This document shows, piece after piece, positions 1-64,000 of a stretch of 64,000 bases of DNA. How positions within the stretch are numbered: position 1 is the stretch's first letter; the number at the start of each line of letters is the position of its first letter. This stretch comes from a candidate division WOR-3 bacterium (GTDB lineage Bacteria; Hydrothermota; Hydrothermia; JBDRYB01). Below the pieces are notes generated by a model, which was not told where the DNA came from, did no database searches, and saw nothing but the letters and a program-made list of their open reading frames with translations. Where the stretch lies: assembly GCA_039803205.1 (NCBI GenBank), contig JBDRYB010000006.1, positions 1 through 64,000 of the forward strand. Direction: 5' to 3'. The translations under genes were made by a program, and so were the position numbers.

Positions 1-642
1 GAAATCATGGAAACGAGCCACATTCTGTCCGGAGGCCTAGTAGCTTGGAGCCCCTTAAATGGGTTCCTGTGGGGCGTGAACCTGAGGTATGTGGCTGAGG
101 ACCCTGAACCATTCCCGATTCACATGTGCATGGGCACATCAGCCTTCCCGATCCTTTTTGATATTGATGGGAACGGTTTGGCAGAAATCTTCACACATGT
201 AGGGGAATATATAGCCAAAACCGGCGGATGTCCTGCTATCGCATATACGCTCCAAAGCTTCTATGTCCTTGAGCTCTCAGAGCCGGCGAAGATGATGTGG
301 CCAATGCCCTTTCACGACAACTGGAATACGAACAACTATGACTTCTGGCCGCAGAACCCTGCTTTTACCCCAGCTCAGGAGACATCCCCAAAACCCGGAG
401 CAAGCGTCTCGCTCGCGCAGAACCCAACCAGGGGCAAGGTATCTGTTCTCATGAAGCTTTCCGGTGAGCAATCCGTGATCATCAAGGCCTACGATCCCAC
501 GGGAAGGCTTGTTAAGTCCGCGGATTTCGGCAAGCTGGGGTTTGGCGAACATAGGCTTGAGATGCCCATTGAACCAGGGGTTTATTTCATCTCGGTGGAG
601 ACGGATAGCGAGCAAAAAACCATTAAGGCGCTCGTCAGGTAA
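1..642 (+). CDS. C-terminal part of a secreted FG-GAP-like protein with T9SS type A sorting domain (5'-truncated by window edge)
   Basis: Frame is open to position 1; DIDGNG motif, WPMPFHDNWNTN motif, C-terminal NPTRG...YDPTGRLV...PGVYFI...KALVR. Confidence 0.75.
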   Translation, partial: EIMETSHILSGGLVAWSPLNGFLWGVNLRYVAEDPEPFPIHMCMGTSAFPILFDIDGNGLAEIFTHVGEYIAKTGGCPAIAYTLQSFYVLELSEPAKMMWPMPFHDNWNTNNYDFWPQNPAFTPAQETSPKPGASVSLAQNPTRGKVSVLMKLSGEQSVIIKAYDPTGRLVKSADFGKLGFGEHRLEMPIEPGVYFISVETDSEQKTIKALVR

Positions 643-663
643 AAATTCCTGAAAGTCCATTCA

Positions 664-737
664 TAGCGGGGGCGGGATTTGAACCCGCGACCTCCGGGTT
701 ATGAGCCCGGCGAGCTACCTGACTGCTCCACCCCGCG
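664..737 (-). tRNA. tRNA-fMet (CAT), initiator type; CCA not encoded
   Basis: Reverse complement CGCGGGGTGGAGCAGTCAGGTAGCTCGCCGGGCTCATAACCCGGAGGTCGCGGGTTCAAATCCCGCCCCCGCTA; unpaired C1:U72 and three G:C pairs in the anticodon stem. Confidence 0.95.
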
Positions 738-858
738 GTGAGCTCAGTATTATAGAGCTTTAGAAAGGAGCGTTTCAACTTCGGAAACCTCCGCGGATCC
801 GCCGAGCAGTTTGCACCTCAAGCCCTTCCTGAAGCATAATTTCAATCTCCTCAGACCC

Positions 859-2697
859 ATGAGATACGACCTCATCGTAATAGGCGGTGGACATGCTGGC
901 TGTGAGGCCGCACTTGCCGCCTCGCGTCTAGGGGGCAATGTCCTGCTCATAACCCTGCACAAGGAAAAGATAGGCGAGATGTCCTGCAACCCAGCTGTGG
1001 GTGGGCCTGGGAAATCTCAGCTCGTTAAGGAGATTGACGCCTTGGGGGGAGCGATGGGCGAGTGCGCGGATGCTTCTGCCATCCAAACCAAAACCCTAAA
1101 CACCAGTCGCGGCCCCGCTGTTTGGGCCCTGAGGGCTCAGTGCGTCAGGAGCAGATACCGTAGCGCGATCCAGGAAAAGATATTCTCGGATCCAAACATA
1201 GATGTTCTTGAGGACGAGGCTGTCGGGGTTTTGATTAGGGGAAACAGGGTGTATGGGGTATCAACGAGGACAGGGAAAACCATAGTCGCGAGGACAGTTC
1301 TCTTGGCCACAGGAACATTCCTCGGGGGCAGGATATTCTTCGGGAACAGGTCCCAGGCATCCGGAAGGATTGGCGAGGCACCTGCCTTGGCCCTATCGGA
1401 AAGCCTGAGGGAAGCCGGGCTTTCGCTCGGTAGGCTTAAAACAGGCACATCCCCCAGGATAGACGGCGAGACGGTTGATTTCAGGAGGCTTGAGATATAC
1501 GAAGGAGAAAGGCCTGCCCGGGGGTTTCACTTTCGCAACTGGGAATACGAGCTCAGGGACGAAATGCCGTGCTGGGTCGCGAGGACGAACGAGCGCACGG
1601 CCGAGGCCGTCCTCAGGAACCTCGGCCAATGCCCCCTTTATGACGGCAGGATAGCCTCCAGGGGACCGAGATACTGCCCATCCTTTGAGGCAAAGGTCGT
1701 CAATTTCCCACAGGTTAAGTCTCACAGGGTCATCCTTGAACCAGAGGGGCCTCATACATCCGAATATTACCTGAACGGGTTCTCTACATCAATGCCACCG
1801 GATGTCCAACTGGAGATGCTGAGAACCATACCGGGCCTTGAGCACGCCGAGATGATCAGACCTGGCTACGCTGTTGAATACGATTTCTCTGATCCTCGCG
1901 ATCTGCTCCCAACGCTTGAACATAGAAGGATCAAGGGGCTTTATCTCTCGGGTCAGATAAACGGCACATCCGGCTACGAGGAGGCCGCGGCCCAGGGGCT
2001 AATCGCTGGGGCCAACGCTCTAGGCGCCGAGATCGTTCTATCGAGGACAGAGGCTTATCTCGGTGTAATGATCGATGATCTCACGGCAAAGGGTGTTGAT
2101 GAGCCATACAGGCTTTTCACATCCTCAGCTGAGTTCCGACTGCTTCTCAGGATGGACAACGCTCACGAAAGGCTGATGCCCCTCGGATGGAGCAAGGGGC
2201 TCGTATCCGCGGCATCTTGGCAGCTATTTCTTGAGTATGAGAAGGAGCTGAATGCTGTTCTCAACCACCTCAAATCACGCAAGATACCCGCGCGAATAGC
2301 GCGAACACTTGGTCTGGCACCTGGCTCGGTGGCCTTCAGCGCGCTGGCAAGCCCTCGGATATCTTATCAAGATTTGGTAAAGCTCGGCCTGGCACCCCCA
2401 GCGTCCCCGCGCGTGTCAGAGAGGGTGAAGATAGAGGCCCTTTACTCTGGCTACATCAAGAGGGCAGAATCCGAAGCAAGACGCGTCCGGGAAGCAGAGA
2501 GGGAATCCCTCCCAGAGGACCTTGATTACTCGGAGATAGAGAGCATATCAAGGGAGGCGCGCGAGAAGCTGGCGAGGGTGAGGCCGCGGAACATGGCATC
2601 TGTCCTGAGAATTCCAGGGATAAGCCCAGCAGACGCGCTGGCGGTATATCAACACATAAAGAAGTCCTCATCAAATCCAGCCCTTCCCCAGCCATGA
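859..2697 (+). CDS. mnmG: tRNA uridine-5-carboxymethylaminomethyl(34) synthesis enzyme MnmG
   Basis: [48 protein letters not shown]; start moved to ATG at 859. Confidence 0.97.
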
Positions 2698-2769
2698 AAA
2701 TATATGAAATACGATGATGTCAAGGATGCGCTTAAGGATCTGATCAAAGGGGATAGGGGAGCCTAATAG

Positions 2770-2798
2770 TTGAACATGGCCGTCCATCACATCATAAT
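2770..2798 (+). promoter_or_regulatory. sigma70-type promoter, leaderless tatA/B
   Basis: TTGAAC-N17-CATAAT, then 6 nt to the GTG start; no Shine-Dalgarno. Confidence 0.55.
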
Positions 2799-2804
2799 AT
2801 TCGG

Positions 2805-2987
2805 GTGAACATAGGTTTTCAGGAGATAGTCCTCATACTCCTCGTCGCGCTGATATTCATGGGCCCAAAGGGGATGAAGAGCTTGGCCAGGGTCCTCGGC
2901 AATGTGGTCCGCGAGTTCCAGAAAGCCAGGGACAAGGTGATGGAGGAGCTGGAAGGGGAGGATGTGGAAACAAAAGACAAGAGCTGA
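2805..2987 (+). CDS. tatA: twin-arginine translocase TatA/TatB family subunit
   Basis: MNIGFQEIVLILLVALIFMGPK followed by an amphipathic helix; 60 aa. Confidence 0.85.
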   Translation: MNIGFQEIVLILLVALIFMGPKGMKSLARVLGNVVREFQKARDKVMEELEGEDVETKDKS

Positions 2988-2989
2988 AT

Positions 2990-4624
2990 ATGACCAAATT
3001 TCTCATGATATTGACCGCGTCAACAGTGGATATAAGCGGAGAGTTCAGCCTGAGCCTTAGCTACGCTTACCCATCCGTGAACCTTTACCTCTTCAATCCT
3101 GGATTTGAAAACCCGGCTCTGGCAAATGGGCTTGTTGGCTTCGCTAACAACCCAGCGGCCCTCGCCCACCTCAGGCCAGGGAAATACGGTGAAGCCATGG
3201 GCGTCCTCGCTGTATCCGCATACTCCGGGATAAAGGATACCGCTTTTCTCCCCGTGGATTCGGCCAACTGGGACTCCCTCGGGATAACCTTCTCAGGCGA
3301 TACCCTTAGATTCCCCTACTCCTTCTCAGGGGGCGAAAAATGGGGCTTGGATTACCTCGCATACGGCACGAGGATCGGCAAGAAAAAGGATTGGGCTATT
3401 GGCTTCGCTTTCACGAGAGGGGATTTCATGGGCTTTGATGCCGCGGGGGCCCTTTGGGGTTCAGCCCTGGACTCGCTCACCTTCAAGGACACCATAACCA
3501 GCGCTGACATCCCTGGTTTGCCATCCGGAACCGCGATACCCGTCTCCTTTGGGCTCGCCATGGGGGGCGGAGCGAACCTTGATGTCTCCGGAAATGGGGG
3601 TTTCACGACCCTGCCGTTCACTGGAGCCATCGCCAGGCAATCCGGAGGCTGGACATACGGCGCCGGCATCAGGATAACCCCTGTCTGGGGGAACGCGGCT
3701 CTCAGAGCCCTTGGCGCGGGTGAAATAGCCGGAACCGCTTTGCTCACCGCTGAGCCATATCTTGGGGATACCTGGAGGATAGAGGCTGAGTTCACGGGCG
3801 AGCTTGAGAACGACACACTGGTAAAATACTACATTGATGGGAATGTGAGCACCCTCAACCCATCCCTATTAATGGGCATAGCATGGCAAGGCAGCTGGCT
3901 CGGCTTCGGCCTTGCCATAGAAAGGGGGAGCCCAACCTCCATGACGGGGAATTGGTCTCAGAGCGCCATGTATCCCTGGGGAGGCGTAGATTGGGACATA
4001 GACGATGACAGCCTTATAATTGACACCGCGAACCACATCATATCGGGAAAGGGAAGGCTCATAATCCACGGGCTTGAGGAGGATACCGCTCAGGGAGGCG
4101 GCCCAATAGAATCGTTCATTGGAAGCGTCTCCGGTCTGAGGGGAGGGGTGAGCATAGGGGTGCCTTTGTCTGGCTTCGTCAACTGCTTGGGGTGTTTAAT
4201 ACCATGGCTATCGGCGAGGCCGGTTGTGGAGATAGTTGAGCCAGGGGTTGAGAGATTCGTTCCGAGGCTCATCCTCGGGACCAGCCTCGGGGTGATCCTC
4301 TCGGATGACATGAGATACATGAAGATAAGCTGGACAGGGAGCATCTCAACAAACACTGCTATCCAGGTTAGCCTGAGTAGCATATTCTACTGGCAGAGCT
4401 ACTCTCTGGGTTGGCTACCAATAACATCAATCCCCGTTCTCGCTGGGGGCATCGGGGTAAGCTTCCCTGTCGGCTATGGCAGGGCTTATCTTTCCGCGAG
4501 GGCAAACACTTCGAGCCTTATAAGCGCGGTAGCAATGGGCTACATAGGCGCGGAAACGGGTTCGGTTTCCCAGGTTTATGCCTCATTTGGGGCAGGGCTC
4601 TCGTATCCTATAGGTGAGAGATGA
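2990..4624 (+). CDS. hypothetical exported protein, probably outer-membrane beta-barrel (FadL/PorV-like NPA motif)
   Basis: N-terminal hydrophobic stretch, NNPAALA motif, Gly/aromatic-rich beta-strands, C-terminal FGAGLSY. Confidence 0.5.
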   Translation: MTKFLMILTASTVDISGEFSLSLSYAYPSVNLYLFNPGFENPALANGLVGFANNPAALAHLRPGKYGEAMGVLAVSAYSGIKDTAFLPVDSANWDSLGITFSGDTLRFPYSFSGGEKWGLDYLAYGTRIGKKKDWAIGFAFTRGDFMGFDAAGALWGSALDSLTFKDTITSADIPGLPSGTAIPVSFGLAMGGGANLDVSGNGGFTTLPFTGAIARQSGGWTYGAGIRITPVWGNAALRALGAGEIAGTALLTAEPYLGDTWRIEAEFTGELENDTLVKYYIDGNVSTLNPSLLMGIAWQGSWLGFGLAIERGSPTSMTGNWSQSAMYPWGGVDWDIDDDSLIIDTANHIISGKGRLIIHGLEEDTAQGGGPIESFIGSVSGLRGGVSIGVPLSGFVNCLGCLIPWLSARPVVEIVEPGVERFVPRLILGTSLGVILSDDMRYMKISWTGSISTNTAIQVSLSSIFYWQSYSLGWLPITSIPVLAGGIGVSFPVGYGRAYLSARANTSSLISAVAMGYIGAETGSVSQVYASFGAGLSYPIGER

Positions 4625-4675
4625 GAAGGGGCTCTCAGCTGAGGGTAAAATAAGAACGGTAGAGGAGAAACTGAG

Positions 4676-5803
4676 ATAGCGCTTTATCGCTTCTATAGGT
4701 TTGCGAGCCGATTCCTGCCGGAAGAGGGCGATTTTCCAGCAGGACCATACCTGTGGTTTCACGGTTCATCAATAGGAGAAATCAGGGCGCTCCTTCCCCT
4801 GGCTATGCTGTTTTCCAACAACATGCCAGTTATGTTCTCATCAAATACCCAGGCGGGCATCCGGGCCTGCGGAGGGTTCCGGTGTATCCGCTTCTGGGAC
4901 AACCCGCGTTTTGTAAAGAAGGGGCTTTCCGGAGCAAAAGCCCTCATAATAGCCGAATCTGAGCTCTGGCCGAATCTCCTGATGAGCGCGAGGAGCATGG
5001 GCATACCTGCCTTTCTGGCAAACGCCAGGGTCAACCGGGGCACGAGGAGGTGGCTCTTGGCAAAAGGGGTTTTGGTTCAGATGCTCTCCGCTTTCACGGA
5101 GATATACCCGAAGGACGAGCGCGAGGCCGCTAAAATAGCCGAGCTGGGAGCCCAGAAGGAGCGAATAATCTGCCTCGGCGGCCTCAAATTTGACGCCCTG
5201 CCGCGTTCAACCGAGGCAAAACGGGGGGATTTCGGCTTCGCTGGGGATGTCCCGTTAATAACATTTGGTTCCGTGCGTTCAAGGGAATTCGGCGTTGTAG
5301 CAGAGGCAATAGCGAGACTTGATGGGTTTCAGATCGCGATAGCGCCCAGGCACAGGGACAAATTGGGGAAGCTCCTCCGTGAGCTGAGGGGCCGTGGCCT
5401 TTCCTTTAGGCTCAGGACAGAAGGAGGGGGAGGAAGGGTTCTGGTCCTGGATACGATTGGCGAGCTCAATGCGCTCTATTCGGCATCAGACCTCGCTTTT
5501 GTCGGCGGAACCCTCGCCCCATATGGAGGCCACAACATCCTTGAGCCCGCCGCTCTCGGGGTTCCGGTTCTGTTTGGGCCTCACTACGAGAACCAGCCAT
5601 CAGAAGCCGAGGGGCTGATCTCAGTTGGGGGAGCCCTCATGATCCGAGGGCCAGAGGACCTCGCCTCTGCCGCAAGAAGCCTGCTCTCGGACAGGGCCTC
5701 GAGGGCTGAGATGGGTGAGAAAGCGAGAGCCTTTGTTGAGAGGAACCGAGGGGCATCGCGAAGGATATACGAGAGGATAATGGGATTCCTGATGTGCTAT
5801 TAG
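4676..5803 (+). CDS. waaA: 3-deoxy-D-manno-octulosonic acid transferase
   Basis: LWFHGSSIGE motif lies in frame upstream of the ORF-track start; ESELWPN, APRH, LDTIGEL, GGHNILEPA; start codon uncertain (ATA 4676 after AGGAG). Confidence 0.9.
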   Translation: MALYRFYRFASRFLPEEGDFPAGPYLWFHGSSIGEIRALLPLAMLFSNNMPVMFSSNTQAGIRACGGFRCIRFWDNPRFVKKGLSGAKALIIAESELWPNLLMSARSMGIPAFLANARVNRGTRRWLLAKGVLVQMLSAFTEIYPKDEREAAKIAELGAQKERIICLGGLKFDALPRSTEAKRGDFGFAGDVPLITFGSVRSREFGVVAEAIARLDGFQIAIAPRHRDKLGKLLRELRGRGLSFRLRTEGGGGRVLVLDTIGELNALYSASDLAFVGGTLAPYGGHNILEPAALGVPVLFGPHYENQPSEAEGLISVGGALMIRGPEDLASAARSLLSDRASRAEMGEKARAFVERNRGASRRIYERIMGFLMCY

Positions 5804-7134
5804 AGAGAATAGCCGTATTGCTGAAACGGATTACGCCATTGCTTATCTGTGTTCTAATATCAAGCCTGATCGTGGGGTTGCTGGGTTTCCTCTACTCTGA
5901 GGCCACGGTTGAGGGAATAGTTTTGATCCACAAGATAACTGGCTTCATGCAAGCAACACCTCTTGGGGAGAAGGGCCTCGGATTGGAGCTGCCTCCCGCG
6001 AGATACACGCTCTTGATTTTGCCCAGCCTTGGAGGGCTTCTCGTGGGTATCCTGCACAGCATTTATGGCTCAAAACCCGCTGACTATGCGGAGATATTTT
6101 GGGGCTGGGATAAAACCCTGAAACACAGGGACCGGTTGAACCCTATCTGGAGGCTTTTTACATCCGCGATCACGATAACCTCAGGCGGCTCAGGCGGAAA
6201 GGTGGGGCCGATGGCCGCGGCTGGCAGTGCCCTGGCCGGAGCAATAGCGAGCGCGGCAAAAATTCCAAAAGACAAACAGCCTTTGCTTCTCATTTGCGGC
6301 GCTGGGGCAGGGATAGCCACAGTCATAAGAGCGCCGCTCTCCTCTGCCCTCTATGCCGCTGAGGTCCTTTACTATGACATCTACCTCAAAACGGATGCTC
6401 TGGTCTATGCCCTGATCTCTTCCCTTATAGGGTGGTTTGTCATTCGCCTCCTCATGGGACCTGAAACCCTCTTGGGCGATTATTCCTATGTGTTCGTTAA
6501 CGATCAAACGCTTTCTGTGGCCCCGATCCTCGGGTTGCTCTGTGCATTATTCGCTTTCCTTTACGCGAGGTCCCTGGAGCTCGCGAGGAATATCTACAAA
6601 AGGTTCTCGTCGCGCGAAAGCATCTCCTGGATCCCGACATTTTCGGGCGCTATCGTTTGCGGGGCGCTCATTCTATTTATGCCCCAGCTCAGCGGCACGG
6701 GATACGGGGTTCTTCAGTCAGCTCTAGATGGGGGATTGGGTTTCTGGTTCATGATCGCGCTCGCTGTTGGAAAGATCCTCGCGACCTCGGCAACGGTCGG
6801 TCTTGGCGGTTCTGGCGGGCTCTTCGCTCCCGCCTTGGCCATAGGGGGTCTTTTGGGCGGGTTTTTGGCTGGCTTATTTAACAGCCTCGGGTTGCATGTT
6901 CAACCAGAAGCCCTAATCCTCATCGGGATGGGGGCCTTCCTCGCCAGCGCCACGAAGACCCCTTTTGCCTCAGTGATCTTGGTGATTGAAATGGGGCAAA
7001 ACCCCTCACTTATGCTTCCTGCGGCCTTTGCTGTTGCCGCGGGATACATGGCCTCGCGCGGAACAACTATATTCCCCTCACAGCGTAATGGCCTACCTAT
7101 CTCAGGGGATACTTCCATAGGTAATAATCCGTAG
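5794..7134 (+). CDS. CLC-family chloride channel/transporter (atypical motifs)
   Basis: TITSGGSGGKVGP, GAGAGIATVIRAPL, AAEVLY, GGSGGLFAP, KTPFASVILVIEM. Confidence 0.9.
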   Translation: MLLERIAVLLKRITPLLICVLISSLIVGLLGFLYSEATVEGIVLIHKITGFMQATPLGEKGLGLELPPARYTLLILPSLGGLLVGILHSIYGSKPADYAEIFWGWDKTLKHRDRLNPIWRLFTSAITITSGGSGGKVGPMAAAGSALAGAIASAAKIPKDKQPLLLICGAGAGIATVIRAPLSSALYAAEVLYYDIYLKTDALVYALISSLIGWFVIRLLMGPETLLGDYSYVFVNDQTLSVAPILGLLCALFAFLYARSLELARNIYKRFSSRESISWIPTFSGAIVCGALILFMPQLSGTGYGVLQSALDGGLGFWFMIALAVGKILATSATVGLGGSGGLFAPALAIGGLLGGFLAGLFNSLGLHVQPEALILIGMGAFLASATKTPFASVILVIEMGQNPSLMLPAAFAVAAGYMASRGTTIFPSQRNGLPISGDTSIGNNP

Positions 7135-7972
7135 GATAAGGCCCTCCCCACTCATCGCGGCCCTCGTTTCCGTGGTTGGCGCAAAAGGCTATGAAGGCCT
7201 CGTCAGGTGAAACAGAAGGCCCCTTCGCGTCGGAAAGCCCCGCGACCTTGTTGTAATAATAGGCCAGCTGGCCGGTCTTTCTGTTAAGCCTTCCGAGATA
7301 GCCAGGATAAACCTCCGAACAGAAAACTAAAATGCTATCGGCGCCCGGCCAGAAAACGAAATCGTGTCCGAGCGTGTCCCAGTTCTCAAGCAATGTGCCT
7401 CCGGAGTCCAAAAGTTCACCATTATCAAGGATTACGAGGGGCCAGGAAACATCAAAGCTCCTTGATGAATAGTAATAATCATCCTCATCCTCCCAATAGT
7501 AATCAAACAAGTATGTTATCTGTCCGGTTTTCACATTCCAGAGGTAAAATCTGCCGCTGGAGTAGGGCACAACGAGCACCCTATCAGAATCCACAACACC
7601 AACGACCTCCGGACGAAATTCAGGGAGCGCGGAACCAATAAGCGCATCCGTTCTCAGATCATACATGAGAAGGGTATATCTATCGTTATCGTAATCGTAG
7701 ACCCCCGCGGCCATGAAGTTCCCCTTGATGTGAAAGCACCTCACATCCTCAAGAAAGACCTCCTCGCTGGTATCAGTGTATCTCACGAGGTTAATGTAGT
7801 AATACCCACCAAGGGCGTATATCCTTCCCGATGAATCAACCCCCGTGAGCCAGAAATCTCCCTCGTCAACCAAAACCGATGGGGTTGGGTCCGGAGGAAC
7901 CTGGGTCTCGCAAGCCAGGGCGAACAAAGCGATCATCAAAAGCCTCTTACCAGGCAAAGCCGATCCCTCCAT
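7097..7972 (-). CDS. hypothetical lipoprotein, beta-propeller/TolB-like
   Basis: Lipobox-like ALAC; PSVSPDEAFIAF repeat-like motif. Confidence 0.55.
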   Translation of the reverse strand: MEGSALPGKRLLMIALFALACETQVPPDPTPSVLVDEGDFWLTGVDSSGRIYALGGYYYINLVRYTDTSEEVFLEDVRCFHIKGNFMAAGVYDYDNDRYTLLMYDLRTDALIGSALPEFRPEVVGVVDSDRVLVVPYSSGRFYLWNVKTGQITYLFDYYWEDEDDYYYSSRSFDVSWPLVILDNGELLDSGGTLLENWDTLGHDFVFWPGADSILVFCSEVYPGYLGRLNRKTGQLAYYYNKVAGLSDAKGPSVSPDEAFIAFCANHGNEGRDEWGGPYPTDYYLWKYPLR

Positions 7973-9080
7973 GTATGTTCATGTTTGGAAAGAATCTTCC
8001 GCCAAGCCCTATCCCGTGGCCGAACTCAAAACCAGCCAGGAGCCTGCCGTATGTTATGTCCCCAAAAAGCGAGCCATAGAAGCCGAGGCCGGAACTCCTG
8101 GTTGTGGATGAGGCTATAGGGTCATAGAAAGAGACATGCTGGTTCCCCAACCCAAGGGCCAGGCCTATTTCAGAATATGTCCTTGAGGAGCTGGCACCGT
8201 GTGCCAAAATGAGGTTGCCATAAACCGCGTGCGCGTTCCATTTGCCCGTGTATCTGTCAAAAGGCCTGTCTTTCCTTATTCCCTCTGACCAGAGATAGAG
8301 TATGCCCAAACCGAGCCTCAGCCCGTTCAGGTAGCCTGTGGTGTATCTACCTGAAACGGAGATGAGGGGCCGGACACGGCCAGAATCCGAATATGCCTCA
8401 CCTGAGGGAAGTCCCCAACCAAAAGAGAGGGCTCCGCGTGGAGCCATTGGCCCCCGGGTCCGCACAAACCGAGCCTGAGGCTTATAATACCCAGAGGCTA
8501 TTGTTGTCTCTGCCCTGGGGGACTCAGGCCACGAAGGGGCGTCCTTGGCCCTTCTAAGGTAGTCAAGCGCGGCTCCGGCATCCGCTTCCCGCCCAGCCAT
8601 GTATCCGGCTACGCCACCAGCGAGGGTTCCCGTGGCCCAAGCGCCCGTGGCAACGGCTGAATTATCCGTGAGGCTGGCACTAACAAAACCCGCCAGAGTT
8701 CCAAGCAGGCACGCGCCCAGAGGGATGGAACAACCAGTGTAAAGACACGAACGGGAGGATGTAACCTCGCTCTCCCATATCGGAGCGCCGAAATCAGAAA
8801 GGTCTGCCAACCCATTGAGGTAATTCCCTGACTCAATGTATTGGTTGAGGGCCGCGATATCCTCAGCATCCATTCGGACAACCCTTTCCTCAAAGCCCTC
8901 TTTTGTTCTGCCGCTCCTTATCAAGATAGCGACCCTGGCCCCTCCGCCCTCCTCGGAAAAGGAGGCCTCAATGAAGCCAGGGACCATCGTGAAGAGCCGG
9001 TATTCGCGAGCTTCCGCTTCACCAACCCCTTTAGCGAGAACAGGATGAAGAACAAACCCTAACAAAACACCCACGAGCAT
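7947..9080 (-). CDS. hypothetical exported protein with a central hydrophobic Gly-rich segment and C-terminal beta-barrel-like region
   Basis: 377-aa ORF; ends NIHGGIGFAW (aromatic OMP terminus); upstream TTGACA-N18-GATAAT. Confidence 0.55.
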   Translation of the reverse strand: MLVGVLLGFVLHPVLAKGVGEAEAREYRLFTMVPGFIEASFSEEGGGARVAILIRSGRTKEGFEERVVRMDAEDIAALNQYIESGNYLNGLADLSDFGAPIWESEVTSSRSCLYTGCSIPLGACLLGTLAGFVSASLTDNSAVATGAWATGTLAGGVAGYMAGREADAGAALDYLRRAKDAPSWPESPRAETTIASGYYKPQARFVRTRGPMAPRGALSFGWGLPSGEAYSDSGRVRPLISVSGRYTTGYLNGLRLGLGILYLWSEGIRKDRPFDRYTGKWNAHAVYGNLILAHGASSSRTYSEIGLALGLGNQHVSFYDPIASSTTRSSGLGFYGSLFGDITYGRLLAGFEFGHGIGLGGRFFPNMNIHGGIGFAW

Positions 9081-9124
9081 CTCGGGCGAAATTATCGTGC
9101 AAGGGAACGAGTAATGTCAAGCTC

Positions 9125-9523
9125 TCAACGCTGTGGAAGAGCTTTCAATCCCACGCCGAGAGGCTCCCTGATCTTCCTGATGTTGAACCTTACCCATCTG
9201 AGCATGTTGTTGTAGAAGCTGATGGAACGCAGATAGCCCTTCAGAGGGAGAGATCCAGAAGGGCTGAGGCCAAGATACTCCTCGCTTTCACAGAGAGAAA
9301 GGACCACAAGCTCATGAATGGGGTGGTATATGCCTCAGTTGAGCCAGCTGAGCTCATAAGGCGCAAATACTTGGTTGACCTGAACACGAAGGGGGTGGTC
9401 ATCGGAGACGGTGCATCCTGGATAGAGAGCCTGAGAGACGAATACTTCCCTCAGATGTGGAATCTGTTCAGGGATACACTCGTAAAAGCCAGGGAAGGGC
9501 TTCAACAAGGAGGACGACCATAG
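9125..9523. mobile_element. decayed IS/transposase fragments
   Basis: 9314-9523 (+) encodes VVIGDGASWI, typical of ISLre2/ISKra4 (UPF0236) DDE transposases; 9125-9307 (-) has an FYNN-R segment resembling an integrase-core end; both are far too short to be intact. Confidence 0.55.
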
Positions 9524-9563
9524 CTAGGCAGAACGAGAGGTTCCTTAAGTCTTGCAGGGCTAC

Positions 9564-9594
9564 GGCTCGTCAGCGCCTTGTGCCCTGACGAGCC
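9564..9594. repeat. inverted repeat / hairpin next to the IS remnant
   Basis: GGCTCGTCAGCGC-cttgt-GCCCTGACGAGCC, 13-bp stem with one mismatch. Confidence 0.6.
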
Positions 9595-9682
9595 TCTATG
9601 AGTTTATAATCTAATCCCTCAGGTTGGAGGGTGGCCCCTAAGGTGCCCGGAAATCCGGACAGATCTCAGCGAACGCGGGCGC

Positions 9683-9768
9683 TTGACCCGGCCCAATCCG
9701 ATCCTTTATAATTTTCAGACTAGATTAAACGGGAAGGGATTGTGAGGCGGTTGGGGATTTAGTAGAAT
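9683..9768 (+). promoter_or_regulatory. tandem sigma70-type promoters of groESL
   Basis: TTGACC-N18-TATAAT (9683-9712) and TTGTGA-N17-TAGAAT (9740-9768). Confidence 0.6.
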
Positions 9769-9864
9769 AATCTAGCGCGGACATGTCTGGAAGAGCCTCA
9801 TGTCCTTTCCGCTGGAAGTAAAAACAAGGCTAATGAGACATGAACACACAAAGGAGGAACAACC

Positions 9865-10155
9865 ATGAAGCTAAAGCCTCTACGCGATAGGGTCATAATT
9901 CGTCGTTTGGAGGAAGAAGAGGTAGCGGAAGGCGGCATCGTTATTCCAGATACTGCCAAAGAAAAACCCATAAAAGGCGAAGTCATCGCAGTAGGGCCTG
10001 GAAGAACGGATGAGAACGGTAAGCTCATACCCATGAGTGTGAAAGAGGGCGATATCGTTGTATTCAGGAAATACGCGGGAAACGAGATAACCATAGGCGA
10101 TGAAGAACTCCTCATAGTGGATGAGGATGACATCCTCGCCATTGTAGAAAAATAA
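9865..10155 (+). CDS. groES: co-chaperonin GroES
   Basis: MKLKPLRDRVII...GGIVIPDTAKEKP; AAGGAGG ribosome-binding site. Confidence 0.98.
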   Translation: MKLKPLRDRVIIRRLEEEEVAEGGIVIPDTAKEKPIKGEVIAVGPGRTDENGKLIPMSVKEGDIVVFRKYAGNEITIGDEELLIVDEDDILAIVEK

Positions 10156-10167
10156 AGGAGGATACCT

Positions 10168-11823
10168 ATGTCTGCAAAAGAGCTCAGATTTGACGACGAT
10201 GCGAGAAAAGCCCTGTTGGCTGGCGTTGAGGCGCTCTCGGCCGCGGTAAAAGCAACCCTGGGGCCTGCAGGCAGGAACGCCATACTTGAACGCAAATTTG
10301 GCTCACCTCTGACCACAAAGGACGGGGTCACAGTGGCCAAGGAGATAGAACTGCCGGATGGGCCTGAGAATGTTGGCGCGCAGTTGGTCCGGGAGGTAGC
10401 TTCAAAGACCTCCGATGTGGCTGGTGATGGAACAACAACAGCGACAGTGCTCGCGGAGGCCATATTCCGAGAGGGCATAAAGGCCGTCTCTACAGGTGCC
10501 AATGCTATAATGGTGAAGCGCGGCATAGATAGGGCTGTGGCTGTTGTGGTGGAGGAGCTCAAAAAGCTCTCCAAGAAGGTTGAGAAGCCCGAGGAGAAGA
10601 TGCAGGTCGCTACCATCTCCGCGAACAACGACAAGGAGATAGGCGAAAAGGTAGCCGAGGCCATGGAGAAGGTCGGCGACGAGGGCGTCATCACCGTTGA
10701 GGAGGGCAAAGGAACCGAGATAGAGGTCAAGGTTGTTGAGGGCATGCAGTTTGACAGGGGCTATATCTCACCATACTTCATCACGGACGCGGAGAAGATG
10801 GAGGCGGTCTACGAGGATGTCAACATCCTGATAGTCCAGAAAAAGCTCTCCTCCATCAAGGAGTTCAGGCCTATCCTGACAAAGGCTGTCCAGCTGGGCA
10901 ATCCCCTGCTCGTCATAGCCGAGGATGTGGAGGGCGAGGCCCTCGCAACCCTGGTATATAACCGGATAAGGTCAGGGCTTCAGGTTGTTGCTGTCAAGGC
11001 TCCCGGCTACGGCGATAGGCGAAAGGCCATGCTGGAGGATATAGCCATCCTGACTGGCGGCAAGGTCATCTCCGAGGAAGCGGGGATGAAGCTTGAGAAC
11101 GCTCAGGTTGAGGACCTTGGCAAGGCGAAGAAGATAATAGTGACAAAGGACGATACCACGATCGTTGAGGGCGCTGGTTCTCCAGAGGCCATAGAGGCTC
11201 GCAAGAAGCAGATAAGGGCCCAGATAGAGGAGACGAAGTCCGACTACGACAGGGAGAAGCTTGAGGAGCGCCTAGCCAAGCTTGCGGGCGGAGTGGCCAT
11301 CATCTATGCGGGTGCGCATACTGAGACCGAGATGAAGGAGCGCAAGGCCCGGATAGAGGATGCTGTGCACGCGACGAAGGCCGCGGTTGAAGAGGGGATC
11401 GTCCCCGGCGGCGGTGTAGCGTATCTCAGAACGATAGGCGCCCTTGAGGAGCTGGAGAAGCAGGTGGCTGATGACCCTGATACCCTTCAGGGAGTGAGGA
11501 TAGTGAAGAGGGCCCTGGAGGAACCTCTCCGTCAAATAGCCTACAACGCTGGATACGAGGGCGGCCTCGTGGTTGAGGAGGTTAAGAAGTTCGCCAAGGG
11601 AAAGGGCGAGGGCTATTCCAAGGGCTTCAACGCTCTCACTGGCGAGTATGTGGATATGTTTGAGGCCGGGATAGTTGATCCCACGAAGGTTGAGCGCGTG
11701 GCCTTGGAGAACGCCGCGTCCATAGCGGGCCTGCTCTTGACGACCGATGTCCTGGTAACCGAGAAGAAGGAAAAGGAGAAGGCACCTCCTCTCCCCGGAG
11801 GCGGCGGAGACTACGACTTCTAG
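10168..11823 (+). CDS. groEL: chaperonin GroEL
   Basis: [40 protein letters not shown]. Confidence 0.99.
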
Positions 11824-11845
11824 CGTTCTCCTGCTGATGAAAATC

Positions 11846-11872
11846 AGCCCCCGGCTCGTGCCGGGGGTTTTT
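11846..11872 (+). terminator. rho-independent terminator of groEL
   Basis: GCCCCCGGC-tcgt-GCCGGGGGT followed by TTTT. Confidence 0.85.
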
Positions 11873-11912
11873 GAACCAGGGTGGTCTCATCCATTATAAT
11901 ATATGCCCTAGC

Positions 11913-11987
11913 GGGGTCGTAGTTCAGCCTGGTGAGAACGCTGGCCTGTCACGCCAGAGGTCGCGGGTTCAATTCCCGTCGGCCCCG
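11913..11987 (+). tRNA. tRNA-Asp (GTC); CCA not encoded
   Basis: GGGGTCG/CGGCCCC acceptor stem, CTGGC-CTGTCAC-GCCAG anticodon arm, GGTTCAATTCC T-loop; promoter TTGAAC-N18-TATAAT at 11871-11900. Confidence 0.97.
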
Positions 11988-12119
11988 CTCTAACCTTATC
12001 GCTAGTCAAGGTTCCCAGAAGCACGGGGAGCTTCGCTCTCCCGTCGGCCCCGCTCTAACCTTATCGCTAGTCAAGGTTCCCAGAAGCACGGGGAGCTTCG
12101 CTCTCCCGTCGGCCCCGCT
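11974..12119 (+). repeat. 65-bp exact tandem repeat (2 full copies + 16 bp) containing the tRNA-Asp 3' end
   Basis: Unit starts TCCCGTCGGCCCCGCT at 11974, 12039 and 12104; the two full copies are identical. Confidence 0.95.
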
Positions 12120-12907
12120 TATCTTAATCCGAGAAAGGAGGCCTCTGCCTTAGCTATCTCTAAGTATTCCTCTGGGCAGAGCTGATCCGCTCTCTTTTCG
12201 GGATCTATTCTGGCCGTATTGAGTATCTCAAGCGTCCCTCCCCTTAGCAAAGGCTTCAGAGAGTTCTTTATGGCCCTCCTCCTGAAACGAAAACTAGCCC
12301 AAGCTATCTTTGAGGCCCTCTCCATGAGATCAGCGGGTGTGCAGGTCTTTCGTTTTCTGAGCCTCATGAACACGCTCATCACTCTTGGCATGGGAGAGAA
12401 TGCCGCTGGTGGGATATAAAAGAGTAATTCCGGATCGTATGCGAGCCTGACCAAAACGGTTGTGTATCCGTATTCCTTTGTTCCAGGCTTTGCGAGGAGC
12501 CTGTCCGCGAACTCCTTCTGAAGGGTTATGTGCGCGTCCTCATAAAGTTCTGCCTCCTCACTCAGCTTCTCCATAGCAGGAGTTGATATGTGATACGGGA
12601 GGTTGGATATGAACCGGACAGGAACCCGCGGCAAAATGGGCCTTATCTGTAATCTCAGGTAATTCCCCTGAATCACCGTTAGGTTTTCGCCAGCTATGGG
12701 CCCGAGCCCTTTTTTGAGGCTCTCTGCCAGGATGATGTCCAGCTCCACAGCCACGACCCTCGCCCCGCGCTCAATGAGGGGTCTCGTAAGCGCGCCTTGG
12801 CCTGGCCCTACTTCAAGAAAGAGCTCTCCGGGTTTTGGGGAGAGCTCCTGGATCATCCTCTCAATGTATGTCCTGTCCCTGAGGAATACCTGGCTGAGCC
12901 TCCTCAT
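12119..12907 (-). CDS. rsmA: 16S rRNA adenine dimethyltransferase
   Basis: LSQVFL, LEVGPGQGALT, SNLPYHISTP, QKEFADRL, FSPMPRVMS. Confidence 0.95.
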   Translation of the reverse strand: MRRLSQVFLRDRTYIERMIQELSPKPGELFLEVGPGQGALTRPLIERGARVVAVELDIILAESLKKGLGPIAGENLTVIQGNYLRLQIRPILPRVPVRFISNLPYHISTPAMEKLSEEAELYEDAHITLQKEFADRLLAKPGTKEYGYTTVLVRLAYDPELLFYIPPAAFSPMPRVMSVFMRLRKRKTCTPADLMERASKIAWASFRFRRRAIKNSLKPLLRGGTLEILNTARIDPEKRADQLCPEEYLEIAKAEASFLGLR

Positions 12908-13809
12908 CTCAAACCGCGCATGAAATCCGCCGAGAGCATTGGCCTACCCCCCTCTGGTTGCAAGGTTTCTATGCAGACAACGCCTCCGGAGCAAGCTACC
13001 ATGAGATACCTCTCCCCGAGGATTACCTCTCCGGGCTGGCCGGCTAGGCCCCTGGCAGGAAAAGCCCTGAGGAGCTTGATCAGCCTGCCTCGGAAGGTCA
13101 TCCTCGCTCCAGGCTTCGGAGAGAGGGCGTTTATGTGCCTGGCCACCTCTTCAGGGCTCATGTTCCAAAGAGGCCAGAGCTCGGATTTCTCTATTTTGGG
13201 CGCGTATGAGGGCTCGCCTTCCTGGGGGACCGGTTTGAGTGAGCCACTAGCAAGCCCCTCAAAGGCGGATCTTACGAGCTCCGGCGCTATGGCGAGGTAT
13301 GCCGTGACGATGTCCTCTTTCGTGGGATAATCTGGCAGGGCCACCTCCTTCGTTTTGCTGATCTCCTCCTGTAGGACAATAGGCCCAGTGTCAGTCCCCT
13401 CGTCCATCACGAAAACCGTGAGCCCGTATGGCCCTCCGGCCATGATTGACCTCTCTATGGGTGCCGCTCCCCGCCATCTCGGTAGAAGCGAAGGGTGAAG
13501 GTTCAAGGGTGCTATTCTTGGCAGTTCAAGGAGTGGCTTTTTGAGGATCCTCCCAAAGTCTGAGACGAGTATAAAATCCGTTCTCGGCAGACCGGAAACG
13601 AAATCCGGAGAGTTGACCCTCTCGGGTTGAACAAGGGTAAGCCCTAGCCTCCTGGAGGCCTGAGGCACGGGGCCAGGGGTGATCATGAGGCCACGGCCGC
13701 GAGGCTTGTCCGGGGTGGAAACAACGAGATCTGGCATGATGTTGCTCTCGGCCAGAACCCCAAGTAACCTCGCCGCAAAATCTCCGGAGCCAAAGAAGAT
13801 ATAGCTCAT
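12904..13809 (-). CDS. fmt: methionyl-tRNA formyltransferase
   Basis: PDKPRGRG, NLHPSLLPRWRGAAPIERSI, MDEGTDTG, YAPKIEK. Confidence 0.95.
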   Translation of the reverse strand: MSYIFFGSGDFAARLLGVLAESNIMPDLVVSTPDKPRGRGLMITPGPVPQASRRLGLTLVQPERVNSPDFVSGLPRTDFILVSDFGRILKKPLLELPRIAPLNLHPSLLPRWRGAAPIERSIMAGGPYGLTVFVMDEGTDTGPIVLQEEISKTKEVALPDYPTKEDIVTAYLAIAPELVRSAFEGLASGSLKPVPQEGEPSYAPKIEKSELWPLWNMSPEEVARHINALSPKPGARMTFRGRLIKLLRAFPARGLAGQPGEVILGERYLMVACSGGVVCIETLQPEGGRPMLSADFMRGLR

Positions 13810-15428
13810 TTCGCTGAGAAGACCCTTCTCGCGCTTATCAACCCCTTCGTTCCTTTTAGGATCGCCACATAAACCCCTGGCTTGAGGGCGGAGAGATCAA
13901 AGCCGCAAGGACTATCCCATGTTCCCGAAAACAGGACATCCGAGAGCCTTCCAGCCGCGTCGTAAATCTCAAGGGAGGCGGAGACCCCTTTGCCAGGGTA
14001 TGCCCAGAGATAACCGTCCCTCTGCATGAGGCCGGGGGCGATTGGCCTCTCAGCCTCATCCTGTCCAACCATGCCAACATAAAGAACCGTTGTTCCGGGC
14101 GGGATGCTGTCAACCGCTACCTCACATAGGCCAGAGGGTGCTTGTTTAACGATGTATCCCGGCCCCGATACCTCATATTCGTATCCGGAGCGCATCCGCG
14201 GCCAGACCCTCCCGTCATAGAAGCACCTGTTATTGGCGTTGGTTATTACGATGGCGCAGGTCGTGCTGTCGTTGTTGTAATAATAGGAATCATCAAGGTT
14301 GTATAGCCTGAGGGAGCGATCCGCGGAGCCATTCTCCGTGAACTCAAGAAGCCCACCCCTGTGCCCTGAGATGAACCTATAGCCAGCTGAGCCAGGATCC
14401 GCCTTGCATGTGGTCGTTGTCTGTATGAACATAGGAACATCAGGAAGGGGATCGGGCAGATCACCCTGAACCCATGTCCCATCGGAGAGAAAAAGCCTGT
14501 CCTCGTGGGTGTGGCCCGCTATTGCCATATCAAGGCCGTATGTCTCAGAGTAGGTTATGAACTCGGTTGTTCCGTGGGTGTTTGAATCATCGTTATCGTC
14601 CTTGTCTATTACAGGGCCGTGCATCATGGCCATGAGCAACGGATAATCCCGATGCTGGGAGAGGTCCTGGGATATGAACGAGAGCTGGTCCGGCCTGAAC
14701 CCGTAGCAGTATGAATCTAGGTCAACATATATGTTGTCAGGGCCGGTGTCAAGGCAAAGCATGTGAAGGATGCTCCCGTAATCAAAGGCGTAATCCGGAT
14801 AAGGGTTCACTATCCGCAGGTAATTCGTCTCCTCGTTTCCAACATACATCCAGTTATACCAGTCGTGGTTTCCGGAGACAACGAAGCACGGAACCCTCAA
14901 ACTCTCCGATATTTCCAGGAATTCCCTATACCAATTGGGAGAATCCCCAACCTGGCCCTTCTCCACGATATCCCCTGTTATTATCACGAAATCAGGGTTT
15001 ATAAGATTCGCTTCCCTCGTTGCCCTGGTGTAGTTTTGGCTCTCTCGGGCAGAGTAGCCTATATGGATGTCCGTGAAGTGGAGGAAACGAACCGTATCAC
15101 GCCAGGATCCGTATATCATCACGGCGTTCGGCTGGGTATCTGAGCCAAGGGGCGTGCTCAGCGCCAAGGCGTATAGGCCAGGCTCAGCTCCATAGGGGAT
15201 AAAAGCGCATAGGCTGTAAAGGGTGTCGTGGGCCTCTGGTTCATCGTGCGAAAGGGAGATGCTCCCGAACTCAGAGATTAGGGTTATGTAAAGGGGGGAA
15301 AGCGGACCAGAGGCCTTAAACACAACGCTTATGGTATCCCCTGGAACAGCCAGGGCTGGCCTCGCTAGCCGCGGATACGAGAGCCACGGCTGAGCTAGGA
15401 GCAATGCGGCTAAGATATGTCCTGTCAT
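13806..15428 (-). CDS. secreted calcineurin-like metallophosphoesterase with T9SS-type C-terminal domain
   Basis: HFTDIH, TGD, GNHD, AGHTH motifs; C-terminal IYDAAGR...PGVY. Confidence 0.85.
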   Translation of the reverse strand: MTGHILAALLLAQPWLSYPRLARPALAVPGDTISVVFKASGPLSPLYITLISEFGSISLSHDEPEAHDTLYSLCAFIPYGAEPGLYALALSTPLGSDTQPNAVMIYGSWRDTVRFLHFTDIHIGYSARESQNYTRATREANLINPDFVIITGDIVEKGQVGDSPNWYREFLEISESLRVPCFVVSGNHDWYNWMYVGNEETNYLRIVNPYPDYAFDYGSILHMLCLDTGPDNIYVDLDSYCYGFRPDQLSFISQDLSQHRDYPLLMAMMHGPVIDKDDNDDSNTHGTTEFITYSETYGLDMAIAGHTHEDRLFLSDGTWVQGDLPDPLPDVPMFIQTTTTCKADPGSAGYRFISGHRGGLLEFTENGSADRSLRLYNLDDSYYYNNDSTTCAIVITNANNRCFYDGRVWPRMRSGYEYEVSGPGYIVKQAPSGLCEVAVDSIPPGTTVLYVGMVGQDEAERPIAPGLMQRDGYLWAYPGKGVSASLEIYDAAGRLSDVLFSGTWDSPCGFDLSALKPGVYVAILKGTKGLISARRVFSAK

Positions 15429-16387
15429 TTGAACCTCACAGCGTTAAGGAACTCCACCGCTAGACTTGTATATTCCTCGTCCATCTCGTGGGAAGAGAAG
15501 ACAGCGGAAACCCAGCATATCCCACCCTCGGATCTTACATCCGCGACCCCATATTTCTTCATCACGCCCTTCATTTTAGTTTTGTGCTTGAACCAGAACC
15601 GAAACCTTGGTTTTCCGGATAGTTCGGCTGTCCCCTCAAGGCCGAACTCCTCTGCATCCTGGGTGCGTTTCAAGGCTTTCTCGAGGGCCTCGGCAGACCC
15701 CTCATTCCCCTCCCACGAAGCAACGATTGCATCAACCCTCTTAGTTCCCTTGTAAGGGATCATGACGGCCAGGGAAAACCCCCATTCCTCTGGCAACGCG
15801 TAAAGGGTCGCCGGAACAAGGCCGCCCGGCTCTGTGAAGCACATCAACCATCTGGGCGCGGACGAGAGATCCACCTCCACCCGCTCGTTGGAAAACCTCA
15901 CCTCCCCTAGGGAAATCTTCGGATTCTCCACCTTTTCCAGGGAGAGGCCCTGAACGAATTCCCGATAGACCGATGAGGCATCGGAGAATCTGGCCCCCGG
16001 TTCAAGCCTGAAAAGGGCCTTGAAGTAAAGCGCGCCTGCTTTTACGGCCAAAAGCGCGTTTTCACACCGAACTCCCCCAGCCTCGGCGGCCATGACCACG
16101 CTCCTTGCTTTAAAATCACCGAGAAAGAAGGTGGTATCCTCCGAAACACTAGCATCCGGAAACTCTCCCTTTACGCTGGCCGTGAAGGCCTGCACCATCA
16201 TTTCCAGGGTCATTGATCTCTCTATGCCCCAGTAGAAGGAAACCCTCTGGAAAGGCCTCTTAGTGACCACAGCCCCTATCTGGCTGGAAGAGATCATTAC
16301 ACCTGTCTGAACCCACCCGGGCGGCAGGGAGAGCCTTACCCCAGCGAGGGAATCCTCAAACACTATGGAAAGAAGGATCGCCATCAT
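15425..16387 (-). CDS. hypothetical exported protein
   Basis: 320-aa ORF with ATGA-type overlaps to both neighbours; short hydrophobic N-terminus; LSLPPGW motif. Confidence 0.6.
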   Translation of the reverse strand: MMAILLSIVFEDSLAGVRLSLPPGWVQTGVMISSSQIGAVVTKRPFQRVSFYWGIERSMTLEMMVQAFTASVKGEFPDASVSEDTTFFLGDFKARSVVMAAEAGGVRCENALLAVKAGALYFKALFRLEPGARFSDASSVYREFVQGLSLEKVENPKISLGEVRFSNERVEVDLSSAPRWLMCFTEPGGLVPATLYALPEEWGFSLAVMIPYKGTKRVDAIVASWEGNEGSAEALEKALKRTQDAEEFGLEGTAELSGKPRFRFWFKHKTKMKGVMKKYGVADVRSEGGICWVSAVFSSHEMDEEYTSLAVEFLNAVRFK

Positions 16388-16872
16388 ACTGAAGGTTTCC
16401 TAAGCTTCTTAGCGACCACCTCAGGAACCATTGAGGAGACATCCCCGCCCATCGCGGCTATTTCCTTAACCAGGCTTGATGAGAGATAGGCGAACTCCTC
16501 GGACGGGATGAGGAATATGGTCTCTGTCTCAGGCGAGAGGCGTCTGTTCATCCAGGCCATCTTGAACTCATACTCAAAATCCGAGACAGCCCGTAGCCCC
16601 CTTATTATGGCCTTTGCTCCAACTCGCTTCACGAAATCCGTTAGAAGCCCACCGAAAGAGCTAACCTCTATGTTTGGGATACCTGAGAGCGCCTCTTGAA
16701 CAAAGTAAAGCCTCTCACCGAGCGAGAAGACGCACGGCTTGTGCTTTGCCTCTGATACAGCGACAATCACCCGTGGGAATATAAGGGCCGCCCTCTTGGC
16801 TATGTCCATGTGGCCCAGGGTTATGGGGTCAAAACTGCCCGGATACACGGCGATAGATTCCCAAGCTGACAT
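16384..16872 (-). CDS. coaD: pantetheine-phosphate adenylyltransferase
   Basis: AVYPGSFDPITLGH, IRGLRAVSDFEYE, SSSLVKEIA. Confidence 0.97.
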   Translation of the reverse strand: MSAWESIAVYPGSFDPITLGHMDIAKRAALIFPRVIVAVSEAKHKPCVFSLGERLYFVQEALSGIPNIEVSSFGGLLTDFVKRVGAKAIIRGLRAVSDFEYEFKMAWMNRRLSPETETIFLIPSEEFAYLSSSLVKEIAAMGGDVSSMVPEVVAKKLRKPSV

Positions 16873-17368
16873 CTCTCATCCTCCATGTGTCCTCTTTTTC
16901 AAAACCCACCAGATCCGGCATACCCTCTCTTGCGCTCCTTTCAAGAATAAAAATCCCTCCAGGAGATATGATTCGGTGTAGACCAAAGAGGCATCTCTCT
17001 ATGTCCACAAAATCATAAGGGGGGTCAGCGAAACACCAGTCAAACCTCTCTCGCTTTCTCTCAAGCTCCCTAAGGGCAGAAGCGGCATCCTCTTTCATTA
17101 TCCTGGCTCTGTCCGATAATCCGAGCCTCCTGAGGTTCTCGGTTATGGCCATTACACCTTTTTCCCATTTCTCCACGAAAACCACGAACGCGGCGCCCCG
17201 GCAGAGGGCTTCAATGCCAACCGCTCCGGATCCGGCAAATAGTTCCAGCATCCTCGTTCCAAGAATCTCATTTCCGAGCCTATCAAAGAGCGAGCGCCTC
17301 ACATAAGCCTGCGTTGGCCTTATGCCCTTTGGCGCCTCAAGCGCTCTTCCTGCCACCCTAATCCTCAT
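16829..17368 (-). CDS. rsmD: 16S rRNA (guanine966-N2) methyltransferase
   Basis: IRPT, LELFAGSGAVGIEAL-RGA, FADPPY. Confidence 0.92.
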   Translation of the reverse strand: MRIRVAGRALEAPKGIRPTQAYVRRSLFDRLGNEILGTRMLELFAGSGAVGIEALCRGAAFVVFVEKWEKGVMAITENLRRLGLSDRARIMKEDAASALRELERKRERFDWCFADPPYDFVDIERCLFGLHRIISPGGIFILERSAREGMPDLVGFEKEDTWRMRDVSLGIYRRVSGQF

Positions 17369-18131
17369 GGTGCACCACCACTTGTGGGAGCGGGATCTCT
17401 ATCCCCGCGGACTCAAGGGCCTCTTTTACCAGGATAACGAGCCTTGAGCTCGCGTCAAAGAAATCGTTCTGGTCTATCCAGGCCATCACCCTGAGCCTGA
17501 TCCCGTGATCCCCGAAGCCCTTCGCTATAATAATGGGTTCGGGGTTTGCGAGGAAAAGGGGATCAGCGGCCAAGGCCTCTCGGATCGCGGATATTGCCCT
17601 TTCTGGGTCGCCCTTGTATGACATGTTCACGGCTGTCTCTATCCTTCGGATCTCGTAGGCCGTGAGGTTCTTCACCACCTTGTTTAGAACCTCCGTGTTG
17701 GGTATCCTAACCACTATGTTGTCAAATGTTCTGAGCTTCACGGACAGAAACCCTATTTCAAGCACTATTCCTACCGTATCACCTATCTCAACAACATCGC
17801 CCTCCTTGAAGGATTTGTCCAGGAGAAGAAAATAGCCCGAGATGAAGTTTGATATGGATGTTTGGGCCACAAATGTTATCAGCAATGCGAGAACAGTCCC
17901 CGTTACTCCGGCCGTCGCCAGGGCCCCCTTCCAGCTGAAACCGAGGCTCATCACCGCGAAGAACACCCCTATCACCGCCCCGAGTATGAAAACCGTCCTG
18001 GAATAGAGTAGAGCGCTTGCCCCCATGTGCTTTCTTATGAGCCTCCCTATTAGCCATCCAGCGAACACGATCCCTCCCCCTGTTCCTATCGCGAGGAGAA
18101 CCCTTATTATCAGATCCGGCTTAAATGACAT
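17358..18131 (-). CDS. mscS: small-conductance mechanosensitive channel
   Basis: Three TM helices, AQTSISNFISG, F-EGD-VEIG, DN-VVRIPN. Confidence 0.9.
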   Translation of the reverse strand: MSFKPDLIIRVLLAIGTGGGIVFAGWLIGRLIRKHMGASALLYSRTVFILGAVIGVFFAVMSLGFSWKGALATAGVTGTVLALLITFVAQTSISNFISGYFLLLDKSFKEGDVVEIGDTVGIVLEIGFLSVKLRTFDNIVVRIPNTEVLNKVVKNLTAYEIRRIETAVNMSYKGDPERAISAIREALAADPLFLANPEPIIIAKGFGDHGIRLRVMAWIDQNDFFDASSRLVILVKEALESAGIEIPLPQVVVHHED

Positions 18132-18759
18132 CCTTCAACCTCTGAACGAATTTCTTGAGGCGCTTGTTTATCTCGCTCTCTCTCCTCCCCCTTATTATCA
18201 GCTCGCCAGGACCCTGATCCGTGTGCTTCACATCGATCTCGTCGTGGCCCAGATGCACTATTAGCCTCTCAGATACCCACTCCCCATCGTGTTCAAAAAC
18301 CGAAAGGAGCCACGGCGCGAGCGTCAGCTCGTCAAAGCAGAGGGTTTCTTTCTCGTGGTTGACGACTGAAACATCAACTAGTAGGCCGGGCTGATAAATC
18401 TCGCCGGAACGCACATAGACCGCAAATGCACCGCCAGTCGTTGGGCCGAGATATGTCCTCTTGAGCCTGGGATTGTGATCCCCTATCTTGAGATCACCGA
18501 GAAAAACCTCAACGCCGACCGGGAAAACTGCTGTGAGCGCGACCGATGAGCCAGGCGCGATGATGACCGGGGGCTCAACATCCAGGTAATACCTCTCTTT
18601 TGGCAAAATGGGAGCAATAAGGACATCGCGGCCCACAGGGTCAAAAGGAAGAAGGCAATTCACCGAGCCAATTGCCCTCCAGCCATCCCCATCCCTCAGG
18701 AATTCAATGTCAAGGTCTCCCCACCTGATCCTCTCGCCAGCTCTCCCGGTTTTTATCAT
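18121..18759 (-). CDS. DUF432-like protein
   Basis: P-P...PVIIAPG...PV-VEV...K-TYLGP-T-G pattern and position directly upstream of mscS. Confidence 0.55.
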   Translation of the reverse strand: MIKTGRAGERIRWGDLDIEFLRDGDGWRAIGSVNCLLPFDPVGRDVLIAPILPKERYYLDVEPPVIIAPGSSVALTAVFPVGVEVFLGDLKIGDHNPRLKRTYLGPTTGGAFAVYVRSGEIYQPGLLVDVSVVNHEKETLCFDELTLAPWLLSVFEHDGEWVSERLIVHLGHDEIDVKHTDQGPGELIIRGRRESEINKRLKKFVQRLKDVI

Positions 18760-19691
18760 TTGAAGTGCTTTAGAAGCATGTTTTCCATGATGAGAAGCCC
18801 ATACTGGCCATCAGCCACATATACAAGGGGTAAGGCCAGGCTTATGTCAGAGCTAAAGCCAGCGGTATTGTAATATGCCCTTTCTATGGGATTAGCAGGG
18901 TCAGAGACATCTATTATCCGGAGGCCTCCGCCGCCATCAGCCACATAAGCGTATTTCCCCGAAACCCTCACTGCTTTGGAAAACCCCGTGGTCTTGTATT
19001 GGCCCACAAGGGGTTCTGTTCTGCTGAAATCAAGAATGAGAAGCCCCTCTTTTCCGTCAGCTACAAAAACATATTTTCCGCCTATGGCGACGCCGGAAGC
19101 GAGGCCTTTTGTGTCGTATCTGCCCACTATCTTTGGCGCGCCAGGGTTGGAGACATCAAGAAGAAAGACCCCTGTCTCGCCATCAGCAACGGCCGCGTAG
19201 CTCCCGGAAACATCAACGGACTGAGCATACCCAGGAGTGTCAAAATAAGCCACATCCTGAGGGAACAAGGGATCCGCGAGAGACACGACGATGAGACCCT
19301 CCTCCCCGCCTGCGATGAACCCATATGAGCCCGAAAATGCCATATCCATGCAGTTCGCATCCGAAGGATATGTTCCTCTCTCCTCTCCTCTGAAGGCCAT
19401 TAGGCCCTGGCGGCCCTCAAGTATGGCATATATAACGCCGCCGTAGCACCTCACGGTTTTGACAGGAAAAGGGGTGGGGATGAGGGTGGCCTCTGCCGCG
19501 TCCCGTGATACAGCATAAACCCCTTCCTTTGTGGCCGCGTAAGCTTTCTTGCCATCGGTCGCTACTGATGGCGTAAACGAGAATGGCCATGCCTTTTCTA
19601 TTCTCACATAGAGGGAATCGGTTCCCCCGCCAAACCCACCGGCGCCCAGGCCCAATTGGGAAATAATTACCAAAATAAAATCAACAAACAT
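18756..19691 (-). CDS. LVIVD-repeat beta-propeller protein
   Basis: Repeated YAYVADG-GL-IIDVSDP-NP units. Confidence 0.85.
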   Translation of the reverse strand: MFVDFILVIISQLGLGAGGFGGGTDSLYVRIEKAWPFSFTPSVATDGKKAYAATKEGVYAVSRDAAEATLIPTPFPVKTVRCYGGVIYAILEGRQGLMAFRGEERGTYPSDANCMDMAFSGSYGFIAGGEEGLIVVSLADPLFPQDVAYFDTPGYAQSVDVSGSYAAVADGETGVFLLDVSNPGAPKIVGRYDTKGLASGVAIGGKYVFVADGKEGLLILDFSRTEPLVGQYKTTGFSKAVRVSGKYAYVADGGGGLRIIDVSDPANPIERAYYNTAGFSSDISLALPLVYVADGQYGLLIMENMLLKHFK

Positions 19692-19740
19692 AACCTGCCT
19701 CCGGTAGTATGCAAATGATAACGCAGGACGCTTCCGCCGG

Positions 19741-20799
19741 TCAATTTGCGCATGCCCTCATCAAAAAATCCTCAAACCGCCTGGCCGCTTGGCTGGCAGT
19801 GAATCTCCGTGCGGTCTCAAGCCCGGACTCCCTCAATCTGTTAGCGAGGACCGGATCGGAGATGACCCTTTGTATCCCATCAGCAAGAGCCTCCGGATTT
19901 TTGGCTGGGACAACAATAGCGTTGCTTTCTGGTTCGGCATAGTCCCATGCGCCACCGCACTCGGCCATCACAACCGGAGTCCCGCAGGCCATCGCCTCCA
20001 GGGGCGGAAGACTGAATCCTTCGGCCACCGATGAGGAAACAAAGAGGTCTGCCGAAGAATAAAGCCTTCGCAGTTGGTTATCGTCTTGGCCATTCATCAG
20101 GAAACAGGGGATGTCCATATCTTCAAAGGGGTTAAGCGCCTCCTCTTCCTGCGTGACGAGCCATATCTCAAACCTGAGACCACGCCCGCTCATTATGCGG
20201 ACAGCCTCTATGAAGTATTCCATGCCTTTATATGCCTGCTTCCTCGGGAAATATAGTATCGCGGGATGCTGTTTCTCGGAAAGGAGCTCCGGATCCGGTT
20301 CTGGATAGAAGGCATCTGAGACGCCAAGGCTTATTATCTCAGCAGAGGCCCTCAGGGTCTGGGCTATGTATTGGGATATGGCGACCTTCGGATAGGGAAA
20401 ACCCATAGAGAGTCTCAGCAAAAGCCCCATTGGCGATGTGCGGCCATAAAACAGAGGGACATCCTGCACGAGATAGATCACCTTCGCTCTTTTCCTCATG
20501 AAGTAGGATGAATAGGCTGTGGGGAAGAAATTCGCGACGACCACCTCAAGCTCAACCGAGGACATCGCCTCAGCGAGGTCATAGAGGGTTTTTAGCCTGG
20601 AAAAAAAACCCTCTTCGTTGGAGTTTCTGAGAAGGTGGACCCTCACATCCTCGTTTATGGGGTATAGGGGAAAGAATTGGTTCTTTGGGACAAAAATGTG
20701 GACATCGTGTCCCCTTTTGGAGAGGTGATTGGCAAAGTCAACTATAACCCTGACCCCGCCGTGGTGCCGGAGGGACATGAGAGGAAACCCTATACGCAC
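19741..20799 (-). CDS. glycosyltransferase family 4
   Basis: HGGVRVIVDFANHLSKRGH, EGFSLPPLEAMACGTPVV; start moved to GTG 20799 (TATAAT 6 nt upstream). Confidence 0.9.
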   Translation of the reverse strand: MRIGFPLMSLRHHGGVRVIVDFANHLSKRGHDVHIFVPKNQFFPLYPINEDVRVHLLRNSNEEGFFSRLKTLYDLAEAMSSVELEVVVANFFPTAYSSYFMRKRAKVIYLVQDVPLFYGRTSPMGLLLRLSMGFPYPKVAISQYIAQTLRASAEIISLGVSDAFYPEPDPELLSEKQHPAILYFPRKQAYKGMEYFIEAVRIMSGRGLRFEIWLVTQEEEALNPFEDMDIPCFLMNGQDDNQLRRLYSSADLFVSSSVAEGFSLPPLEAMACGTPVVMAECGGAWDYAEPESNAIVVPAKNPEALADGIQRVISDPVLANRLRESGLETARRFTASQAARRFEDFLMRACAN

Positions 20800-20854
20800 G
20801 GAGAAATTATAACACTCGCATTTTACAACATGCCAGCTGGCGCGTTGGTGGCTG

Positions 20855-20910
20855 AAAAGCGCGGCCCTTTCCCGGGGGTCTGAGGATCGGGTTCCCCAGG
20901 TGGGCCGCGC
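20855..20910 (-). terminator. extended hairpin + U-tract after the DegT-like gene
   Basis: Minus strand GCGCGGCCC...GGGCCGCGC-TTTT with an inner CCTGGGG/CCCCGGG stem. Confidence 0.6.
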
Positions 20911-20912
20911 GC

Positions 20913-21863
20913 TCACTTCATCCTTACTGCTATTGCCCTTCTGGCTATGTCCTCTGACTCAGGACACCTCCCCTTTCTGTATCCATACTGCCTATCCGAA
21001 GAGAACATTACGGATAGCGGCCAGAAATCCGTCTCAGCCAGAAAACCCTTTTCCGTAATCATCTCCGCTATCTCGTCCCGATCGTCTTCGGTTATCAGCA
21101 GAACCTCTGAACAAGATGTCTGGCAGTAATTCGGGATTCGGGGGATCTCGCCGATTCCAGCCCTGGCCAGGCTCTCAGAAAGCCGCTTCCTCTTTCTCAA
21201 TCCCTCCAGCCTGATCTCCTTCAAGGCATCAGTGCAAAGCCCATCCTCGCCAGGGGATCTCATTTGCGCTATGATCAAGCTCAGTAGTCCGCGGTCGTCT
21301 GACATCAGATAGCCCTTCCCGTTACAACACGCGACCCCAAATCTCCCAGCAGATCCAGCGTATATCCAGGCAGAACGCTTCGTGCTCCATATTCTTGAAC
21401 CGAGCGCGCATCTGGCATCATCCACGAGGATGAGGCCGTGTTCCTCCGCGAAATCCTCAATCTCGTCCACGAATGGTGAGAAACCGAGAGGGTGCGTCAT
21501 TATTACTGCTCTGAGCCTCCAGAGCCTTCTCCTGTGGACCCAAAAACCTCCTTCTCTCTTATACTCGCTCTCAAGCTTTCGGCTGAGGTTTTCACGCGTG
21601 AGAACAATATCAGCCCCTACATCCACATATGAGGGCCTCGCTCCGACGCCGAAGACCTCCGGGCCAGGCGTGAATCTTCCAAACGCTGGAACCATGACCT
21701 CACAACCGGGACCGATACCCATAGCAAATAGCCCTGCTCTGAGAGCATACGAGGGATCGCTCACAGGGATGGCGCCATAGGCGCCTAGAAGATTTCCCAG
21801 AAACCTTATTTCGTCCTTCTCTTGGAAGGACATCACATCTGAATTTGCTTCGCTCCATTTCAT
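20913..21863 (-). CDS. DegT/DnrJ/EryC1/StrS-like protein with degenerate PLP motifs
   Basis: GIGPGCEVMVPAF, GARP-YVDV, AEEHGLILVDDA, PESEDIARR; AGGAGGTG ribosome-binding site. Confidence 0.7.
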   Translation of the reverse strand: MKWSEANSDVMSFQEKDEIRFLGNLLGAYGAIPVSDPSYALRAGLFAMGIGPGCEVMVPAFGRFTPGPEVFGVGARPSYVDVGADIVLTRENLSRKLESEYKREGGFWVHRRRLWRLRAVIMTHPLGFSPFVDEIEDFAEEHGLILVDDARCALGSRIWSTKRSAWIYAGSAGRFGVACCNGKGYLMSDDRGLLSLIIAQMRSPGEDGLCTDALKEIRLEGLRKRKRLSESLARAGIGEIPRIPNYCQTSCSEVLLITEDDRDEIAEMITEKGFLAETDFWPLSVMFSSDRQYGYRKGRCPESEDIARRAIAVRMK

Positions 21864-21988
21864 TTTTCACCTCCTAAACTTTATTTTTCTACCTCTATAT
21901 TATAAATTAACAAGTGGTGAACGATCAAGGCCCTTTTCCCAACAAAAGCCGGGATTTTACGGCCAGATCAGGGAAAGGCTTGCCCGGG

Positions 21989-22453
21989 CTACCCTATGCC
22001 CATTACTTTTACCCCCTCAGCCGCCAGAGCCGCGGCCGCCACGCCCATCCCGGGCACGAGGCCATCATCGGTCCAGGTGAGGCTCACTCCGCACGAAGGG
22101 CTTTTTTCAACCAGGTATGCTTCCCCTATGCCCAGCAATCTCGCTATCCTCGCGACCTCCTGTGCCCCCCTGATGAAACCTGCCGTGATATCCTGGCCAT
22201 CCTGATTCACAACCCTCCCACTGCCCGAAAGCACGGCGCGGCCATCCCCTCCCGTGAGCCAGGCCGGAGGCCTTGGGGTTGGAAAACCGCCCATCTGTTC
22301 AGGACACACGGGGACAGGGATCAAATCAGCCGGAAGAAGGCCGGAGAGCTCGGGTTTTCCAGAGCCATCATATCTACATGAGATCCCCAAAGCGCACGCG
22401 GAGACGAGGGCCACGCGCCTATCAGGATTCCTCCTCTTCCTCGTAATCGTCAA
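21989..22453 (-). CDS. DUF523 family (2-thiouracil desulfurase-like) Fe-S protein
   Basis: VSACALGISCRYDG, VCPEQMGG-PTPR, KSPSCG. Confidence 0.88.
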   Translation of the reverse strand: MTITRKRRNPDRRVALVSACALGISCRYDGSGKPELSGLLPADLIPVPVCPEQMGGFPTPRPPAWLTGGDGRAVLSGSGRVVNQDGQDITAGFIRGAQEVARIARLLGIGEAYLVEKSPSCGVSLTWTDDGLVPGMGVAAAALAAEGVKVMGIG

Positions 22454-23600
22454 ATTCCTCCGCCTCCTCCCCGGTTTCCTCCTCCTCTTCTTCGCTGGTC
22501 AGAAACTCCTCCTCCAACTTCAGGGGCAATACCAGATAAAGGATCTCCTCCCCGGCCTCGGATGATAGGGGTTCCAACCTGAATGGGGATGTTGGGCTGT
22601 ATATACGCATCCTCAGCTTGTCAGAACGCATGGCCCTCAAAACCTCAAGAAACATCCTTCCCGAAAGCCCCAACACCATATCCGGGCCGCTATACTCACA
22701 TGCAAATTCCTCCTCTGCCGAGCCGGAAGCGCTGTGGGCCTCCAATCTTCCTGAAGAGCCCGTTAGGATGAGCCTAACGGTGTGCAGAGGAGGTTCTGTG
22801 AAGCCCAAAGCCCTCTTAAATGCCTCCGTGAGTTCAGCGGCGGAGAAAACGAGCTCGTTCCCTGGATCAGCGGGTATGACGGACTCATAGGGGGCATAGG
22901 GCCCTGATATGAGCCTTGAGAGGATGTGTCCCCTCTCGTGGGAAACATATATGAAGTCATCCTCTATCTTTACATCAAGCGTTTCGCCCGGAAGGTTCTT
23001 GAGCATCTCGGCCATGGACCTGGACATTATCGCGGCTGTCTCAACATCAGAATCCATCTCCTTGCGCCAGAGGCCGAGACGCTGACTGTCCGAAGCAACG
23101 AATCTGATCTCCCCGCGCTTCATCTCCAAGAGGACTCCGGTTAGAAATGCTCTTGGGTCTTCCCTGGCCGCGCAAAAAGCCACCGCTGACAGCCCATTCC
23201 TCACATACTCTGTTTTGATTTTGAAACCCTGGACATCCGGGACCCGCCTTATCCTTGGGAATTCATCCGGAGAGAAACCAGAGAACCTATACTTGCCGCC
23301 GTCGTGCCTCAGGTAGAGAGTTCTGTCGTCAAGTGTAAAGGATAGGCTCGGGCCTCTCAGCGAGCTGATGGTGTCAAAGAGGGTCTTCCCCCTTATGGCT
23401 ACTTGGCCATCCTCTGCCTCCGCTACTGAGAGATACTCCCTCATGGATATATCCATGTTGGTGGCCGCTATCTCAAGGGTCTGGCCTTCCACCCTCAGAA
23501 GCACGGTATCAAGAATGGGGATGGGCGGCCTTGCTGGCAGTATCTTAACGGCCGCGGATAAAGCCTCTGCGAAAGCATCTCTTCCGACGAGAAAGCGCAT
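22422..23600 (-). CDS. dnaN: DNA polymerase III subunit beta with acidic C-terminal tail
   Basis: PIPILDTVLL, ATNMD, FLTGV, VASDSQRL, SRLISGPY, YLVLPL. Confidence 0.92.
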   Translation of the reverse strand: MRFLVGRDAFAEALSAAVKILPARPPIPILDTVLLRVEGQTLEIAATNMDISMREYLSVAEAEDGQVAIRGKTLFDTISSLRGPSLSFTLDDRTLYLRHDGGKYRFSGFSPDEFPRIRRVPDVQGFKIKTEYVRNGLSAVAFCAAREDPRAFLTGVLLEMKRGEIRFVASDSQRLGLWRKEMDSDVETAAIMSRSMAEMLKNLPGETLDVKIEDDFIYVSHERGHILSRLISGPYAPYESVIPADPGNELVFSAAELTEAFKRALGFTEPPLHTVRLILTGSSGRLEAHSASGSAEEEFACEYSGPDMVLGLSGRMFLEVLRAMRSDKLRMRIYSPTSPFRLEPLSSEAGEEILYLVLPLKLEEEFLTSEEEEEETGEEAEEFDDYEEEEES

Positions 23601-23660
23601 TTTTCCTTTCCTCCTCTGGGGCAAATTCTAAGGTTTCGGGTCAGGATGTTTCAAGAAGAG

Positions 23661-24089
23661 CTATTCTCCGCCGCAAAGCCTCAAAACCCGCAGTTTGCCC
23701 CTGGCCAGAACCCTTTTTGCCCTTATACCAGTGTCAATCAGGATCATTTCCAGGGTGTTGTGAACCGTGGCCCCGAAAAGGTGTCCTCCGACCGCGCTGA
23801 AATCGTGGTCGCCGAGCGTCGCGTGTATGTGAAAGAGCGGTTCATCCGTGGGATTAACCGATCCTGAAAGAGCAAGCACCTCCATGGGCTCATGGAACAA
23901 CCTGCGAGCGTAATCCTCTCCCATCATGACCCCCAGCTCAGCGTCCCGGAACATACCCGCGGCTGAGGCTATGGCGTGAAGGGTTGGATTAAGGGAGGGA
24001 AGCATTGTCTTCAGGGACTCTCCGAAATCCTCGCCGTCAGAGAAGACTGCAACCACTTCTTTCTCACTCCTGGTAAATTCCATAGCCAT
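23661..24089 (-). CDS. PPC/DUF296 domain protein
   Basis: EVLALSGSV, HIHATLGD, GGHL motifs. Confidence 0.85.
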   Translation of the reverse strand: MAMEFTRSEKEVVAVFSDGEDFGESLKTMLPSLNPTLHAIASAAGMFRDAELGVMMGEDYARRLFHEPMEVLALSGSVNPTDEPLFHIHATLGDHDFSAVGGHLFGATVHNTLEMILIDTGIRAKRVLARGKLRVLRLCGGE

Positions 24090-24191
24090 TTCCTCACAAA
24101 CGATCCAGAAGAATCAGCTCCATAATTCTAAGGCACGGCATCGCCATAAGAAAACAATCAACCCATTCCATTAATGGGAATGGCTGGAGGC

Positions 24192-25760
24192 CTATTCGCC
24201 GGATAACCTCTTTTTTAACCTCTTGTAATATTCCCTGTGTTCCTCAACATAATGGTCATCAAGGATCTCTGGAAGCAGTTCTTCCCCGGCAATATCCTTG
24301 GCCCTAGTGAGGAGTTCCTCCCTCTCAGCAGGATCCCGGGTGGCCTCGGCCCTGCGAACGAGGTCTTCTAGCTCCTCCATATCCGTCACGGTATCCTCCA
24401 GCTGATAAAAATCGTGTTTTTTAACGAGAAGATGGGGTTTTCCTAGGCTCTTTCTTATGGTATTCACGACCACATAGAGCCACTGCCTCGTTCTCCCGTC
24501 GTATGTAGAGTTGGGCCAGAGAAGGTAAAACAGGTGATCGCACGATATCCTGTGTTTAGGGGATAGGAGGAGATAGGTGAGGGCCCTAACGGCCCTTTTC
24601 CTTCGCCAGGTTGAAATTGGCACCTCTTGCCCATCAACAAAAACCTTGAATCCGTCAATAAGGCAAGCCTTTATACCCCTTGGCTCATCCTCCGGTGACT
24701 CGTATCTCAGAAAGGGTTCCAGCCTGGTCAGGAAATCGCCCAGAAGGGGGTCCTGTTTGATCCCTGGATGAAGAGGTGCCAGCGGCCCGAGAAACCTGAG
24801 CGCTTCAGGAAAAGTGGAGGTATTCGCTCGCCAAGAAAGATAAGCCGCGTTGAGCCCTGTAAGAAAGGCCTCAAGGGGCTGGTAGGCTCTGTAGTAGCTT
24901 CGCGCGGCCTCCAGGAGCCCCTCGGCAGCCTTGCCGGTATCTTTGTTCAGGAGCGCGGTTATCTCCAAAGCAGCGGCCTTCTCTCCCCAGGAACCCTTTT
25001 CGGCCAGCGCCACGCATTTATCCACGAGCTCGCGGGATGGGAGCTCAATACCGGTCAGCCGGGATATCTCCAGGGCCTTCGCGCATGGAAATGAGGCGTA
25101 TGTCGCTTTGGAATCCAGATAACCCTGGGCCGAGTCCAAGAGGAGACGCAAAGCCACATCAGGTTTCCCGGCCATCCTGGTGGCCAGACCTTTCATCTCC
25201 AATAGGGCCAGCTTGAAAAGGGTGCTACCCTCTGAGTCCAACAGGGAATTGAATATCTCGAGAGATCTGTCAGGCTTACCACGAATTATCTCAAGCACGC
25301 CTAGAAGATACTTGGCCTGTTGGCTCAATGATATATTCAACGGTTTGAATTCTCTGAGCTCACGGTAAAGGGGTTCATATTCAGCCCTGAAAAACTTGTT
25401 GTGAAGGAGATTCAATCTAGCCACATCCGCTGAGTGGCGGTCCCCTATTTCCTCGCTGATCTCGTAGGCCCTCAGGAAATAGTTTTCTGCCGTGTCCATT
25501 TCCCCCATCATTCTGTAAGCCCAGCCCAGCTGATTGAAGAGAAACCTGGCAAGCTCAAGCTCGCCTGCGACCATGGGCAAGAGCTTCACCCCCTTTCTGA
25601 TAGCCTCGTGAGGAACAGCCCTGTAAGTGGCTATGGACACCTCCAAGAGTGATAAAACCAGCGGATCCTCCTTTAAATCTGAGAGATAATCTGCGAGCTC
25701 GCTTTCCTTTCCGGCTCTCAGGAGCTCCATCCCCTTCTTGATCTTTTCCAGCTTGTCCAC
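24192..25760 (-). CDS. transcriptional regulator: N-terminal TPR-like region, C-terminal SARP-type winged helix and partial BTAD
   Basis: NQLGWAYRMMGEMDTAENYF TPR; F-V-VDG...W-RKRA--L-YLL...LFYLLWP...LY--VN-IRK-L...YQL...D; promoter TTGAGC-N18-TAAAAT 6 nt before GTG. Confidence 0.8.
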   Translation of the reverse strand: MDKLEKIKKGMELLRAGKESELADYLSDLKEDPLVLSLLEVSIATYRAVPHEAIRKGVKLLPMVAGELELARFLFNQLGWAYRMMGEMDTAENYFLRAYEISEEIGDRHSADVARLNLLHNKFFRAEYEPLYRELREFKPLNISLSQQAKYLLGVLEIIRGKPDRSLEIFNSLLDSEGSTLFKLALLEMKGLATRMAGKPDVALRLLLDSAQGYLDSKATYASFPCAKALEISRLTGIELPSRELVDKCVALAEKGSWGEKAAALEITALLNKDTGKAAEGLLEAARSYYRAYQPLEAFLTGLNAAYLSWRANTSTFPEALRFLGPLAPLHPGIKQDPLLGDFLTRLEPFLRYESPEDEPRGIKACLIDGFKVFVDGQEVPISTWRRKRAVRALTYLLLSPKHRISCDHLFYLLWPNSTYDGRTRQWLYVVVNTIRKSLGKPHLLVKKHDFYQLEDTVTDMEELEDLVRRAEATRDPAEREELLTRAKDIAGEELLPEILDDHYVEEHREYYKRLKKRLSGE

Positions 25761-25804
25761 GCAGATATTTTAAACTGCGACTTTGGACTGGCTCAATTAT
25801 CGGT

Positions 25805-25839
25805 GTGTTAGTTCCGTGTTAGCATATATCTTATAAATT
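25805..25839 (+). promoter_or_regulatory. direct-repeat operator plus -10 box
   Basis: GTGTTAG-ttcc-GTGTTAG-N9-TATAAATT. Confidence 0.7.
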
Positions 25840-25893
25840 TAACGCTGTGAGAAAGAAAAGGAGTACGAAACCGAACCCAAAGGAGGTTCTACC

Positions 25894-27555
25894 ATGATGA
25901 TGCTCATAGGAACCATGTTGATGGGAGCCACCCTGGGCTACTGGCCCTTCTGGGGTGGCGATGTCAGCCACCAGGCCCTTCAGCTCATGAAGGGAGGGAT
26001 GGAGGCTGAGCCTGCGCTGAAATGGGAGTTCGCGACCAACGGCACAGTAGCACAGTTCTCGGCCATAGCGGACTGCGATGAGGATGGCGCCACTGAGGTG
26101 ATATTCGGGAGCTACGCGGGTAGCGTCTATTGCGTGGATGGCACGACGGGCGCAACGAAGTGGGTCTTTTCCACCGGAGACAATAAGGTCACAACCTCTC
26201 CGAGCGTGGTTGACCTGGACGGAGACGGCAAGAAGGAGGTGCTCATAGGAACCAGCTACTTCTACGATTCCATCTACATATATGGCAAACTCTACTGTCT
26301 GAGGGGAGAGGATGGCTCAGTGAAGTGGAGTTTCCAGGCTGACAACTTCATCTACTCGTCTCCGGTAGCCGGGAATCTGCTGGGGGATGGCACCCTTGAG
26401 GTTGTTTTCGGGTGCAATGATGGCAAGGTCTACTGTCTAGACGGCAAGGATGGGCTTGCGTTGTGGACCTATGCCACAGGCTCACCAGTGCGCTCCTCAC
26501 CGGCTCTGGGGGACATGAACAACGATGGGGTTCTGGAAGTAGTGGTCTCCTCCGGCAACAAGGTCTATTGCCTAAATCACAGCAGCATTGTCCTCTGGGT
26601 CTATGCGACCGGCCACTGGGATCTTACCTCTCCAGCCGTATCCGATCTGGATGGTGACGGTTATCTGGATGTGGTAGTCGGAGCTGATGGGCTTTATGTC
26701 CTGAACGGGGCCACGGGCTCACTGAAATGGCTTTCCAATTTTGGAGGGACATACAGCGTGGTCACCTCCACACCAGCCATAGCCGATGATATAGACAGGG
26801 ATGGCTATTCCCGCGAGATAATGGTTGCCGCTTACACATGGGTGGCCGACACCGGGGACACGGATAGTCTCTATATCAATCTCTCCTATTATACATACGG
26901 GATCTACTGTCTGGATGGTGCAACCGGTCTGGTGGAGTGGGTCTACGAGACAGGGGTACCCGTGTATGGCGCACTATCCCTTCTAGATGTGGAAAAGGAC
27001 GATATACTTGAGGTTCTCATCCCCGTGTTTGTGAGCGATACTGGGGGCGGAGGCGGTGATACTGATAGCGTTCATGTCCTTTATGCTATTGGCTCCGGCC
27101 TCACCTGTCTCAACGCAGAGAACGGATCGTTGCTATGGAGCAAGCCCCTGGCTTCTGGCGCCATCTATCCGTTTTCAGGAGATATAGATGGCGACAGCTG
27201 CTCGGAGATAATGGTGGGGGCCGGCAACAGCATGTATGCTCTGGATGATGACAGCAAGGGATGCACCCATTGCGGCGTGTATGTGGAGAACACGGTCTCG
27301 CTGAAAGAGGGTGCTGGAACCATCAACCCGTTCTCCTTGAAAGCCCTTGGGGGGTCAGTCTATCTCTTCATGCCAACAGGCGCCGGGGTTTCGTTGTGCC
27401 TTTACGATGCCTCTGGCCGCCTTACCCAGGTTCTCTTCAATGGGGTCCTTGGGCCTGGAGAGCACAAGTTTGTCCCCGAGCATCAGCCTAAGGGTGTTTA
27501 TCTGGTCGTGCTGAGATATCCGGGAGGGACTAAAAGCGTCAAGCTTGTGAGATAA
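25894..27555 (+). CDS. secreted PQQ-like/FG-GAP beta-propeller protein with T9SS-type C-terminal domain
   Basis: Repeated SSP---DLDGDG--EVV-G--DG-VYCLDG-G---W units; LYDASGR...GVYLV...KLVR. Confidence 0.85.
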   Translation: MMMLIGTMLMGATLGYWPFWGGDVSHQALQLMKGGMEAEPALKWEFATNGTVAQFSAIADCDEDGATEVIFGSYAGSVYCVDGTTGATKWVFSTGDNKVTTSPSVVDLDGDGKKEVLIGTSYFYDSIYIYGKLYCLRGEDGSVKWSFQADNFIYSSPVAGNLLGDGTLEVVFGCNDGKVYCLDGKDGLALWTYATGSPVRSSPALGDMNNDGVLEVVVSSGNKVYCLNHSSIVLWVYATGHWDLTSPAVSDLDGDGYLDVVVGADGLYVLNGATGSLKWLSNFGGTYSVVTSTPAIADDIDRDGYSREIMVAAYTWVADTGDTDSLYINLSYYTYGIYCLDGATGLVEWVYETGVPVYGALSLLDVEKDDILEVLIPVFVSDTGGGGGDTDSVHVLYAIGSGLTCLNAENGSLLWSKPLASGAIYPFSGDIDGDSCSEIMVGAGNSMYALDDDSKGCTHCGVYVENTVSLKEGAGTINPFSLKALGGSVYLFMPTGAGVSLCLYDASGRLTQVLFNGVLGPGEHKFVPEHQPKGVYLVVLRYPGGTKSVKLVR

Positions 27556-27575
27556 CCTGCCATTGCTGAAACCCC

Positions 27576-27602
27576 GCCCCGGCTTCAGAGCCGGGGCTTT
27601 TT
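27576..27602 (+). terminator. rho-independent terminator
   Basis: GCCCCGGCT-tcag-AGCCGGGGC-TTTTT. Confidence 0.9.
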
Positions 27603-27618
27603 ATGCACCAGGAACCCA

Positions 27619-27653
27619 GTGTTAGATTTGTGTTAGCGCGGACCGTATACTAT
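27619..27653 (+). promoter_or_regulatory. direct-repeat operator plus -10 box (second copy)
   Basis: GTGTTAG-attt-GTGTTAG-N9-TATACTAT. Confidence 0.7.
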
Positions 27654-27676
27654 AGAGGCGCGTGAGGAGGCATACG

Positions 27677-28687
27677 ATGATCAAAAGGCTTTTTTACCGC
27701 GGAGGCCTGATGGCCCTTCCCTTTCTCGCTACCTGCGGGAAGGAGAAGGAGTTCACCCCTGAGATAGTAAGCCATGTAGACCTGGATGGGGTAGCCGGCG
27801 TCTACGGTGCCGCGGCCACGGGCAATTACGGGTATGCGGCTTCCGGCCCCAATGGAGTCTATGTGATAGACATATCTGATGTCCAAGCACCCACTCTTAC
27901 TGACAGTCTTTCTGGCATGGACGCCAGGAACCTTTTCGTGGACGGGTCAAGACTTTATGTGGCCGGTGCAGATTCCGGACTCCTCATTTACGATATATCT
28001 GACCCCGCTCACCCATCCTTGCTGGGCAGATATACTGGAAACCCTGACAGCCTCGGCGTGGATCTAATAAGGGTGAACGATGTTTTTGCTGTTGGTTCCA
28101 GAGCCTATGTGGTTGGCAAAGACCTCTCTGCTGATAGGGGCGTAGTGCAGGTTCTGGATGTATCTGACCCAACAACCCCCTTCATGCTGAGAGAGTTCTC
28201 TGATACCGGCGAGGTTCATATAAGCGTTTGGGTTGATGGCAACTATGTTTCTACGGGAACAGAAGCAGGCAGGCTCTACTTGCTGGATACACTCCTGGTC
28301 CTTCAATATGTCCATCCAACCACCGGCATCTCCGGGCCTCCATCCATGCGGGGCATCTCCATCGCTGGCGAAATAGCATACTTAGCTGACGGCGCAGGCG
28401 GTTTTATAGCCATGAACCTGGCAGATGGTTCTGAGTTGGGTGTTTTTAACGATCCCACCGGCGGCCCTGACTTCTGGGGAGTGGTTCTTGATGGTTCCAC
28501 GGCCTACACAGCCAACGGCTCCGGCGGCATACTGGCTGTTGATATTTCGGATCCAGCGGACATGAGCCTGTTGTTTGAGCTGGAATCCAGCGGCGCGCTT
28601 TACACGGATGTCGCCCTCCGGGGCGATTACATCCTGGCCACTGACAACGGAAATGAGAAGGGTTTGGACATCATAAGGGTAAAGTAG
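27677..28687 (+). CDS. LVIVD-repeat lipoprotein
   Basis: GAGGAGG ribosome-binding site, lipobox LATC, repeated VYVIDISD / LLIYDISDP / VLDVSDP. Confidence 0.82.
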   Translation: MIKRLFYRGGLMALPFLATCGKEKEFTPEIVSHVDLDGVAGVYGAAATGNYGYAASGPNGVYVIDISDVQAPTLTDSLSGMDARNLFVDGSRLYVAGADSGLLIYDISDPAHPSLLGRYTGNPDSLGVDLIRVNDVFAVGSRAYVVGKDLSADRGVVQVLDVSDPTTPFMLREFSDTGEVHISVWVDGNYVSTGTEAGRLYLLDTLLVLQYVHPTTGISGPPSMRGISIAGEIAYLADGAGGFIAMNLADGSELGVFNDPTGGPDFWGVVLDGSTAYTANGSGGILAVDISDPADMSLLFELESSGALYTDVALRGDYILATDNGNEKGLDIIRVK

Positions 28688-28846
28688 AAGGCCCTCACAA
28701 GGACTTTGCTCACCCTCATCTTTGCGAATGAGGTTTTGAGCCTGCGCATCACCATCCCCTATAGAAACAAGTTCTGATTTAGGATAGCATCAGGTAGCCA
28801 AAGCCGTTGCCCCAGCAGGAGCGTTTGCATTAAAATATAAGCCTAG

Positions 28847-28918
28847 GGCGGCGTAGCCAAGAGGTAAGGCGACGGTTTGCAAAACCGTTATACCCCGGTT
28901 CAATTCCGGGCGCCGCCT
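28847..28918 (+). tRNA. tRNA-Cys (GCA)
   Basis: GGCGGCG/CGCCGCC acceptor stem, U73, ACGGT-TTGCAAA-ACCGT anticodon arm; promoter TTGCCC-N18-TAAAAT. Confidence 0.96.
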
Positions 28919-28952
28919 CCTTTTACCCCGAAAAGGAAACCCTCTTTGTGCC

Positions 28953-29555
28953 ATGAAGATCCTCGCGTTCTCGGGCAGTCCGAGGAAGGAAGGTAGGACT
29001 GTTAGGCTACTCAAGGAGGTCCTCGCGGGAGCCTCTGAGTTGGGTGCTGAGACCGAGCTCGTTCATCTTTCCGATACACCGATAAGGCAATGCATGGGTT
29101 GTTATTCGGATCACCGTGAGGAATGCGACCTTTCTCGTTGCACGAGAGGGGAGCTGGCAGATGCCATGGCAGGGCTTTTCCAGAAGATAATCTGGGCAGA
29201 CGCTCTGGCCATAGGTTCCCCAGTCTATTGGTATAGCGTATCAGGCTTAACCAAGACATTTGTGGACAGGCTAACGCCCTTGGAGAACAAGGAGAAATAC
29301 CTTGATGGAAAGCCTTGCGGCCTCCTCGCGGTAGCGGAGGACGAGGGCTCTATAGCGGCCCTCGCGCCCCTGGCAGCCGCTCTCAGTTGGATGGGCTTCA
29401 TTATCCCACCCTATGGGCTTGTGTATGATAATACCATAGATCCCGAGGAGGCAATGGAGGATGCGAGGCGACTCGGAAGGAGCTTAGCCTGGCTCTGTGA
29501 TAAGCTCAAGGATTATAATTTTCACGATGGCGAGGCAATGCGACCAGAAGAATAA
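28953..29555 (+). CDS. flavodoxin-fold iron-sulfur flavoprotein / NADPH-dependent FMN reductase family
   Basis: [13 protein letters not shown]...C...C, GSPVYW, KTFVDR. Confidence 0.88.
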
Positions 29556-29745
29556 CTTGGATCTCTGCACATGCACCTATGAACCGTGTCCTCGGAAAGG
29601 GATTTGTTGTGAGTGCATAAGGTATCACAGGGATTCGGGGGAACTGCCGGGCTGTTTCTTTCCTCCGGATGCGGAACGGACATACGATCGCTCCATAGGG
29701 TATTTTCTCAGGGTCATGGGTAAACGCGGGGGCACCTCAACATGA
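29527..29745 (+). CDS. small Cys-rich protein (DUF6485-like)
   Basis: [26 protein letters not shown]...TYDRS; TATAAT 7 nt upstream of ATG. Confidence 0.75.
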
Positions 29746-30080
29746 AGAAAGTCCTCTGGATTATTGGCCTCTCCCTTGGTTTCGTGGAGGGAGTGTTTCT
29801 CCTGCTCTTCGTCCTTGACACATGGTCAGATCCCCTTGGCATGGCTGTGCATTCCCTCCCGGCGCTCCTGGTTCTTGTTCCTACGGTCCTCGGAATATGG
29901 TTCAGGAAAACCTCCGGCATCATACTTTTCCTGGAAGGCATAGGGCTAGCTTGCCTGTGGCTAATTAGAGCGCCAAATGTATCCTGGGCTATTTACCTGC
30001 TGATCCCCGGAGGCATTATCGCGAGCGGCGTTTTCTTGTTCATGAGCGGCATTAGGAGGGCCCCTGTGGGTCGTTCATGA
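29742..30080 (+). CDS. small membrane protein (about 4 TM)
   Basis: Hydrophobic 112-aa ORF with ATGA overlap. Confidence 0.65.
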
Positions 30081-30147
30081 GCTGTCTTCAATTGGTTGCT
30101 ATGGCCTCTCATGTTCCTTTAAGATATGCGATGCGGAGAATTTAGGG

Positions 30148-31659
30148 ATGTTGGTCTCTAACTCCCTCTTGTTCTTGCTTTTATCTCAAACACTCTTCGC
30201 CAGAACATTTGGGGGATCCGGAGATGATGGCACCTATTCCATGGCCTTGACAGCTGATGGCGGATTTCTCCTTGCTGGCTACACTGCTGGCTTCGGTGCT
30301 GGTAATGCCGATCTCATGGTTATGAAAATATCTCGTCTGGGGAATCTGATGTGGGCAAAGACAATAGGTGGACCTGATGATGATTGGGCCTATTCGGTCA
30401 TTGAGCTTCCCGACCGCGACATCATCCTCGCAGGGTATACGAGAAGCTCAGGGGCAGGCGGATCTGATCTCTTGGTCGCTAGAATGGATTCCCTTGGAAA
30501 CCTTGAATGGGCAAGGACATTTGGGGGCCCTGGGGATGAACGAGCCTATTCCGTCGCGCCAGCGAACACCGGATTCGTTGTGGTGGGCTACACAACTAGT
30601 TTCGGTTCTGGTGGTGCAGACCTCCTAATACTGAAGCTCTCCTCAGACGGGAACCCTGAGTGGGCAAAGACATTCGGGGGGCCCGGCCAGGAATGGGCGT
30701 CCTCGGTCCTCAGGGCATCCGATGGGAGCATAGCGGCAGCTGGATACACGGACAGCTTTGGGGATGGTGGAGCGGATTTCCTGATCATCAAGCTATCGGA
30801 ATCAGGCTCTTTGGGCCTGGCTATGACATTTGGAGGGCCAAATGATGAATGGGCCTATTCTGTGAAGGAAACGGATGATGGCAACTTGGCTCTCTTGGGC
30901 TACACAGATGGTTTTGGGTCCGGACTAGCGGATGCCCTTATCGCCATGATAACTCCTTCAGGGACTCTCCGCTGGGCAAAGTCCATAGGGGGTCCTGGAA
31001 ATGATTACGCTTATGAGGCTTATGTCCGCGGCGGCACTCTGGTTATTGTCGGATTCACATCCGGTTTTGGTGCCGGCGGAGGTGACTTTTTCGCTTTCGG
31101 GATGAACCTATCAGGGGGCCTCCTCTGGGCCAGGACATTTGGCGGCACAGCCGAGGATCAGGCGGCTTCGGTCGCCATTACCCAAACAGGCTACATAGCC
31201 CTGGCAGGAAGCACTGCGAGCTTTGGCTCAGGGGGTTGGGATCATGCGCTTCTCATCCTTGATGCTGGGGGAAATTACCAGGATTGCGCTTACTCGTGCG
31301 CGCCAAACATCTTCTCTGCGGTGCTCTTTACAACACAGCCGGATGGGCTCGAGGACTGCTCTCTTGCCCAGGGCAACCCGACGCTCAGCGTGGCCAACCC
31401 AATGCTTATCTTTGCTGATGTCTGCCCTCCCGCTGTTGAGGAAGGTGCTATCCCTCTGCGACCGGGGATAAGCTGTAGCCCACTCTCCGGCGCCGCTCTT
31501 TTCATCTCGCCTGAGGGCATTCCGATAAAGATCTACAAAGCGGACGGAAGGCTACTTTATTCGGCCGATCTCAAAAGGGGCGAGAACAAAATAGGCCTGG
31601 AAGCAGGGGTTTATCTCTGGAAAACCCGAAACCAATCTGGGAGTGTAGTTGTGCGCTGA
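30148..31659 (+). CDS. secreted beta-propeller repeat protein with short T9SS-type C-terminal domain
   Basis: About 7 repeats of WAKTFGG--D--AYSV----DG----GYT-SFG-G--D; IYKADGRL...GVYLW...VVVR. Confidence 0.8.
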   Translation: MLVSNSLLFLLLSQTLFARTFGGSGDDGTYSMALTADGGFLLAGYTAGFGAGNADLMVMKISRLGNLMWAKTIGGPDDDWAYSVIELPDRDIILAGYTRSSGAGGSDLLVARMDSLGNLEWARTFGGPGDERAYSVAPANTGFVVVGYTTSFGSGGADLLILKLSSDGNPEWAKTFGGPGQEWASSVLRASDGSIAAAGYTDSFGDGGADFLIIKLSESGSLGLAMTFGGPNDEWAYSVKETDDGNLALLGYTDGFGSGLADALIAMITPSGTLRWAKSIGGPGNDYAYEAYVRGGTLVIVGFTSGFGAGGGDFFAFGMNLSGGLLWARTFGGTAEDQAASVAITQTGYIALAGSTASFGSGGWDHALLILDAGGNYQDCAYSCAPNIFSAVLFTTQPDGLEDCSLAQGNPTLSVANPMLIFADVCPPAVEEGAIPLRPGISCSPLSGAALFISPEGIPIKIYKADGRLLYSADLKRGENKIGLEAGVYLWKTRNQSGSVVVR

Positions 31660-31667
31660 AGGTAGCG

Positions 31668-31698
31668 AGGCAGGGCCTTTGCAAAGGCCCTGCCTTTT
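31668..31698 (+). terminator. rho-independent terminator overlapping the next -35 box
   Basis: AGGCAGGGCCTTT-gc-AAAGGCCCTGCCT-TTT. Confidence 0.8.
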
Positions 31699-31714
31699 GG
31701 ATTATAATTTCGCC

Positions 31715-32548
31715 ATGCTCGCGATACTGATTCTGGCCCTTGCCCCTGGAGACCTGGGGTATCAGTATTTGCTCTTGCCATACAGCGTTGATGAGGCAAT
31801 ATTCTCGCGCGGGGAACCCAGATTCATAGCCCCGATACCAAAAACGACTTTCTCGGGAACATCGTATGTGGCGGGCATAAAGGCTGGCAAGGCAGGGGGC
31901 CATGTCAGGGGATTCTACATTGAAGGGATATATTTGAACTCAGGGAAAATTGAGGGCTACGACACAGCTGGCACATATATTGGGGATTTCGCGTATCACG
32001 CTGGCGCTTTCTCGGGCGCCAGGGTATTCTCTTGGAGGGGCTACACGATCCTCTTGGGTGCGGAACTGCTTTTCCAGTCAGCCGCAGGCCAATCCGCTTT
32101 CGCTGGGGCCCTGAGCATCGGGATAGGCGGAAGCATTCCTCTTATGAGATCAGAGGTTCTCTGGGCTTTTCAGGCAAAGCATCTCGGATACGAGCTCATG
32201 CCATTTGAATCCGTGAGATCGAGATTGCCAGCCGGAGCTGAGGCGGGAGCAAAGTGGATCTCTCCTGGGAAGAGCTGGGAGCTCTCAGCGGGCCTGGGTT
32301 CCCAGATGGACCTGCCAGTGTATGGAACCCTCGGTGGGGTGTGGTGGGTTTACGGCTACCCTATTGGCGTCGCGGCCTCCTTCAACTCAAAGACGAGGAA
32401 ACTCGCTGGTGAGGGCGATATTTTGACGGGATTGAGCGCCGGTGCCCTATTCAGGCTTGGCACCACGAGATTGGCATATTCCTGGACTCCCCAAGGGCTT
32501 TTGGGAGATGCGCACAGGATCCAAATTGACCTGGGATGCCCCCGGTAA
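31715..32548 (+). CDS. PorV/PorQ-like outer-membrane beta-barrel protein
   Basis: YL-SG-I-GYD--G---G-F, AYSW-PQG-LG-AHRI; leaderless promoter TTGCAA-N18-TATAAT. Confidence 0.6.
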   Translation: MLAILILALAPGDLGYQYLLLPYSVDEAIFSRGEPRFIAPIPKTTFSGTSYVAGIKAGKAGGHVRGFYIEGIYLNSGKIEGYDTAGTYIGDFAYHAGAFSGARVFSWRGYTILLGAELLFQSAAGQSAFAGALSIGIGGSIPLMRSEVLWAFQAKHLGYELMPFESVRSRLPAGAEAGAKWISPGKSWELSAGLGSQMDLPVYGTLGGVWWVYGYPIGVAASFNSKTRKLAGEGDILTGLSAGALFRLGTTRLAYSWTPQGLLGDAHRIQIDLGCPR

Positions 32549-32985
32549 GAATCATAGTCTCCAACCGCAGGGCCAGGAGGGACTACGAGATAATCGAGAC
32601 AGTGGAGTGCGGTATCGTGCTTTTGGGCTCAGAGGTTAAATCCATAAAGGCAGGCATGGTCTCCATAGCCGAGGCCTATGCTGAACCCATAGGGGGAGAG
32701 ATATGGCTCATGGACATGCATGTCGCGCAGTATCCCCACTCAGGGCCCTTCGTCCACGAACCCACGAGGCCGAGAAAATTGCTCCTCAGAAAGAACGAGA
32801 TAAAACACCTCATAGGCAAGGTCTCCCGGAGAGGATATACCCTCATCCCCCTGAGCATATACATAAAGAGGGGTTTCATAAAGCTTGAGCTCGGTCTGGC
32901 CAAGGGAAGAAAGAAGCACGAGAAAAGGGATGTCATAAAGAGAAGGGAGGCTGAGAGGGAAATACGGAAGGAGCTTAGGGGATAA
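32536..32985 (+). CDS. smpB: SsrA-binding protein
   Basis: NRRARRDY, GIVLLGSEVKS, RKLLL-K-EI, GLAKGRK--EKR. Confidence 0.97.
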   Translation: MPPVRIIVSNRRARRDYEIIETVECGIVLLGSEVKSIKAGMVSIAEAYAEPIGGEIWLMDMHVAQYPHSGPFVHEPTRPRKLLLRKNEIKHLIGKVSRRGYTLIPLSIYIKRGFIKLELGLAKGRKKHEKRDVIKRREAEREIRKELRG

Positions 32986-34340
32986 TGCCCGCGCTGTTCC
33001 TCGCCGCGACCACCTACATAAATGTGCCTTATCTCTCAACAGAGATAGGGGATTTCGTGCCGCCGGATAGCGCATTCTCCGCCTTCGGAATGACGAGAAC
33101 GGGCGGCGCTTGGCTCGCGACCCAGCTAAAAGAGGTGAAGATAAAGATAAATGAGGAGAGTATTCAGCTCAATGACAACCTTTACAAGGCTCCAATGTCC
33201 TTCTGGAAGGACGATGTCCTCTACATGCCAGCGGAGTTCGTCTCGTTCACGCTTTGCAAGGTCATAAGGGGATATGCTTACTGGGACAGGGAAAAGAAGA
33301 GGTTCTTCGTGAAGGATGATAAACCCACGATAGGGAATATCTCTATTGATGACAGGGGGGATTCGGTGTGTCTTACAGTGAGATACGCCGAAGGGGTTCA
33401 CCTCAAACCCCAGGCAGATCCAACTGCCCCCAGCGTCATAACCCTGAGCGTTCCCGGAGGGTTCTACTGGAAGGATTATCGGATTGAAGGGAAGGGGCCG
33501 GTCACCTCAATCCTGATCACTCACGCTGAGAGAGGAATGACCATACATGTATCCCTCGGTGAGGGGGCTTCGGGATACCAGTTGCACGACAGGACTGACC
33601 TCTTCGTTCTCTCGGTCTATAAGACCAGGAAGGTGAAGGAGCCGGAGCAGAAAAAAAGGAAGCTGGACCTCATAGTGGTAGACCCTGGGCACGGAGGAAA
33701 GGACCCAGGAGCAATAGGGTATGATAGCCTATGCGAGAAAGACATCACGCTTTCGGTTGCCCTCCTCCTAAAAAAGGAGCTCGAGCGAGAGCTGGGGGTT
33801 AGGGTCATCCTAACGAGGGAGGACGACAGGTTCGTGACCCTTGGGGACAGAGCGAGGATAGCCAACAGGGCAGGGGCTGATCTCTTCATAAGCCTGCACT
33901 GCAACTGGGGAAAGCGCAAGGAAGCCCGGGGAACAGAGACCTATTTCCTCGCGGCCGCTAGGACGGATTGGGAGCGCTCGGTTGCCGCATTTGAGAACAA
34001 AGCAATAGAGTATGAGGGGGAGCTTACTGACAAATCAGACATAGTGGGCTACATCCTCTCGGACATGATCCAGAACGAGTATCTGAAGGAATCGCAGGAC
34101 CTCGCGGCTTTCGTTCACGAGGGTATAGTGGAGGAAACTAAACTTGAGAACCGCGGCGTGAAACAGGCTGGTTTTTATGTCCTTCGGGGCTGTTATATGC
34201 CATCAATCCTCGTTGAGATGGCCTTCATATCAAATAAACAGGACGCGAAACTGCTTCAGGAAAAAGAGGTTCAGATGAAAATAGTGAAGGGCATAGTCGT
34301 GGGGGTCAAGGAGTTCAAAAAGCGCTATGAGAGCAAATGA
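32985..34340 (+). CDS. N-acetylmuramoyl-L-alanine amidase (Amidase_3)
   Basis: VDPGHGGKDPGA, EKDITL, FISLHCN, PSILVEMAFISN. Confidence 0.93.
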   Translation: MPALFLAATTYINVPYLSTEIGDFVPPDSAFSAFGMTRTGGAWLATQLKEVKIKINEESIQLNDNLYKAPMSFWKDDVLYMPAEFVSFTLCKVIRGYAYWDREKKRFFVKDDKPTIGNISIDDRGDSVCLTVRYAEGVHLKPQADPTAPSVITLSVPGGFYWKDYRIEGKGPVTSILITHAERGMTIHVSLGEGASGYQLHDRTDLFVLSVYKTRKVKEPEQKKRKLDLIVVDPGHGGKDPGAIGYDSLCEKDITLSVALLLKKELERELGVRVILTREDDRFVTLGDRARIANRAGADLFISLHCNWGKRKEARGTETYFLAAARTDWERSVAAFENKAIEYEGELTDKSDIVGYILSDMIQNEYLKESQDLAAFVHEGIVEETKLENRGVKQAGFYVLRGCYMPSILVEMAFISNKQDAKLLQEKEVQMKIVKGIVVGVKEFKKRYESK

Positions 34341-35118
34341 GAGCCCTATTGGTTTCTTTGACTCAGGCCTCGGCGGCTTGACCGTGGTTAGGGAGTTTCT
34401 CAAGATCGCGCCCTCAGAGGACATAATCTATCTCGGGGATACAGCGAGACTACCCTATGGCACAAAATCCGAGGAGGCCGTGAAGAGGTTTTCCCTTGAA
34501 AACCTTGATTTCCTTCTGGGCAAAAGGGTAAAGGTGATAGTGGTCGCGTGCTCAACCTCTGCCTCCGTGGCAATGGACGCGCTCAGGGAGAGAAGCCCCG
34601 TGCCGGTTATAGGGGTCGTGGAGGCAGGAGCGAGAGCACCCATATTCTCAGAGAGGAGCTTTGGCACGATAGGCGTCATAGGAACAACAGCTAGCATAAA
34701 AAAGGGAGAGTATCAGAGGCTAGTGAAGGAACGCCAACCAAACGCAGAGGTTCGGGCAAGGGCTTGTCCCCTCTTCGTTCCCCTCGTTGAGGAGGGCATG
34801 GTAATGGGCCCCATCCCAAAGGCAATAGTTGAGTATTACCTTTCTGACATGCGCGATGTGGAGGTTCTCATCCTTGGATGCACCCATTATCCCCTTCTAA
34901 AACCCCTCCTTTCGGACTTCTTGGGAGCGGGAACGGTTCTGGTTGACCCATCGGAGGAGGCGGCCCGAGCCCTGAAGGAATACCTTGATGAGAATGATAT
35001 GGCAAAGAAAGAAGGGCAGGGAAGGGTGAGGGTTTTCCTCACCGACTTTCCCCCTGGATACGAGACCCTCGTGTCCAGGTTCCTGGGGCCAGTGCCCCTG
35101 AACATAGAAAAGGTGTGA
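34327..35118 (+). CDS. murI: glutamate racemase
   Basis: FDSGLGGLTV, DTARLPYGTKS, VACST, LGCTHYP. Confidence 0.96.
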   Translation: MRANESPIGFFDSGLGGLTVVREFLKIAPSEDIIYLGDTARLPYGTKSEEAVKRFSLENLDFLLGKRVKVIVVACSTSASVAMDALRERSPVPVIGVVEAGARAPIFSERSFGTIGVIGTTASIKKGEYQRLVKERQPNAEVRARACPLFVPLVEEGMVMGPIPKAIVEYYLSDMRDVEVLILGCTHYPLLKPLLSDFLGAGTVLVDPSEEAARALKEYLDENDMAKKEGQGRVRVFLTDFPPGYETLVSRFLGPVPLNIEKV

Positions 35119-35119
35119 T

Positions 35120-36682
35120 ATGAACATAATGGAATTTGAGGATCCGGAACCCCAGTTTGATATACCTGAGAGGCTTATGTCCGTTCTCGCTGAGAAAGGG
35201 GCGGACAGCGATGTTCTCCTAGACCTGACCCTGAACCCATCATTTGAGAATCTTCTGGAGCCGGACAACCTTCCGAACATGTCCAGCCTCGTAAAGAGCA
35301 TCCTCCGGAGCGCTGGCAGGCAAGAGAAGATCCTGGTATGGGGCCACGAGGACGCAGATGGGATAACATCCGTCGCTGTGATGCTCAGGACCCTGAGGCA
35401 CATAAATGCCTCTGCGGGATACTACATCCCCTCAAAGGCCTCAGAGGGGCACGGCCTAACCTCGGAGGGTATAGATTGGGCAAGAGGGCAGGGTTATGGC
35501 CTCATCCTGACGGTTGATACCGGATCAGGGGACCTTGAGATGGTTGAATACGCGAGGAGCATGGGCATGGACATACTAATAACCGACCATCACGAGCTCA
35601 CATCATCCACATCCGGCATAACCGTCGTCAATCCGAAGATGGGCGGAAGCTTCAAGCACCTCGCTGGGGTAGGGGTAGCCCTGAAGTGCGCCTGGGCCAT
35701 ACTCTCGCTCCGAAACAGCTATACCCTTTCCGATATAGAGAGGGAGTTTCCCGAGCTCATTATCTATGCGATGATAGGAACCCTAGCGGATAAGGTCCCT
35801 CTCTTCGCTGAGAACAAGGCCATAGCTGACAGGGGCAGAGAGCTGATGTCCAGGCTATCGTTTCCCTTCATAAGGGCATACGAGCGGATAAGGGGGGTAA
35901 GGCCGACCCCTGAGGCCATAATAACGGCCATATCAGCTGGCAAATCCTCCGGAGGGAAGCACCCTGGGGTTGAGCTTTTGGTGACAACCGACGAGGCAAC
36001 GGCCGAGGACATCCTGGCTGAGCTCCTTGGAGAGGCTGACAAGTGGTTTGCCAGGGCCGAGAGGATATACTCAGAGTTCATCCAGAAGATAAAGAGGGTC
36101 AGGGGCTACATCCTACTTGACGCTGGGGATACGGAGCCTGGCTACCTCTCTTATATCTCCAGCAAGCTCAAGAACAAGTATGATGTTCCGGCTATAGTGA
36201 TGGGCAGGAAGGCGGACGGCCGGGTGGTCGCTGAGATAAGGGCTCCCTGGGGTTACGACATGATGGACCTCCTATCCAACATATCCCATCTCCTATCCGA
36301 TTACGGCGGCCACAAGCTAGCCGCTGGGTTCACCATGGAGGAGGAGTATCTCTCATCCTTGGCTGAGGAGCTGGAATACTACTTCACCTCTGGCAAGGGG
36401 GTTTTTGACGAATCCCGCGGCGCTGATATGGTGCTTGAGGCCTCTGATTCTGAGACAGTGGACCTCCTTGATAGCGCTGAGCAGCTCGGAAAGCTGGGGG
36501 TTGAGATAAGGTTCCTCATAAAGGGAACCGCGGGGGATGTCTCTTCCCTCCTCGGCCGATACAACACATATGACCCCGAGGCACTGCTTTCCATCCACGG
36601 AAAGGATGTTAGGGTAAAAGCCCTCGTGGTCTCAGGGCCGGACGGATACACGGTGGAGAACCTTTGGCCTGAAGGGAAATAA
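35120..36682 (+). CDS. divergent RecJ-like DHH-family phosphoesterase
   Basis: HEDADG, TVDTG, TDHH, GTLAD-VPL--ENK, GGH-LAAG. Confidence 0.8.
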   Translation: MNIMEFEDPEPQFDIPERLMSVLAEKGADSDVLLDLTLNPSFENLLEPDNLPNMSSLVKSILRSAGRQEKILVWGHEDADGITSVAVMLRTLRHINASAGYYIPSKASEGHGLTSEGIDWARGQGYGLILTVDTGSGDLEMVEYARSMGMDILITDHHELTSSTSGITVVNPKMGGSFKHLAGVGVALKCAWAILSLRNSYTLSDIEREFPELIIYAMIGTLADKVPLFAENKAIADRGRELMSRLSFPFIRAYERIRGVRPTPEAIITAISAGKSSGGKHPGVELLVTTDEATAEDILAELLGEADKWFARAERIYSEFIQKIKRVRGYILLDAGDTEPGYLSYISSKLKNKYDVPAIVMGRKADGRVVAEIRAPWGYDMMDLLSNISHLLSDYGGHKLAAGFTMEEEYLSSLAEELEYYFTSGKGVFDESRGADMVLEASDSETVDLLDSAEQLGKLGVEIRFLIKGTAGDVSSLLGRYNTYDPEALLSIHGKDVRVKALVVSGPDGYTVENLWPEGK

Positions 36683-36685
36683 CGC

Positions 36686-38188
36686 TCACCTTAGCCTGTA
36701 TATAGCGACTTCCCTCACATCCAGATAGCCACCGGGGATGCTTTTTACCAGCACAAACGCCCCCGTATCCGAGAGCAGATCTGCCTCAAAAACATCCATG
36801 GATTTAGCGAAGTTCTGGTTCGCGTTCGGGTTAGCGCGCTCGCGTTCTTCTATGGGCAAGGCTGGGTAATCGTGTTTCTCAACAATAAGGTATTCCGCGC
36901 CGCGGCTCCTCATCAATTCGGCAAGGGTTATCCTGCCTGAGACATACTCAGGAGAGGCCGGAAACCCATAGCGTTCCCCGAGGGGCCAGAAGAAACGCGT
37001 GCTCGTTCCGAGGGCCTTCGCGTCCTTCGGGATCGCTTTTGCTACTTCACGATAAACCCTGGCCTGAGCCGAGGCCTGGCCGCAAGCGAGCCGGATCTCC
37101 CTCTGAGCGTAATACATCTCTGGAACAAGGAGAGCGGCCAACAAAACCCACCTGAGCCTGGGTCCAAGTTGGGCCATGAGCGCGCCAAACCCTATGGCCA
37201 GAAACGGCAGAAACATAACAAAATAGGAGTATCTGAACCTCGGGAACCAGAATGCCGAAGCCAGGATCAAGAGAAGGAAGAAGACCCCGAGCCTCCTCAT
37301 CCGACCCAAAAGCAAGCCCCCAAGCCCCATCGCGGCAACGACCGGGGTCCAAAAGCCATACATGGGGATCACCTGAGAAGGGATTTCAGTGGCAATTCTC
37401 TTGAGCCACTTAACCGGAACCACCAGAGGGTTTTTGAACAAGAGGCCTGGGATAAACTGCATGCCGTAGTGAGCGTGAACATCTGAGAATGGGCTCTGGC
37501 CGAGAAAGGGAAGGATGTTGGTGAAGAAAATAAGAGCTGATCCCGCGACAAAACCAAGAGCGGCCCACAGGAAAAGCCTTGGCCTCCACGCGAACAACGG
37601 TAAAACCAAGGCCGCTAGCCCAGCGGCAGGGCCCAGCGGATAGACGAGAAAAAGAGCGATGCCGAGAAACCCACCCAAAAAAGACCTCCAGGCCCTCTGC
37701 GGTTCAGACAAGCAGAGGGTGGCTATCCCGACAAAACCGAGAGAAACCAGGACCTCTGGCCTGCCATAGTGGGACAGGCCCGCAAAAGGGGCCGAAAGCA
37801 TGAGCGCGCAACCAGAAAGAAGCCCCACCTTTCTGTCAACGAGGGAGCTGGCGAGCCAGAAGCCTGTGAAGACAACGAGAACGCTGGCTATGAGGCTGGG
37901 GAGCCTGAGAGCAATGAGATTCGTGCCAATGAGCTTGATGAAACCAGCTAGAATGCCCGCATAAACCCAAAACGATGTGATGCCCATACCTCTTGATTCC
38001 AGTGAAGAACCTGCCAGAAGCGCGCTCTTACAAAGCCCGTATCGCAAAAGCCCTGTAGCCAAAGAAGCAAACCAGGCCTCATCCCCATCAAGGTCTGGTA
38101 GGGGCCAGAAGCCAATCGTGAGCATCTGGAAGACAAACCAAGCGCAAAGAAGGACCAAAAAAACCTGAAAGTATCTGTCCTTGAACAC
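36686..38188 (-). CDS. ArnT/PMT-like (GT-C) membrane glycosyltransferase
   Basis: TM1 followed by DGDEAW, LRLPS, GRPE; many TM helices. Confidence 0.7.
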   Translation of the reverse strand: MFKDRYFQVFLVLLCAWFVFQMLTIGFWPLPDLDGDEAWFASLATGLLRYGLCKSALLAGSSLESRGMGITSFWVYAGILAGFIKLIGTNLIALRLPSLIASVLVVFTGFWLASSLVDRKVGLLSGCALMLSAPFAGLSHYGRPEVLVSLGFVGIATLCLSEPQRAWRSFLGGFLGIALFLVYPLGPAAGLAALVLPLFAWRPRLFLWAALGFVAGSALIFFTNILPFLGQSPFSDVHAHYGMQFIPGLLFKNPLVVPVKWLKRIATEIPSQVIPMYGFWTPVVAAMGLGGLLLGRMRRLGVFFLLLILASAFWFPRFRYSYFVMFLPFLAIGFGALMAQLGPRLRWVLLAALLVPEMYYAQREIRLACGQASAQARVYREVAKAIPKDAKALGTSTRFFWPLGERYGFPASPEYVSGRITLAELMRSRGAEYLIVEKHDYPALPIEERERANPNANQNFAKSMDVFEADLLSDTGAFVLVKSIPGGYLDVREVAIYRLR

Positions 38189-38261
38189 TACGATATTTTA
38201 ACGAAAATCCTGGGGCACAGGCAATTGTGGATGGACATCCTTGGCCGGTATACTCTTAGTC

Positions 38262-39770
38262 TTGTCCAAGAAGGAGATTCTGTATCTTCTGCTTGTCCTC
38301 TCAGCGGGTGCAACGATGGGCATATTCGGCCTCATCTTTTTTCCTAAGATACCTGTTAACTCCGATGCCATAAGCTACTTCACGGCCGCGAGAAATCTCC
38401 TTGGGGGCAAGGGCCTGGTTATATCGCTTAGCACCCCAACAATGGCTTACTTCATGGGGGTTCCCCACCCTGATTATCATATGCCGGGCTGGCCGCTTTT
38501 ACTCGCTGGTTTCATGTGGCTCACAAAAACAGGGCCATGCACGCCTATCATACTGAACATCGCCCTCGCGCTCGGCTCCTCAGCTCTCGCGTATTTCACG
38601 CTTCTTCTTTGGTCAGACAGCGAAAAGGCCTTCTGGGGCGCTCTTCTATTCATGCTATTCCCTAGCATAATGGTTTATCAGTTCACCGGGATGGCTGAGA
38701 TGCCCCTCCTCTTTTGGCTGATGCTTTCGGTTTTCACAGCCTCCCTGCCTCGGGCCGGCCGAACTATTGCCCTGCTCATTGGTATAGGGATAATTCTCAT
38801 ATTTGCATATGCCACGAGGGAAACAGCCCTGTTTTTCCTGCCGCTCATCCTTTCTCTCTTACGGGAAAGGGGGGCCAGGTGGTCAACCTTGACCATTCTC
38901 ACGCTCATTATCCTAGCGGCCTCCCTGATCCTCTCGTATCTTTATTATTCGCTGTGGCCAGGATTCTCTGAAACAAGCTATGTCTTCAACCAACATGGCA
39001 TTCTATTCAAAACCGGAACAATCACCCCAGAACACAACCCCATGTGGAATGTGGTGAGACCAGAGGACTTTCCGAAGCTATCCCTGCCAGAGCTCTTCTG
39101 GCTCCTTCTCAAGAAACCCCTCAGGCTACTTTTGATCCTGCCGAGGAACAAGTCATGGGAAACGATCGCGGCAGATGTTTGGACGCTCGGAGCAATAATC
39201 CTGGCCCCAATCATTGTCAAGGGATGGAAGATGAGGCTCGGTTTGGGCTTTCTGGTTCTCATCGTTCCCGCCATGTTCACCCTTTATTACCCTAAGACCG
39301 ATTACCTGATGAGGATAGGCCTCGTTTTCGGTTCTGTGGCCGTGGTTTTCATAGCGGCGCGGCTCAGGCTCACCCGGATAAGCAGGTTTCTGATTTGCAT
39401 GGCCCTCGCGTGCGAGCTTACAATTGGGGCCTTATGCTCCTGGAACCTTCAGAAGACCTCCAGGGAGGGGCTTAGGAAGATGCAGGAGATCTATCCTGTT
39501 CTAAAGGAGAACCTTCCGCCTGATGCGCGTATAGTCGGAATCAGGGGGTTCAGCCTTGAGCTCCTTCCTGTGTATGAGCCGGATATCTATACGGTTCTTT
39601 ATCCGGACAGGGCCGAGCATGCCCGGATGCTGAGCGAGCGCATAGGCACGGATGCCCTCGTGTTCGCTTCCGGCCAAAAGCCTTATCCTGGGCTTGAGGA
39701 TGAGGGGTGGTATACTAAAGCGCTGACAGCAGGAGGGGATAGCCTGTTCATTTGCACGAAGCGGAAATGA
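38262..39770 (+). CDS. ArnT/PMT-like (GT-C) membrane glycosyltransferase
   Basis: SDAISY--AARNL--GKG, PGWPLL, MAE, TRE; start moved to TTG 38262 (TATACT 7 nt upstream). Confidence 0.7.
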   Translation: MSKKEILYLLLVLSAGATMGIFGLIFFPKIPVNSDAISYFTAARNLLGGKGLVISLSTPTMAYFMGVPHPDYHMPGWPLLLAGFMWLTKTGPCTPIILNIALALGSSALAYFTLLLWSDSEKAFWGALLFMLFPSIMVYQFTGMAEMPLLFWLMLSVFTASLPRAGRTIALLIGIGIILIFAYATRETALFFLPLILSLLRERGARWSTLTILTLIILAASLILSYLYYSLWPGFSETSYVFNQHGILFKTGTITPEHNPMWNVVRPEDFPKLSLPELFWLLLKKPLRLLLILPRNKSWETIAADVWTLGAIILAPIIVKGWKMRLGLGFLVLIVPAMFTLYYPKTDYLMRIGLVFGSVAVVFIAARLRLTRISRFLICMALACELTIGALCSWNLQKTSREGLRKMQEIYPVLKENLPPDARIVGIRGFSLELLPVYEPDIYTVLYPDRAEHARMLSERIGTDALVFASGQKPYPGLEDEGWYTKALTAGGDSLFICTKRK

Positions 39771-41596
39771 ACCTGGCTCTTTTCCTCTCCTCCCTCCCTT
39801 ATACTTTCCTTGCCCTCGCCCTCTATCCCCTCGCCCACATCCCCATAGGCGCGCCCTTGTTCCTGGCTGGGAAAGAAAAAACGGAAACCAAACCATGGGT
39901 TTTGGCCGCCTCTCTCGCTCTGGGCCAGATAATAGTTTCCGCAACAACATACCTCCTTTACATATGCGGTCTGAGGTTCCCAACTCTGGGGTTTGTGGTT
40001 TCCGGGGTCCTCATACCGCTCTGGGTATGGGGAGCGTTTCTGTTGATTAAGAAACCTCCGGATCTCAGCGACTCCAAGCGGCTTTTGTGGGGACTCGTTT
40101 TCACGGGGGCCCTGCTTCTTCCGCTCAGCATACTAGGGATTGTCTGGGATGATCCCTATCACTTCTCAAAGGTAGCGAGCATCCTGAACGGGGATCACCC
40201 CTATTTCGTTCCAGGGGGAACCAAGGGTTTTCTCGGAGCATATCACTTTGGGGTTGATTTCCTGGCATCTTTCTGGGCCTGGGCCGCGCTGGCCTGGAGG
40301 CCGTGGATCGTTTTGAATGTTATTTGCTTCTGGAGCTCGCTCTCGGCTTACATCCTCCTTAACAAATTTGCCAGAGGGTTTATTGATGAGCCATGGGCCA
40401 GCATTCTCCCGTTTCTCGCCTTCTGGCTCGGGTCTTGGTATTCGCCGTATGGGCTTTGGGACATGTTGGCTCACGGGCGCATTTGGGATGCCCTTGAACT
40501 AAATCACCACAACACCTGCTTCTTCGGCTACTTCTCCCAGCCCCCCATGGCCTTCGGTATGCCCCTAACGCTAGCTGTTCTATGTCTTGCCGAGGAAAGG
40601 CGATTCTGGCGCGCGGGACTCATGGCCGGCCCTTTGCTCTTAGCAAACCAAGCCCTCTTTGTTTTCTGGGCGGGATACACGGCTCTAACTGGCCTTTTAA
40701 GGGAAAAGAATTACTTCAAGGTCCTGAGTATCGGCATTGCTCTTGCGGTTCCATTCATTCCCCAGCTTACCGCGAGGGAGTTCTCAAATCCATCTGAGTT
40801 TGCTTTTGGCCTGCCAATACTCTGGTTAATGAGGGTTTGGGAGCCTTATCCTGCCACATTCCCAATAGCATACATCCTGTTCTTCTTCCCGACCCTGCCG
40901 CTTTATATCCACGGGGTCTGGGTTTCTTTGAGGAGCAAACAAACAAGGCCCCTTTTCCTACCTCTGGTTCTCATAACAGGACTGGCATTTGTCGCACCCC
41001 ATTTCATCAGATATGTCTACACCGAGGACTTCTTCAAATTCTTCATGCTCTGGGGAGTTTTCGGGCTTCCGCTCGCTCTAATTAGCATAAGAGGCCTTTG
41101 GGGGAAATCCAAAGTCTGGCGCTGGGCCATCGCTCTCTTTCTGGCTCCAGGCCTTTTGGCCTATGCGCTCGGAATGACATACCACTCCCTGAGAACGAGA
41201 CAACTGATCGGTTGGGAGAGGGTGAGGCCAGATATGATGAGGGTCAGCAAGGCCCTGAAGGGGAAGGGTGGGGTTCTGGTGATCGTTCAACCGGGCGTCT
41301 TTGCTTCATTCGGAATAAGAGGGTATGGCTACGAAGAGAGGAAGGCTCATCACCTGAGGAGGATACTGGCAGGCGCGGGAATTTCTCATTATCCTGGCGA
41401 GATATACGGTAAGGCTGTTCATGACTATGAGCCCCTTGAGAGGGAATGGGCCTCCCTCGAGGAGATACCGGATTCCCTTCTGAGCGCCCTGAATGTCCGC
41501 TTCGTGGCCCTGCCGCCCGATTTGCCCAAACCGAAAATAACCGGAGAGGCGGTCCTGAAAACAGAGAGGATAGCGGTTTATCCCCTTCAACGATAG
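39767..41596 (+). CDS. polytopic membrane protein, GT-C-like
   Basis: WDDPYH...YHFG-D motif, more than 10 TM helices; ATGA overlap. Confidence 0.55.
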   Translation: MNLALFLSSLPYTFLALALYPLAHIPIGAPLFLAGKEKTETKPWVLAASLALGQIIVSATTYLLYICGLRFPTLGFVVSGVLIPLWVWGAFLLIKKPPDLSDSKRLLWGLVFTGALLLPLSILGIVWDDPYHFSKVASILNGDHPYFVPGGTKGFLGAYHFGVDFLASFWAWAALAWRPWIVLNVICFWSSLSAYILLNKFARGFIDEPWASILPFLAFWLGSWYSPYGLWDMLAHGRIWDALELNHHNTCFFGYFSQPPMAFGMPLTLAVLCLAEERRFWRAGLMAGPLLLANQALFVFWAGYTALTGLLREKNYFKVLSIGIALAVPFIPQLTAREFSNPSEFAFGLPILWLMRVWEPYPATFPIAYILFFFPTLPLYIHGVWVSLRSKQTRPLFLPLVLITGLAFVAPHFIRYVYTEDFFKFFMLWGVFGLPLALISIRGLWGKSKVWRWAIALFLAPGLLAYALGMTYHSLRTRQLIGWERVRPDMMRVSKALKGKGGVLVIVQPGVFASFGIRGYGYEERKAHHLRRILAGAGISHYPGEIYGKAVHDYEPLEREWASLEEIPDSLLSALNVRFVALPPDLPKPKITGEAVLKTERIAVYPLQR

Positions 41597-41639
41597 ACAG
41601 CCAGTGCGGGGACCCTGAAATAGGCGTTATAATTTGCCT

Positions 41640-41834
41640 ATGAACCAGGTAGCCTTAACCGTAATCATTATAGCGGTTCCTCTCATCACGGCGAGCGCGG
41701 CCATAACCGGAACAATAGTCGGCGCTCTCTTGGTGGGCATATTTGCTTACCTCATGCAAAAGCGAGCGCTTGACTTCGGATTTGGCCTAAAATCAACCCA
41801 CTCAGCCAACGAGGCTGAGGGGAAGCGGGAATAG
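41640..41834 (+). CDS. small membrane protein
   Basis: Long hydrophobic N-terminus; TATAAT 6 nt before ATG. Confidence 0.5.
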   Translation: MNQVALTVIIIAVPLITASAAITGTIVGALLVGIFAYLMQKRALDFGFGLKSTHSANEAEGKRE

Positions 41835-41835
41835 A

Positions 41836-42354
41836 CTACTCCCAGCTCGCGCTGAATTCAACCCTTCCTTCCCTTTGCAGGAATTCAACCCTCGGGTTCC
41901 TCGCACCTGCCAGCTCAAGGGATTTCTCAACCCAGCCCGCTACTGTGTGGAGGTATAGCTCAGGTATGGTCTCCTCATGTTCAATCCTGAAGTCAACCCC
42001 CCGGTCGCGGTGCTCATCCACTATTATCTTGCCCCAGTTGTGATAAAAACCCCAGAAAGCGCCGGCCCTCTTTATTATGAACCTTGGACTCGCGAAGATA
42101 AAGAAGAGCCTGTATGGGCCGTGGGCCGCGTGAACAGCCTTGAAGCGGCCTATTTCCCTGGAGACAAGTCCCCTCTCCCTCTTGGAAAGCCTTTCTATCT
42201 CCTCCAAGATCTGGAAATACGCGGACATGGGATACCAACTGCCCGGCTTTATGTCCTCCGGCAGAATAGCGATGAGGCGCTCTGCCGTTGCTCTGTCGCA
42301 ATTCTCACGGAGGTAATCCCTGAGATTCCTCAGAGCATATCCCTTTATCTCCAT
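41836..42354 (-). CDS. hypothetical protein (DUF2378 / H-NOX-V4R-like fold suspected)
   Basis: IKG...SWYP...IGR...SP-FIIKR---W--Y--WG...GW----LELAG; GAGGAGG ribosome-binding site. Confidence 0.55.
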   Translation of the reverse strand: MEIKGYALRNLRDYLRENCDRATAERLIAILPEDIKPGSWYPMSAYFQILEEIERLSKRERGLVSREIGRFKAVHAAHGPYRLFFIFASPRFIIKRAGAFWGFYHNWGKIIVDEHRDRGVDFRIEHEETIPELYLHTVAGWVEKSLELAGARNPRVEFLQREGRVEFSASWE

Positions 42355-42457
42355 TTCTTACCTCCTCATGTATATTAATATAATATAAAAGATATGTATC
42401 GTCAAGCCGGAGCGATCGCTTTGATCCCCGCTCAGCGGCCGTCTTAGAATATTCAGC

Positions 42458-43273
42458 ATGATCGGCGTTATTGGGCGCAGGGGCTCTCAGGGCCTCCGGC
42501 AAGCCCTATCGCTCGTTCATTCGGTTGCAGGCGAGAGGGCAATCTTTTCCTCTGATCTGGCTGATGAGGCTCCGGCGGGGGCCCGGCTTGAGGACATGGA
42601 GAAAATATCGGCCCTTGCGGATGCCTTTCTTTCCCTCGGTGGGGATGGCACCCTCTTGGAGGCCGCTAGACTCGCGAGAGGAAGGCCCGTGGCTGGCGTC
42701 AATCTGGGATTCTTGGGGTTTCTGGCTTTTTATCACCTGGAGGAGCTGGAATCTCTGGTCAAGGCGATCCTCAAAGGAGATTACGCCACTGAGGAGCGCG
42801 CCTGCCTTGAGGTTGAAAGGGGGGGCGGAAAGGATGTAGGGCTGAACGATATAACCCTTCTCGGGACCAGGGCCAGAATGCTCAGCATTGAGGTCCACAG
42901 GAACCGCGATTTCGTTCTGAGATACAGGGGGGATGGGCTCATCATATCAACCCCGACAGGCTCCACCGCCTACAATCTTGCGGCAGGCGGCCCCATACTC
43001 TATCCCTCACTAGACGCTATGGTTCTCGTTCCCATATGCGCCCATTCTCTCACCGTGCGCCCCATTGTTCTTCCATCGGACTCAGAGCTCTGGGTTAGCG
43101 CGGAGAGCCGAGGGGAGAAAATGCTTCTCTCGGCCGATGGCAGGGAATCCTTCATCCTTGAACCATCCGATGCCTTCACCGTTAGGATGTCAGAACAGAA
43201 GGCCAGGTTCGTGAGGACATCCTGGGCCCCTGACTTCTTTTCGGTTCTCAGGAAGAAGCTTGAATGGGGATAA
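42458..43273 (+). CDS. nadK: NAD(+) kinase
   Basis: GGDGTLL, NLGFLGFL, GDGLIISTPTGSTAYNLAAGGP; promoter TTGATC-N18-TAGAAT. Confidence 0.95.
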   Translation: MIGVIGRRGSQGLRQALSLVHSVAGERAIFSSDLADEAPAGARLEDMEKISALADAFLSLGGDGTLLEAARLARGRPVAGVNLGFLGFLAFYHLEELESLVKAILKGDYATEERACLEVERGGGKDVGLNDITLLGTRARMLSIEVHRNRDFVLRYRGDGLIISTPTGSTAYNLAAGGPILYPSLDAMVLVPICAHSLTVRPIVLPSDSELWVSAESRGEKMLLSADGRESFILEPSDAFTVRMSEQKARFVRTSWAPDFFSVLRKKLEWG

Positions 43274-43289
43274 GGGATCATCCGGGCAT

Positions 43290-44882
43290 ATGAAACTCAT
43301 CTCTCTGAGGGTTGAGAACTTCATCCTGGTCGCGGAGGCCCGAATAGCGCTCTCCGGCGGGTTCAATGTCCTGACCGGAGAGACCGGGGCTGGGAAGACC
43401 ATGCTCCTCTCGGCTATATCCGCTATACTTGGGGCAAGGATAGACTGGGAGTCCTTCGGCCAGAGAAACTCCGTAGTTGAAGCGATATTCTCATCGGGGA
43501 AGGAAACAATAACGGTAAGGAGGGAAATATCCGGGAAATCCAAAAAATCAAGGGCGTTTTTCAACGGCGAGCCGGTCACGGGAGCGGATCTCTGCGCCCG
43601 CCTCAGCACGCTGGTCGCGATACACGGCCAGCGCGAGAACCAGCGCCTGCTTGATCCCGAGAACCACCTAGGGTTTGTTGATGCGTTCGGCAAGCTCTCG
43701 GATCTCAGAGAGGCTTTCGCAAGCGCTTGGAGGAAGAGGGAGTCACTGAGAACCCTCCTTGAAAAGACCAAAAAGGAACAAGAGGCCATAAGGGAGGCAG
43801 AGGAGCTTTACAGGTTCCAGCTCAGAGAGATTGAAGAGGCAGGGCTCAGGGAGGGCGAGGAGGAGGAGCTTGCCGAAAGAAGGCGCGTTCTCTCGGAGGG
43901 GGCGAGGCTCGCTGAGGCGATAAACCGAGCGCTTTACGCGATCCAGGAGGAGGAGGGTTCCGCACTCTCGGACACAGCATATGCCATATCATCCCTCTCT
44001 GATTTCTCCGACATCTCAAGGATAAGGGAGGCAATTGATCTACTCCATTCATCAAAAGATGCCCTCTCTGAGGCCGCGAGGGTCCTCGTGGCTCTGAGAG
44101 ATGGGATCCACTACGACCCTGAGGAGCTTGATTCGGTGAACCAGCGCCTGTTCAAGATAGCCAGGCTCAAGGAAAAGTTCAGGACGGACCTGCCGGGCCT
44201 CCTGAGAATAGCGGGGGAGCTGAGAGCAAAGCTGGAGAAGCTCCAGACCAGCGACGAGGAAATAATCCGGCTCGAGCGCGAGCTTTCCGAGGCCGAGCGC
44301 GAGCTCAACCAGCTCGGCCAGGCCCTTTCCGAAAGGAGGCGAGGGGCCGCGGCAGAGCTCTCCAAGAGGGTGGAGGAGGAGCTGAGAGAGCTCGCCATGT
44401 CAGAAGCCAGGTTCAGGGCAGAGGTATGGCGAGACGAGCCTTCGGAAAGGGGTTTTGACCGGTCAGAGTTCCTGTTCTCGGCTAACCCGGGTCAAGCCCT
44501 TCTCCCTCTCGTTAAGGTCGCCTCGGGCGGGGAGCTTTCAAGGGTAATGCTCGCTTTGGAGACCGCGCTGGCAGAAGCAGAGGATACCCCGATCCTCGTC
44601 TTTGACGAAGTGGACCAGGGCATAGGGGGCAGGGTCGCTGAGATCGTTGGCAAGAAGCTCAAAGCCCTCTCATCCCATCACCAGATACTCACCGTGACGC
44701 ACCTCCCTCAGATAGCCGCTAGCGCTGACGCGCATTTCATAGTTGAAAAGAAGGGCTCAAGGGTATCAATAAGGCTTCTCTCTCATGAGGAGCGTGTCAG
44801 GGAGATAGCGAGGATGTCCGCTGGCGAGAGAATAACCCCCGAGGCTATTGCCCTGGCAAAGAGGCTACTGGGCGTGGAATAG
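43290..44882 (+). CDS. recN: DNA repair protein RecN
   Basis: LTGETGAGKT, IHGQ, ASGGELSRVMLA, FDEVDQG, THLPQIAA. Confidence 0.96.
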   Translation: MKLISLRVENFILVAEARIALSGGFNVLTGETGAGKTMLLSAISAILGARIDWESFGQRNSVVEAIFSSGKETITVRREISGKSKKSRAFFNGEPVTGADLCARLSTLVAIHGQRENQRLLDPENHLGFVDAFGKLSDLREAFASAWRKRESLRTLLEKTKKEQEAIREAEELYRFQLREIEEAGLREGEEEELAERRRVLSEGARLAEAINRALYAIQEEEGSALSDTAYAISSLSDFSDISRIREAIDLLHSSKDALSEAARVLVALRDGIHYDPEELDSVNQRLFKIARLKEKFRTDLPGLLRIAGELRAKLEKLQTSDEEIIRLERELSEAERELNQLGQALSERRRGAAAELSKRVEEELRELAMSEARFRAEVWRDEPSERGFDRSEFLFSANPGQALLPLVKVASGGELSRVMLALETALAEAEDTPILVFDEVDQGIGGRVAEIVGKKLKALSSHHQILTVTHLPQIAASADAHFIVEKKGSRVSIRLLSHEERVREIARMSAGERITPEAIALAKRLLGVE

Positions 44883-44892
44883 TAGGGCCCTA

Positions 44893-46389
44893 TTATCTGA
44901 CAGTGACCTTTGCCTTCTCATCCCCAGCAACCACGAAATAGACCCCGGGCACCAGGGGGCTTATTAGGGTCTTGCCCTTTATTTCCCTCCTTATAACAAG
45001 CCGGCCAGCCGAATCGTAAATCCTCGCCTCGCCTGAGGGGCCGGTTATATAGAAGCCGGAGGGAGCCATCGTGATCCTGAGACCCGGTTTCGCTCCAGTG
45101 TTCCCAGCAACCCCTCCCGCCTCAGTAAGGTGAACCACTGATGTGATGCTCGTATAGTAAGGTGGGTCTGACATTGGCTTCTTGAACCACTCCTGAACAT
45201 ATACCCCTCCCTGGCCATCGGGAACCAGGCCAGTAGCAGTTCCTCTGGAGTATTCCCTTACTGTATCTATCCAGGCCCAGATCAGATTACCTGAGGTATC
45301 AAGCTTGTAGACAGCGGGATATTCGTGTTCGTTGGTGCCCCCGATGAAGATGTTTCCTAAGGAATCAAGAGCTATTAACCTTGCTCCTTCGCGGCTGTCC
45401 CAACCGGGATTGACATCAAGTTTCCATTTTTCGTTCCCTATGGTATCTACACACATTATCTCCCAGCAATCGGGCCCACCGCCGCCGGTTAGGTAAAGGT
45501 TCCCCTTCTTATCTACTGCCATGTTACTAACACTCTGTTCCACCGGGCCTACATATTCTTTAATCCAATCAGTATTCCCGGTGGCCGTGTCCAGCCTCGT
45601 CAACCAGGCTGTTCCGGTTCCACTCCCGGACATATAAAGCCATTCACCAAAGAGAGCCATCGCCTCTGCACTGCGTTCTACCATAGTGCTTTCTGCCCTG
45701 ATCCAAAGGGGATTCCCACTCGTATCCAATTTTATAGCGAGAGGAAGCGGCATTGGACACGAACCAAATATGTCTGTTCTGAACCCCACCATGTAAGAAT
45801 TCCCTTCCCCATCAACCGAAAAGTCATGTGCCTGATCCATCCTGTGAAATGGCCCATCATATACAAAACACCACTTGAGGTTCCCGAAAGTATCAAGGGA
45901 GAACACGAGAACATCCATAACGGTAGCGGGCTCATCTACATCACCTACAACGAGGAGATCTCCTGTGGGACCTATTGCGATTACGCCTGAACCGTTGTCC
46001 GGAAGGCTATCAAGGATATAAGACCAGATAGGGAGCCCGCTGAAGGGATTAAGCTTGAGGACCCAGGATGAAAACACGGTGTCCGCACCGGGGAGGATCA
46101 CGCTTCCTACGGTGTATATGCCTGAGTGGGTCGGGAGTGCACTGCACATTACGCTCCAGTCGTAAGATACGGTGTCCTGATGAAACTGCCAGAGAGTATA
46201 TCCATCATGGGTTAAGGCCCATGCTACAGCGTGAGGATCCAGATAAGGCCTTGAGAGGCCCACCCCCAAAAGAAACCCCTGTGGGGTTTTCATGAAGCAG
46301 TCTGAGCCCAAGGTCTTCCCCGGCCTCATCCCATAAAGCCAGACACGCCAATCAACCTGAACCTGAAGGATAAGGGCGAGCAGAATCAT
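44893..46389 (-). CDS. secreted beta-propeller (SBBP-like) protein with short T9SS-type C-terminal domain
   Basis: Repeated KLDT-GN--W and VD--GN-Y--G; IYDSAGRLV...PGVYFV...VTVR. Confidence 0.78.
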   Translation of the reverse strand: MILLALILQVQVDWRVWLYGMRPGKTLGSDCFMKTPQGFLLGVGLSRPYLDPHAVAWALTHDGYTLWQFHQDTVSYDWSVMCSALPTHSGIYTVGSVILPGADTVFSSWVLKLNPFSGLPIWSYILDSLPDNGSGVIAIGPTGDLLVVGDVDEPATVMDVLVFSLDTFGNLKWCFVYDGPFHRMDQAHDFSVDGEGNSYMVGFRTDIFGSCPMPLPLAIKLDTSGNPLWIRAESTMVERSAEAMALFGEWLYMSGSGTGTAWLTRLDTATGNTDWIKEYVGPVEQSVSNMAVDKKGNLYLTGGGGPDCWEIMCVDTIGNEKWKLDVNPGWDSREGARLIALDSLGNIFIGGTNEHEYPAVYKLDTSGNLIWAWIDTVREYSRGTATGLVPDGQGGVYVQEWFKKPMSDPPYYTSITSVVHLTEAGGVAGNTGAKPGLRITMAPSGFYITGPSGEARIYDSAGRLVIRREIKGKTLISPLVPGVYFVVAGDEKAKVTVR

Positions 46390-46669
46390 CCTTCACCTCC
46401 TTCATATCCATATTATAAGAGAAAACAGGGGGCCGCGCAAGGATCAGTACCCCGTAGCAGTCGTAGATGTATACAGTGAGGTCTATCATCGGCCAGACGC
46501 TCGCGGTAACCGTTCCATGCACATCCTTCGGGGGTGGAGGCGGTGTTTGCCCATCCGGATCCACTCCCATTGTTTCGGCTCCCTCTGTCTCCTCAGGCAT
46601 GTTCTTTTGGCACCCTATTGCCACCAGGATGCCCATCACCATCATGCTTGCTCGTATGAGCTCCTTCAT
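46352..46669 (-). CDS. hypothetical lipoprotein, possibly truncated
   Basis: GAGGAGG ribosome-binding site, lipobox AIGC; 3' end runs through the promoter and start of the next gene. Confidence 0.45.
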   Translation of the reverse strand: MKELIRASMMVMGILVAIGCQKNMPEETEGAETMGVDPDGQTPPPPPKDVHGTVTASVWPMIDLTVYIYDCYGVLILARPPVFSYNMDMKEVKDDSARPYPSGSG

Positions 46670-46900
46670 CCTAAAAACCTCCTCGTTTTTCTGGCGGGTC
46701 CAGGCCCGCGGCCCCAAATTATGCTCTGTTGTGTGTGTGTCAAGTGGTGAAATTTTGGCTTTTTAATGCGCTATTTGGCGATCTCGTTCGGGAAATCCCG
46801 TCTAAGACCGCACAGCTAAATATACCCTTGGGCCAAACCAGGTTGAAACCAGCTCCTCATTTGTTTTAAGCTTTTCGGGCAACAAAAAGGGGTAAGGAGC

Positions 46901-47890
46901 TTGGATGAGATAGTTCTATTGAGCGGAACCACATGCGTTCCCCTTATGAACAAGGTTAGCCTCTGTCTTGATATTGAGCCAGGGGACTTTCTGATAGGGC
47001 GATTCGCTGACGGGGAGGTGAGGGTCCAGATAAAGAGGAACATAAGGGGAAGGGATGTTTATGTGATCCAATCAACGGGCGCTCCGGCGGAGAACCTTCT
47101 TGAACTGCTTCTCCTCATAGACGCGGCAAAGAGGGCATCAGCCGCTCGCGTGACAGCGGTAATACCCTATTTCGGATATGCCAGGCAGGACAGAAAGGCC
47201 GAGCCTCGTGTTCCCATATCCGCGAAGCTGGTCGCGAACTTCATTGAGGTCGCTGGTGCGGACAGGGTTCTCACGGTTGACCTTCACGCTGACCAGATAC
47301 AGGGGTTCTTTGATGTGCCAGTTGACAACCTATACGCGACCCCTATCTTCAAGCCATACATTGACCGTCTCATCTCCGAGGGGAAATGGATGGTTGTAGC
47401 GCCGGATGTTGGGAGCTCAAAGAGGGCATACAGGTTCGCTGAGATACTCGGCAATTTGCCAATTGCCCTGGTTGACAAGCGCAGGGTGAGGCCGAACGAG
47501 GTAGAATCCGTGAGGCTCATAGGCGAGGTAGAGGGAATGAACTGCCTTCTCGTTGATGACATAATTGATTCCGGGGGTTCGCTGAGGAAGGCCTCGGCCA
47601 CGCTCAAGGAACACGGCGCAAACAGAATATTTGCGGCCGTAACCCACGGCGTCTTTTCCGGAAATGCCAAAGAAACCCTGTCCAAAAGCGGAATTGAGGG
47701 CATATTGGTCACCAACACCCTGCCGCCCCGGGACGAGAGGCTCCCAACCAACGCGAGGGTCTTGGATATATCTCCCCTGCTCGCTGAGGCCATAAGGAGG
47801 ATACACGAAAACCGCTCCGTTTCGGAGCTCTTCATAGGAAAAGAATCATGGAAAACCTTAGGCTTGTGGCAGAACATAGAGAAGGTTTAG
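46901..47890 (+). CDS. prs: ribose-phosphate pyrophosphokinase
   Basis: FADGE, PYFGYARQDRK, DLHA-QIQGFF, VDDIIDSGG; promoter TTGAAA-N18-TAAGCT. Confidence 0.97.
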   Translation: MDEIVLLSGTTCVPLMNKVSLCLDIEPGDFLIGRFADGEVRVQIKRNIRGRDVYVIQSTGAPAENLLELLLLIDAAKRASAARVTAVIPYFGYARQDRKAEPRVPISAKLVANFIEVAGADRVLTVDLHADQIQGFFDVPVDNLYATPIFKPYIDRLISEGKWMVVAPDVGSSKRAYRFAEILGNLPIALVDKRRVRPNEVESVRLIGEVEGMNCLLVDDIIDSGGSLRKASATLKEHGANRIFAAVTHGVFSGNAKETLSKSGIEGILVTNTLPPRDERLPTNARVLDISPLLAEAIRRIHENRSVSELFIGKESWKTLGLWQNIEKV

Positions 47891-48480
47891 GCAAGGGACA
47901 TTGCCGCAGAATCCGAAAGGCGGGCTGGATCCCAGCGGTTATGTATGGTATGGGCGAGAAAAGCGTGGCCATAAAAATACCGGAAAACGAGATCCTAACC
48001 ATCCTAAGAAGAACAGGCGGAGAGAGGGTTCTCGTTGACCTAATTATAGGGGATGAGGCCAAGCTGGCAACGATACAGGATGTCCAGCGCGATCCCGTCA
48101 CTGGTAAGGTCATACATGTGGACTTCTTCCTGCTCCAGAGGGACAAAGAGGTGGAAATAGAGATACCCATAACTACAAAGGGCATAGCTCCTGGGGTCAA
48201 GAAGGGTGGGATACTTGATGTGATAACCCACTCCCTCAGGATAAAAGCCCTTCCGCAGAACATACCACCTCACATAGAGATTGATATATCCGGACTTGAT
48301 GTCGGCGGGGTAATTCATGTGAGAGACCTATCCCTGCCCGGGGTTCACATATTGAATCCGCCGGATCAACCAGTGGTCTCTGTCCTCGCCCCGCGGGTCG
48401 CGGTTGAGAAACCCTCCGAGGAGGCTGAGGCTGAGGGGGCCGAGAAGCCTGAGGCTGAGGGAGAGACAGAAACCAAATGA
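47848..48480 (+). CDS. rplY: 50S ribosomal protein L25/Ctc
   Basis: IPAVMYG, Q-DPV----IH-DF, GVK-GG, IP--IE-D-S-L. Confidence 0.95.
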   Translation: MENLRLVAEHREGLGKGHCRRIRKAGWIPAVMYGMGEKSVAIKIPENEILTILRRTGGERVLVDLIIGDEAKLATIQDVQRDPVTGKVIHVDFFLLQRDKEVEIEIPITTKGIAPGVKKGGILDVITHSLRIKALPQNIPPHIEIDISGLDVGGVIHVRDLSLPGVHILNPPDQPVVSVLAPRVAVEKPSEEAEAEGAEKPEAEGETETK

Positions 48481-49070
48481 GGGCAATCGTGGGCCTCGGC
48501 AATCCGGGGCCCATTTATTCCCTGACCAGGCACAACATAGGCCACATGCTCGTGGATTTCTATGCGCAAAGAGAGGGCATGAGGCTCACGGCTGGCAAGG
48601 GGGATTTTCTGGCCGGGCTGAAAGCCGAGCTCTGGGTTGTTAAAACAACATGCTACATGAATGTGTCCGGAATAGCCGTCGCACAATTCCTGGAAGAAAC
48701 AAGCCTTGCCCCATCCGACATTCTCGTCATATACGATGATGCCGCTCTCCCGTTCGGCAAGCTGAGGCTGAGGCCCCGGGGAGGCTCAGGCGGGCATCGT
48801 GGCATGGAATCCGTTATATACCATCTGGGGACAGAGGGGATCCCGAGGCTCAGGATGGGAATAGGCCCTCCTCCGAAAGGTGTTTTTCTCAGAGATTTCG
48901 TCCTGTCCAGGTTCTCAAAGGCCGAAGAAGCGCTCTTGCCAGAGTTCCTTGAGGCGGGGGCCAGGTGCGTTGATCTCTGGCTCTCTGATCCCGAGCGGGC
49001 GCCGGGCGCCTGTGGGGAATTATCGGTGGAGAACCAAACGAATACAGAAGAGGACAGGCCCAACCCATAG
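48477..49070 (+). CDS. pth: peptidyl-tRNA hydrolase
   Basis: VGLGNPG--Y--TRHNIG, YMN-SG, GGH-G, RLRMGIG. Confidence 0.96.
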   Translation: MRAIVGLGNPGPIYSLTRHNIGHMLVDFYAQREGMRLTAGKGDFLAGLKAELWVVKTTCYMNVSGIAVAQFLEETSLAPSDILVIYDDAALPFGKLRLRPRGGSGGHRGMESVIYHLGTEGIPRLRMGIGPPPKGVFLRDFVLSRFSKAEEALLPEFLEAGARCVDLWLSDPERAPGACGELSVENQTNTEEDRPNP

Positions 49071-49219
49071 GATCTCGGGTGTACTGCTTCATAAGCGCCA
49101 AAAGCCTCTGCGACAGAAGCATCTTTTAACGAGTTCAACCCTCTTGTCTCCCAAACCAGATCCCGCGCCACTTCATCCACAATCTGGCCTTCGTATGGGG
49201 CTCTGGGCTCCATTCCTCC

Positions 49220-49606
49220 CTATTCCCAGGGCAATTCCTTGAAATAGACAGCCCTCGCTGTGTCAGCTTCAAGGACCAAATAGACCCAGGCTCCAGCGTA
49301 TATGGGGTGGTGCTTGCGCAGAGGGCCGCCGAGAGCGGGAAAAAAGAACCAGAAAACACTGGTATCTCCCTCAAAGCCAATTCCCTTGAAATCAGGTTCG
49401 CCCAGCTTGAACCCTAGGCTATCCTCAAGAACAGAGCGAACAGGATTGATGAACCTTCTCAGCGCGGCCCTCGCGTCCTCGGAATAGTATGAGCTCTCGC
49501 CGAAGATCATTGGATTAGGATAAGCCCCCCTCAGAACCGGAGCCCGTGGCCCCCCGCCAGCGCAGGCCAGGAAAATGACCGGAAAAATAAGGACAAGCTT
49601 TCTCAC
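49220..49606 (-). CDS. hypothetical lipoprotein
   Basis: MRKLVLIFPVIFLAC lipoprotein signal from GTG 49606; TATCCT 6 nt upstream. Confidence 0.6.
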   Translation of the reverse strand: MRKLVLIFPVIFLACAGGGPRAPVLRGAYPNPMIFGESSYYSEDARAALRRFINPVRSVLEDSLGFKLGEPDFKGIGFEGDTSVFWFFFPALGGPLRKHHPIYAGAWVYLVLEADTARAVYFKELPWE

Positions 49607-49705
49607 CCGCAAAGGATAAAGCTTGGAGAACCCCTGAGGAAACGACTGATTAGGAAACATTTCAGGAAACATTTTTCATTATAATGTAGGCTCGCGAGGT
49701 AGGTT

Positions 49706-49870
49706 ATGAGTATTTTTCACGAATTTGCCGAGAGGCTCATTTTGTTTGGGGTCGTTGCACACACGGCCCTGGTTCTGGGCTTTGTTGGAATCGTCCTCCT
49801 CACAGGAGGGCATGGAAACCCGAAACCAGGAAACATTGCTCACATGGAGGTGAAGGCATGCTCTCGTTGA
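49706..49870 (+). CDS. 54-aa single-pass membrane protein (absent from the ORF track)
   Basis: MSIFHEFAERLILFGVVAHTALVLGFVGIVLLTGGHGNPKPGNIAHMEVKACSR; GAGGT ribosome-binding site and TATAAT at 49680. Confidence 0.5.
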   Translation: MSIFHEFAERLILFGVVAHTALVLGFVGIVLLTGGHGNPKPGNIAHMEVKACSR

Positions 49871-51219
49871 TTCTGGCACTCGTATCCCAGGGAAGGTTCA
49901 TAGTCCACTTTTCTTCCGCGTCTGACATGCAGATGGCCTTGCCCGCGCTCGCAGAGAAGGCCCAGGTGATAAAGACGGTCTCCAGGGCCCTGAATTTTGC
50001 TGTGGTCATCACAGAGGATCCGGACGCCCTGAGAGGACTGCCCGGGGTCATCCTCGTTGAACCGGATGGCCAGGTCTACTCGCTCTACACCCCGAACGAC
50101 TCAATCTGGCCCCAGCAGTGGGGCCCCCCGAACATACATTGCCCTGAGGCCTGGGACCTCACCTTCGGCGATAGCGCTGTGAGGGTCGGTGTCCTTGACG
50201 AGGGCATTGATTATCTGCACCCTGACCTGGCTCCTCATTTCGGCTCGAACCCCGGCTATGACTTTGTTGACGAGGACCCTGACCCCGCGCCTGATTGGGG
50301 CCTATACCACGAGATCCACGGCCAGCATGTAGCTGGAATCCTCGCGGCAGTCACGGGAAATGGGATATACATGGCAGGGGTCGCGATGTGCCATCTCTAT
50401 GCCCTTCGTGTCCTTGATTCCATGGGGGTGGGCTGGAACTCCGATATAGCTGAGGCCATCCTCTGGGCCGCGGATTCCGGGCTTCATGTGATAAACATGA
50501 GCCTCGGGGGCACATCCTCATCAGCAGTTCTGAGGAACGCCTGCGACACAGCTTTCGCGAGGGGCGTTCTCCTTCTCGCGGCCTCAGGAAATAACGGAGC
50601 AAATTACATCCTTTATCCCGCGGCATACGAGAGCGTCATTGCTGTTGGTGCAACGGATTCCACGAACAACCTCTGGGGGAACAGCAACTACGGGGACGAG
50701 CAGGAGCTCGTCGCACCAGGTGTGGATATAATCTCCATAATGCCATACGGTAACCTCTTCTATGGCGAATACCTGACCGTCTCCGGAACATCAATGGCTT
50801 GTCCTCATGCGGCAGGGGTCGCGGCGCTGGTTAAGGCGCAGTTCCCTGGTATGACGAACTCTGACATCAGACAGAGGCTCAGAGAAACCTCGGTTGACCT
50901 GGGCGACCCGGGCTGGGACATGTATTATGGCTATGGCAAGGTTGATGCATACAGGGCACTCGTCGGGGTTGAGGAATTGGCCGGGAAACCAGGAGTCTCT
51001 ATGATATCCGGGCCCACGGTGGTTTCTGGCCCCGCGGAGTTCGGATATAGCGGGCCAGGCATCAGTCTCTTTGATCCATCCGGCCGAAGGATAGCCGGGC
51101 TTTCCAGAAAAGGAGACAGGTTCTTCCTTGATCCGGATGGAATGGCACAGGGCGTATATTTCCTAGTGGGAGAGGGGTCCAATGCCCCGGTGAAAAAGAT
51201 AATCCTGAAGGAGAGATAG
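49858..51219 (+). CDS. S8 subtilisin-family serine peptidase with T9SS-type C-terminal domain
   Basis: VGVLDEG, HGQHVAG, AASGN, SGTSMACPH; LFDPSGR...GVYF...KKII. Confidence 0.93.
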   Translation: MLSLILALVSQGRFIVHFSSASDMQMALPALAEKAQVIKTVSRALNFAVVITEDPDALRGLPGVILVEPDGQVYSLYTPNDSIWPQQWGPPNIHCPEAWDLTFGDSAVRVGVLDEGIDYLHPDLAPHFGSNPGYDFVDEDPDPAPDWGLYHEIHGQHVAGILAAVTGNGIYMAGVAMCHLYALRVLDSMGVGWNSDIAEAILWAADSGLHVINMSLGGTSSSAVLRNACDTAFARGVLLLAASGNNGANYILYPAAYESVIAVGATDSTNNLWGNSNYGDEQELVAPGVDIISIMPYGNLFYGEYLTVSGTSMACPHAAGVAALVKAQFPGMTNSDIRQRLRETSVDLGDPGWDMYYGYGKVDAYRALVGVEELAGKPGVSMISGPTVVSGPAEFGYSGPGISLFDPSGRRIAGLSRKGDRFFLDPDGMAQGVYFLVGEGSNAPVKKIILKER

Positions 51220-52821
51220 ATGACCGGAATCCTCTTGCTCATGTTATCAGCGGAACCGACCAGGTGCGCTACTCCCTTGGTATACGAGCGGCAGACCCAG
51301 GCCGCGCTGGTTCCGAAAACCTGGGGCAAAAGACCAAAAGCAGGGCCCAGCGAAGGGGACACGGTCCTCCTATGGGTCATGGACCTCTCGGTAATGCCGC
51401 CGGACTGGAAAAAGATACCATTCGTTTGCATGAGGGTCACCCAGGACGCATACATAATGGTTGATGCCGCGGCTCTAGATTCCGGGTATGTGACCACCAC
51501 GACCGTGGACTCCATAGAATCCGCTTTCCAGGACAAAAGCCTCGGGCCTTGGCCCGACACGGGAATATATGTCATAGACACCTCCGCTTTTGGCCCTCCG
51601 CCGGACGAGCTTGACGCTGACCCCAGGATATATCTCCTCTACTACATCATAGAGGGCTACATGGGATACCAATTTGATGGGTATTTCAACTTTGCGGACG
51701 AGTATCCGGACTCCGTGGCTTGGAATCATTGGGGGATGCACTCCAACGAGCGGGAGTGCATATACCTGGACTGCCACAATGAATCCCCCGCGACCCCGCG
51801 AATGCTCGGCGTCCTGGCTCACGAGTTCCAGCACCTCATACACTGGCTCGGGGATGCGGACGAAACACCCTGGGTCAACGAGGGTTGCTCTGAGCTCGCC
51901 ATGTTCCTATACGGAGCGCCTGACCCAATAGTTGAGTTCCCGGGCAATCCGGACAACAGCCTGGTCACATGGTCAACCGGCTTCTCCGACTATGTGAAGG
52001 TCTATCTCTGGACACTATACCTCTACGAGCAGTTTGATTCGGGCTTCGCGCTCACGAGGGCGCTCGTCGATGAGAACGCGAACTCTGTTTTCGGGGTGGA
52101 GAATGCCCTTTCTGGCCAGGGCGTGCCAGGAATGACCGAGGCCTTCTCCATGTGGGTCCTGGCTAATTACCTTGATGATACGGGAACCTACGGCTACTAT
52201 GGTGAGGACCTCCCACCCTTCGCTCACCAGGGGAGCTACAGCTCTTATCCAGTTGGGCCGGTCTCAAAAACAGTCCACCTTTGGGCCGCTGACTACATAA
52301 GGTTCACGAATGTTCCTGACGGCTTGCAGTTTACCTTTAACGGCCAAGATGGAAAGCATTTCTTTTTGCTTGCTATGCTCTTCGATTCGTCGGGACCGAC
52401 CATGATATATGACATCTCACCGTCAAACGCGAACCAGGACACAACCGTGTATTTCTCGGAGGTAGGTTATCAGTATTACAAAGCGGTTATCGCGATAGCA
52501 GGATATCCCGATCCCTTGTCCGGAGACTCGTCAAACCAGAGCTACACATTTTGGGCTAACGGGACAGGCACGGACGAAGGCTCACGCTCCGAAAAACTCC
52601 GCTTCTGGTCAGATGGAAAGGGGGTCTTCCTTGGCCTACCATATGAGGAAGCAGTATCCATCAGGGTCTACGATGCTGGAGGTCGGATGATCCAAGGGCT
52701 CCACGAAGGGACCCTTGCCGCCGGAAACCATGAATTCACCCTGGATCCGTGGCCAAGGGGCATCCGTTTTGTGGTTCTCAGATACGAGGGGAAGAACCTC
52801 AGCCTGAAAATAGTTCACTAA
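51220..52821 (+). CDS. secreted zinc metallopeptidase (M30-like) with T9SS-type C-terminal domain
   Basis: LAHEFQHLIH...WVNEGCSE; VYDAGGR...G-HEF...KIVH. Confidence 0.82.
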   Translation: MTGILLLMLSAEPTRCATPLVYERQTQAALVPKTWGKRPKAGPSEGDTVLLWVMDLSVMPPDWKKIPFVCMRVTQDAYIMVDAAALDSGYVTTTTVDSIESAFQDKSLGPWPDTGIYVIDTSAFGPPPDELDADPRIYLLYYIIEGYMGYQFDGYFNFADEYPDSVAWNHWGMHSNERECIYLDCHNESPATPRMLGVLAHEFQHLIHWLGDADETPWVNEGCSELAMFLYGAPDPIVEFPGNPDNSLVTWSTGFSDYVKVYLWTLYLYEQFDSGFALTRALVDENANSVFGVENALSGQGVPGMTEAFSMWVLANYLDDTGTYGYYGEDLPPFAHQGSYSSYPVGPVSKTVHLWAADYIRFTNVPDGLQFTFNGQDGKHFFLLAMLFDSSGPTMIYDISPSNANQDTTVYFSEVGYQYYKAVIAIAGYPDPLSGDSSNQSYTFWANGTGTDEGSRSEKLRFWSDGKGVFLGLPYEEAVSIRVYDAGGRMIQGLHEGTLAAGNHEFTLDPWPRGIRFVVLRYEGKNLSLKIVH

Positions 52822-52825
52822 CCCC

Positions 52826-52871
52826 AAAAGCCCCGGTTCAAATTTCGCTCACCTCTCAGACCGGGGTTTTT
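52826..52871 (+). terminator. terminator-like hairpin with long loop
   Basis: AAAAGCCCCGGT...ACCGGGGTTTTT. Confidence 0.6.
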
Positions 52872-53014
52872 CAGTTCGGCTTGGGAAATCTTGAGGTGCC
52901 CACGAATCAGCCCCGTCGCTGAGCCAAGGGGCTAATCCGAACACGATAGCTTGTTGCATCACCAGATTCCCCTGCCTTAAAATTTCCCGCGAACCCGCAG
53001 AGGAGGGAAAAGAA

Positions 53015-53653
53015 ATGAGGAACTTTCTGCTCCTGAGCATGGTGTTTCTGGCTCTGGTTGGCTGTAAAAAGAAGCCAGAAGGGCCGGACGAGTTCACGAA
53101 GGCGTATCTTGCGGCTGGGGACCTGGGCGCGGAGGATCCTGAGCTGGGCGCTGATAGCCTGTATTCCCTTTACAAGAACAACCCCAAGTATCCTGACGAG
53201 GAGAGGTTGAGGGAGTGCCTTTTCCTCTCAGCGAACTGGGTCTACGGGAAGATAAGCCAGGTGAGTGAAAAGGACACAGCTGAGCAGACAAGGCTCATGA
53301 GGAAGGCCGCGGCCAGATACCAGGAGTTCGTTGAGAAGTATCCCACAAGCCCCAAGGCTGGCCAGGCATACAAGGACCTCGCTTACTGCCTCTTCATACT
53401 CAAGGACTACAGGGGTTGCATTAATGTCTGCAACACCTGGATAAACGACCCCCTCGCGTCCGCTTCCCCTTATCTCCCATACGCTTACAAATACGCCGGC
53501 AGGGCTTATACCTACCTGAACAAGAAGGACAGCGCCATAATATACCTGAAGGAGGCATACAAGCTCTTTGATGCCCAGGCATTCCTAGGAGAGGCAAAGG
53601 CCATGGAGGAGGACCTGAATAAGCTCGGCGTTAAAAAGCCATACTATAAGTAA
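53015..53653 (+). CDS. TPR-containing lipoprotein
   Basis: Lipobox LVGC; Y--F-EKYP-S--A--A pattern; promoter TTGCAT-N18-TAAAAT. Confidence 0.75.
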   Translation: MRNFLLLSMVFLALVGCKKKPEGPDEFTKAYLAAGDLGAEDPELGADSLYSLYKNNPKYPDEERLRECLFLSANWVYGKISQVSEKDTAEQTRLMRKAAARYQEFVEKYPTSPKAGQAYKDLAYCLFILKDYRGCINVCNTWINDPLASASPYLPYAYKYAGRAYTYLNKKDSAIIYLKEAYKLFDAQAFLGEAKAMEEDLNKLGVKKPYYK

Positions 53654-53690
53654 AACGAAACCTATTTTCATTATCGCTCGCTTGAAATAG

Positions 53691-54296
53691 ATGCGGGTTA
53701 TTTTGGTCAGACACGGCAAAACTCGCTGGAACGAGGAGGGAAGGCTGCAGGGGTGGAAGGGCGAAGCCCTCTCAGAAAGGGGGCTGAGAGAGGTTGAGGA
53801 GCTCTCGGAAAGCCTATCACAGTTAAAGCCTGAAGCAGTTTATTCATCGGACCTCCGGAGAGCGGTCCAGACAGCGGAAATGCTCATGAGATTGAACTCA
53901 TGGAGGGCCCCCCATGTAATCGATCGCCGTCTAAGGGAGATAAACCACGGCCTGTGGGAAGGCATGAGGGTCTCGGAGATAATGGACCTCAAGAACATGC
54001 AGACGGTTGAGGGGTTCAGGCCCCCAGGAGGGGAGAGCTTTCGGGATGTGGCCGAAAGGGTCTCAGGGTTCATCTCGGATCTCAGGTCCACTGGCCACAA
54101 AGAGGTCATCGTTGTCGGCCATCAGGTATCAAACGCTGTTTTCTCGCTCCTGGCCATGGGCTTCTCCCCTGACCACAGGGTCTTTGACCTCCTCTCAGCT
54201 GGGATGGTCTCCTCGCTGGGCCTCCTCGCTAACTCCGGCAGGAACCTCATGAGCCTCGTGCAATTCAACACCCAATTTGAGGAGATAAGGCTTTGA
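53691..54296 (+). CDS. histidine phosphatase (PGM/CobC family)
   Basis: LVRHG-T-WN, SSDL-RA-QTA, LREI--G-WEG, PGGES, VGH. Confidence 0.92.
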   Translation: MRVILVRHGKTRWNEEGRLQGWKGEALSERGLREVEELSESLSQLKPEAVYSSDLRRAVQTAEMLMRLNSWRAPHVIDRRLREINHGLWEGMRVSEIMDLKNMQTVEGFRPPGGESFRDVAERVSGFISDLRSTGHKEVIVVGHQVSNAVFSLLAMGFSPDHRVFDLLSAGMVSSLGLLANSGRNLMSLVQFNTQFEEIRL

Positions 54297-55840
54297 AGAG
54301 CAGGCTCGCGACAATAGGGAACTGGCTCGGGGATAGCCTGGTCGTTCTCTCGGGGTTGTGGATAGTTTCGGTTTTGATTCTCAGGGTATCTCAGGGGCCC
54401 ACAGGATTCGTTTTCGGGATAAAATTTTCCTTGATGGACATTCCAGGAACCGTGCTTCTGGCTACTGGGATGGGGTTCTTGGGCCTATCCATCTCAAGGT
54501 GGAGAAAGCACATGGGTAGGCTGGCCGCCGCGATCGGAAGGACTTGGTGGTTTCCCGTTGGTTTCTGGATAGCGCTTTCCCTCTCGTGGTGGCTCGTGAC
54601 CATGAACAACATCCGGACCATGGCAATATGGGGATTAGACACGGCTATATTTGAGAACATATTTTACAGGATATCAAGAGGAGACCCATACCTTGAGTTC
54701 ATGGGCATCCATCACCCTTACTTCATTTTTTATCCCATGGGGCTCCTCTACAGGTTCACTGGCCTGGCTGGCCCTATCCTCCTCCACAAGGTCTTGATGT
54801 TCTCATCGGTTCCTTGTGCCTGGCTCCTGGCAAGGGAGCTTGGCCATGACGAAGAGGGCACTGGTCTGGTTATACTGCTCATCGCGTTAATGCCAACCCT
54901 CTGGTGGATGGGAGGGGACGCGCCTTATCCGGATGTTTGTTTTCTGTCCTTGGGGATACTCATGGTTTGGGCTGGCCTCAGAGAGAACTATGCCCTTGCT
55001 GCGGCATTGGGCTTGGGGATGCTTCTGAACAGCGAATCAGGCGGCCTTGTTCTGGCCTGCACGGGAGCCGCCCTGGCTATAATGACCAAAAGATGGGCCT
55101 GGCTCTGGCTCGTCCCGGTCGGATTGGCGTCTGTTCCAATAGCCTTATGGTTTCAGGATAAGGTAGCTCCAGAGAGGGCAGGGGCCAGGCTCTTATATCG
55201 TTACGGCATAGATAGCATCACACCTGCATCCCTTCTTGGAGTTGGATTGAGGGTCTTTTGGCCATCAAGGCTTTACGCCCTCATCAGGCTGTTTCTGCAG
55301 GCAGGCCATCTTCCGTTCCTCGGCTTGCCCATATCAGCGCTCGCCATTATCCCAGCGGCCCCGCAACTCGCTGTAATAGCCCCAGGAACGAACCAAGCGA
55401 AGCTGGGGCTTTATCACGGATTCTATTCCCTTCCCCTGATCGCCATCGGGGCCATATGGGCGCTCAGGCGGTTCAGGAACCCTGTCCCTCACGGCCTCAT
55501 TGCCATCAGCGTTTCCCTCCTCAGCGGGATGAGGCTCTACAGGTTCTCTCCGCCTGAGGGTTTCGTAAAGAGGTGCGAGGAAGTAGCCTCGCTCGTTCCA
55601 AAGGGTGATTCGGTTGCCGCTTCCCCGTATATCTCTCTAAAGCTCTCCAGAAGGCCGTATCTCAGGATAGTCAACAACTCGGACGAGCTAATGGAGGAGC
55701 TCGGCCGGACGAGGCCCTGGGTCGCTCTTGAGGCACGCGGTTTCCGGGACATGAACGAAGCGGATTCCCTTCTTCTTCCCCGTGGCTACGAGAGGGTTTT
55801 CGCTGATACCTGCTTTGTCGTATGGAAGCCGCCAAAATAG
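54293..55840 (+). CDS. DUF2079-like polytopic membrane protein
   Basis: DTAIFEN...GIH, many TM helices, C-terminal VP-GDSVAAS. Confidence 0.6.
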   Translation: MKSRLATIGNWLGDSLVVLSGLWIVSVLILRVSQGPTGFVFGIKFSLMDIPGTVLLATGMGFLGLSISRWRKHMGRLAAAIGRTWWFPVGFWIALSLSWWLVTMNNIRTMAIWGLDTAIFENIFYRISRGDPYLEFMGIHHPYFIFYPMGLLYRFTGLAGPILLHKVLMFSSVPCAWLLARELGHDEEGTGLVILLIALMPTLWWMGGDAPYPDVCFLSLGILMVWAGLRENYALAAALGLGMLLNSESGGLVLACTGAALAIMTKRWAWLWLVPVGLASVPIALWFQDKVAPERAGARLLYRYGIDSITPASLLGVGLRVFWPSRLYALIRLFLQAGHLPFLGLPISALAIIPAAPQLAVIAPGTNQAKLGLYHGFYSLPLIAIGAIWALRRFRNPVPHGLIAISVSLLSGMRLYRFSPPEGFVKRCEEVASLVPKGDSVAASPYISLKLSRRPYLRIVNNSDELMEELGRTRPWVALEARGFRDMNEADSLLLPRGYERVFADTCFVVWKPPK

Positions 55841-55873
55841 GCCGGGCGCGTAAATCAGCGTTATAATTTTCCC

Positions 55874-57973
55874 ATGATAGCGTTCCTCCTCTCGTTAACC
55901 TGGACAAGCTACACGAACCGCAACGGCGTTCTTGACATATGTCCAGCCTCAGACACCCTCTATCTCGCCACAACAGGGGGCCTCGTGGTCTATTGGCCAG
56001 GCCACGGTGTCATTGCCGAACACACGAACATCCAAGGGCTTCCTGGGGTCGTCTTGTCCGGCGTCGCCCTGGATGGAGAGGCTAGGCCGTGGGTTCTGTG
56101 TCTGGGGGAGGGAATAGCGTATTGGGATGGGACGGAGTTCCAGAGGTATCCCCTTTACTCGCTTCCGATAAGCAATCCGGATAACATACGCTACGCCAAC
56201 GGTATATGGGCCAGGGGAAGGTGGGTCTATGTCGCGACAAACGAGGGGCTTTTGGTCCTGGACACGAAGGGAACCTCGGACACCCTTGACGACGGAAGAA
56301 GGCTCCTCTCGTTCTTTGACAAGGATACCGTATACACCCTTTACTTCTACAAGGACAGCGTCATAGCTGGTGGAAAGGGGGGCGCGTGGACAACTGATAC
56401 AGCCTCAATCCTGAACGAATCCTCCTGGGATCAGATATACCCATATAGGCCGGTCTTCGCTGTCCTCGTGAGCGATACATCCGTATATCTTGGAACGGAC
56501 AAGGGGCTGAGAAGGCTCAACGATCTTCTCATAGGCGAGGCCATTAGGGTAATAAGGATAGCTGAGCACGAGGGGAGGATATATTTCAACACCTACAATA
56601 AGGGGGTCTGGAGATACATCCCGAACCCGGAAATGGACCAGTTTAGCGAGGATACCCTCTGCCCTATAACGGACACGACCAAAAGGATATTCATGTGTCC
56701 CAGGGGCCTCTACGCTGGCCCAGCTGGGATATGGGTGGGTTTTGGCTGGCCCTACATAGATGACCTGGCCCCTCAGCTCTTCACCGGGGGATTCGCCAAA
56801 TACGAGGAGGGAAAGTGGAAGTTCAGGGGCTTTGGGGATATCGGGTTTGGGGTGGTGGGCGCGATGGCGAGGACGCCGGACGGTGCCATATGGATAGGAA
56901 CCACGCAACCAGGACAATATCCTGTTTCCTGCATGCGTTTCAAGGATGGGGTCTGGGACACGCTTTGGGCCATAAGGCACATAACATCATTCAAGGTCAC
57001 GAGAGGGGGAAGGCTCTTCGCTGGCTCTTGGGGCCAGGGGGTTTACGAGGTGGACACGGCCGGAAATGTCATCCGGCAGTATGATGAGAGTGAGGGTCTC
57101 AGCCCTCCGTATGTCGTTTCTTTGGGGACCGACCTGGCCGGAAACATCATAGTGGGGGTGATGGGCAATGTCTGCGCTTTCAGGATAAGGGATACGCTCG
57201 TGGAAAACTTTCAGGGACTCTATCTGGACAATACGCCGAATGTGGTTGAGATGGCTCCGGACGGCTCGCTTTGGATAGGCACATCCTCAGGCATTTACAT
57301 CTTCTCGGAGTCAGGGGGATCGTGGCATCAGACAGGCACCATAACCGGCGGCCTCCCTTCCCAGAACATAACATTTCTGGAACGCCACAAGGACAGGATG
57401 TATGTGGGGACAGCCGGGGGCCTCGCGATCTGGAGGGAAGGCTCAATGAAAACCTGCCTGGCTGGCAAAAACATCAACTGCGTGGAGCACGAGGCTAACG
57501 GGAGGATGTGGGTCTGGACAGCCGAGGGCCTTTATAGAACCGACAGCCTTGGCGGCGTGCTGGAGTCATACACGCCCGGCTCAAGCCTCCTGGTTGGTGA
57601 TGGGGAGGGCCTCGGCGATTATCCCATAGCCGATGCCATGGTCTTGGCCCCTGAGGCGGACCAGCTCTGGGTTGGCACGGACAAAGGCGTGTCCGTTCTC
57701 TGTGGTATAGGGGCCAGCGAAGGCTGGGTTAAGGGGCTTTACCTGTATCCGAATCCGCTTCACCTGAATCACGGCAAATACAGGTTTTACATCCCGGACG
57801 CGCTTCTGGGCTCATCGGTCTGGGTCTATACCGTTGATAGCAAGCAGGTAACATCAGCCGTTCTGGGCCCTGAGAGGGCGGTTGACCTCCCGAAGAGCAT
57901 AGCCCCTGGGCTTTATCTCGTCCTGGTCAAGAATGGGGATGAGTCCGTTGTCCTGAAGCTGGTTGTGATGTAG
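55874..57973 (+). CDS. PorZ-like double beta-propeller protein with T9SS-type C-terminal domain
   Basis: W-SYTN, YLAT-GGL, repeated W-GT--G units; YPNP...YTVD...PGLYLV...KLVV. Confidence 0.7.
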   Translation: MIAFLLSLTWTSYTNRNGVLDICPASDTLYLATTGGLVVYWPGHGVIAEHTNIQGLPGVVLSGVALDGEARPWVLCLGEGIAYWDGTEFQRYPLYSLPISNPDNIRYANGIWARGRWVYVATNEGLLVLDTKGTSDTLDDGRRLLSFFDKDTVYTLYFYKDSVIAGGKGGAWTTDTASILNESSWDQIYPYRPVFAVLVSDTSVYLGTDKGLRRLNDLLIGEAIRVIRIAEHEGRIYFNTYNKGVWRYIPNPEMDQFSEDTLCPITDTTKRIFMCPRGLYAGPAGIWVGFGWPYIDDLAPQLFTGGFAKYEEGKWKFRGFGDIGFGVVGAMARTPDGAIWIGTTQPGQYPVSCMRFKDGVWDTLWAIRHITSFKVTRGGRLFAGSWGQGVYEVDTAGNVIRQYDESEGLSPPYVVSLGTDLAGNIIVGVMGNVCAFRIRDTLVENFQGLYLDNTPNVVEMAPDGSLWIGTSSGIYIFSESGGSWHQTGTITGGLPSQNITFLERHKDRMYVGTAGGLAIWREGSMKTCLAGKNINCVEHEANGRMWVWTAEGLYRTDSLGGVLESYTPGSSLLVGDGEGLGDYPIADAMVLAPEADQLWVGTDKGVSVLCGIGASEGWVKGLYLYPNPLHLNHGKYRFYIPDALLGSSVWVYTVDSKQVTSAVLGPERAVDLPKSIAPGLYLVLVKNGDESVVLKLVVM

Positions 57974-58003
57974 GGCCTGGTGTCGGCGTGCTCGCCCCGT
58001 GCC

Positions 58004-59677
58004 CTATCCAGGAAGCATGTCCACTCCTCTGAGGAGAAGGGTTCCTCGCCTTATGGGAGTATCAGCCTCAACCTTGAATACTATATCAACCATATCCCCT
58101 GGCCTGAGGGAGACCCAGGCAGGATGGGGGGTTGAAAAGCTCACCAGCGCCTCAACATCGTTCTGATCCGCGAGGATGCTGAGGATGGAGCCGATCTGTT
58201 CAATTGACCTTATCCTAACTCCCCGGGCCAGAAAAACAGGCGCCCGGTTTCCGAAAGCGAAGGGGGTAAGCTTGTTGTAATCCCTGTAGAATGTTATGCT
58301 CATCTCCTCAAATGTCACCGTCGTATCTATCTCAACCGATGGCGAAAGGTCAAGGTTTGCCATCTTCCTCTTGGCTATCTCCTCTATTTTTTCCTTGAAC
58401 TCCTCTATGAACTTGTTTGGGATGGTGAAACCAGCGGCCATTGGGTGGCCTCCGAAATCATCAAAAAGATACGCTATCTCCTCAAGGGCTTCCTGAATGT
58501 GAAATCCTGGGATGGAACGGGCAGAGCCGCGAGAGGAGCCGTTCGCGCTCCTGGCTATTAGGGCTATTGGCCTGTTATATTGCTCTGAGAGCCTTGATGC
58601 CACTATGCCTATAACGCCCTCATGCCAGCCAGAGGAATCAGCAACCATGAACATCCTATCCTTCTGGGCCATGAGCATCTCCTTCGCCTCAGCGAGTATC
58701 CCGCGCTCTATGGACTGCCTTCTCTGATTCTCGCCCTCAAGGAACTGAGCGAGCGAGAGCGCTTCCGACCCAGAGGTGGTGATGAGGAGCTCAAATGACT
58801 TGTAGGCGCTGGTGAGCCTTCCAGCCGCGTTCAGCCTCGGAGCGAGCACATAGGATATGTGCCAAGGCTTTATGTCGCCGCTCACCCTTGCTGTGTGAGC
58901 GAGTGCCTTGAGGCCAGCCTTCAGTGTGTTTGAGAGAACCTTTATCCCGTATTCAACCAGGATGCGGTTTTCCCCGATTATGGGCGCGACATCCGCAACG
59001 GTTCCCAGGGCAACGAGATCAAGATCCCATAGGAGGGGCTTCGGATCAGCGCCCATTATCTCATAGAGGTAAAGCAGTAGCTTGAAAACCACACCAACGC
59101 CCGCCAAGTCCCTGAACGGGTAATCCCCAAGCCTGGGATTCACCAAAGCCAGAGCATCAGGAAGCTCTGATATGGGCTCGTGGTGATCCGTAATTATTAG
59201 ATCAATTCCGAGATCCCGCGCGAGGCTCGCCTCTTTCAACGCGGTTATGCCGCAATCAACGGTGATGATCAGGGATGCGCCCTCATCCGAGGCCCTTTGG
59301 ATCCCCCCCTCGGAAAGCCCGTATCCCTCGGAAAACCTGTCCGGGATGTATGGGATGACCCTTGTTGCCCCGAGCCGCTTCAGGTTCCTGTAAAGCAAAG
59401 CGAGGCCAGTTACCCCATCGGTATCGTAATCCCCGTGGATGAGTATGGTTTCATCCCTCCTTATTGCTCTGGCCATGCGCTCTGCGGCCTCAGAAACGCC
59501 GGAGAGCTGCTCAGATGGTATTATGTCGTTGAAGTCCTTCTCCAAAAAAACCCTTATCTCCTCCAATGATGATAGTCTCGTCGCCAGAACCCTCGCTATT
59601 GCTCCGTGTATTCCGAACGCCTCAAGTATGTCTCGCCAATAAAGCTTATCTTCCTTGAATTTCCAACGGAATTTCAC
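58004..59677 (-). CDS. recJ: single-stranded-DNA-specific exonuclease RecJ
   Basis: HGDYDTDG, TVDCG, TDHH, GTVADV, PRLNAAGR, GSARS, GGH-MAAG; GTG start 6 nt after TACAAT. Confidence 0.95.
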   Translation of the reverse strand: MKFRWKFKEDKLYWRDILEAFGIHGAIARVLATRLSSLEEIRVFLEKDFNDIIPSEQLSGVSEAAERMARAIRRDETILIHGDYDTDGVTGLALLYRNLKRLGATRVIPYIPDRFSEGYGLSEGGIQRASDEGASLIITVDCGITALKEASLARDLGIDLIITDHHEPISELPDALALVNPRLGDYPFRDLAGVGVVFKLLLYLYEIMGADPKPLLWDLDLVALGTVADVAPIIGENRILVEYGIKVLSNTLKAGLKALAHTARVSGDIKPWHISYVLAPRLNAAGRLTSAYKSFELLITTSGSEALSLAQFLEGENQRRQSIERGILAEAKEMLMAQKDRMFMVADSSGWHEGVIGIVASRLSEQYNRPIALIARSANGSSRGSARSIPGFHIQEALEEIAYLFDDFGGHPMAAGFTIPNKFIEEFKEKIEEIAKRKMANLDLSPSVEIDTTVTFEEMSITFYRDYNKLTPFAFGNRAPVFLARGVRIRSIEQIGSILSILADQNDVEALVSFSTPHPAWVSLRPGDMVDIVFKVEADTPIRRGTLLLRGVDMLPG

Positions 59678-59723
59678 CCTTATATTGTAAGGCCTGGCTT
59701 TGCGCGTGGACAAACAGCGCGGA

Positions 59724-60809
59724 TCATAATCCGTAGAGAAAGGCCAAGGCCAGCACGAGGTCTGAGTCCCTGCCTGTCATGAAATACGGCCCGTTATAGA
59801 GCAAGTCCTCGCTCACGGTAGCGTCAAGCCTCCCCGGGCCAAATGCTATGCCCATGCCAAAACTGCCGACGAATCCGGACGAACCCACGAAGACATACGG
59901 GTTATTCGGATCGATCATCCTCTCTTCTCTGTAGATAAAGAGAAACTTGGACATATTTGAGCGCATTATGAACCAAGGGCCCAGCCTCATCTCAGAACCA
60001 AAACCCGCAAGGAGCCTTGCCTCATCAATTCTCTCCTCGCCGTTCCCGCGCCTCCTGTAGGCGTCAAGCGTTAGGCCTCCTGCCACGAAGGCCATATCCA
60101 AAGGATTCCCGTTTACCCCAAAAAACAGGCTACCGCCGGTCATCAGATCGGGCATCGCGGAATCCCCTATCTTCTTGCCGCTATTGTTCCTGTAGATTTT
60201 TGAACCCGCTATTATCTTCAGGCCCCCAGAGCTCGCGTATCTCAATCCAAAATGGATGTTGGAGAGCTCGGATAAGGGCTGAAGAACGCTGTCCGGGCCC
60301 GAGGAATTATCCGAGTAGGAGCTGAGGCTGATGTTGGCGAAAGCGCTAATGTGTCCTCGGCCAAGAGGCAGGATGAGCCCTGGGGAGAAGGAATATCTGT
60401 TTCCCTCTATGGTGTAGGAGGTATCCCCCTCCCTGTGAAACGCGTAACCGAGCCTCAGCCCCCAACCGAATCCCTTCCCTGAGCCAACGGCCAGTGTCAA
60501 ACCGTAGGCATTCCTCTCGTCCGTTATCGTCGGGAAGGTGTAAACCGGGTTGTTCAGATAGAAACCGAGGGAACCGGGGCCCTTCTCAACCAAGATGCCG
60601 CCGTATGCCTTTCCGAAAGCAAGGTCTTGCTGTGTTTTCATCTCGGTCACCGATAGGTCCGCGAAACGGGTGATATAGGCAGGGTTATCCTGGATAACGA
60701 GCGCCTCGTCGTCCAAGATGAACTGATAAAGGTTTCCCATGCCAGCGACCCTCGTCTCCGTTGCCAGAGCCAACCCAACGAGAACCAAGGGGGTAAGTAT
60801 GCTTCGCAT
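59724..60809 (-). CDS. hypothetical outer-membrane beta-barrel protein
   Basis: Classical signal MRSILTPLVLVGLALA, TRV-GMG...NPA, alternating beta-strands; AAGGAG ribosome-binding site. Confidence 0.6.
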   Translation of the reverse strand: MRSILTPLVLVGLALATETRVAGMGNLYQFILDDEALVIQDNPAYITRFADLSVTEMKTQQDLAFGKAYGGILVEKGPGSLGFYLNNPVYTFPTITDERNAYGLTLAVGSGKGFGWGLRLGYAFHREGDTSYTIEGNRYSFSPGLILPLGRGHISAFANISLSSYSDNSSGPDSVLQPLSELSNIHFGLRYASSGGLKIIAGSKIYRNNSGKKIGDSAMPDLMTGGSLFFGVNGNPLDMAFVAGGLTLDAYRRRGNGEERIDEARLLAGFGSEMRLGPWFIMRSNMSKFLFIYREERMIDPNNPYVFVGSSGFVGSFGMGIAFGPGRLDATVSEDLLYNGPYFMTGRDSDLVLALAFLYGL

Positions 60810-60936
60810 CGCTGTGCTCCTTTTGTTTGCGGTGGATATTATAACCCGGGCCCGCTCCCGGAAAAAAGCCGTTGGGGAACGCGGCCCTTGACAATCCACC
60901 CAAAAAATGTTATATATAACCAAGAGTGGAGGTTAT

Positions 60937-61317
60937 ATGAGGATAAGGGAATTTAAAACTGCTGTTGAAAACTTTAGGGTAGGCGTTCCCGGCCTTGTTG
61001 GCCTCTTCATATTTGATCGGCATAGGAGCCTTCTTCTTTACGGAGGAAGCGACGATATCGCATCATCCCTCGGTGAAATTTCCTTCTGCTACGCGAGGCT
61101 GGCCCGGAGCCTGGAAAAAGCCAATGCTTGCCGGAAGGATATGGGCGCCATAAAGAGGATTGACATCGTTGCCAAGAGGATGACCGTCTCCGCGAGCCTG
61201 ATCTCGGACGAGCACATAGTGATCGGGGAATGCGTTGGCCAGAAGGGGCTTGGAGTATTGGTCCATGGGATTCCCTTTCTCGGAAAGATCATGAGGAGGT
61301 TCAAAGATGAACGATGA
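60937..61317 (+). CDS. Roadblock/LC7-like protein
   Basis: helix-VPG-strand-strand-helix-three strands-LG-helix pattern; GGAGG ribosome-binding site; TTGACA promoter at 60888. Confidence 0.5.
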   Translation: MRIREFKTAVENFRVGVPGLVGLFIFDRHRSLLLYGGSDDIASSLGEISFCYARLARSLEKANACRKDMGAIKRIDIVAKRMTVSASLISDEHIVIGECVGQKGLGVLVHGIPFLGKIMRRFKDER

Positions 61318-61735
61318 TCCCGAACTGACCATGAGTAATACGGCCGCGATTCAAAGGCTCCTGACGGATATGGCCAAGGAATCCCCGAGGTGCGTTCTTC
61401 TTTGTATTTATAGGGAAGGAAAAGAAACCCCATCTTCTTACATTACCACCGGTATACTCTCCGATCCGGTTCCATTCTCCTCGTTTATATGCAAGATTCT
61501 CAGTGCGGCTGAGGAGGTTATATCCGCGAGGCTCGGCAAAGCCGAACAAATAAAGCACCTAATGGTGGAAACCGAAAGGTTCACGATGATCTCGAGGAGG
61601 CTCTGGAAAAGCTACTATGTCCTCTTGGTGCTCAGGTCTCCGGTTGAGTGCCTCGGCATGCCCATAGAGTTGCTGGACAGGTGGGAAGGAACCCTGAGGG
61701 AGAATCTGGCAAATATAGCTGGAGGTCTAGACTAA
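61307..61735 (+). CDS. Roadblock/LC7-like protein
   Basis: Same pattern: I--LMVETE...YYVLLVL...LG-helix; overlaps the previous gene. Confidence 0.5.
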   Translation: MNDDPELTMSNTAAIQRLLTDMAKESPRCVLLCIYREGKETPSSYITTGILSDPVPFSSFICKILSAAEEVISARLGKAEQIKHLMVETERFTMISRRLWKSYYVLLVLRSPVECLGMPIELLDRWEGTLRENLANIAGGLD

Positions 61736-61782
61736 GAGGGGCCGGAGCCCTTCGGGTTAGCTTTATAATTTATGCCTGTGAG

Positions 61783-62967
61783 ATGAGATTCGTTCATGTA
61801 GCGGATACCCATATTGGCGCTGGGGGCTCCAAGGAAAGGGCTGATGATTTCAGATCCGCGTTCCGCGAGATAATAGACAGAACCCTTGAGCTCTCAGCGA
61901 GGGCTTTTGTTCATGCGGGAGACCTCTTTGAAGGCTCCAAGCCATCCGTAAAGGACATAGTATTCGTTGCCAGTGAAATAAAGCGCCTGATCAACGAGGG
62001 TATAGAGGTCCTCCTACTGCACGGCAATCACGACAGGATAACCATAAAAGGAGAGGTGCCACCCCAGAGCATCCTTGAGCTTTTCGGCGCAAAGGTTTTT
62101 GGTTTCACAAGTGAAAGAAGATGCTATACGGTTGATGGGGTTGAGTTTTGGGGGATCCCATATATGGACCATAGTAATAGGTTCATTGAGTTCCTCTCTG
62201 AGATAGGGAGCCAAGCAAAAAGCCCAGCCGTCTTGGTTCTTCACCAGTTTTTCTGTCCCCCGACTTCCTTTGGTAATCCAATCTTATATGCGGATGACAT
62301 ACCGGAGGTCTTCTCATATGTCGCTCTTGGCCACTGGCACCTACCTTGGAAAAGGGAAGGTTTTCGCTATGCCTATCCTGGTGCACCAGAACCAACAGAG
62401 CTTTCAAGCGATCAGGCAATTGAAAAGAGAGGCTTTTGGCTCGTTGATATTACCGAACAGGGGGTAAAACTGGAGTTTCAACCCCTCTCGTGCACGAGGC
62501 CTTTTTTCTATCTTGAGTCCAATTCCAATAAAGATAAGCTAAAAGAACATCTTGTGAACCTCAGGGATAAGATCAAATCCTCTGCCAAAAGGCCCATGCT
62601 CAAGATCAAGCTGACTGTGGGGCCTGATACGAATGCCGATCAGCTTATAGAAGATGCGATATACGAATCGGGGTTAAATCTGGACGACATCATCCTGCTG
62701 AGCCCTAATATTGATAGAGCAATACCATCCCCGTTTGCGGATGAAATCAGCGAGGAATACAAGGCGGAAGACATCATCACGAAGTTTTTTGGAGATGACC
62801 CACAACAACTTGAGCTCGTTCTCGCTATGAGGGACGCCATAAGACAAACCGAGGCTGAGCGGGAATCGTCAGGAACACAGGCAACGAGGGATAGACAAGC
62901 CCTCATTGAAGCCGCAAAGGACGCCGCTCAGAGATTCCTCAAGGAGAAACAAAATGCGCCTTATTAG
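61783..62967 (+). CDS. sbcD: SbcD/Mre11 nuclease
   Basis: HVADTHIG, AGDLFE, GNHD, LHQ, YVALGHWH, YPG. Confidence 0.9.
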   Translation: MRFVHVADTHIGAGGSKERADDFRSAFREIIDRTLELSARAFVHAGDLFEGSKPSVKDIVFVASEIKRLINEGIEVLLLHGNHDRITIKGEVPPQSILELFGAKVFGFTSERRCYTVDGVEFWGIPYMDHSNRFIEFLSEIGSQAKSPAVLVLHQFFCPPTSFGNPILYADDIPEVFSYVALGHWHLPWKREGFRYAYPGAPEPTELSSDQAIEKRGFWLVDITEQGVKLEFQPLSCTRPFFYLESNSNKDKLKEHLVNLRDKIKSSAKRPMLKIKLTVGPDTNADQLIEDAIYESGLNLDDIILLSPNIDRAIPSPFADEISEEYKAEDIITKFFGDDPQQLELVLAMRDAIRQTEAERESSGTQATRDRQALIEAAKDAAQRFLKEKQNAPY

Positions 62968-64000
62968 CTTGCGCCTCAGAAACTTTCTGAGCCACGAGGA
63001 TACCTATGTTGAGTTTCCCGAGACAGGGATAACCCTCATCTCCGGCGAAAACGCAACGGGGAAGAGCTCCCTCTTTGATGCCTTCCGTTTCGCGCTCTTT
63101 AGTAGGAAGGCTTTCCCAAGGCCGAGAGACCTTATTTCAAAGGGAGCAAAGAGTTTCTCGGTTGAGGCTAAATTCAAACACAAGAACTCCACCTACACCA
63201 TTATAAGGGAGTATACGGTGGCAGGAGATACTCTGAGACCAACAAGGGCTGAGATCAGGGTTGACGGAAGGCTGGCCGCGGAAGGGGTTAACCCCGTTGA
63301 CTCTTTCATCATCCGTGAAATAGGCTTGAATCACGAGATGTTCAAGTATTCAGTAATGGCTGTTCAGAACGAGATAAGTGGGGTTCTGGGGCTTTCCTCC
63401 CAGGAAAGGAAGGCAGTTTTTGAGAGGATGTTCGGGTATCAGCATCTTATCCTCATTGCTGAGGCTGTCAGGTCTCTTGCGGAATCCGATAGGGATTTGA
63501 TTAATGGGCTCCTGGGTTCAAAAGGATACAAGAGCAAAGCGGGGCTTGAGCACGATATATCGCAGAAAAATGCCTCTCTCAGCGAGCAGAAAAGCGCTCT
63601 TTCCGCGCTGATCTTGGAGAAGGAGGCCCTCAAAACCGAAGAAAGAAGGCTGTCAGAAAAAGGGAGGGCCATAGAGGAAGAGGACAAGGCCCTAAAGGAA
63701 GCCGAGATAGAAAAAGCCGCTATTCTGAGCGAGATAAGGGTGAGGGAGGAGGAGATAACCAGCCTGGAGAGGTGGTGTCAGGAAAGCAGAAGAAAGATAT
63801 CCGAATTACCGGAGCTAAAGGAATCGCTTGCCCAATTGGAAGGCCCACTTGCCGAGCTTTCCGCGCTTAGAGAGGAGGAAGACTTGGTGGAGATATACGA
63901 GAAAAGGGGTTCCGAGGCCTCGGCGCTTGAGAAGAGGCTTGAGGAAATAAATGGATACGAGAAGGAACTCGCGAGGCTTTTCCCGATTCACGAGGAGTTT
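62954..64000 (+). CDS. sbcC: SbcC/Rad50 SMC-type ATPase (3'-truncated by window edge)
   Basis: Translated by hand: MRLISLRLRNFLSHEDT...GENATGKSSLFDAFRFALF, Q-loop VQNEI, then coiled coil. Confidence 0.9.
   Translation, partial: MRLISLRLRNFLSHEDTYVEFPETGITLISGENATGKSSLFDAFRFALFSRKAFPRPRDLISKGAKSFSVEAKFKHKNSTYTIIREYTVAGDTLRPTRAEIRVDGRLAAEGVNPVDSFIIREIGLNHEMFKYSVMAVQNEISGVLGLSSQERKAVFERMFGYQHLILIAEAVRSLAESDRDLINGLLGSKGYKSKAGLEHDISQKNASLSEQKSALSALILEKEALKTEERRLSEKGRAIEEEDKALKEAEIEKAAILSEIRVREEEITSLERWCQESRRKISELPELKESLAQLEGPLAELSALREEEDLVEIYEKRGSEASALEKRLEEINGYEKELARLFPIHEEF

Follow-up and report, generated by a model that had tools for sequence, protein, structure and literature searches.

Short hydrophobic leaders without positive charge on secreted and outer-membrane assembly proteins of a WOR-3 bacterium

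Twelve proteins encoded in the window (the whole 64-kb stretch of DNA analysed here) begin with a short hydrophobic leader containing neither Lys nor Arg (Table 1). All twelve N-termini had been proposed in a sequence-only reading of the same DNA and were found where it had placed them, as were its three lipoprotein controls that keep a basic n-region (3/3). T9SS-type tails are present on seven of the twelve. The leaders contain no Arg and hence no Tat twin-arginine motif, and in none of the twelve is the hydrophobic run followed by a lipobox Cys. A further ORF of the window (7936) is a possible lipoprotein with an uncharged leader of eight residues. The bacterium is a WOR-3 member, probably of the class Hydrothermia, which is the class referred to below.

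Table 1. Features of the 64-kb window, with the evidence that fixes their starts where available.
Feature	Position	Strand	Start
Probable outer-membrane beta-barrel protein, 377 aa, leader MLVGVLLGFVL without Lys/Arg	7947..9080	-	
Metallophosphoesterase with T9SS-type tail, 540 aa	13806..15428	-	stop 5 codons upstream, no other start
320-aa protein, no family, leader MMAILLS(IVF), putatively exported	15425..16387	-	stop 4 codons upstream
LVIVD-repeat protein, 311 aa	18756..19691	-	
FG-GAP/PQQ-type beta-propeller with T9SS-type tail, 553 aa, predicted leader 11-12 residues	25894..27555	+	
Repeat protein with T9SS-type tail, 503 aa	30148..31659	+	
Weakly PorQ-like protein (below cut-off), 277 aa	31715..32548	+	TATAAT box 7 nt upstream
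N-acetylmuramoyl-L-alanine amidase (Amidase_3), 451 aa, predicted leader 8 residues	32985..34340	+	
SBBP-type propeller with T9SS-type tail, 498 aa	44893..46389	-	stop 1 codon upstream
Subtilase (S8) with T9SS-type tail, 453 aa	49858..51219	+	
HExxH-type protein with T9SS-type tail, 533 aa, predicted leader 10-11 residues	51220..52821	+	
PorZ-like Reg_prop propeller with T9SS tail, 699 aa	55874..57973	+	TATAAT box 7 nt upstream
Intermediate type: 544-aa protein, no family, short leader MTKFLMILTA(S) with one Lys	2990..4624	+	
Control lipoprotein, basic n-region, Cys at 17	53015..53653	+	
Control LVIVD lipoprotein, basic n-region, Cys at 20	27677..28687	+	
Control lipoprotein-type ORF, basic n-region, Cys at 15	49220..49606	-	GTG
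Control porin-like protein, canonical basic leader	59724..60809	-	

Gln stands directly behind the hydrophobic run in five of the twelve, a count that we reproduced. The predicted leaders comprise 12 residues with an L-L-A end in the metallophosphoesterase, 11 (including one Asp) with an I-I-S end in the LVIVD-repeat protein, 13 with an L-L-S end in the repeat protein and 10 with an L-V-S end in the subtilase, each with Gln next, and the SBBP-type propeller (MILLALIL, then Gln) is exceptional in having no small residue immediately before Gln. The mature-start motif of the repeat protein is common to 34 paralogs (itself included). The leaders of the weakly PorQ-like protein (8 residues, I-L-A) and of the PorZ-like protein (7 residues, L-L-S) are also predicted to end in a small residue. 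Export of the 320-aa protein is called putative because it belongs to no family and yields only PsbP/DcrB-like leads.

At six of the starts (15428, 16387, 25894, 46389, 51220 and 55874) the stretch from the preceding in-frame stop to the Met contains no other table-11 start codon, and the stop said to lie directly upstream of the HExxH-type gene does immediately precede its ATG. Both proposed -10 boxes (55874 and 31715) were located as well. TTG codons lie upstream of the PorQ-like start, yet it has its TATAAT box, its mRNA is likely leaderless, and the same start Met recurs in 4/6 homologs fetched. For the amidase the sole alternative start is an ATA one codon upstream. The weakest of the twelve is the 377-aa protein, which in its predicted structure resembles outer-membrane beta-barrels: its start has a posterior of 0.52, the nearest stop is 12 codons upstream, and with a cut site predicted at 8 or 16 residues its leader may be up to 16 residues long.

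Short chargeless leaders are real and genome-wide, and they exceed chance: a strict short-leader rule picks out 193 of 1217 N-termini, compared with 15.3 on average (maximum 20) for random internal windows. The survey of tailed and outer-membrane genes that the earlier reading had called for bore it out, with hydrophobic leaders free of Lys/Arg on 168 of 220 confidently started T9SS-type-tailed proteins (39 were basic and 13 leaderless), in which the first polar residue lies at a median position of 12 compared with 17 in the 39 basic ones. Short leaders also occur on proteins that must leave the cytoplasm, namely BamA (7 residues ahead of Gln), LptD, Skp, LolA, TonB-dependent receptors, SppA and SprA. 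In this genome most secreted proteins, and the outer-membrane assembly proteins, start with about 7-14 hydrophobic residues free of positive charge, where the textbook export signal has 20-25 residues. The lipoproteins stand apart as a basic class (Lys/Arg retained in 71/72), and short and canonical leaders coexist on paralogs within one genome. Our literature searches found no published account of ultrashort, chargeless leaders.

Positions 2-10 of the short leaders are mostly Leu, Ile, Val, Phe or Met, and their best 7-mer hydropathy is 2.96 vs 2.85 in basic leaders, a comparison affected by the short class having been picked for its hydrophobic run. The last Ser/Ala/Gly ahead of the first polar residue falls at positions 6-15 in 129/153 short leaders (mode 11). 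Ser/Ala/Gly directly precedes Gln in 43/61 leader-end cases vs 386/1284 internal controls (p 3e-10), so that -1 is small in these 43 Gln-anchored cases, and -3 is mostly Leu/Ile, not the Ala of AxA. Among orthologs of the amidase, Ser/Ala/Gly occupies one column in 40/44 aligned sequences, with Leu two residues earlier in 32/44. The mature start of BamA homologs likewise stays aligned as the leader shrinks, 17 residues or fewer standing ahead of the first POTRA strand in 30/33 of the closest homologs (median 11) vs 4/84 distant full-length ones (median 29). Short length does not strictly entail loss of charge, since 13/44 amidase leaders and 3/11 BamA leaders of the class are short yet keep Lys or Arg.

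As the orthologs keep the length and the Ser/Ala/Gly with Leu two residues earlier, minimal Sec/signal peptidase I signals are the most likely identity of these leaders. We think it likely that they are stripped-down Sec signal peptides, brought by SecA to a SecYEG channel of the ordinary kind and then cleaved by signal peptidase I; cleavage by this enzyme after SecA/SecYEG export is what we infer from the sequences. Such a leader consists of Met and about 6-12 hydrophobic residues, mostly ending in Leu/Ile/Val-x-Ser/Ala/Gly, and SecY would be opened by the h-region alone. A leader of 7-12 residues would be too short for a membrane-spanning helix; the uncharged N-terminus may instead sink into the lateral gate or the bilayer and so place the cut site within reach of LepB, and this would account for the joint shortening and charge loss. 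Lipoprotein signals, processed by a route of their own, would retain Lys/Arg as a requirement of that route. The tolerance may be old in WOR-3 and have spread furthest in SRP-less lineages, SRP loss not being its cause. The lack of a separate polar c-region counts against a Sec/signal peptidase I reading, and, according to reviews (PMC5875014), removal of n-region charge slows export and both -3 and -1 should be small. The secA, secY, secG, secD, secF and lepB genes are intact, and LepB has a normal Ser/Lys dyad and no extension.

The most serious alternative, which would add to this explanation and not replace it, is that the leaders need a lineage-adapted translocon, in which SRP loss, a remodelled SecY funnel and a SecA without zinc finger together make a natural prl-like channel; we regard this as possible but doubtful. 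No real SRP54 match was found in 60 genomes of the class (best E 2.8e-7, against about 1e-59 to 1e-78 in SRP-positive families elsewhere in the phylum), the signal-binding (M) domain of Ffh is present in 0/60, and SRP RNA was not found in this genome. This class-wide loss in WOR-3, in addition to the known SRP-less bacteria, was not found in print. All 12 class SecY sequences carry I195T/S, A197D/E and S405R, Arg405 occurring in 0/19 sequences outside the class; these residues belong to the periplasmic funnel, with a possible salt bridge near the plug; the zinc finger is missing in 9/11 class SecAs. Mutations of the prl type are described as letting defective signals through (PMC3164448). Uncharged short leaders on tailed proteins are also commoner in other class genomes (14/47) than in SRP-positive ones (3/61), with 7/34 in other SRP-less and 2/16 in SRP-weak genomes, in samples that are small, mostly tail-enriched, biased to the best TIGR04183 hits and drawn from related, non-independent genomes (the unbiased tiles cover 100 kb in each of four class genomes and one 20-kb tile in each of four SRP-positive genomes). 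It is conceivable, though doubtful, that the class dropped SRP, rebuilt the SecY funnel (Thr/Ser195 and an Asp197-Arg405 pair) and the SecA tail, and made a bare hydrophobic peptide of 7-11 residues, which would not reach across the membrane, a complete cleavable signal for proteins up to and including BamA and LptD.

Against this, BamA is short and uncharged in 8/12 SRP-positive WOR-3 genomes, two of which (G203 and G209) have the canonical SecY I195/A197/S405, and it is canonical in 7/7 SRP-less or SRP-weak genomes outside the class; SRP loss is therefore neither necessary nor sufficient for short BamA leaders and was rejected as the cause. A further genome with canonical SecY (G225) has short leaders on 5/11 tailed proteins. 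The pore-ring-type positions of SecY in this genome (I82, I86, I187, I191, I278 and I408) are all Ile, F67 is unchanged, S68V is common to WOR-3 genomes with canonical leaders, and residue alignment revealed neither a prl-type polar pore-ring substitution nor a plug defect; a candidate I191T change proved, on alignment to full-length E. coli SecY, to be I195T with I191 intact. Zinc-finger loss as the cause was rejected too, the finger being kept in genomes G038 and G044 and in the SRP-positive genomes with short BamA. Because short leaders occur together with SRP and a canonical SecY, none of these three changes is needed. Of the earlier proposal, then, the minimal export signal lacking an n-region stood, in this genome and among orthologs. 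Altered SecA, SecY or signal peptidase as its cause fared less well: the suggested inspection turned up changes in SecY and SecA and no LepB extension.

Other candidate causes were discarded. LepB has Val at the positions corresponding to I86 and I144 of the E. coli enzyme; Val144 is nearly general in WOR-3 and Val86 occurs in several lineages, with no clear link to the leaders. SecG is present in 46/47 class genomes, and the peptide deformylase gene, loss of which would have left formyl-Met in place, is present. YidC had no match in this genome; this was set down to an assembly gap, because both congeners and 58/59 other class genomes have YidC and because the rpmH/yidD motifs were not found here either.

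It is improbable that the leaders escape signal peptidase I and either stay as membrane tethers or are taken off by a different protease, e.g. SppA. They are shorter than a membrane-spanning helix and lack a polar c-region, in 23/153 (e.g. the SBBP-type propeller) no Ser/Ala/Gly precedes the first polar residue, and the genome encodes an SppA that has an extra N-terminal region; on the other side stand the enrichment of small residues at -1 and the conserved column in orthologs, and neither beta-barrel proteins nor T9SS cargo can stay attached to the inner membrane. Less probable still is a non-Sec route (YidC-only, Tat or other) reading a short hydrophobic tag. A class without SRP and leaders that break canonical rules would fit it, but the Sec genes are complete, the twin-arginine motif is absent, short and canonical leaders occur on paralogs of one genome, and the proteins to be moved are large (SprA has 1879 aa), unlike the substrates of YidC alone, which are described as having short translocated regions (PMC9360617).

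That starts are mis-called or stops read through, the true leaders being canonical, is scarcely credible: although the start at 9080 is weak and in 10/153 genes of the short class an ATG/GTG/TTG up to 14 codons further upstream could bring in Lys/Arg (39/153 with any table-11 start), an upstream in-frame ATG/GTG/TTG is absent in 119/168 and any table-11 start in 68/168, independently called orthologs have the same start Met, and stop-codon recoding is ruled out, since all three stops occur nearby upstream (TAA 26, TGA 23, TAG 9). The outcome that would have undone the earlier reading, canonical signals from starts further upstream, is thereby largely refuted. Gene callers sometimes wrongly lengthen such starts (P0245).

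The textbook bacterial signal has a basic n-region and about 20 residues, and hundreds of natural leaders here have neither, essential envelope proteins being among their bearers. They offer a panel for asking what the n-region does, where the lower limit of signal length lies and by what means LepB gains access to a cut site without a membrane span, and the class-wide SRP loss raises the question of how membrane proteins are targeted. Secretomes of the phylum are probably under-called. If the SRP-less, rebuilt-SecY reading were true, it would mean a natural minimal signal code missed by standard predictors and proteomic filters. A cultured WOR-3 strain, sy37, exists (PMC12285271) and is assigned to Hydrothermia (PMC12542636), so these claims are directly testable.

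The leaders share with the classical Sec/signal peptidase I signal, as described in PMC3509430 and PMC5875014, their N-terminal place, hydrophobic core, small -1 residue and substrate classes, and SecA, SecYEG, SecDF and LepB are present here. They differ in length (about 7-14 residues vs 20-30), in lacking a basic n-region and a separate polar c-region and in the Leu/Ile at -3; measured against classical signals they have no charged n-region and fall below about 15-35 residues, with an h-region inside the usual range of about 7-15. According to PMC3509430, a proteomic survey of 32 organisms demanded 15-35 residues and early basic residues, and therefore could not have detected leaders like these; the same source quotes the Perlman-Halvorson rule as permitting Leu/Ile at -3. 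Closest in predicted cut site are the spirochaete and Thermotoga motifs (L/I-x-A/S, 'LFA'; PMC3509430), with Leu/Ile at -3 and Ser/Ala at -1, a signal peptidase I motif observed by proteomics in Leptospira and Borrelia, although those signals passed the filter for normal length and basic residues. Leptospira also lacks SRP, and in having no Ffh, FtsY or SRP RNA the present system resembles Leptospira, Dehalococcoides and SAR86 (PMC4758666), the part of that account available to us mentioning no ultrashort signals. T9SS-type tails, SprA and Gln as the commonest residue after the leader recall Bacteroidota, whose leaders are described as tripartite (PMC5837995). The comparison with their Q-rule, drawn in the earlier reading, did not hold: Gln is the first polar residue, our proxy for +1, in only 59/168 (35%), below the threshold of 48% of signal peptidase I substrates per species and the average Q-value of 71% in Bacteroidetes (PMC5837995). 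A glutaminyl cyclase (PF05096) was not found in this genome, which is 95.9% complete, and none of its three M28 proteins has a lipoprotein-type start (0/3). With the E. coli prlA and yeast sec61 prl channels (PMC3164448) the system shares export with signals that are defective by E. coli rules, but here the pore-ring Ile residues are intact, the class-specific changes at 195, 197 and 405 lie one helical turn away, and not every lineage that has short leaders requires them.

All twelve window proteins that the sequence-only reading had credited with uncharged hydrophobic leaders were found with those N-terminal peptides at the coordinates given; their ORFs encode 277-699 aa. The three lipoproteins it had cited as controls are real too. 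A T9SS-type C-terminal tail is present on seven of these proteins, with TIGR04183 matches among the twelve lying mostly under that model's cut-off. The five without a tail comprise an amidase, a protein with LVIVD repeats, a protein weakly resembling PorQ, a probable beta-barrel and a family-less protein. The names of homologs assign the organism to WOR-3, and a protein of 75% identity labelled Candidatus Hydrothermia makes that its probable class. A profile made from the window's tails retrieved 242 tailed ORFs from the genome (2.32-Mb assembly, 95.9% completeness), many of them from large beta-propeller paralog families; SprA is also present. Removal of 6 that were 5'-open or uncalled, 4 shorter than 150 aa and 12 with no clear start signal left 220, among which the predicted prevalence of such leaders was borne out: in 168 the leader is hydrophobic and has no Lys/Arg, 39 have a basic leader and 13 have none. 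Sorted by a stricter rule, they fall into 118 with short and 37 with longer uncharged leaders, 7 with short and 30 with long basic leaders, and 28 with none. A separate strict short-leader rule picked out 193 of 1217 N-termini, where internal windows gave a mean of 15.3 matches.

The genome encodes secA, secY, lepB, secG, secD, secF and def (secD and secF by motif only), and the suspicion of an altered SecA, SecY or signal peptidase was only weakly upheld. LepB has the ordinary form of a single-anchor enzyme. In SecY, positions 82, 86, 187, 191, 278 and 408 (E. coli numbers), which we take to be the six-residue pore ring, are all still Ile; the protein departs from the usual sequence at class-specific residues 195, 197 and 405 (the class comprising 60 of the 242 genomes in the WOR-3 phylum set). 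I188 of T. thermophilus SecY, described as a pore-ring residue (PMC8612361), aligns with E. coli I191. Thr/Ser195, Asp/Glu197 and Arg405 occur in 12/12 class sequences, another nine sequences share Cys195, Asp/Glu197 and Thr405, and ten others retain Ile195 and Ser405. In all 12, A197D/E occurs together with S405R (L004 is the secY locus here), a pair that might form a salt bridge periplasmic to the pore ring. SecA is changed in that its C-terminal zinc finger is missing in 9/11 class sequences, but its changes alone do not explain the leaders. In this genome SecA (L001), which lacks the finger, has a ~130-aa insertion relative to E. coli around the preprotein-binding domain and a Cys-rich insert near residues 635-680. 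SecG is present in 46/47 class genomes and YidC in 58/60; yidC is missing here, rpmH/yidD motifs were not found either, both congeners have yidC, and the gap is probably one unassembled locus.

No SRP54-family match was found in this genome, nor a tblastn match to the Ffh proteins of two relatives, nor a small SRP RNA. Across the 242 phylum genomes, the 60 of the class gave no SRP54 match better than 2.8e-7, most other families reaching ~1e-59 to 1e-78, and the Ffh M-domain was found in 0/60; Ffh and FtsY are absent class-wide. A second clade (G222, G223, G225, G229, G231, G235) and G101 are also SRP-less or SRP-weak, which suggests additional losses within WOR-3. SRP loss is described for Leptospira, Dehalococcoides and SAR86 (PMC4758666).

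Short leaders do not require the loss of SRP, and neither that loss nor the SecY and SecA changes of the class explain them by themselves. With the Ffh M-domain checked in G001, G120, G225 and G231, the BamA leader is short in 11/11 class genomes (three with one Lys; G082 left out because the wrong ORF had been taken there). It is short and uncharged in 8/12 SRP-positive genomes (G093, G102, G114, G120, G146, G170, G203 and G209; the G114 Met is immediately preceded by a stop), of which G203 and G209 have the canonical residues in SecY. Outside the class, the BamA leader is canonical in 7/7 genomes that are SRP-less or SRP-weak. The Skp leader is short here and in SRP-positive G202 and canonical in most of 26 others. 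Uncharged short leaders on tailed proteins were counted in 14/47 from other class genomes, 7/34 from other SRP-less, 2/16 from SRP-weak and 3/61 from SRP-positive genomes, a trend in small samples of related genomes enriched for strong tail matches. In a SecY+SecA tree with weak basal support, short BamA leaders fall in three clades. Of 80 outgroup BamA loci from many phyla, 74 were readable once 6 incomplete ones were left out; by eye 3 were short (L347-L349) and 71 looked canonical, some starts being uncertain. Since these three are among the five best-scoring BamA loci they are probably WOR-3, and the genomes of two of them match SRP54 strongly. That an adapted translocon raises efficiency in the class is possible, if somewhat doubtful.

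The short leaders are hydrophobic at positions 2-10, with a Ser/Ala/Gly peak at 11 and a Gln peak at 12. The residue before Gln is Ser, Ala or Gly in 43/61 leader-end cases versus 386/1284 internal controls (p 3e-10), and 23 of 153 short leaders have no such residue ahead of the first polar one. Among amidase homologs, 44 of 46 aligned have a short leader, with Ser/Ala/Gly in one column in 40, Leu two columns earlier in 32 and Lys/Arg in 13. In BamA, at most 17 residues precede the first POTRA strand in 30/33 closest homologs versus 4/84 distant full-length homologs, 75 of which have early Lys/Arg; the mature start stays fixed while the leader shrinks, the pattern expected of a cleaved signal. 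Judged from sequence, the short leaders are likely to be minimal Sec/SPI signals with predicted cleavage. The h-region would engage SecA together with the lateral gate of SecY. The uncharged N-terminus would be pulled into the membrane, bringing a cut site just 7-14 residues from the start within reach of LepB, and BAM, Lol or T9SS would then receive the mature protein; we infer every step here that goes beyond the sequence facts. Less likely, and in our view improbable, is that the leaders stay as uncleaved tethers or are removed by another protease.

Such minimal signals would extend beyond tailed proteins. Short leaders without a later transmembrane segment occur on 130/1305 untailed proteins, a few being cytoplasmic false positives, and Pfam and NCBIfam identify among their bearers BamA (seven residues, then Gln, in this genome), LptD, Skp, LolA, TonB-dependent receptors, an OmpA-domain protein, SppA and SprA, none of which could function in the cytoplasm. 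Lipoproteins, as an internal control, keep Lys/Arg in 71/72, with Cys at median position 17. The exception lies in the window at 7097-7936, where an ATG 12 codons upstream would bring in Lys-Arg and the ribosome-binding site suits the downstream start; a case resembling it was seen in G060. A non-Sec export route is also less likely than minimal Sec/SPI signals, and very unlikely in itself.

Starts were assigned by a model trained on DNA only, which used the Shine-Dalgarno site, a TATAAT box a short way 5' of the start, the start codon and a coding score. In 544/1678 confidently started genes (~1/3), a TATAAT-like box lying 6-9 nt ahead of the initiation codon takes the place of Shine-Dalgarno, which suggests many leaderless mRNAs. 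Mis-called starts, least likely of all, are scarcely credible: in-frame ATG/GTG/TTG between Met and the upstream stop is absent in 119 of the 168 uncharged-leader tailed proteins, 68 have no table-11 start there at all, Lys/Arg could be gained through ATG/GTG/TTG up to 14 codons upstream in only 10/153 short leaders (39/153 with any table-11 start), and all three kinds of stop occur near upstream.

Coordinates of individual features (window positions unless a locus is named)
Position	Strand	Feature
2805-2987	+	60-aa gene, presumably of the TatA/B-like family; immediately 5' of the gene at 2990
7097-7936	-	Possible lipoprotein; leader of 8 residues without charge, then Cys at 9 following A-L-A
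20799		TATAAT-box start
25760		TATAAT-box start
31715		TATAAT-box start
38188		TATAAT-box start
42458		TATAAT-box start
55874		TATAAT-box start
60937-61735	+	Two small neighbouring ORFs (126 and 142 aa) ahead of an SbcD/SbcC-like pair; roadblock/LC7-type look, by eye only
L215:17-2272	-	SppA, 752 aa; ~250 extra N-terminal residues without Pfam match; short leader at start, not a membrane anchor

No published account of signals like these, or of WOR-3 having lost SRP, was found in full-text literature (mostly open-access main texts), four reviews included (PMC5875014, PMC9360617, PMC8082313, PMC3164448). In two papers on WOR-3 (PMC12542636, PMC12285271), a term search of the main text turned up neither 'signal' nor 'secret' nor 'SRP'. 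The short leaders are a real and conserved variant of the Sec/SPI signal, apparently without prior report. In spirochaetes, Leu/Ile-x-Ala/Ser is known as an SPase I motif (PMC3509430); the filter of that survey, as described, admitted only signals of 15-35 residues with basic residues near the start. No glutaminyl cyclase was identified in the genome search, and the leaders differ from the Q-rule of Bacteroidetes, with Gln in 59/168 against an average of 71% given for that group (PMC5837995).
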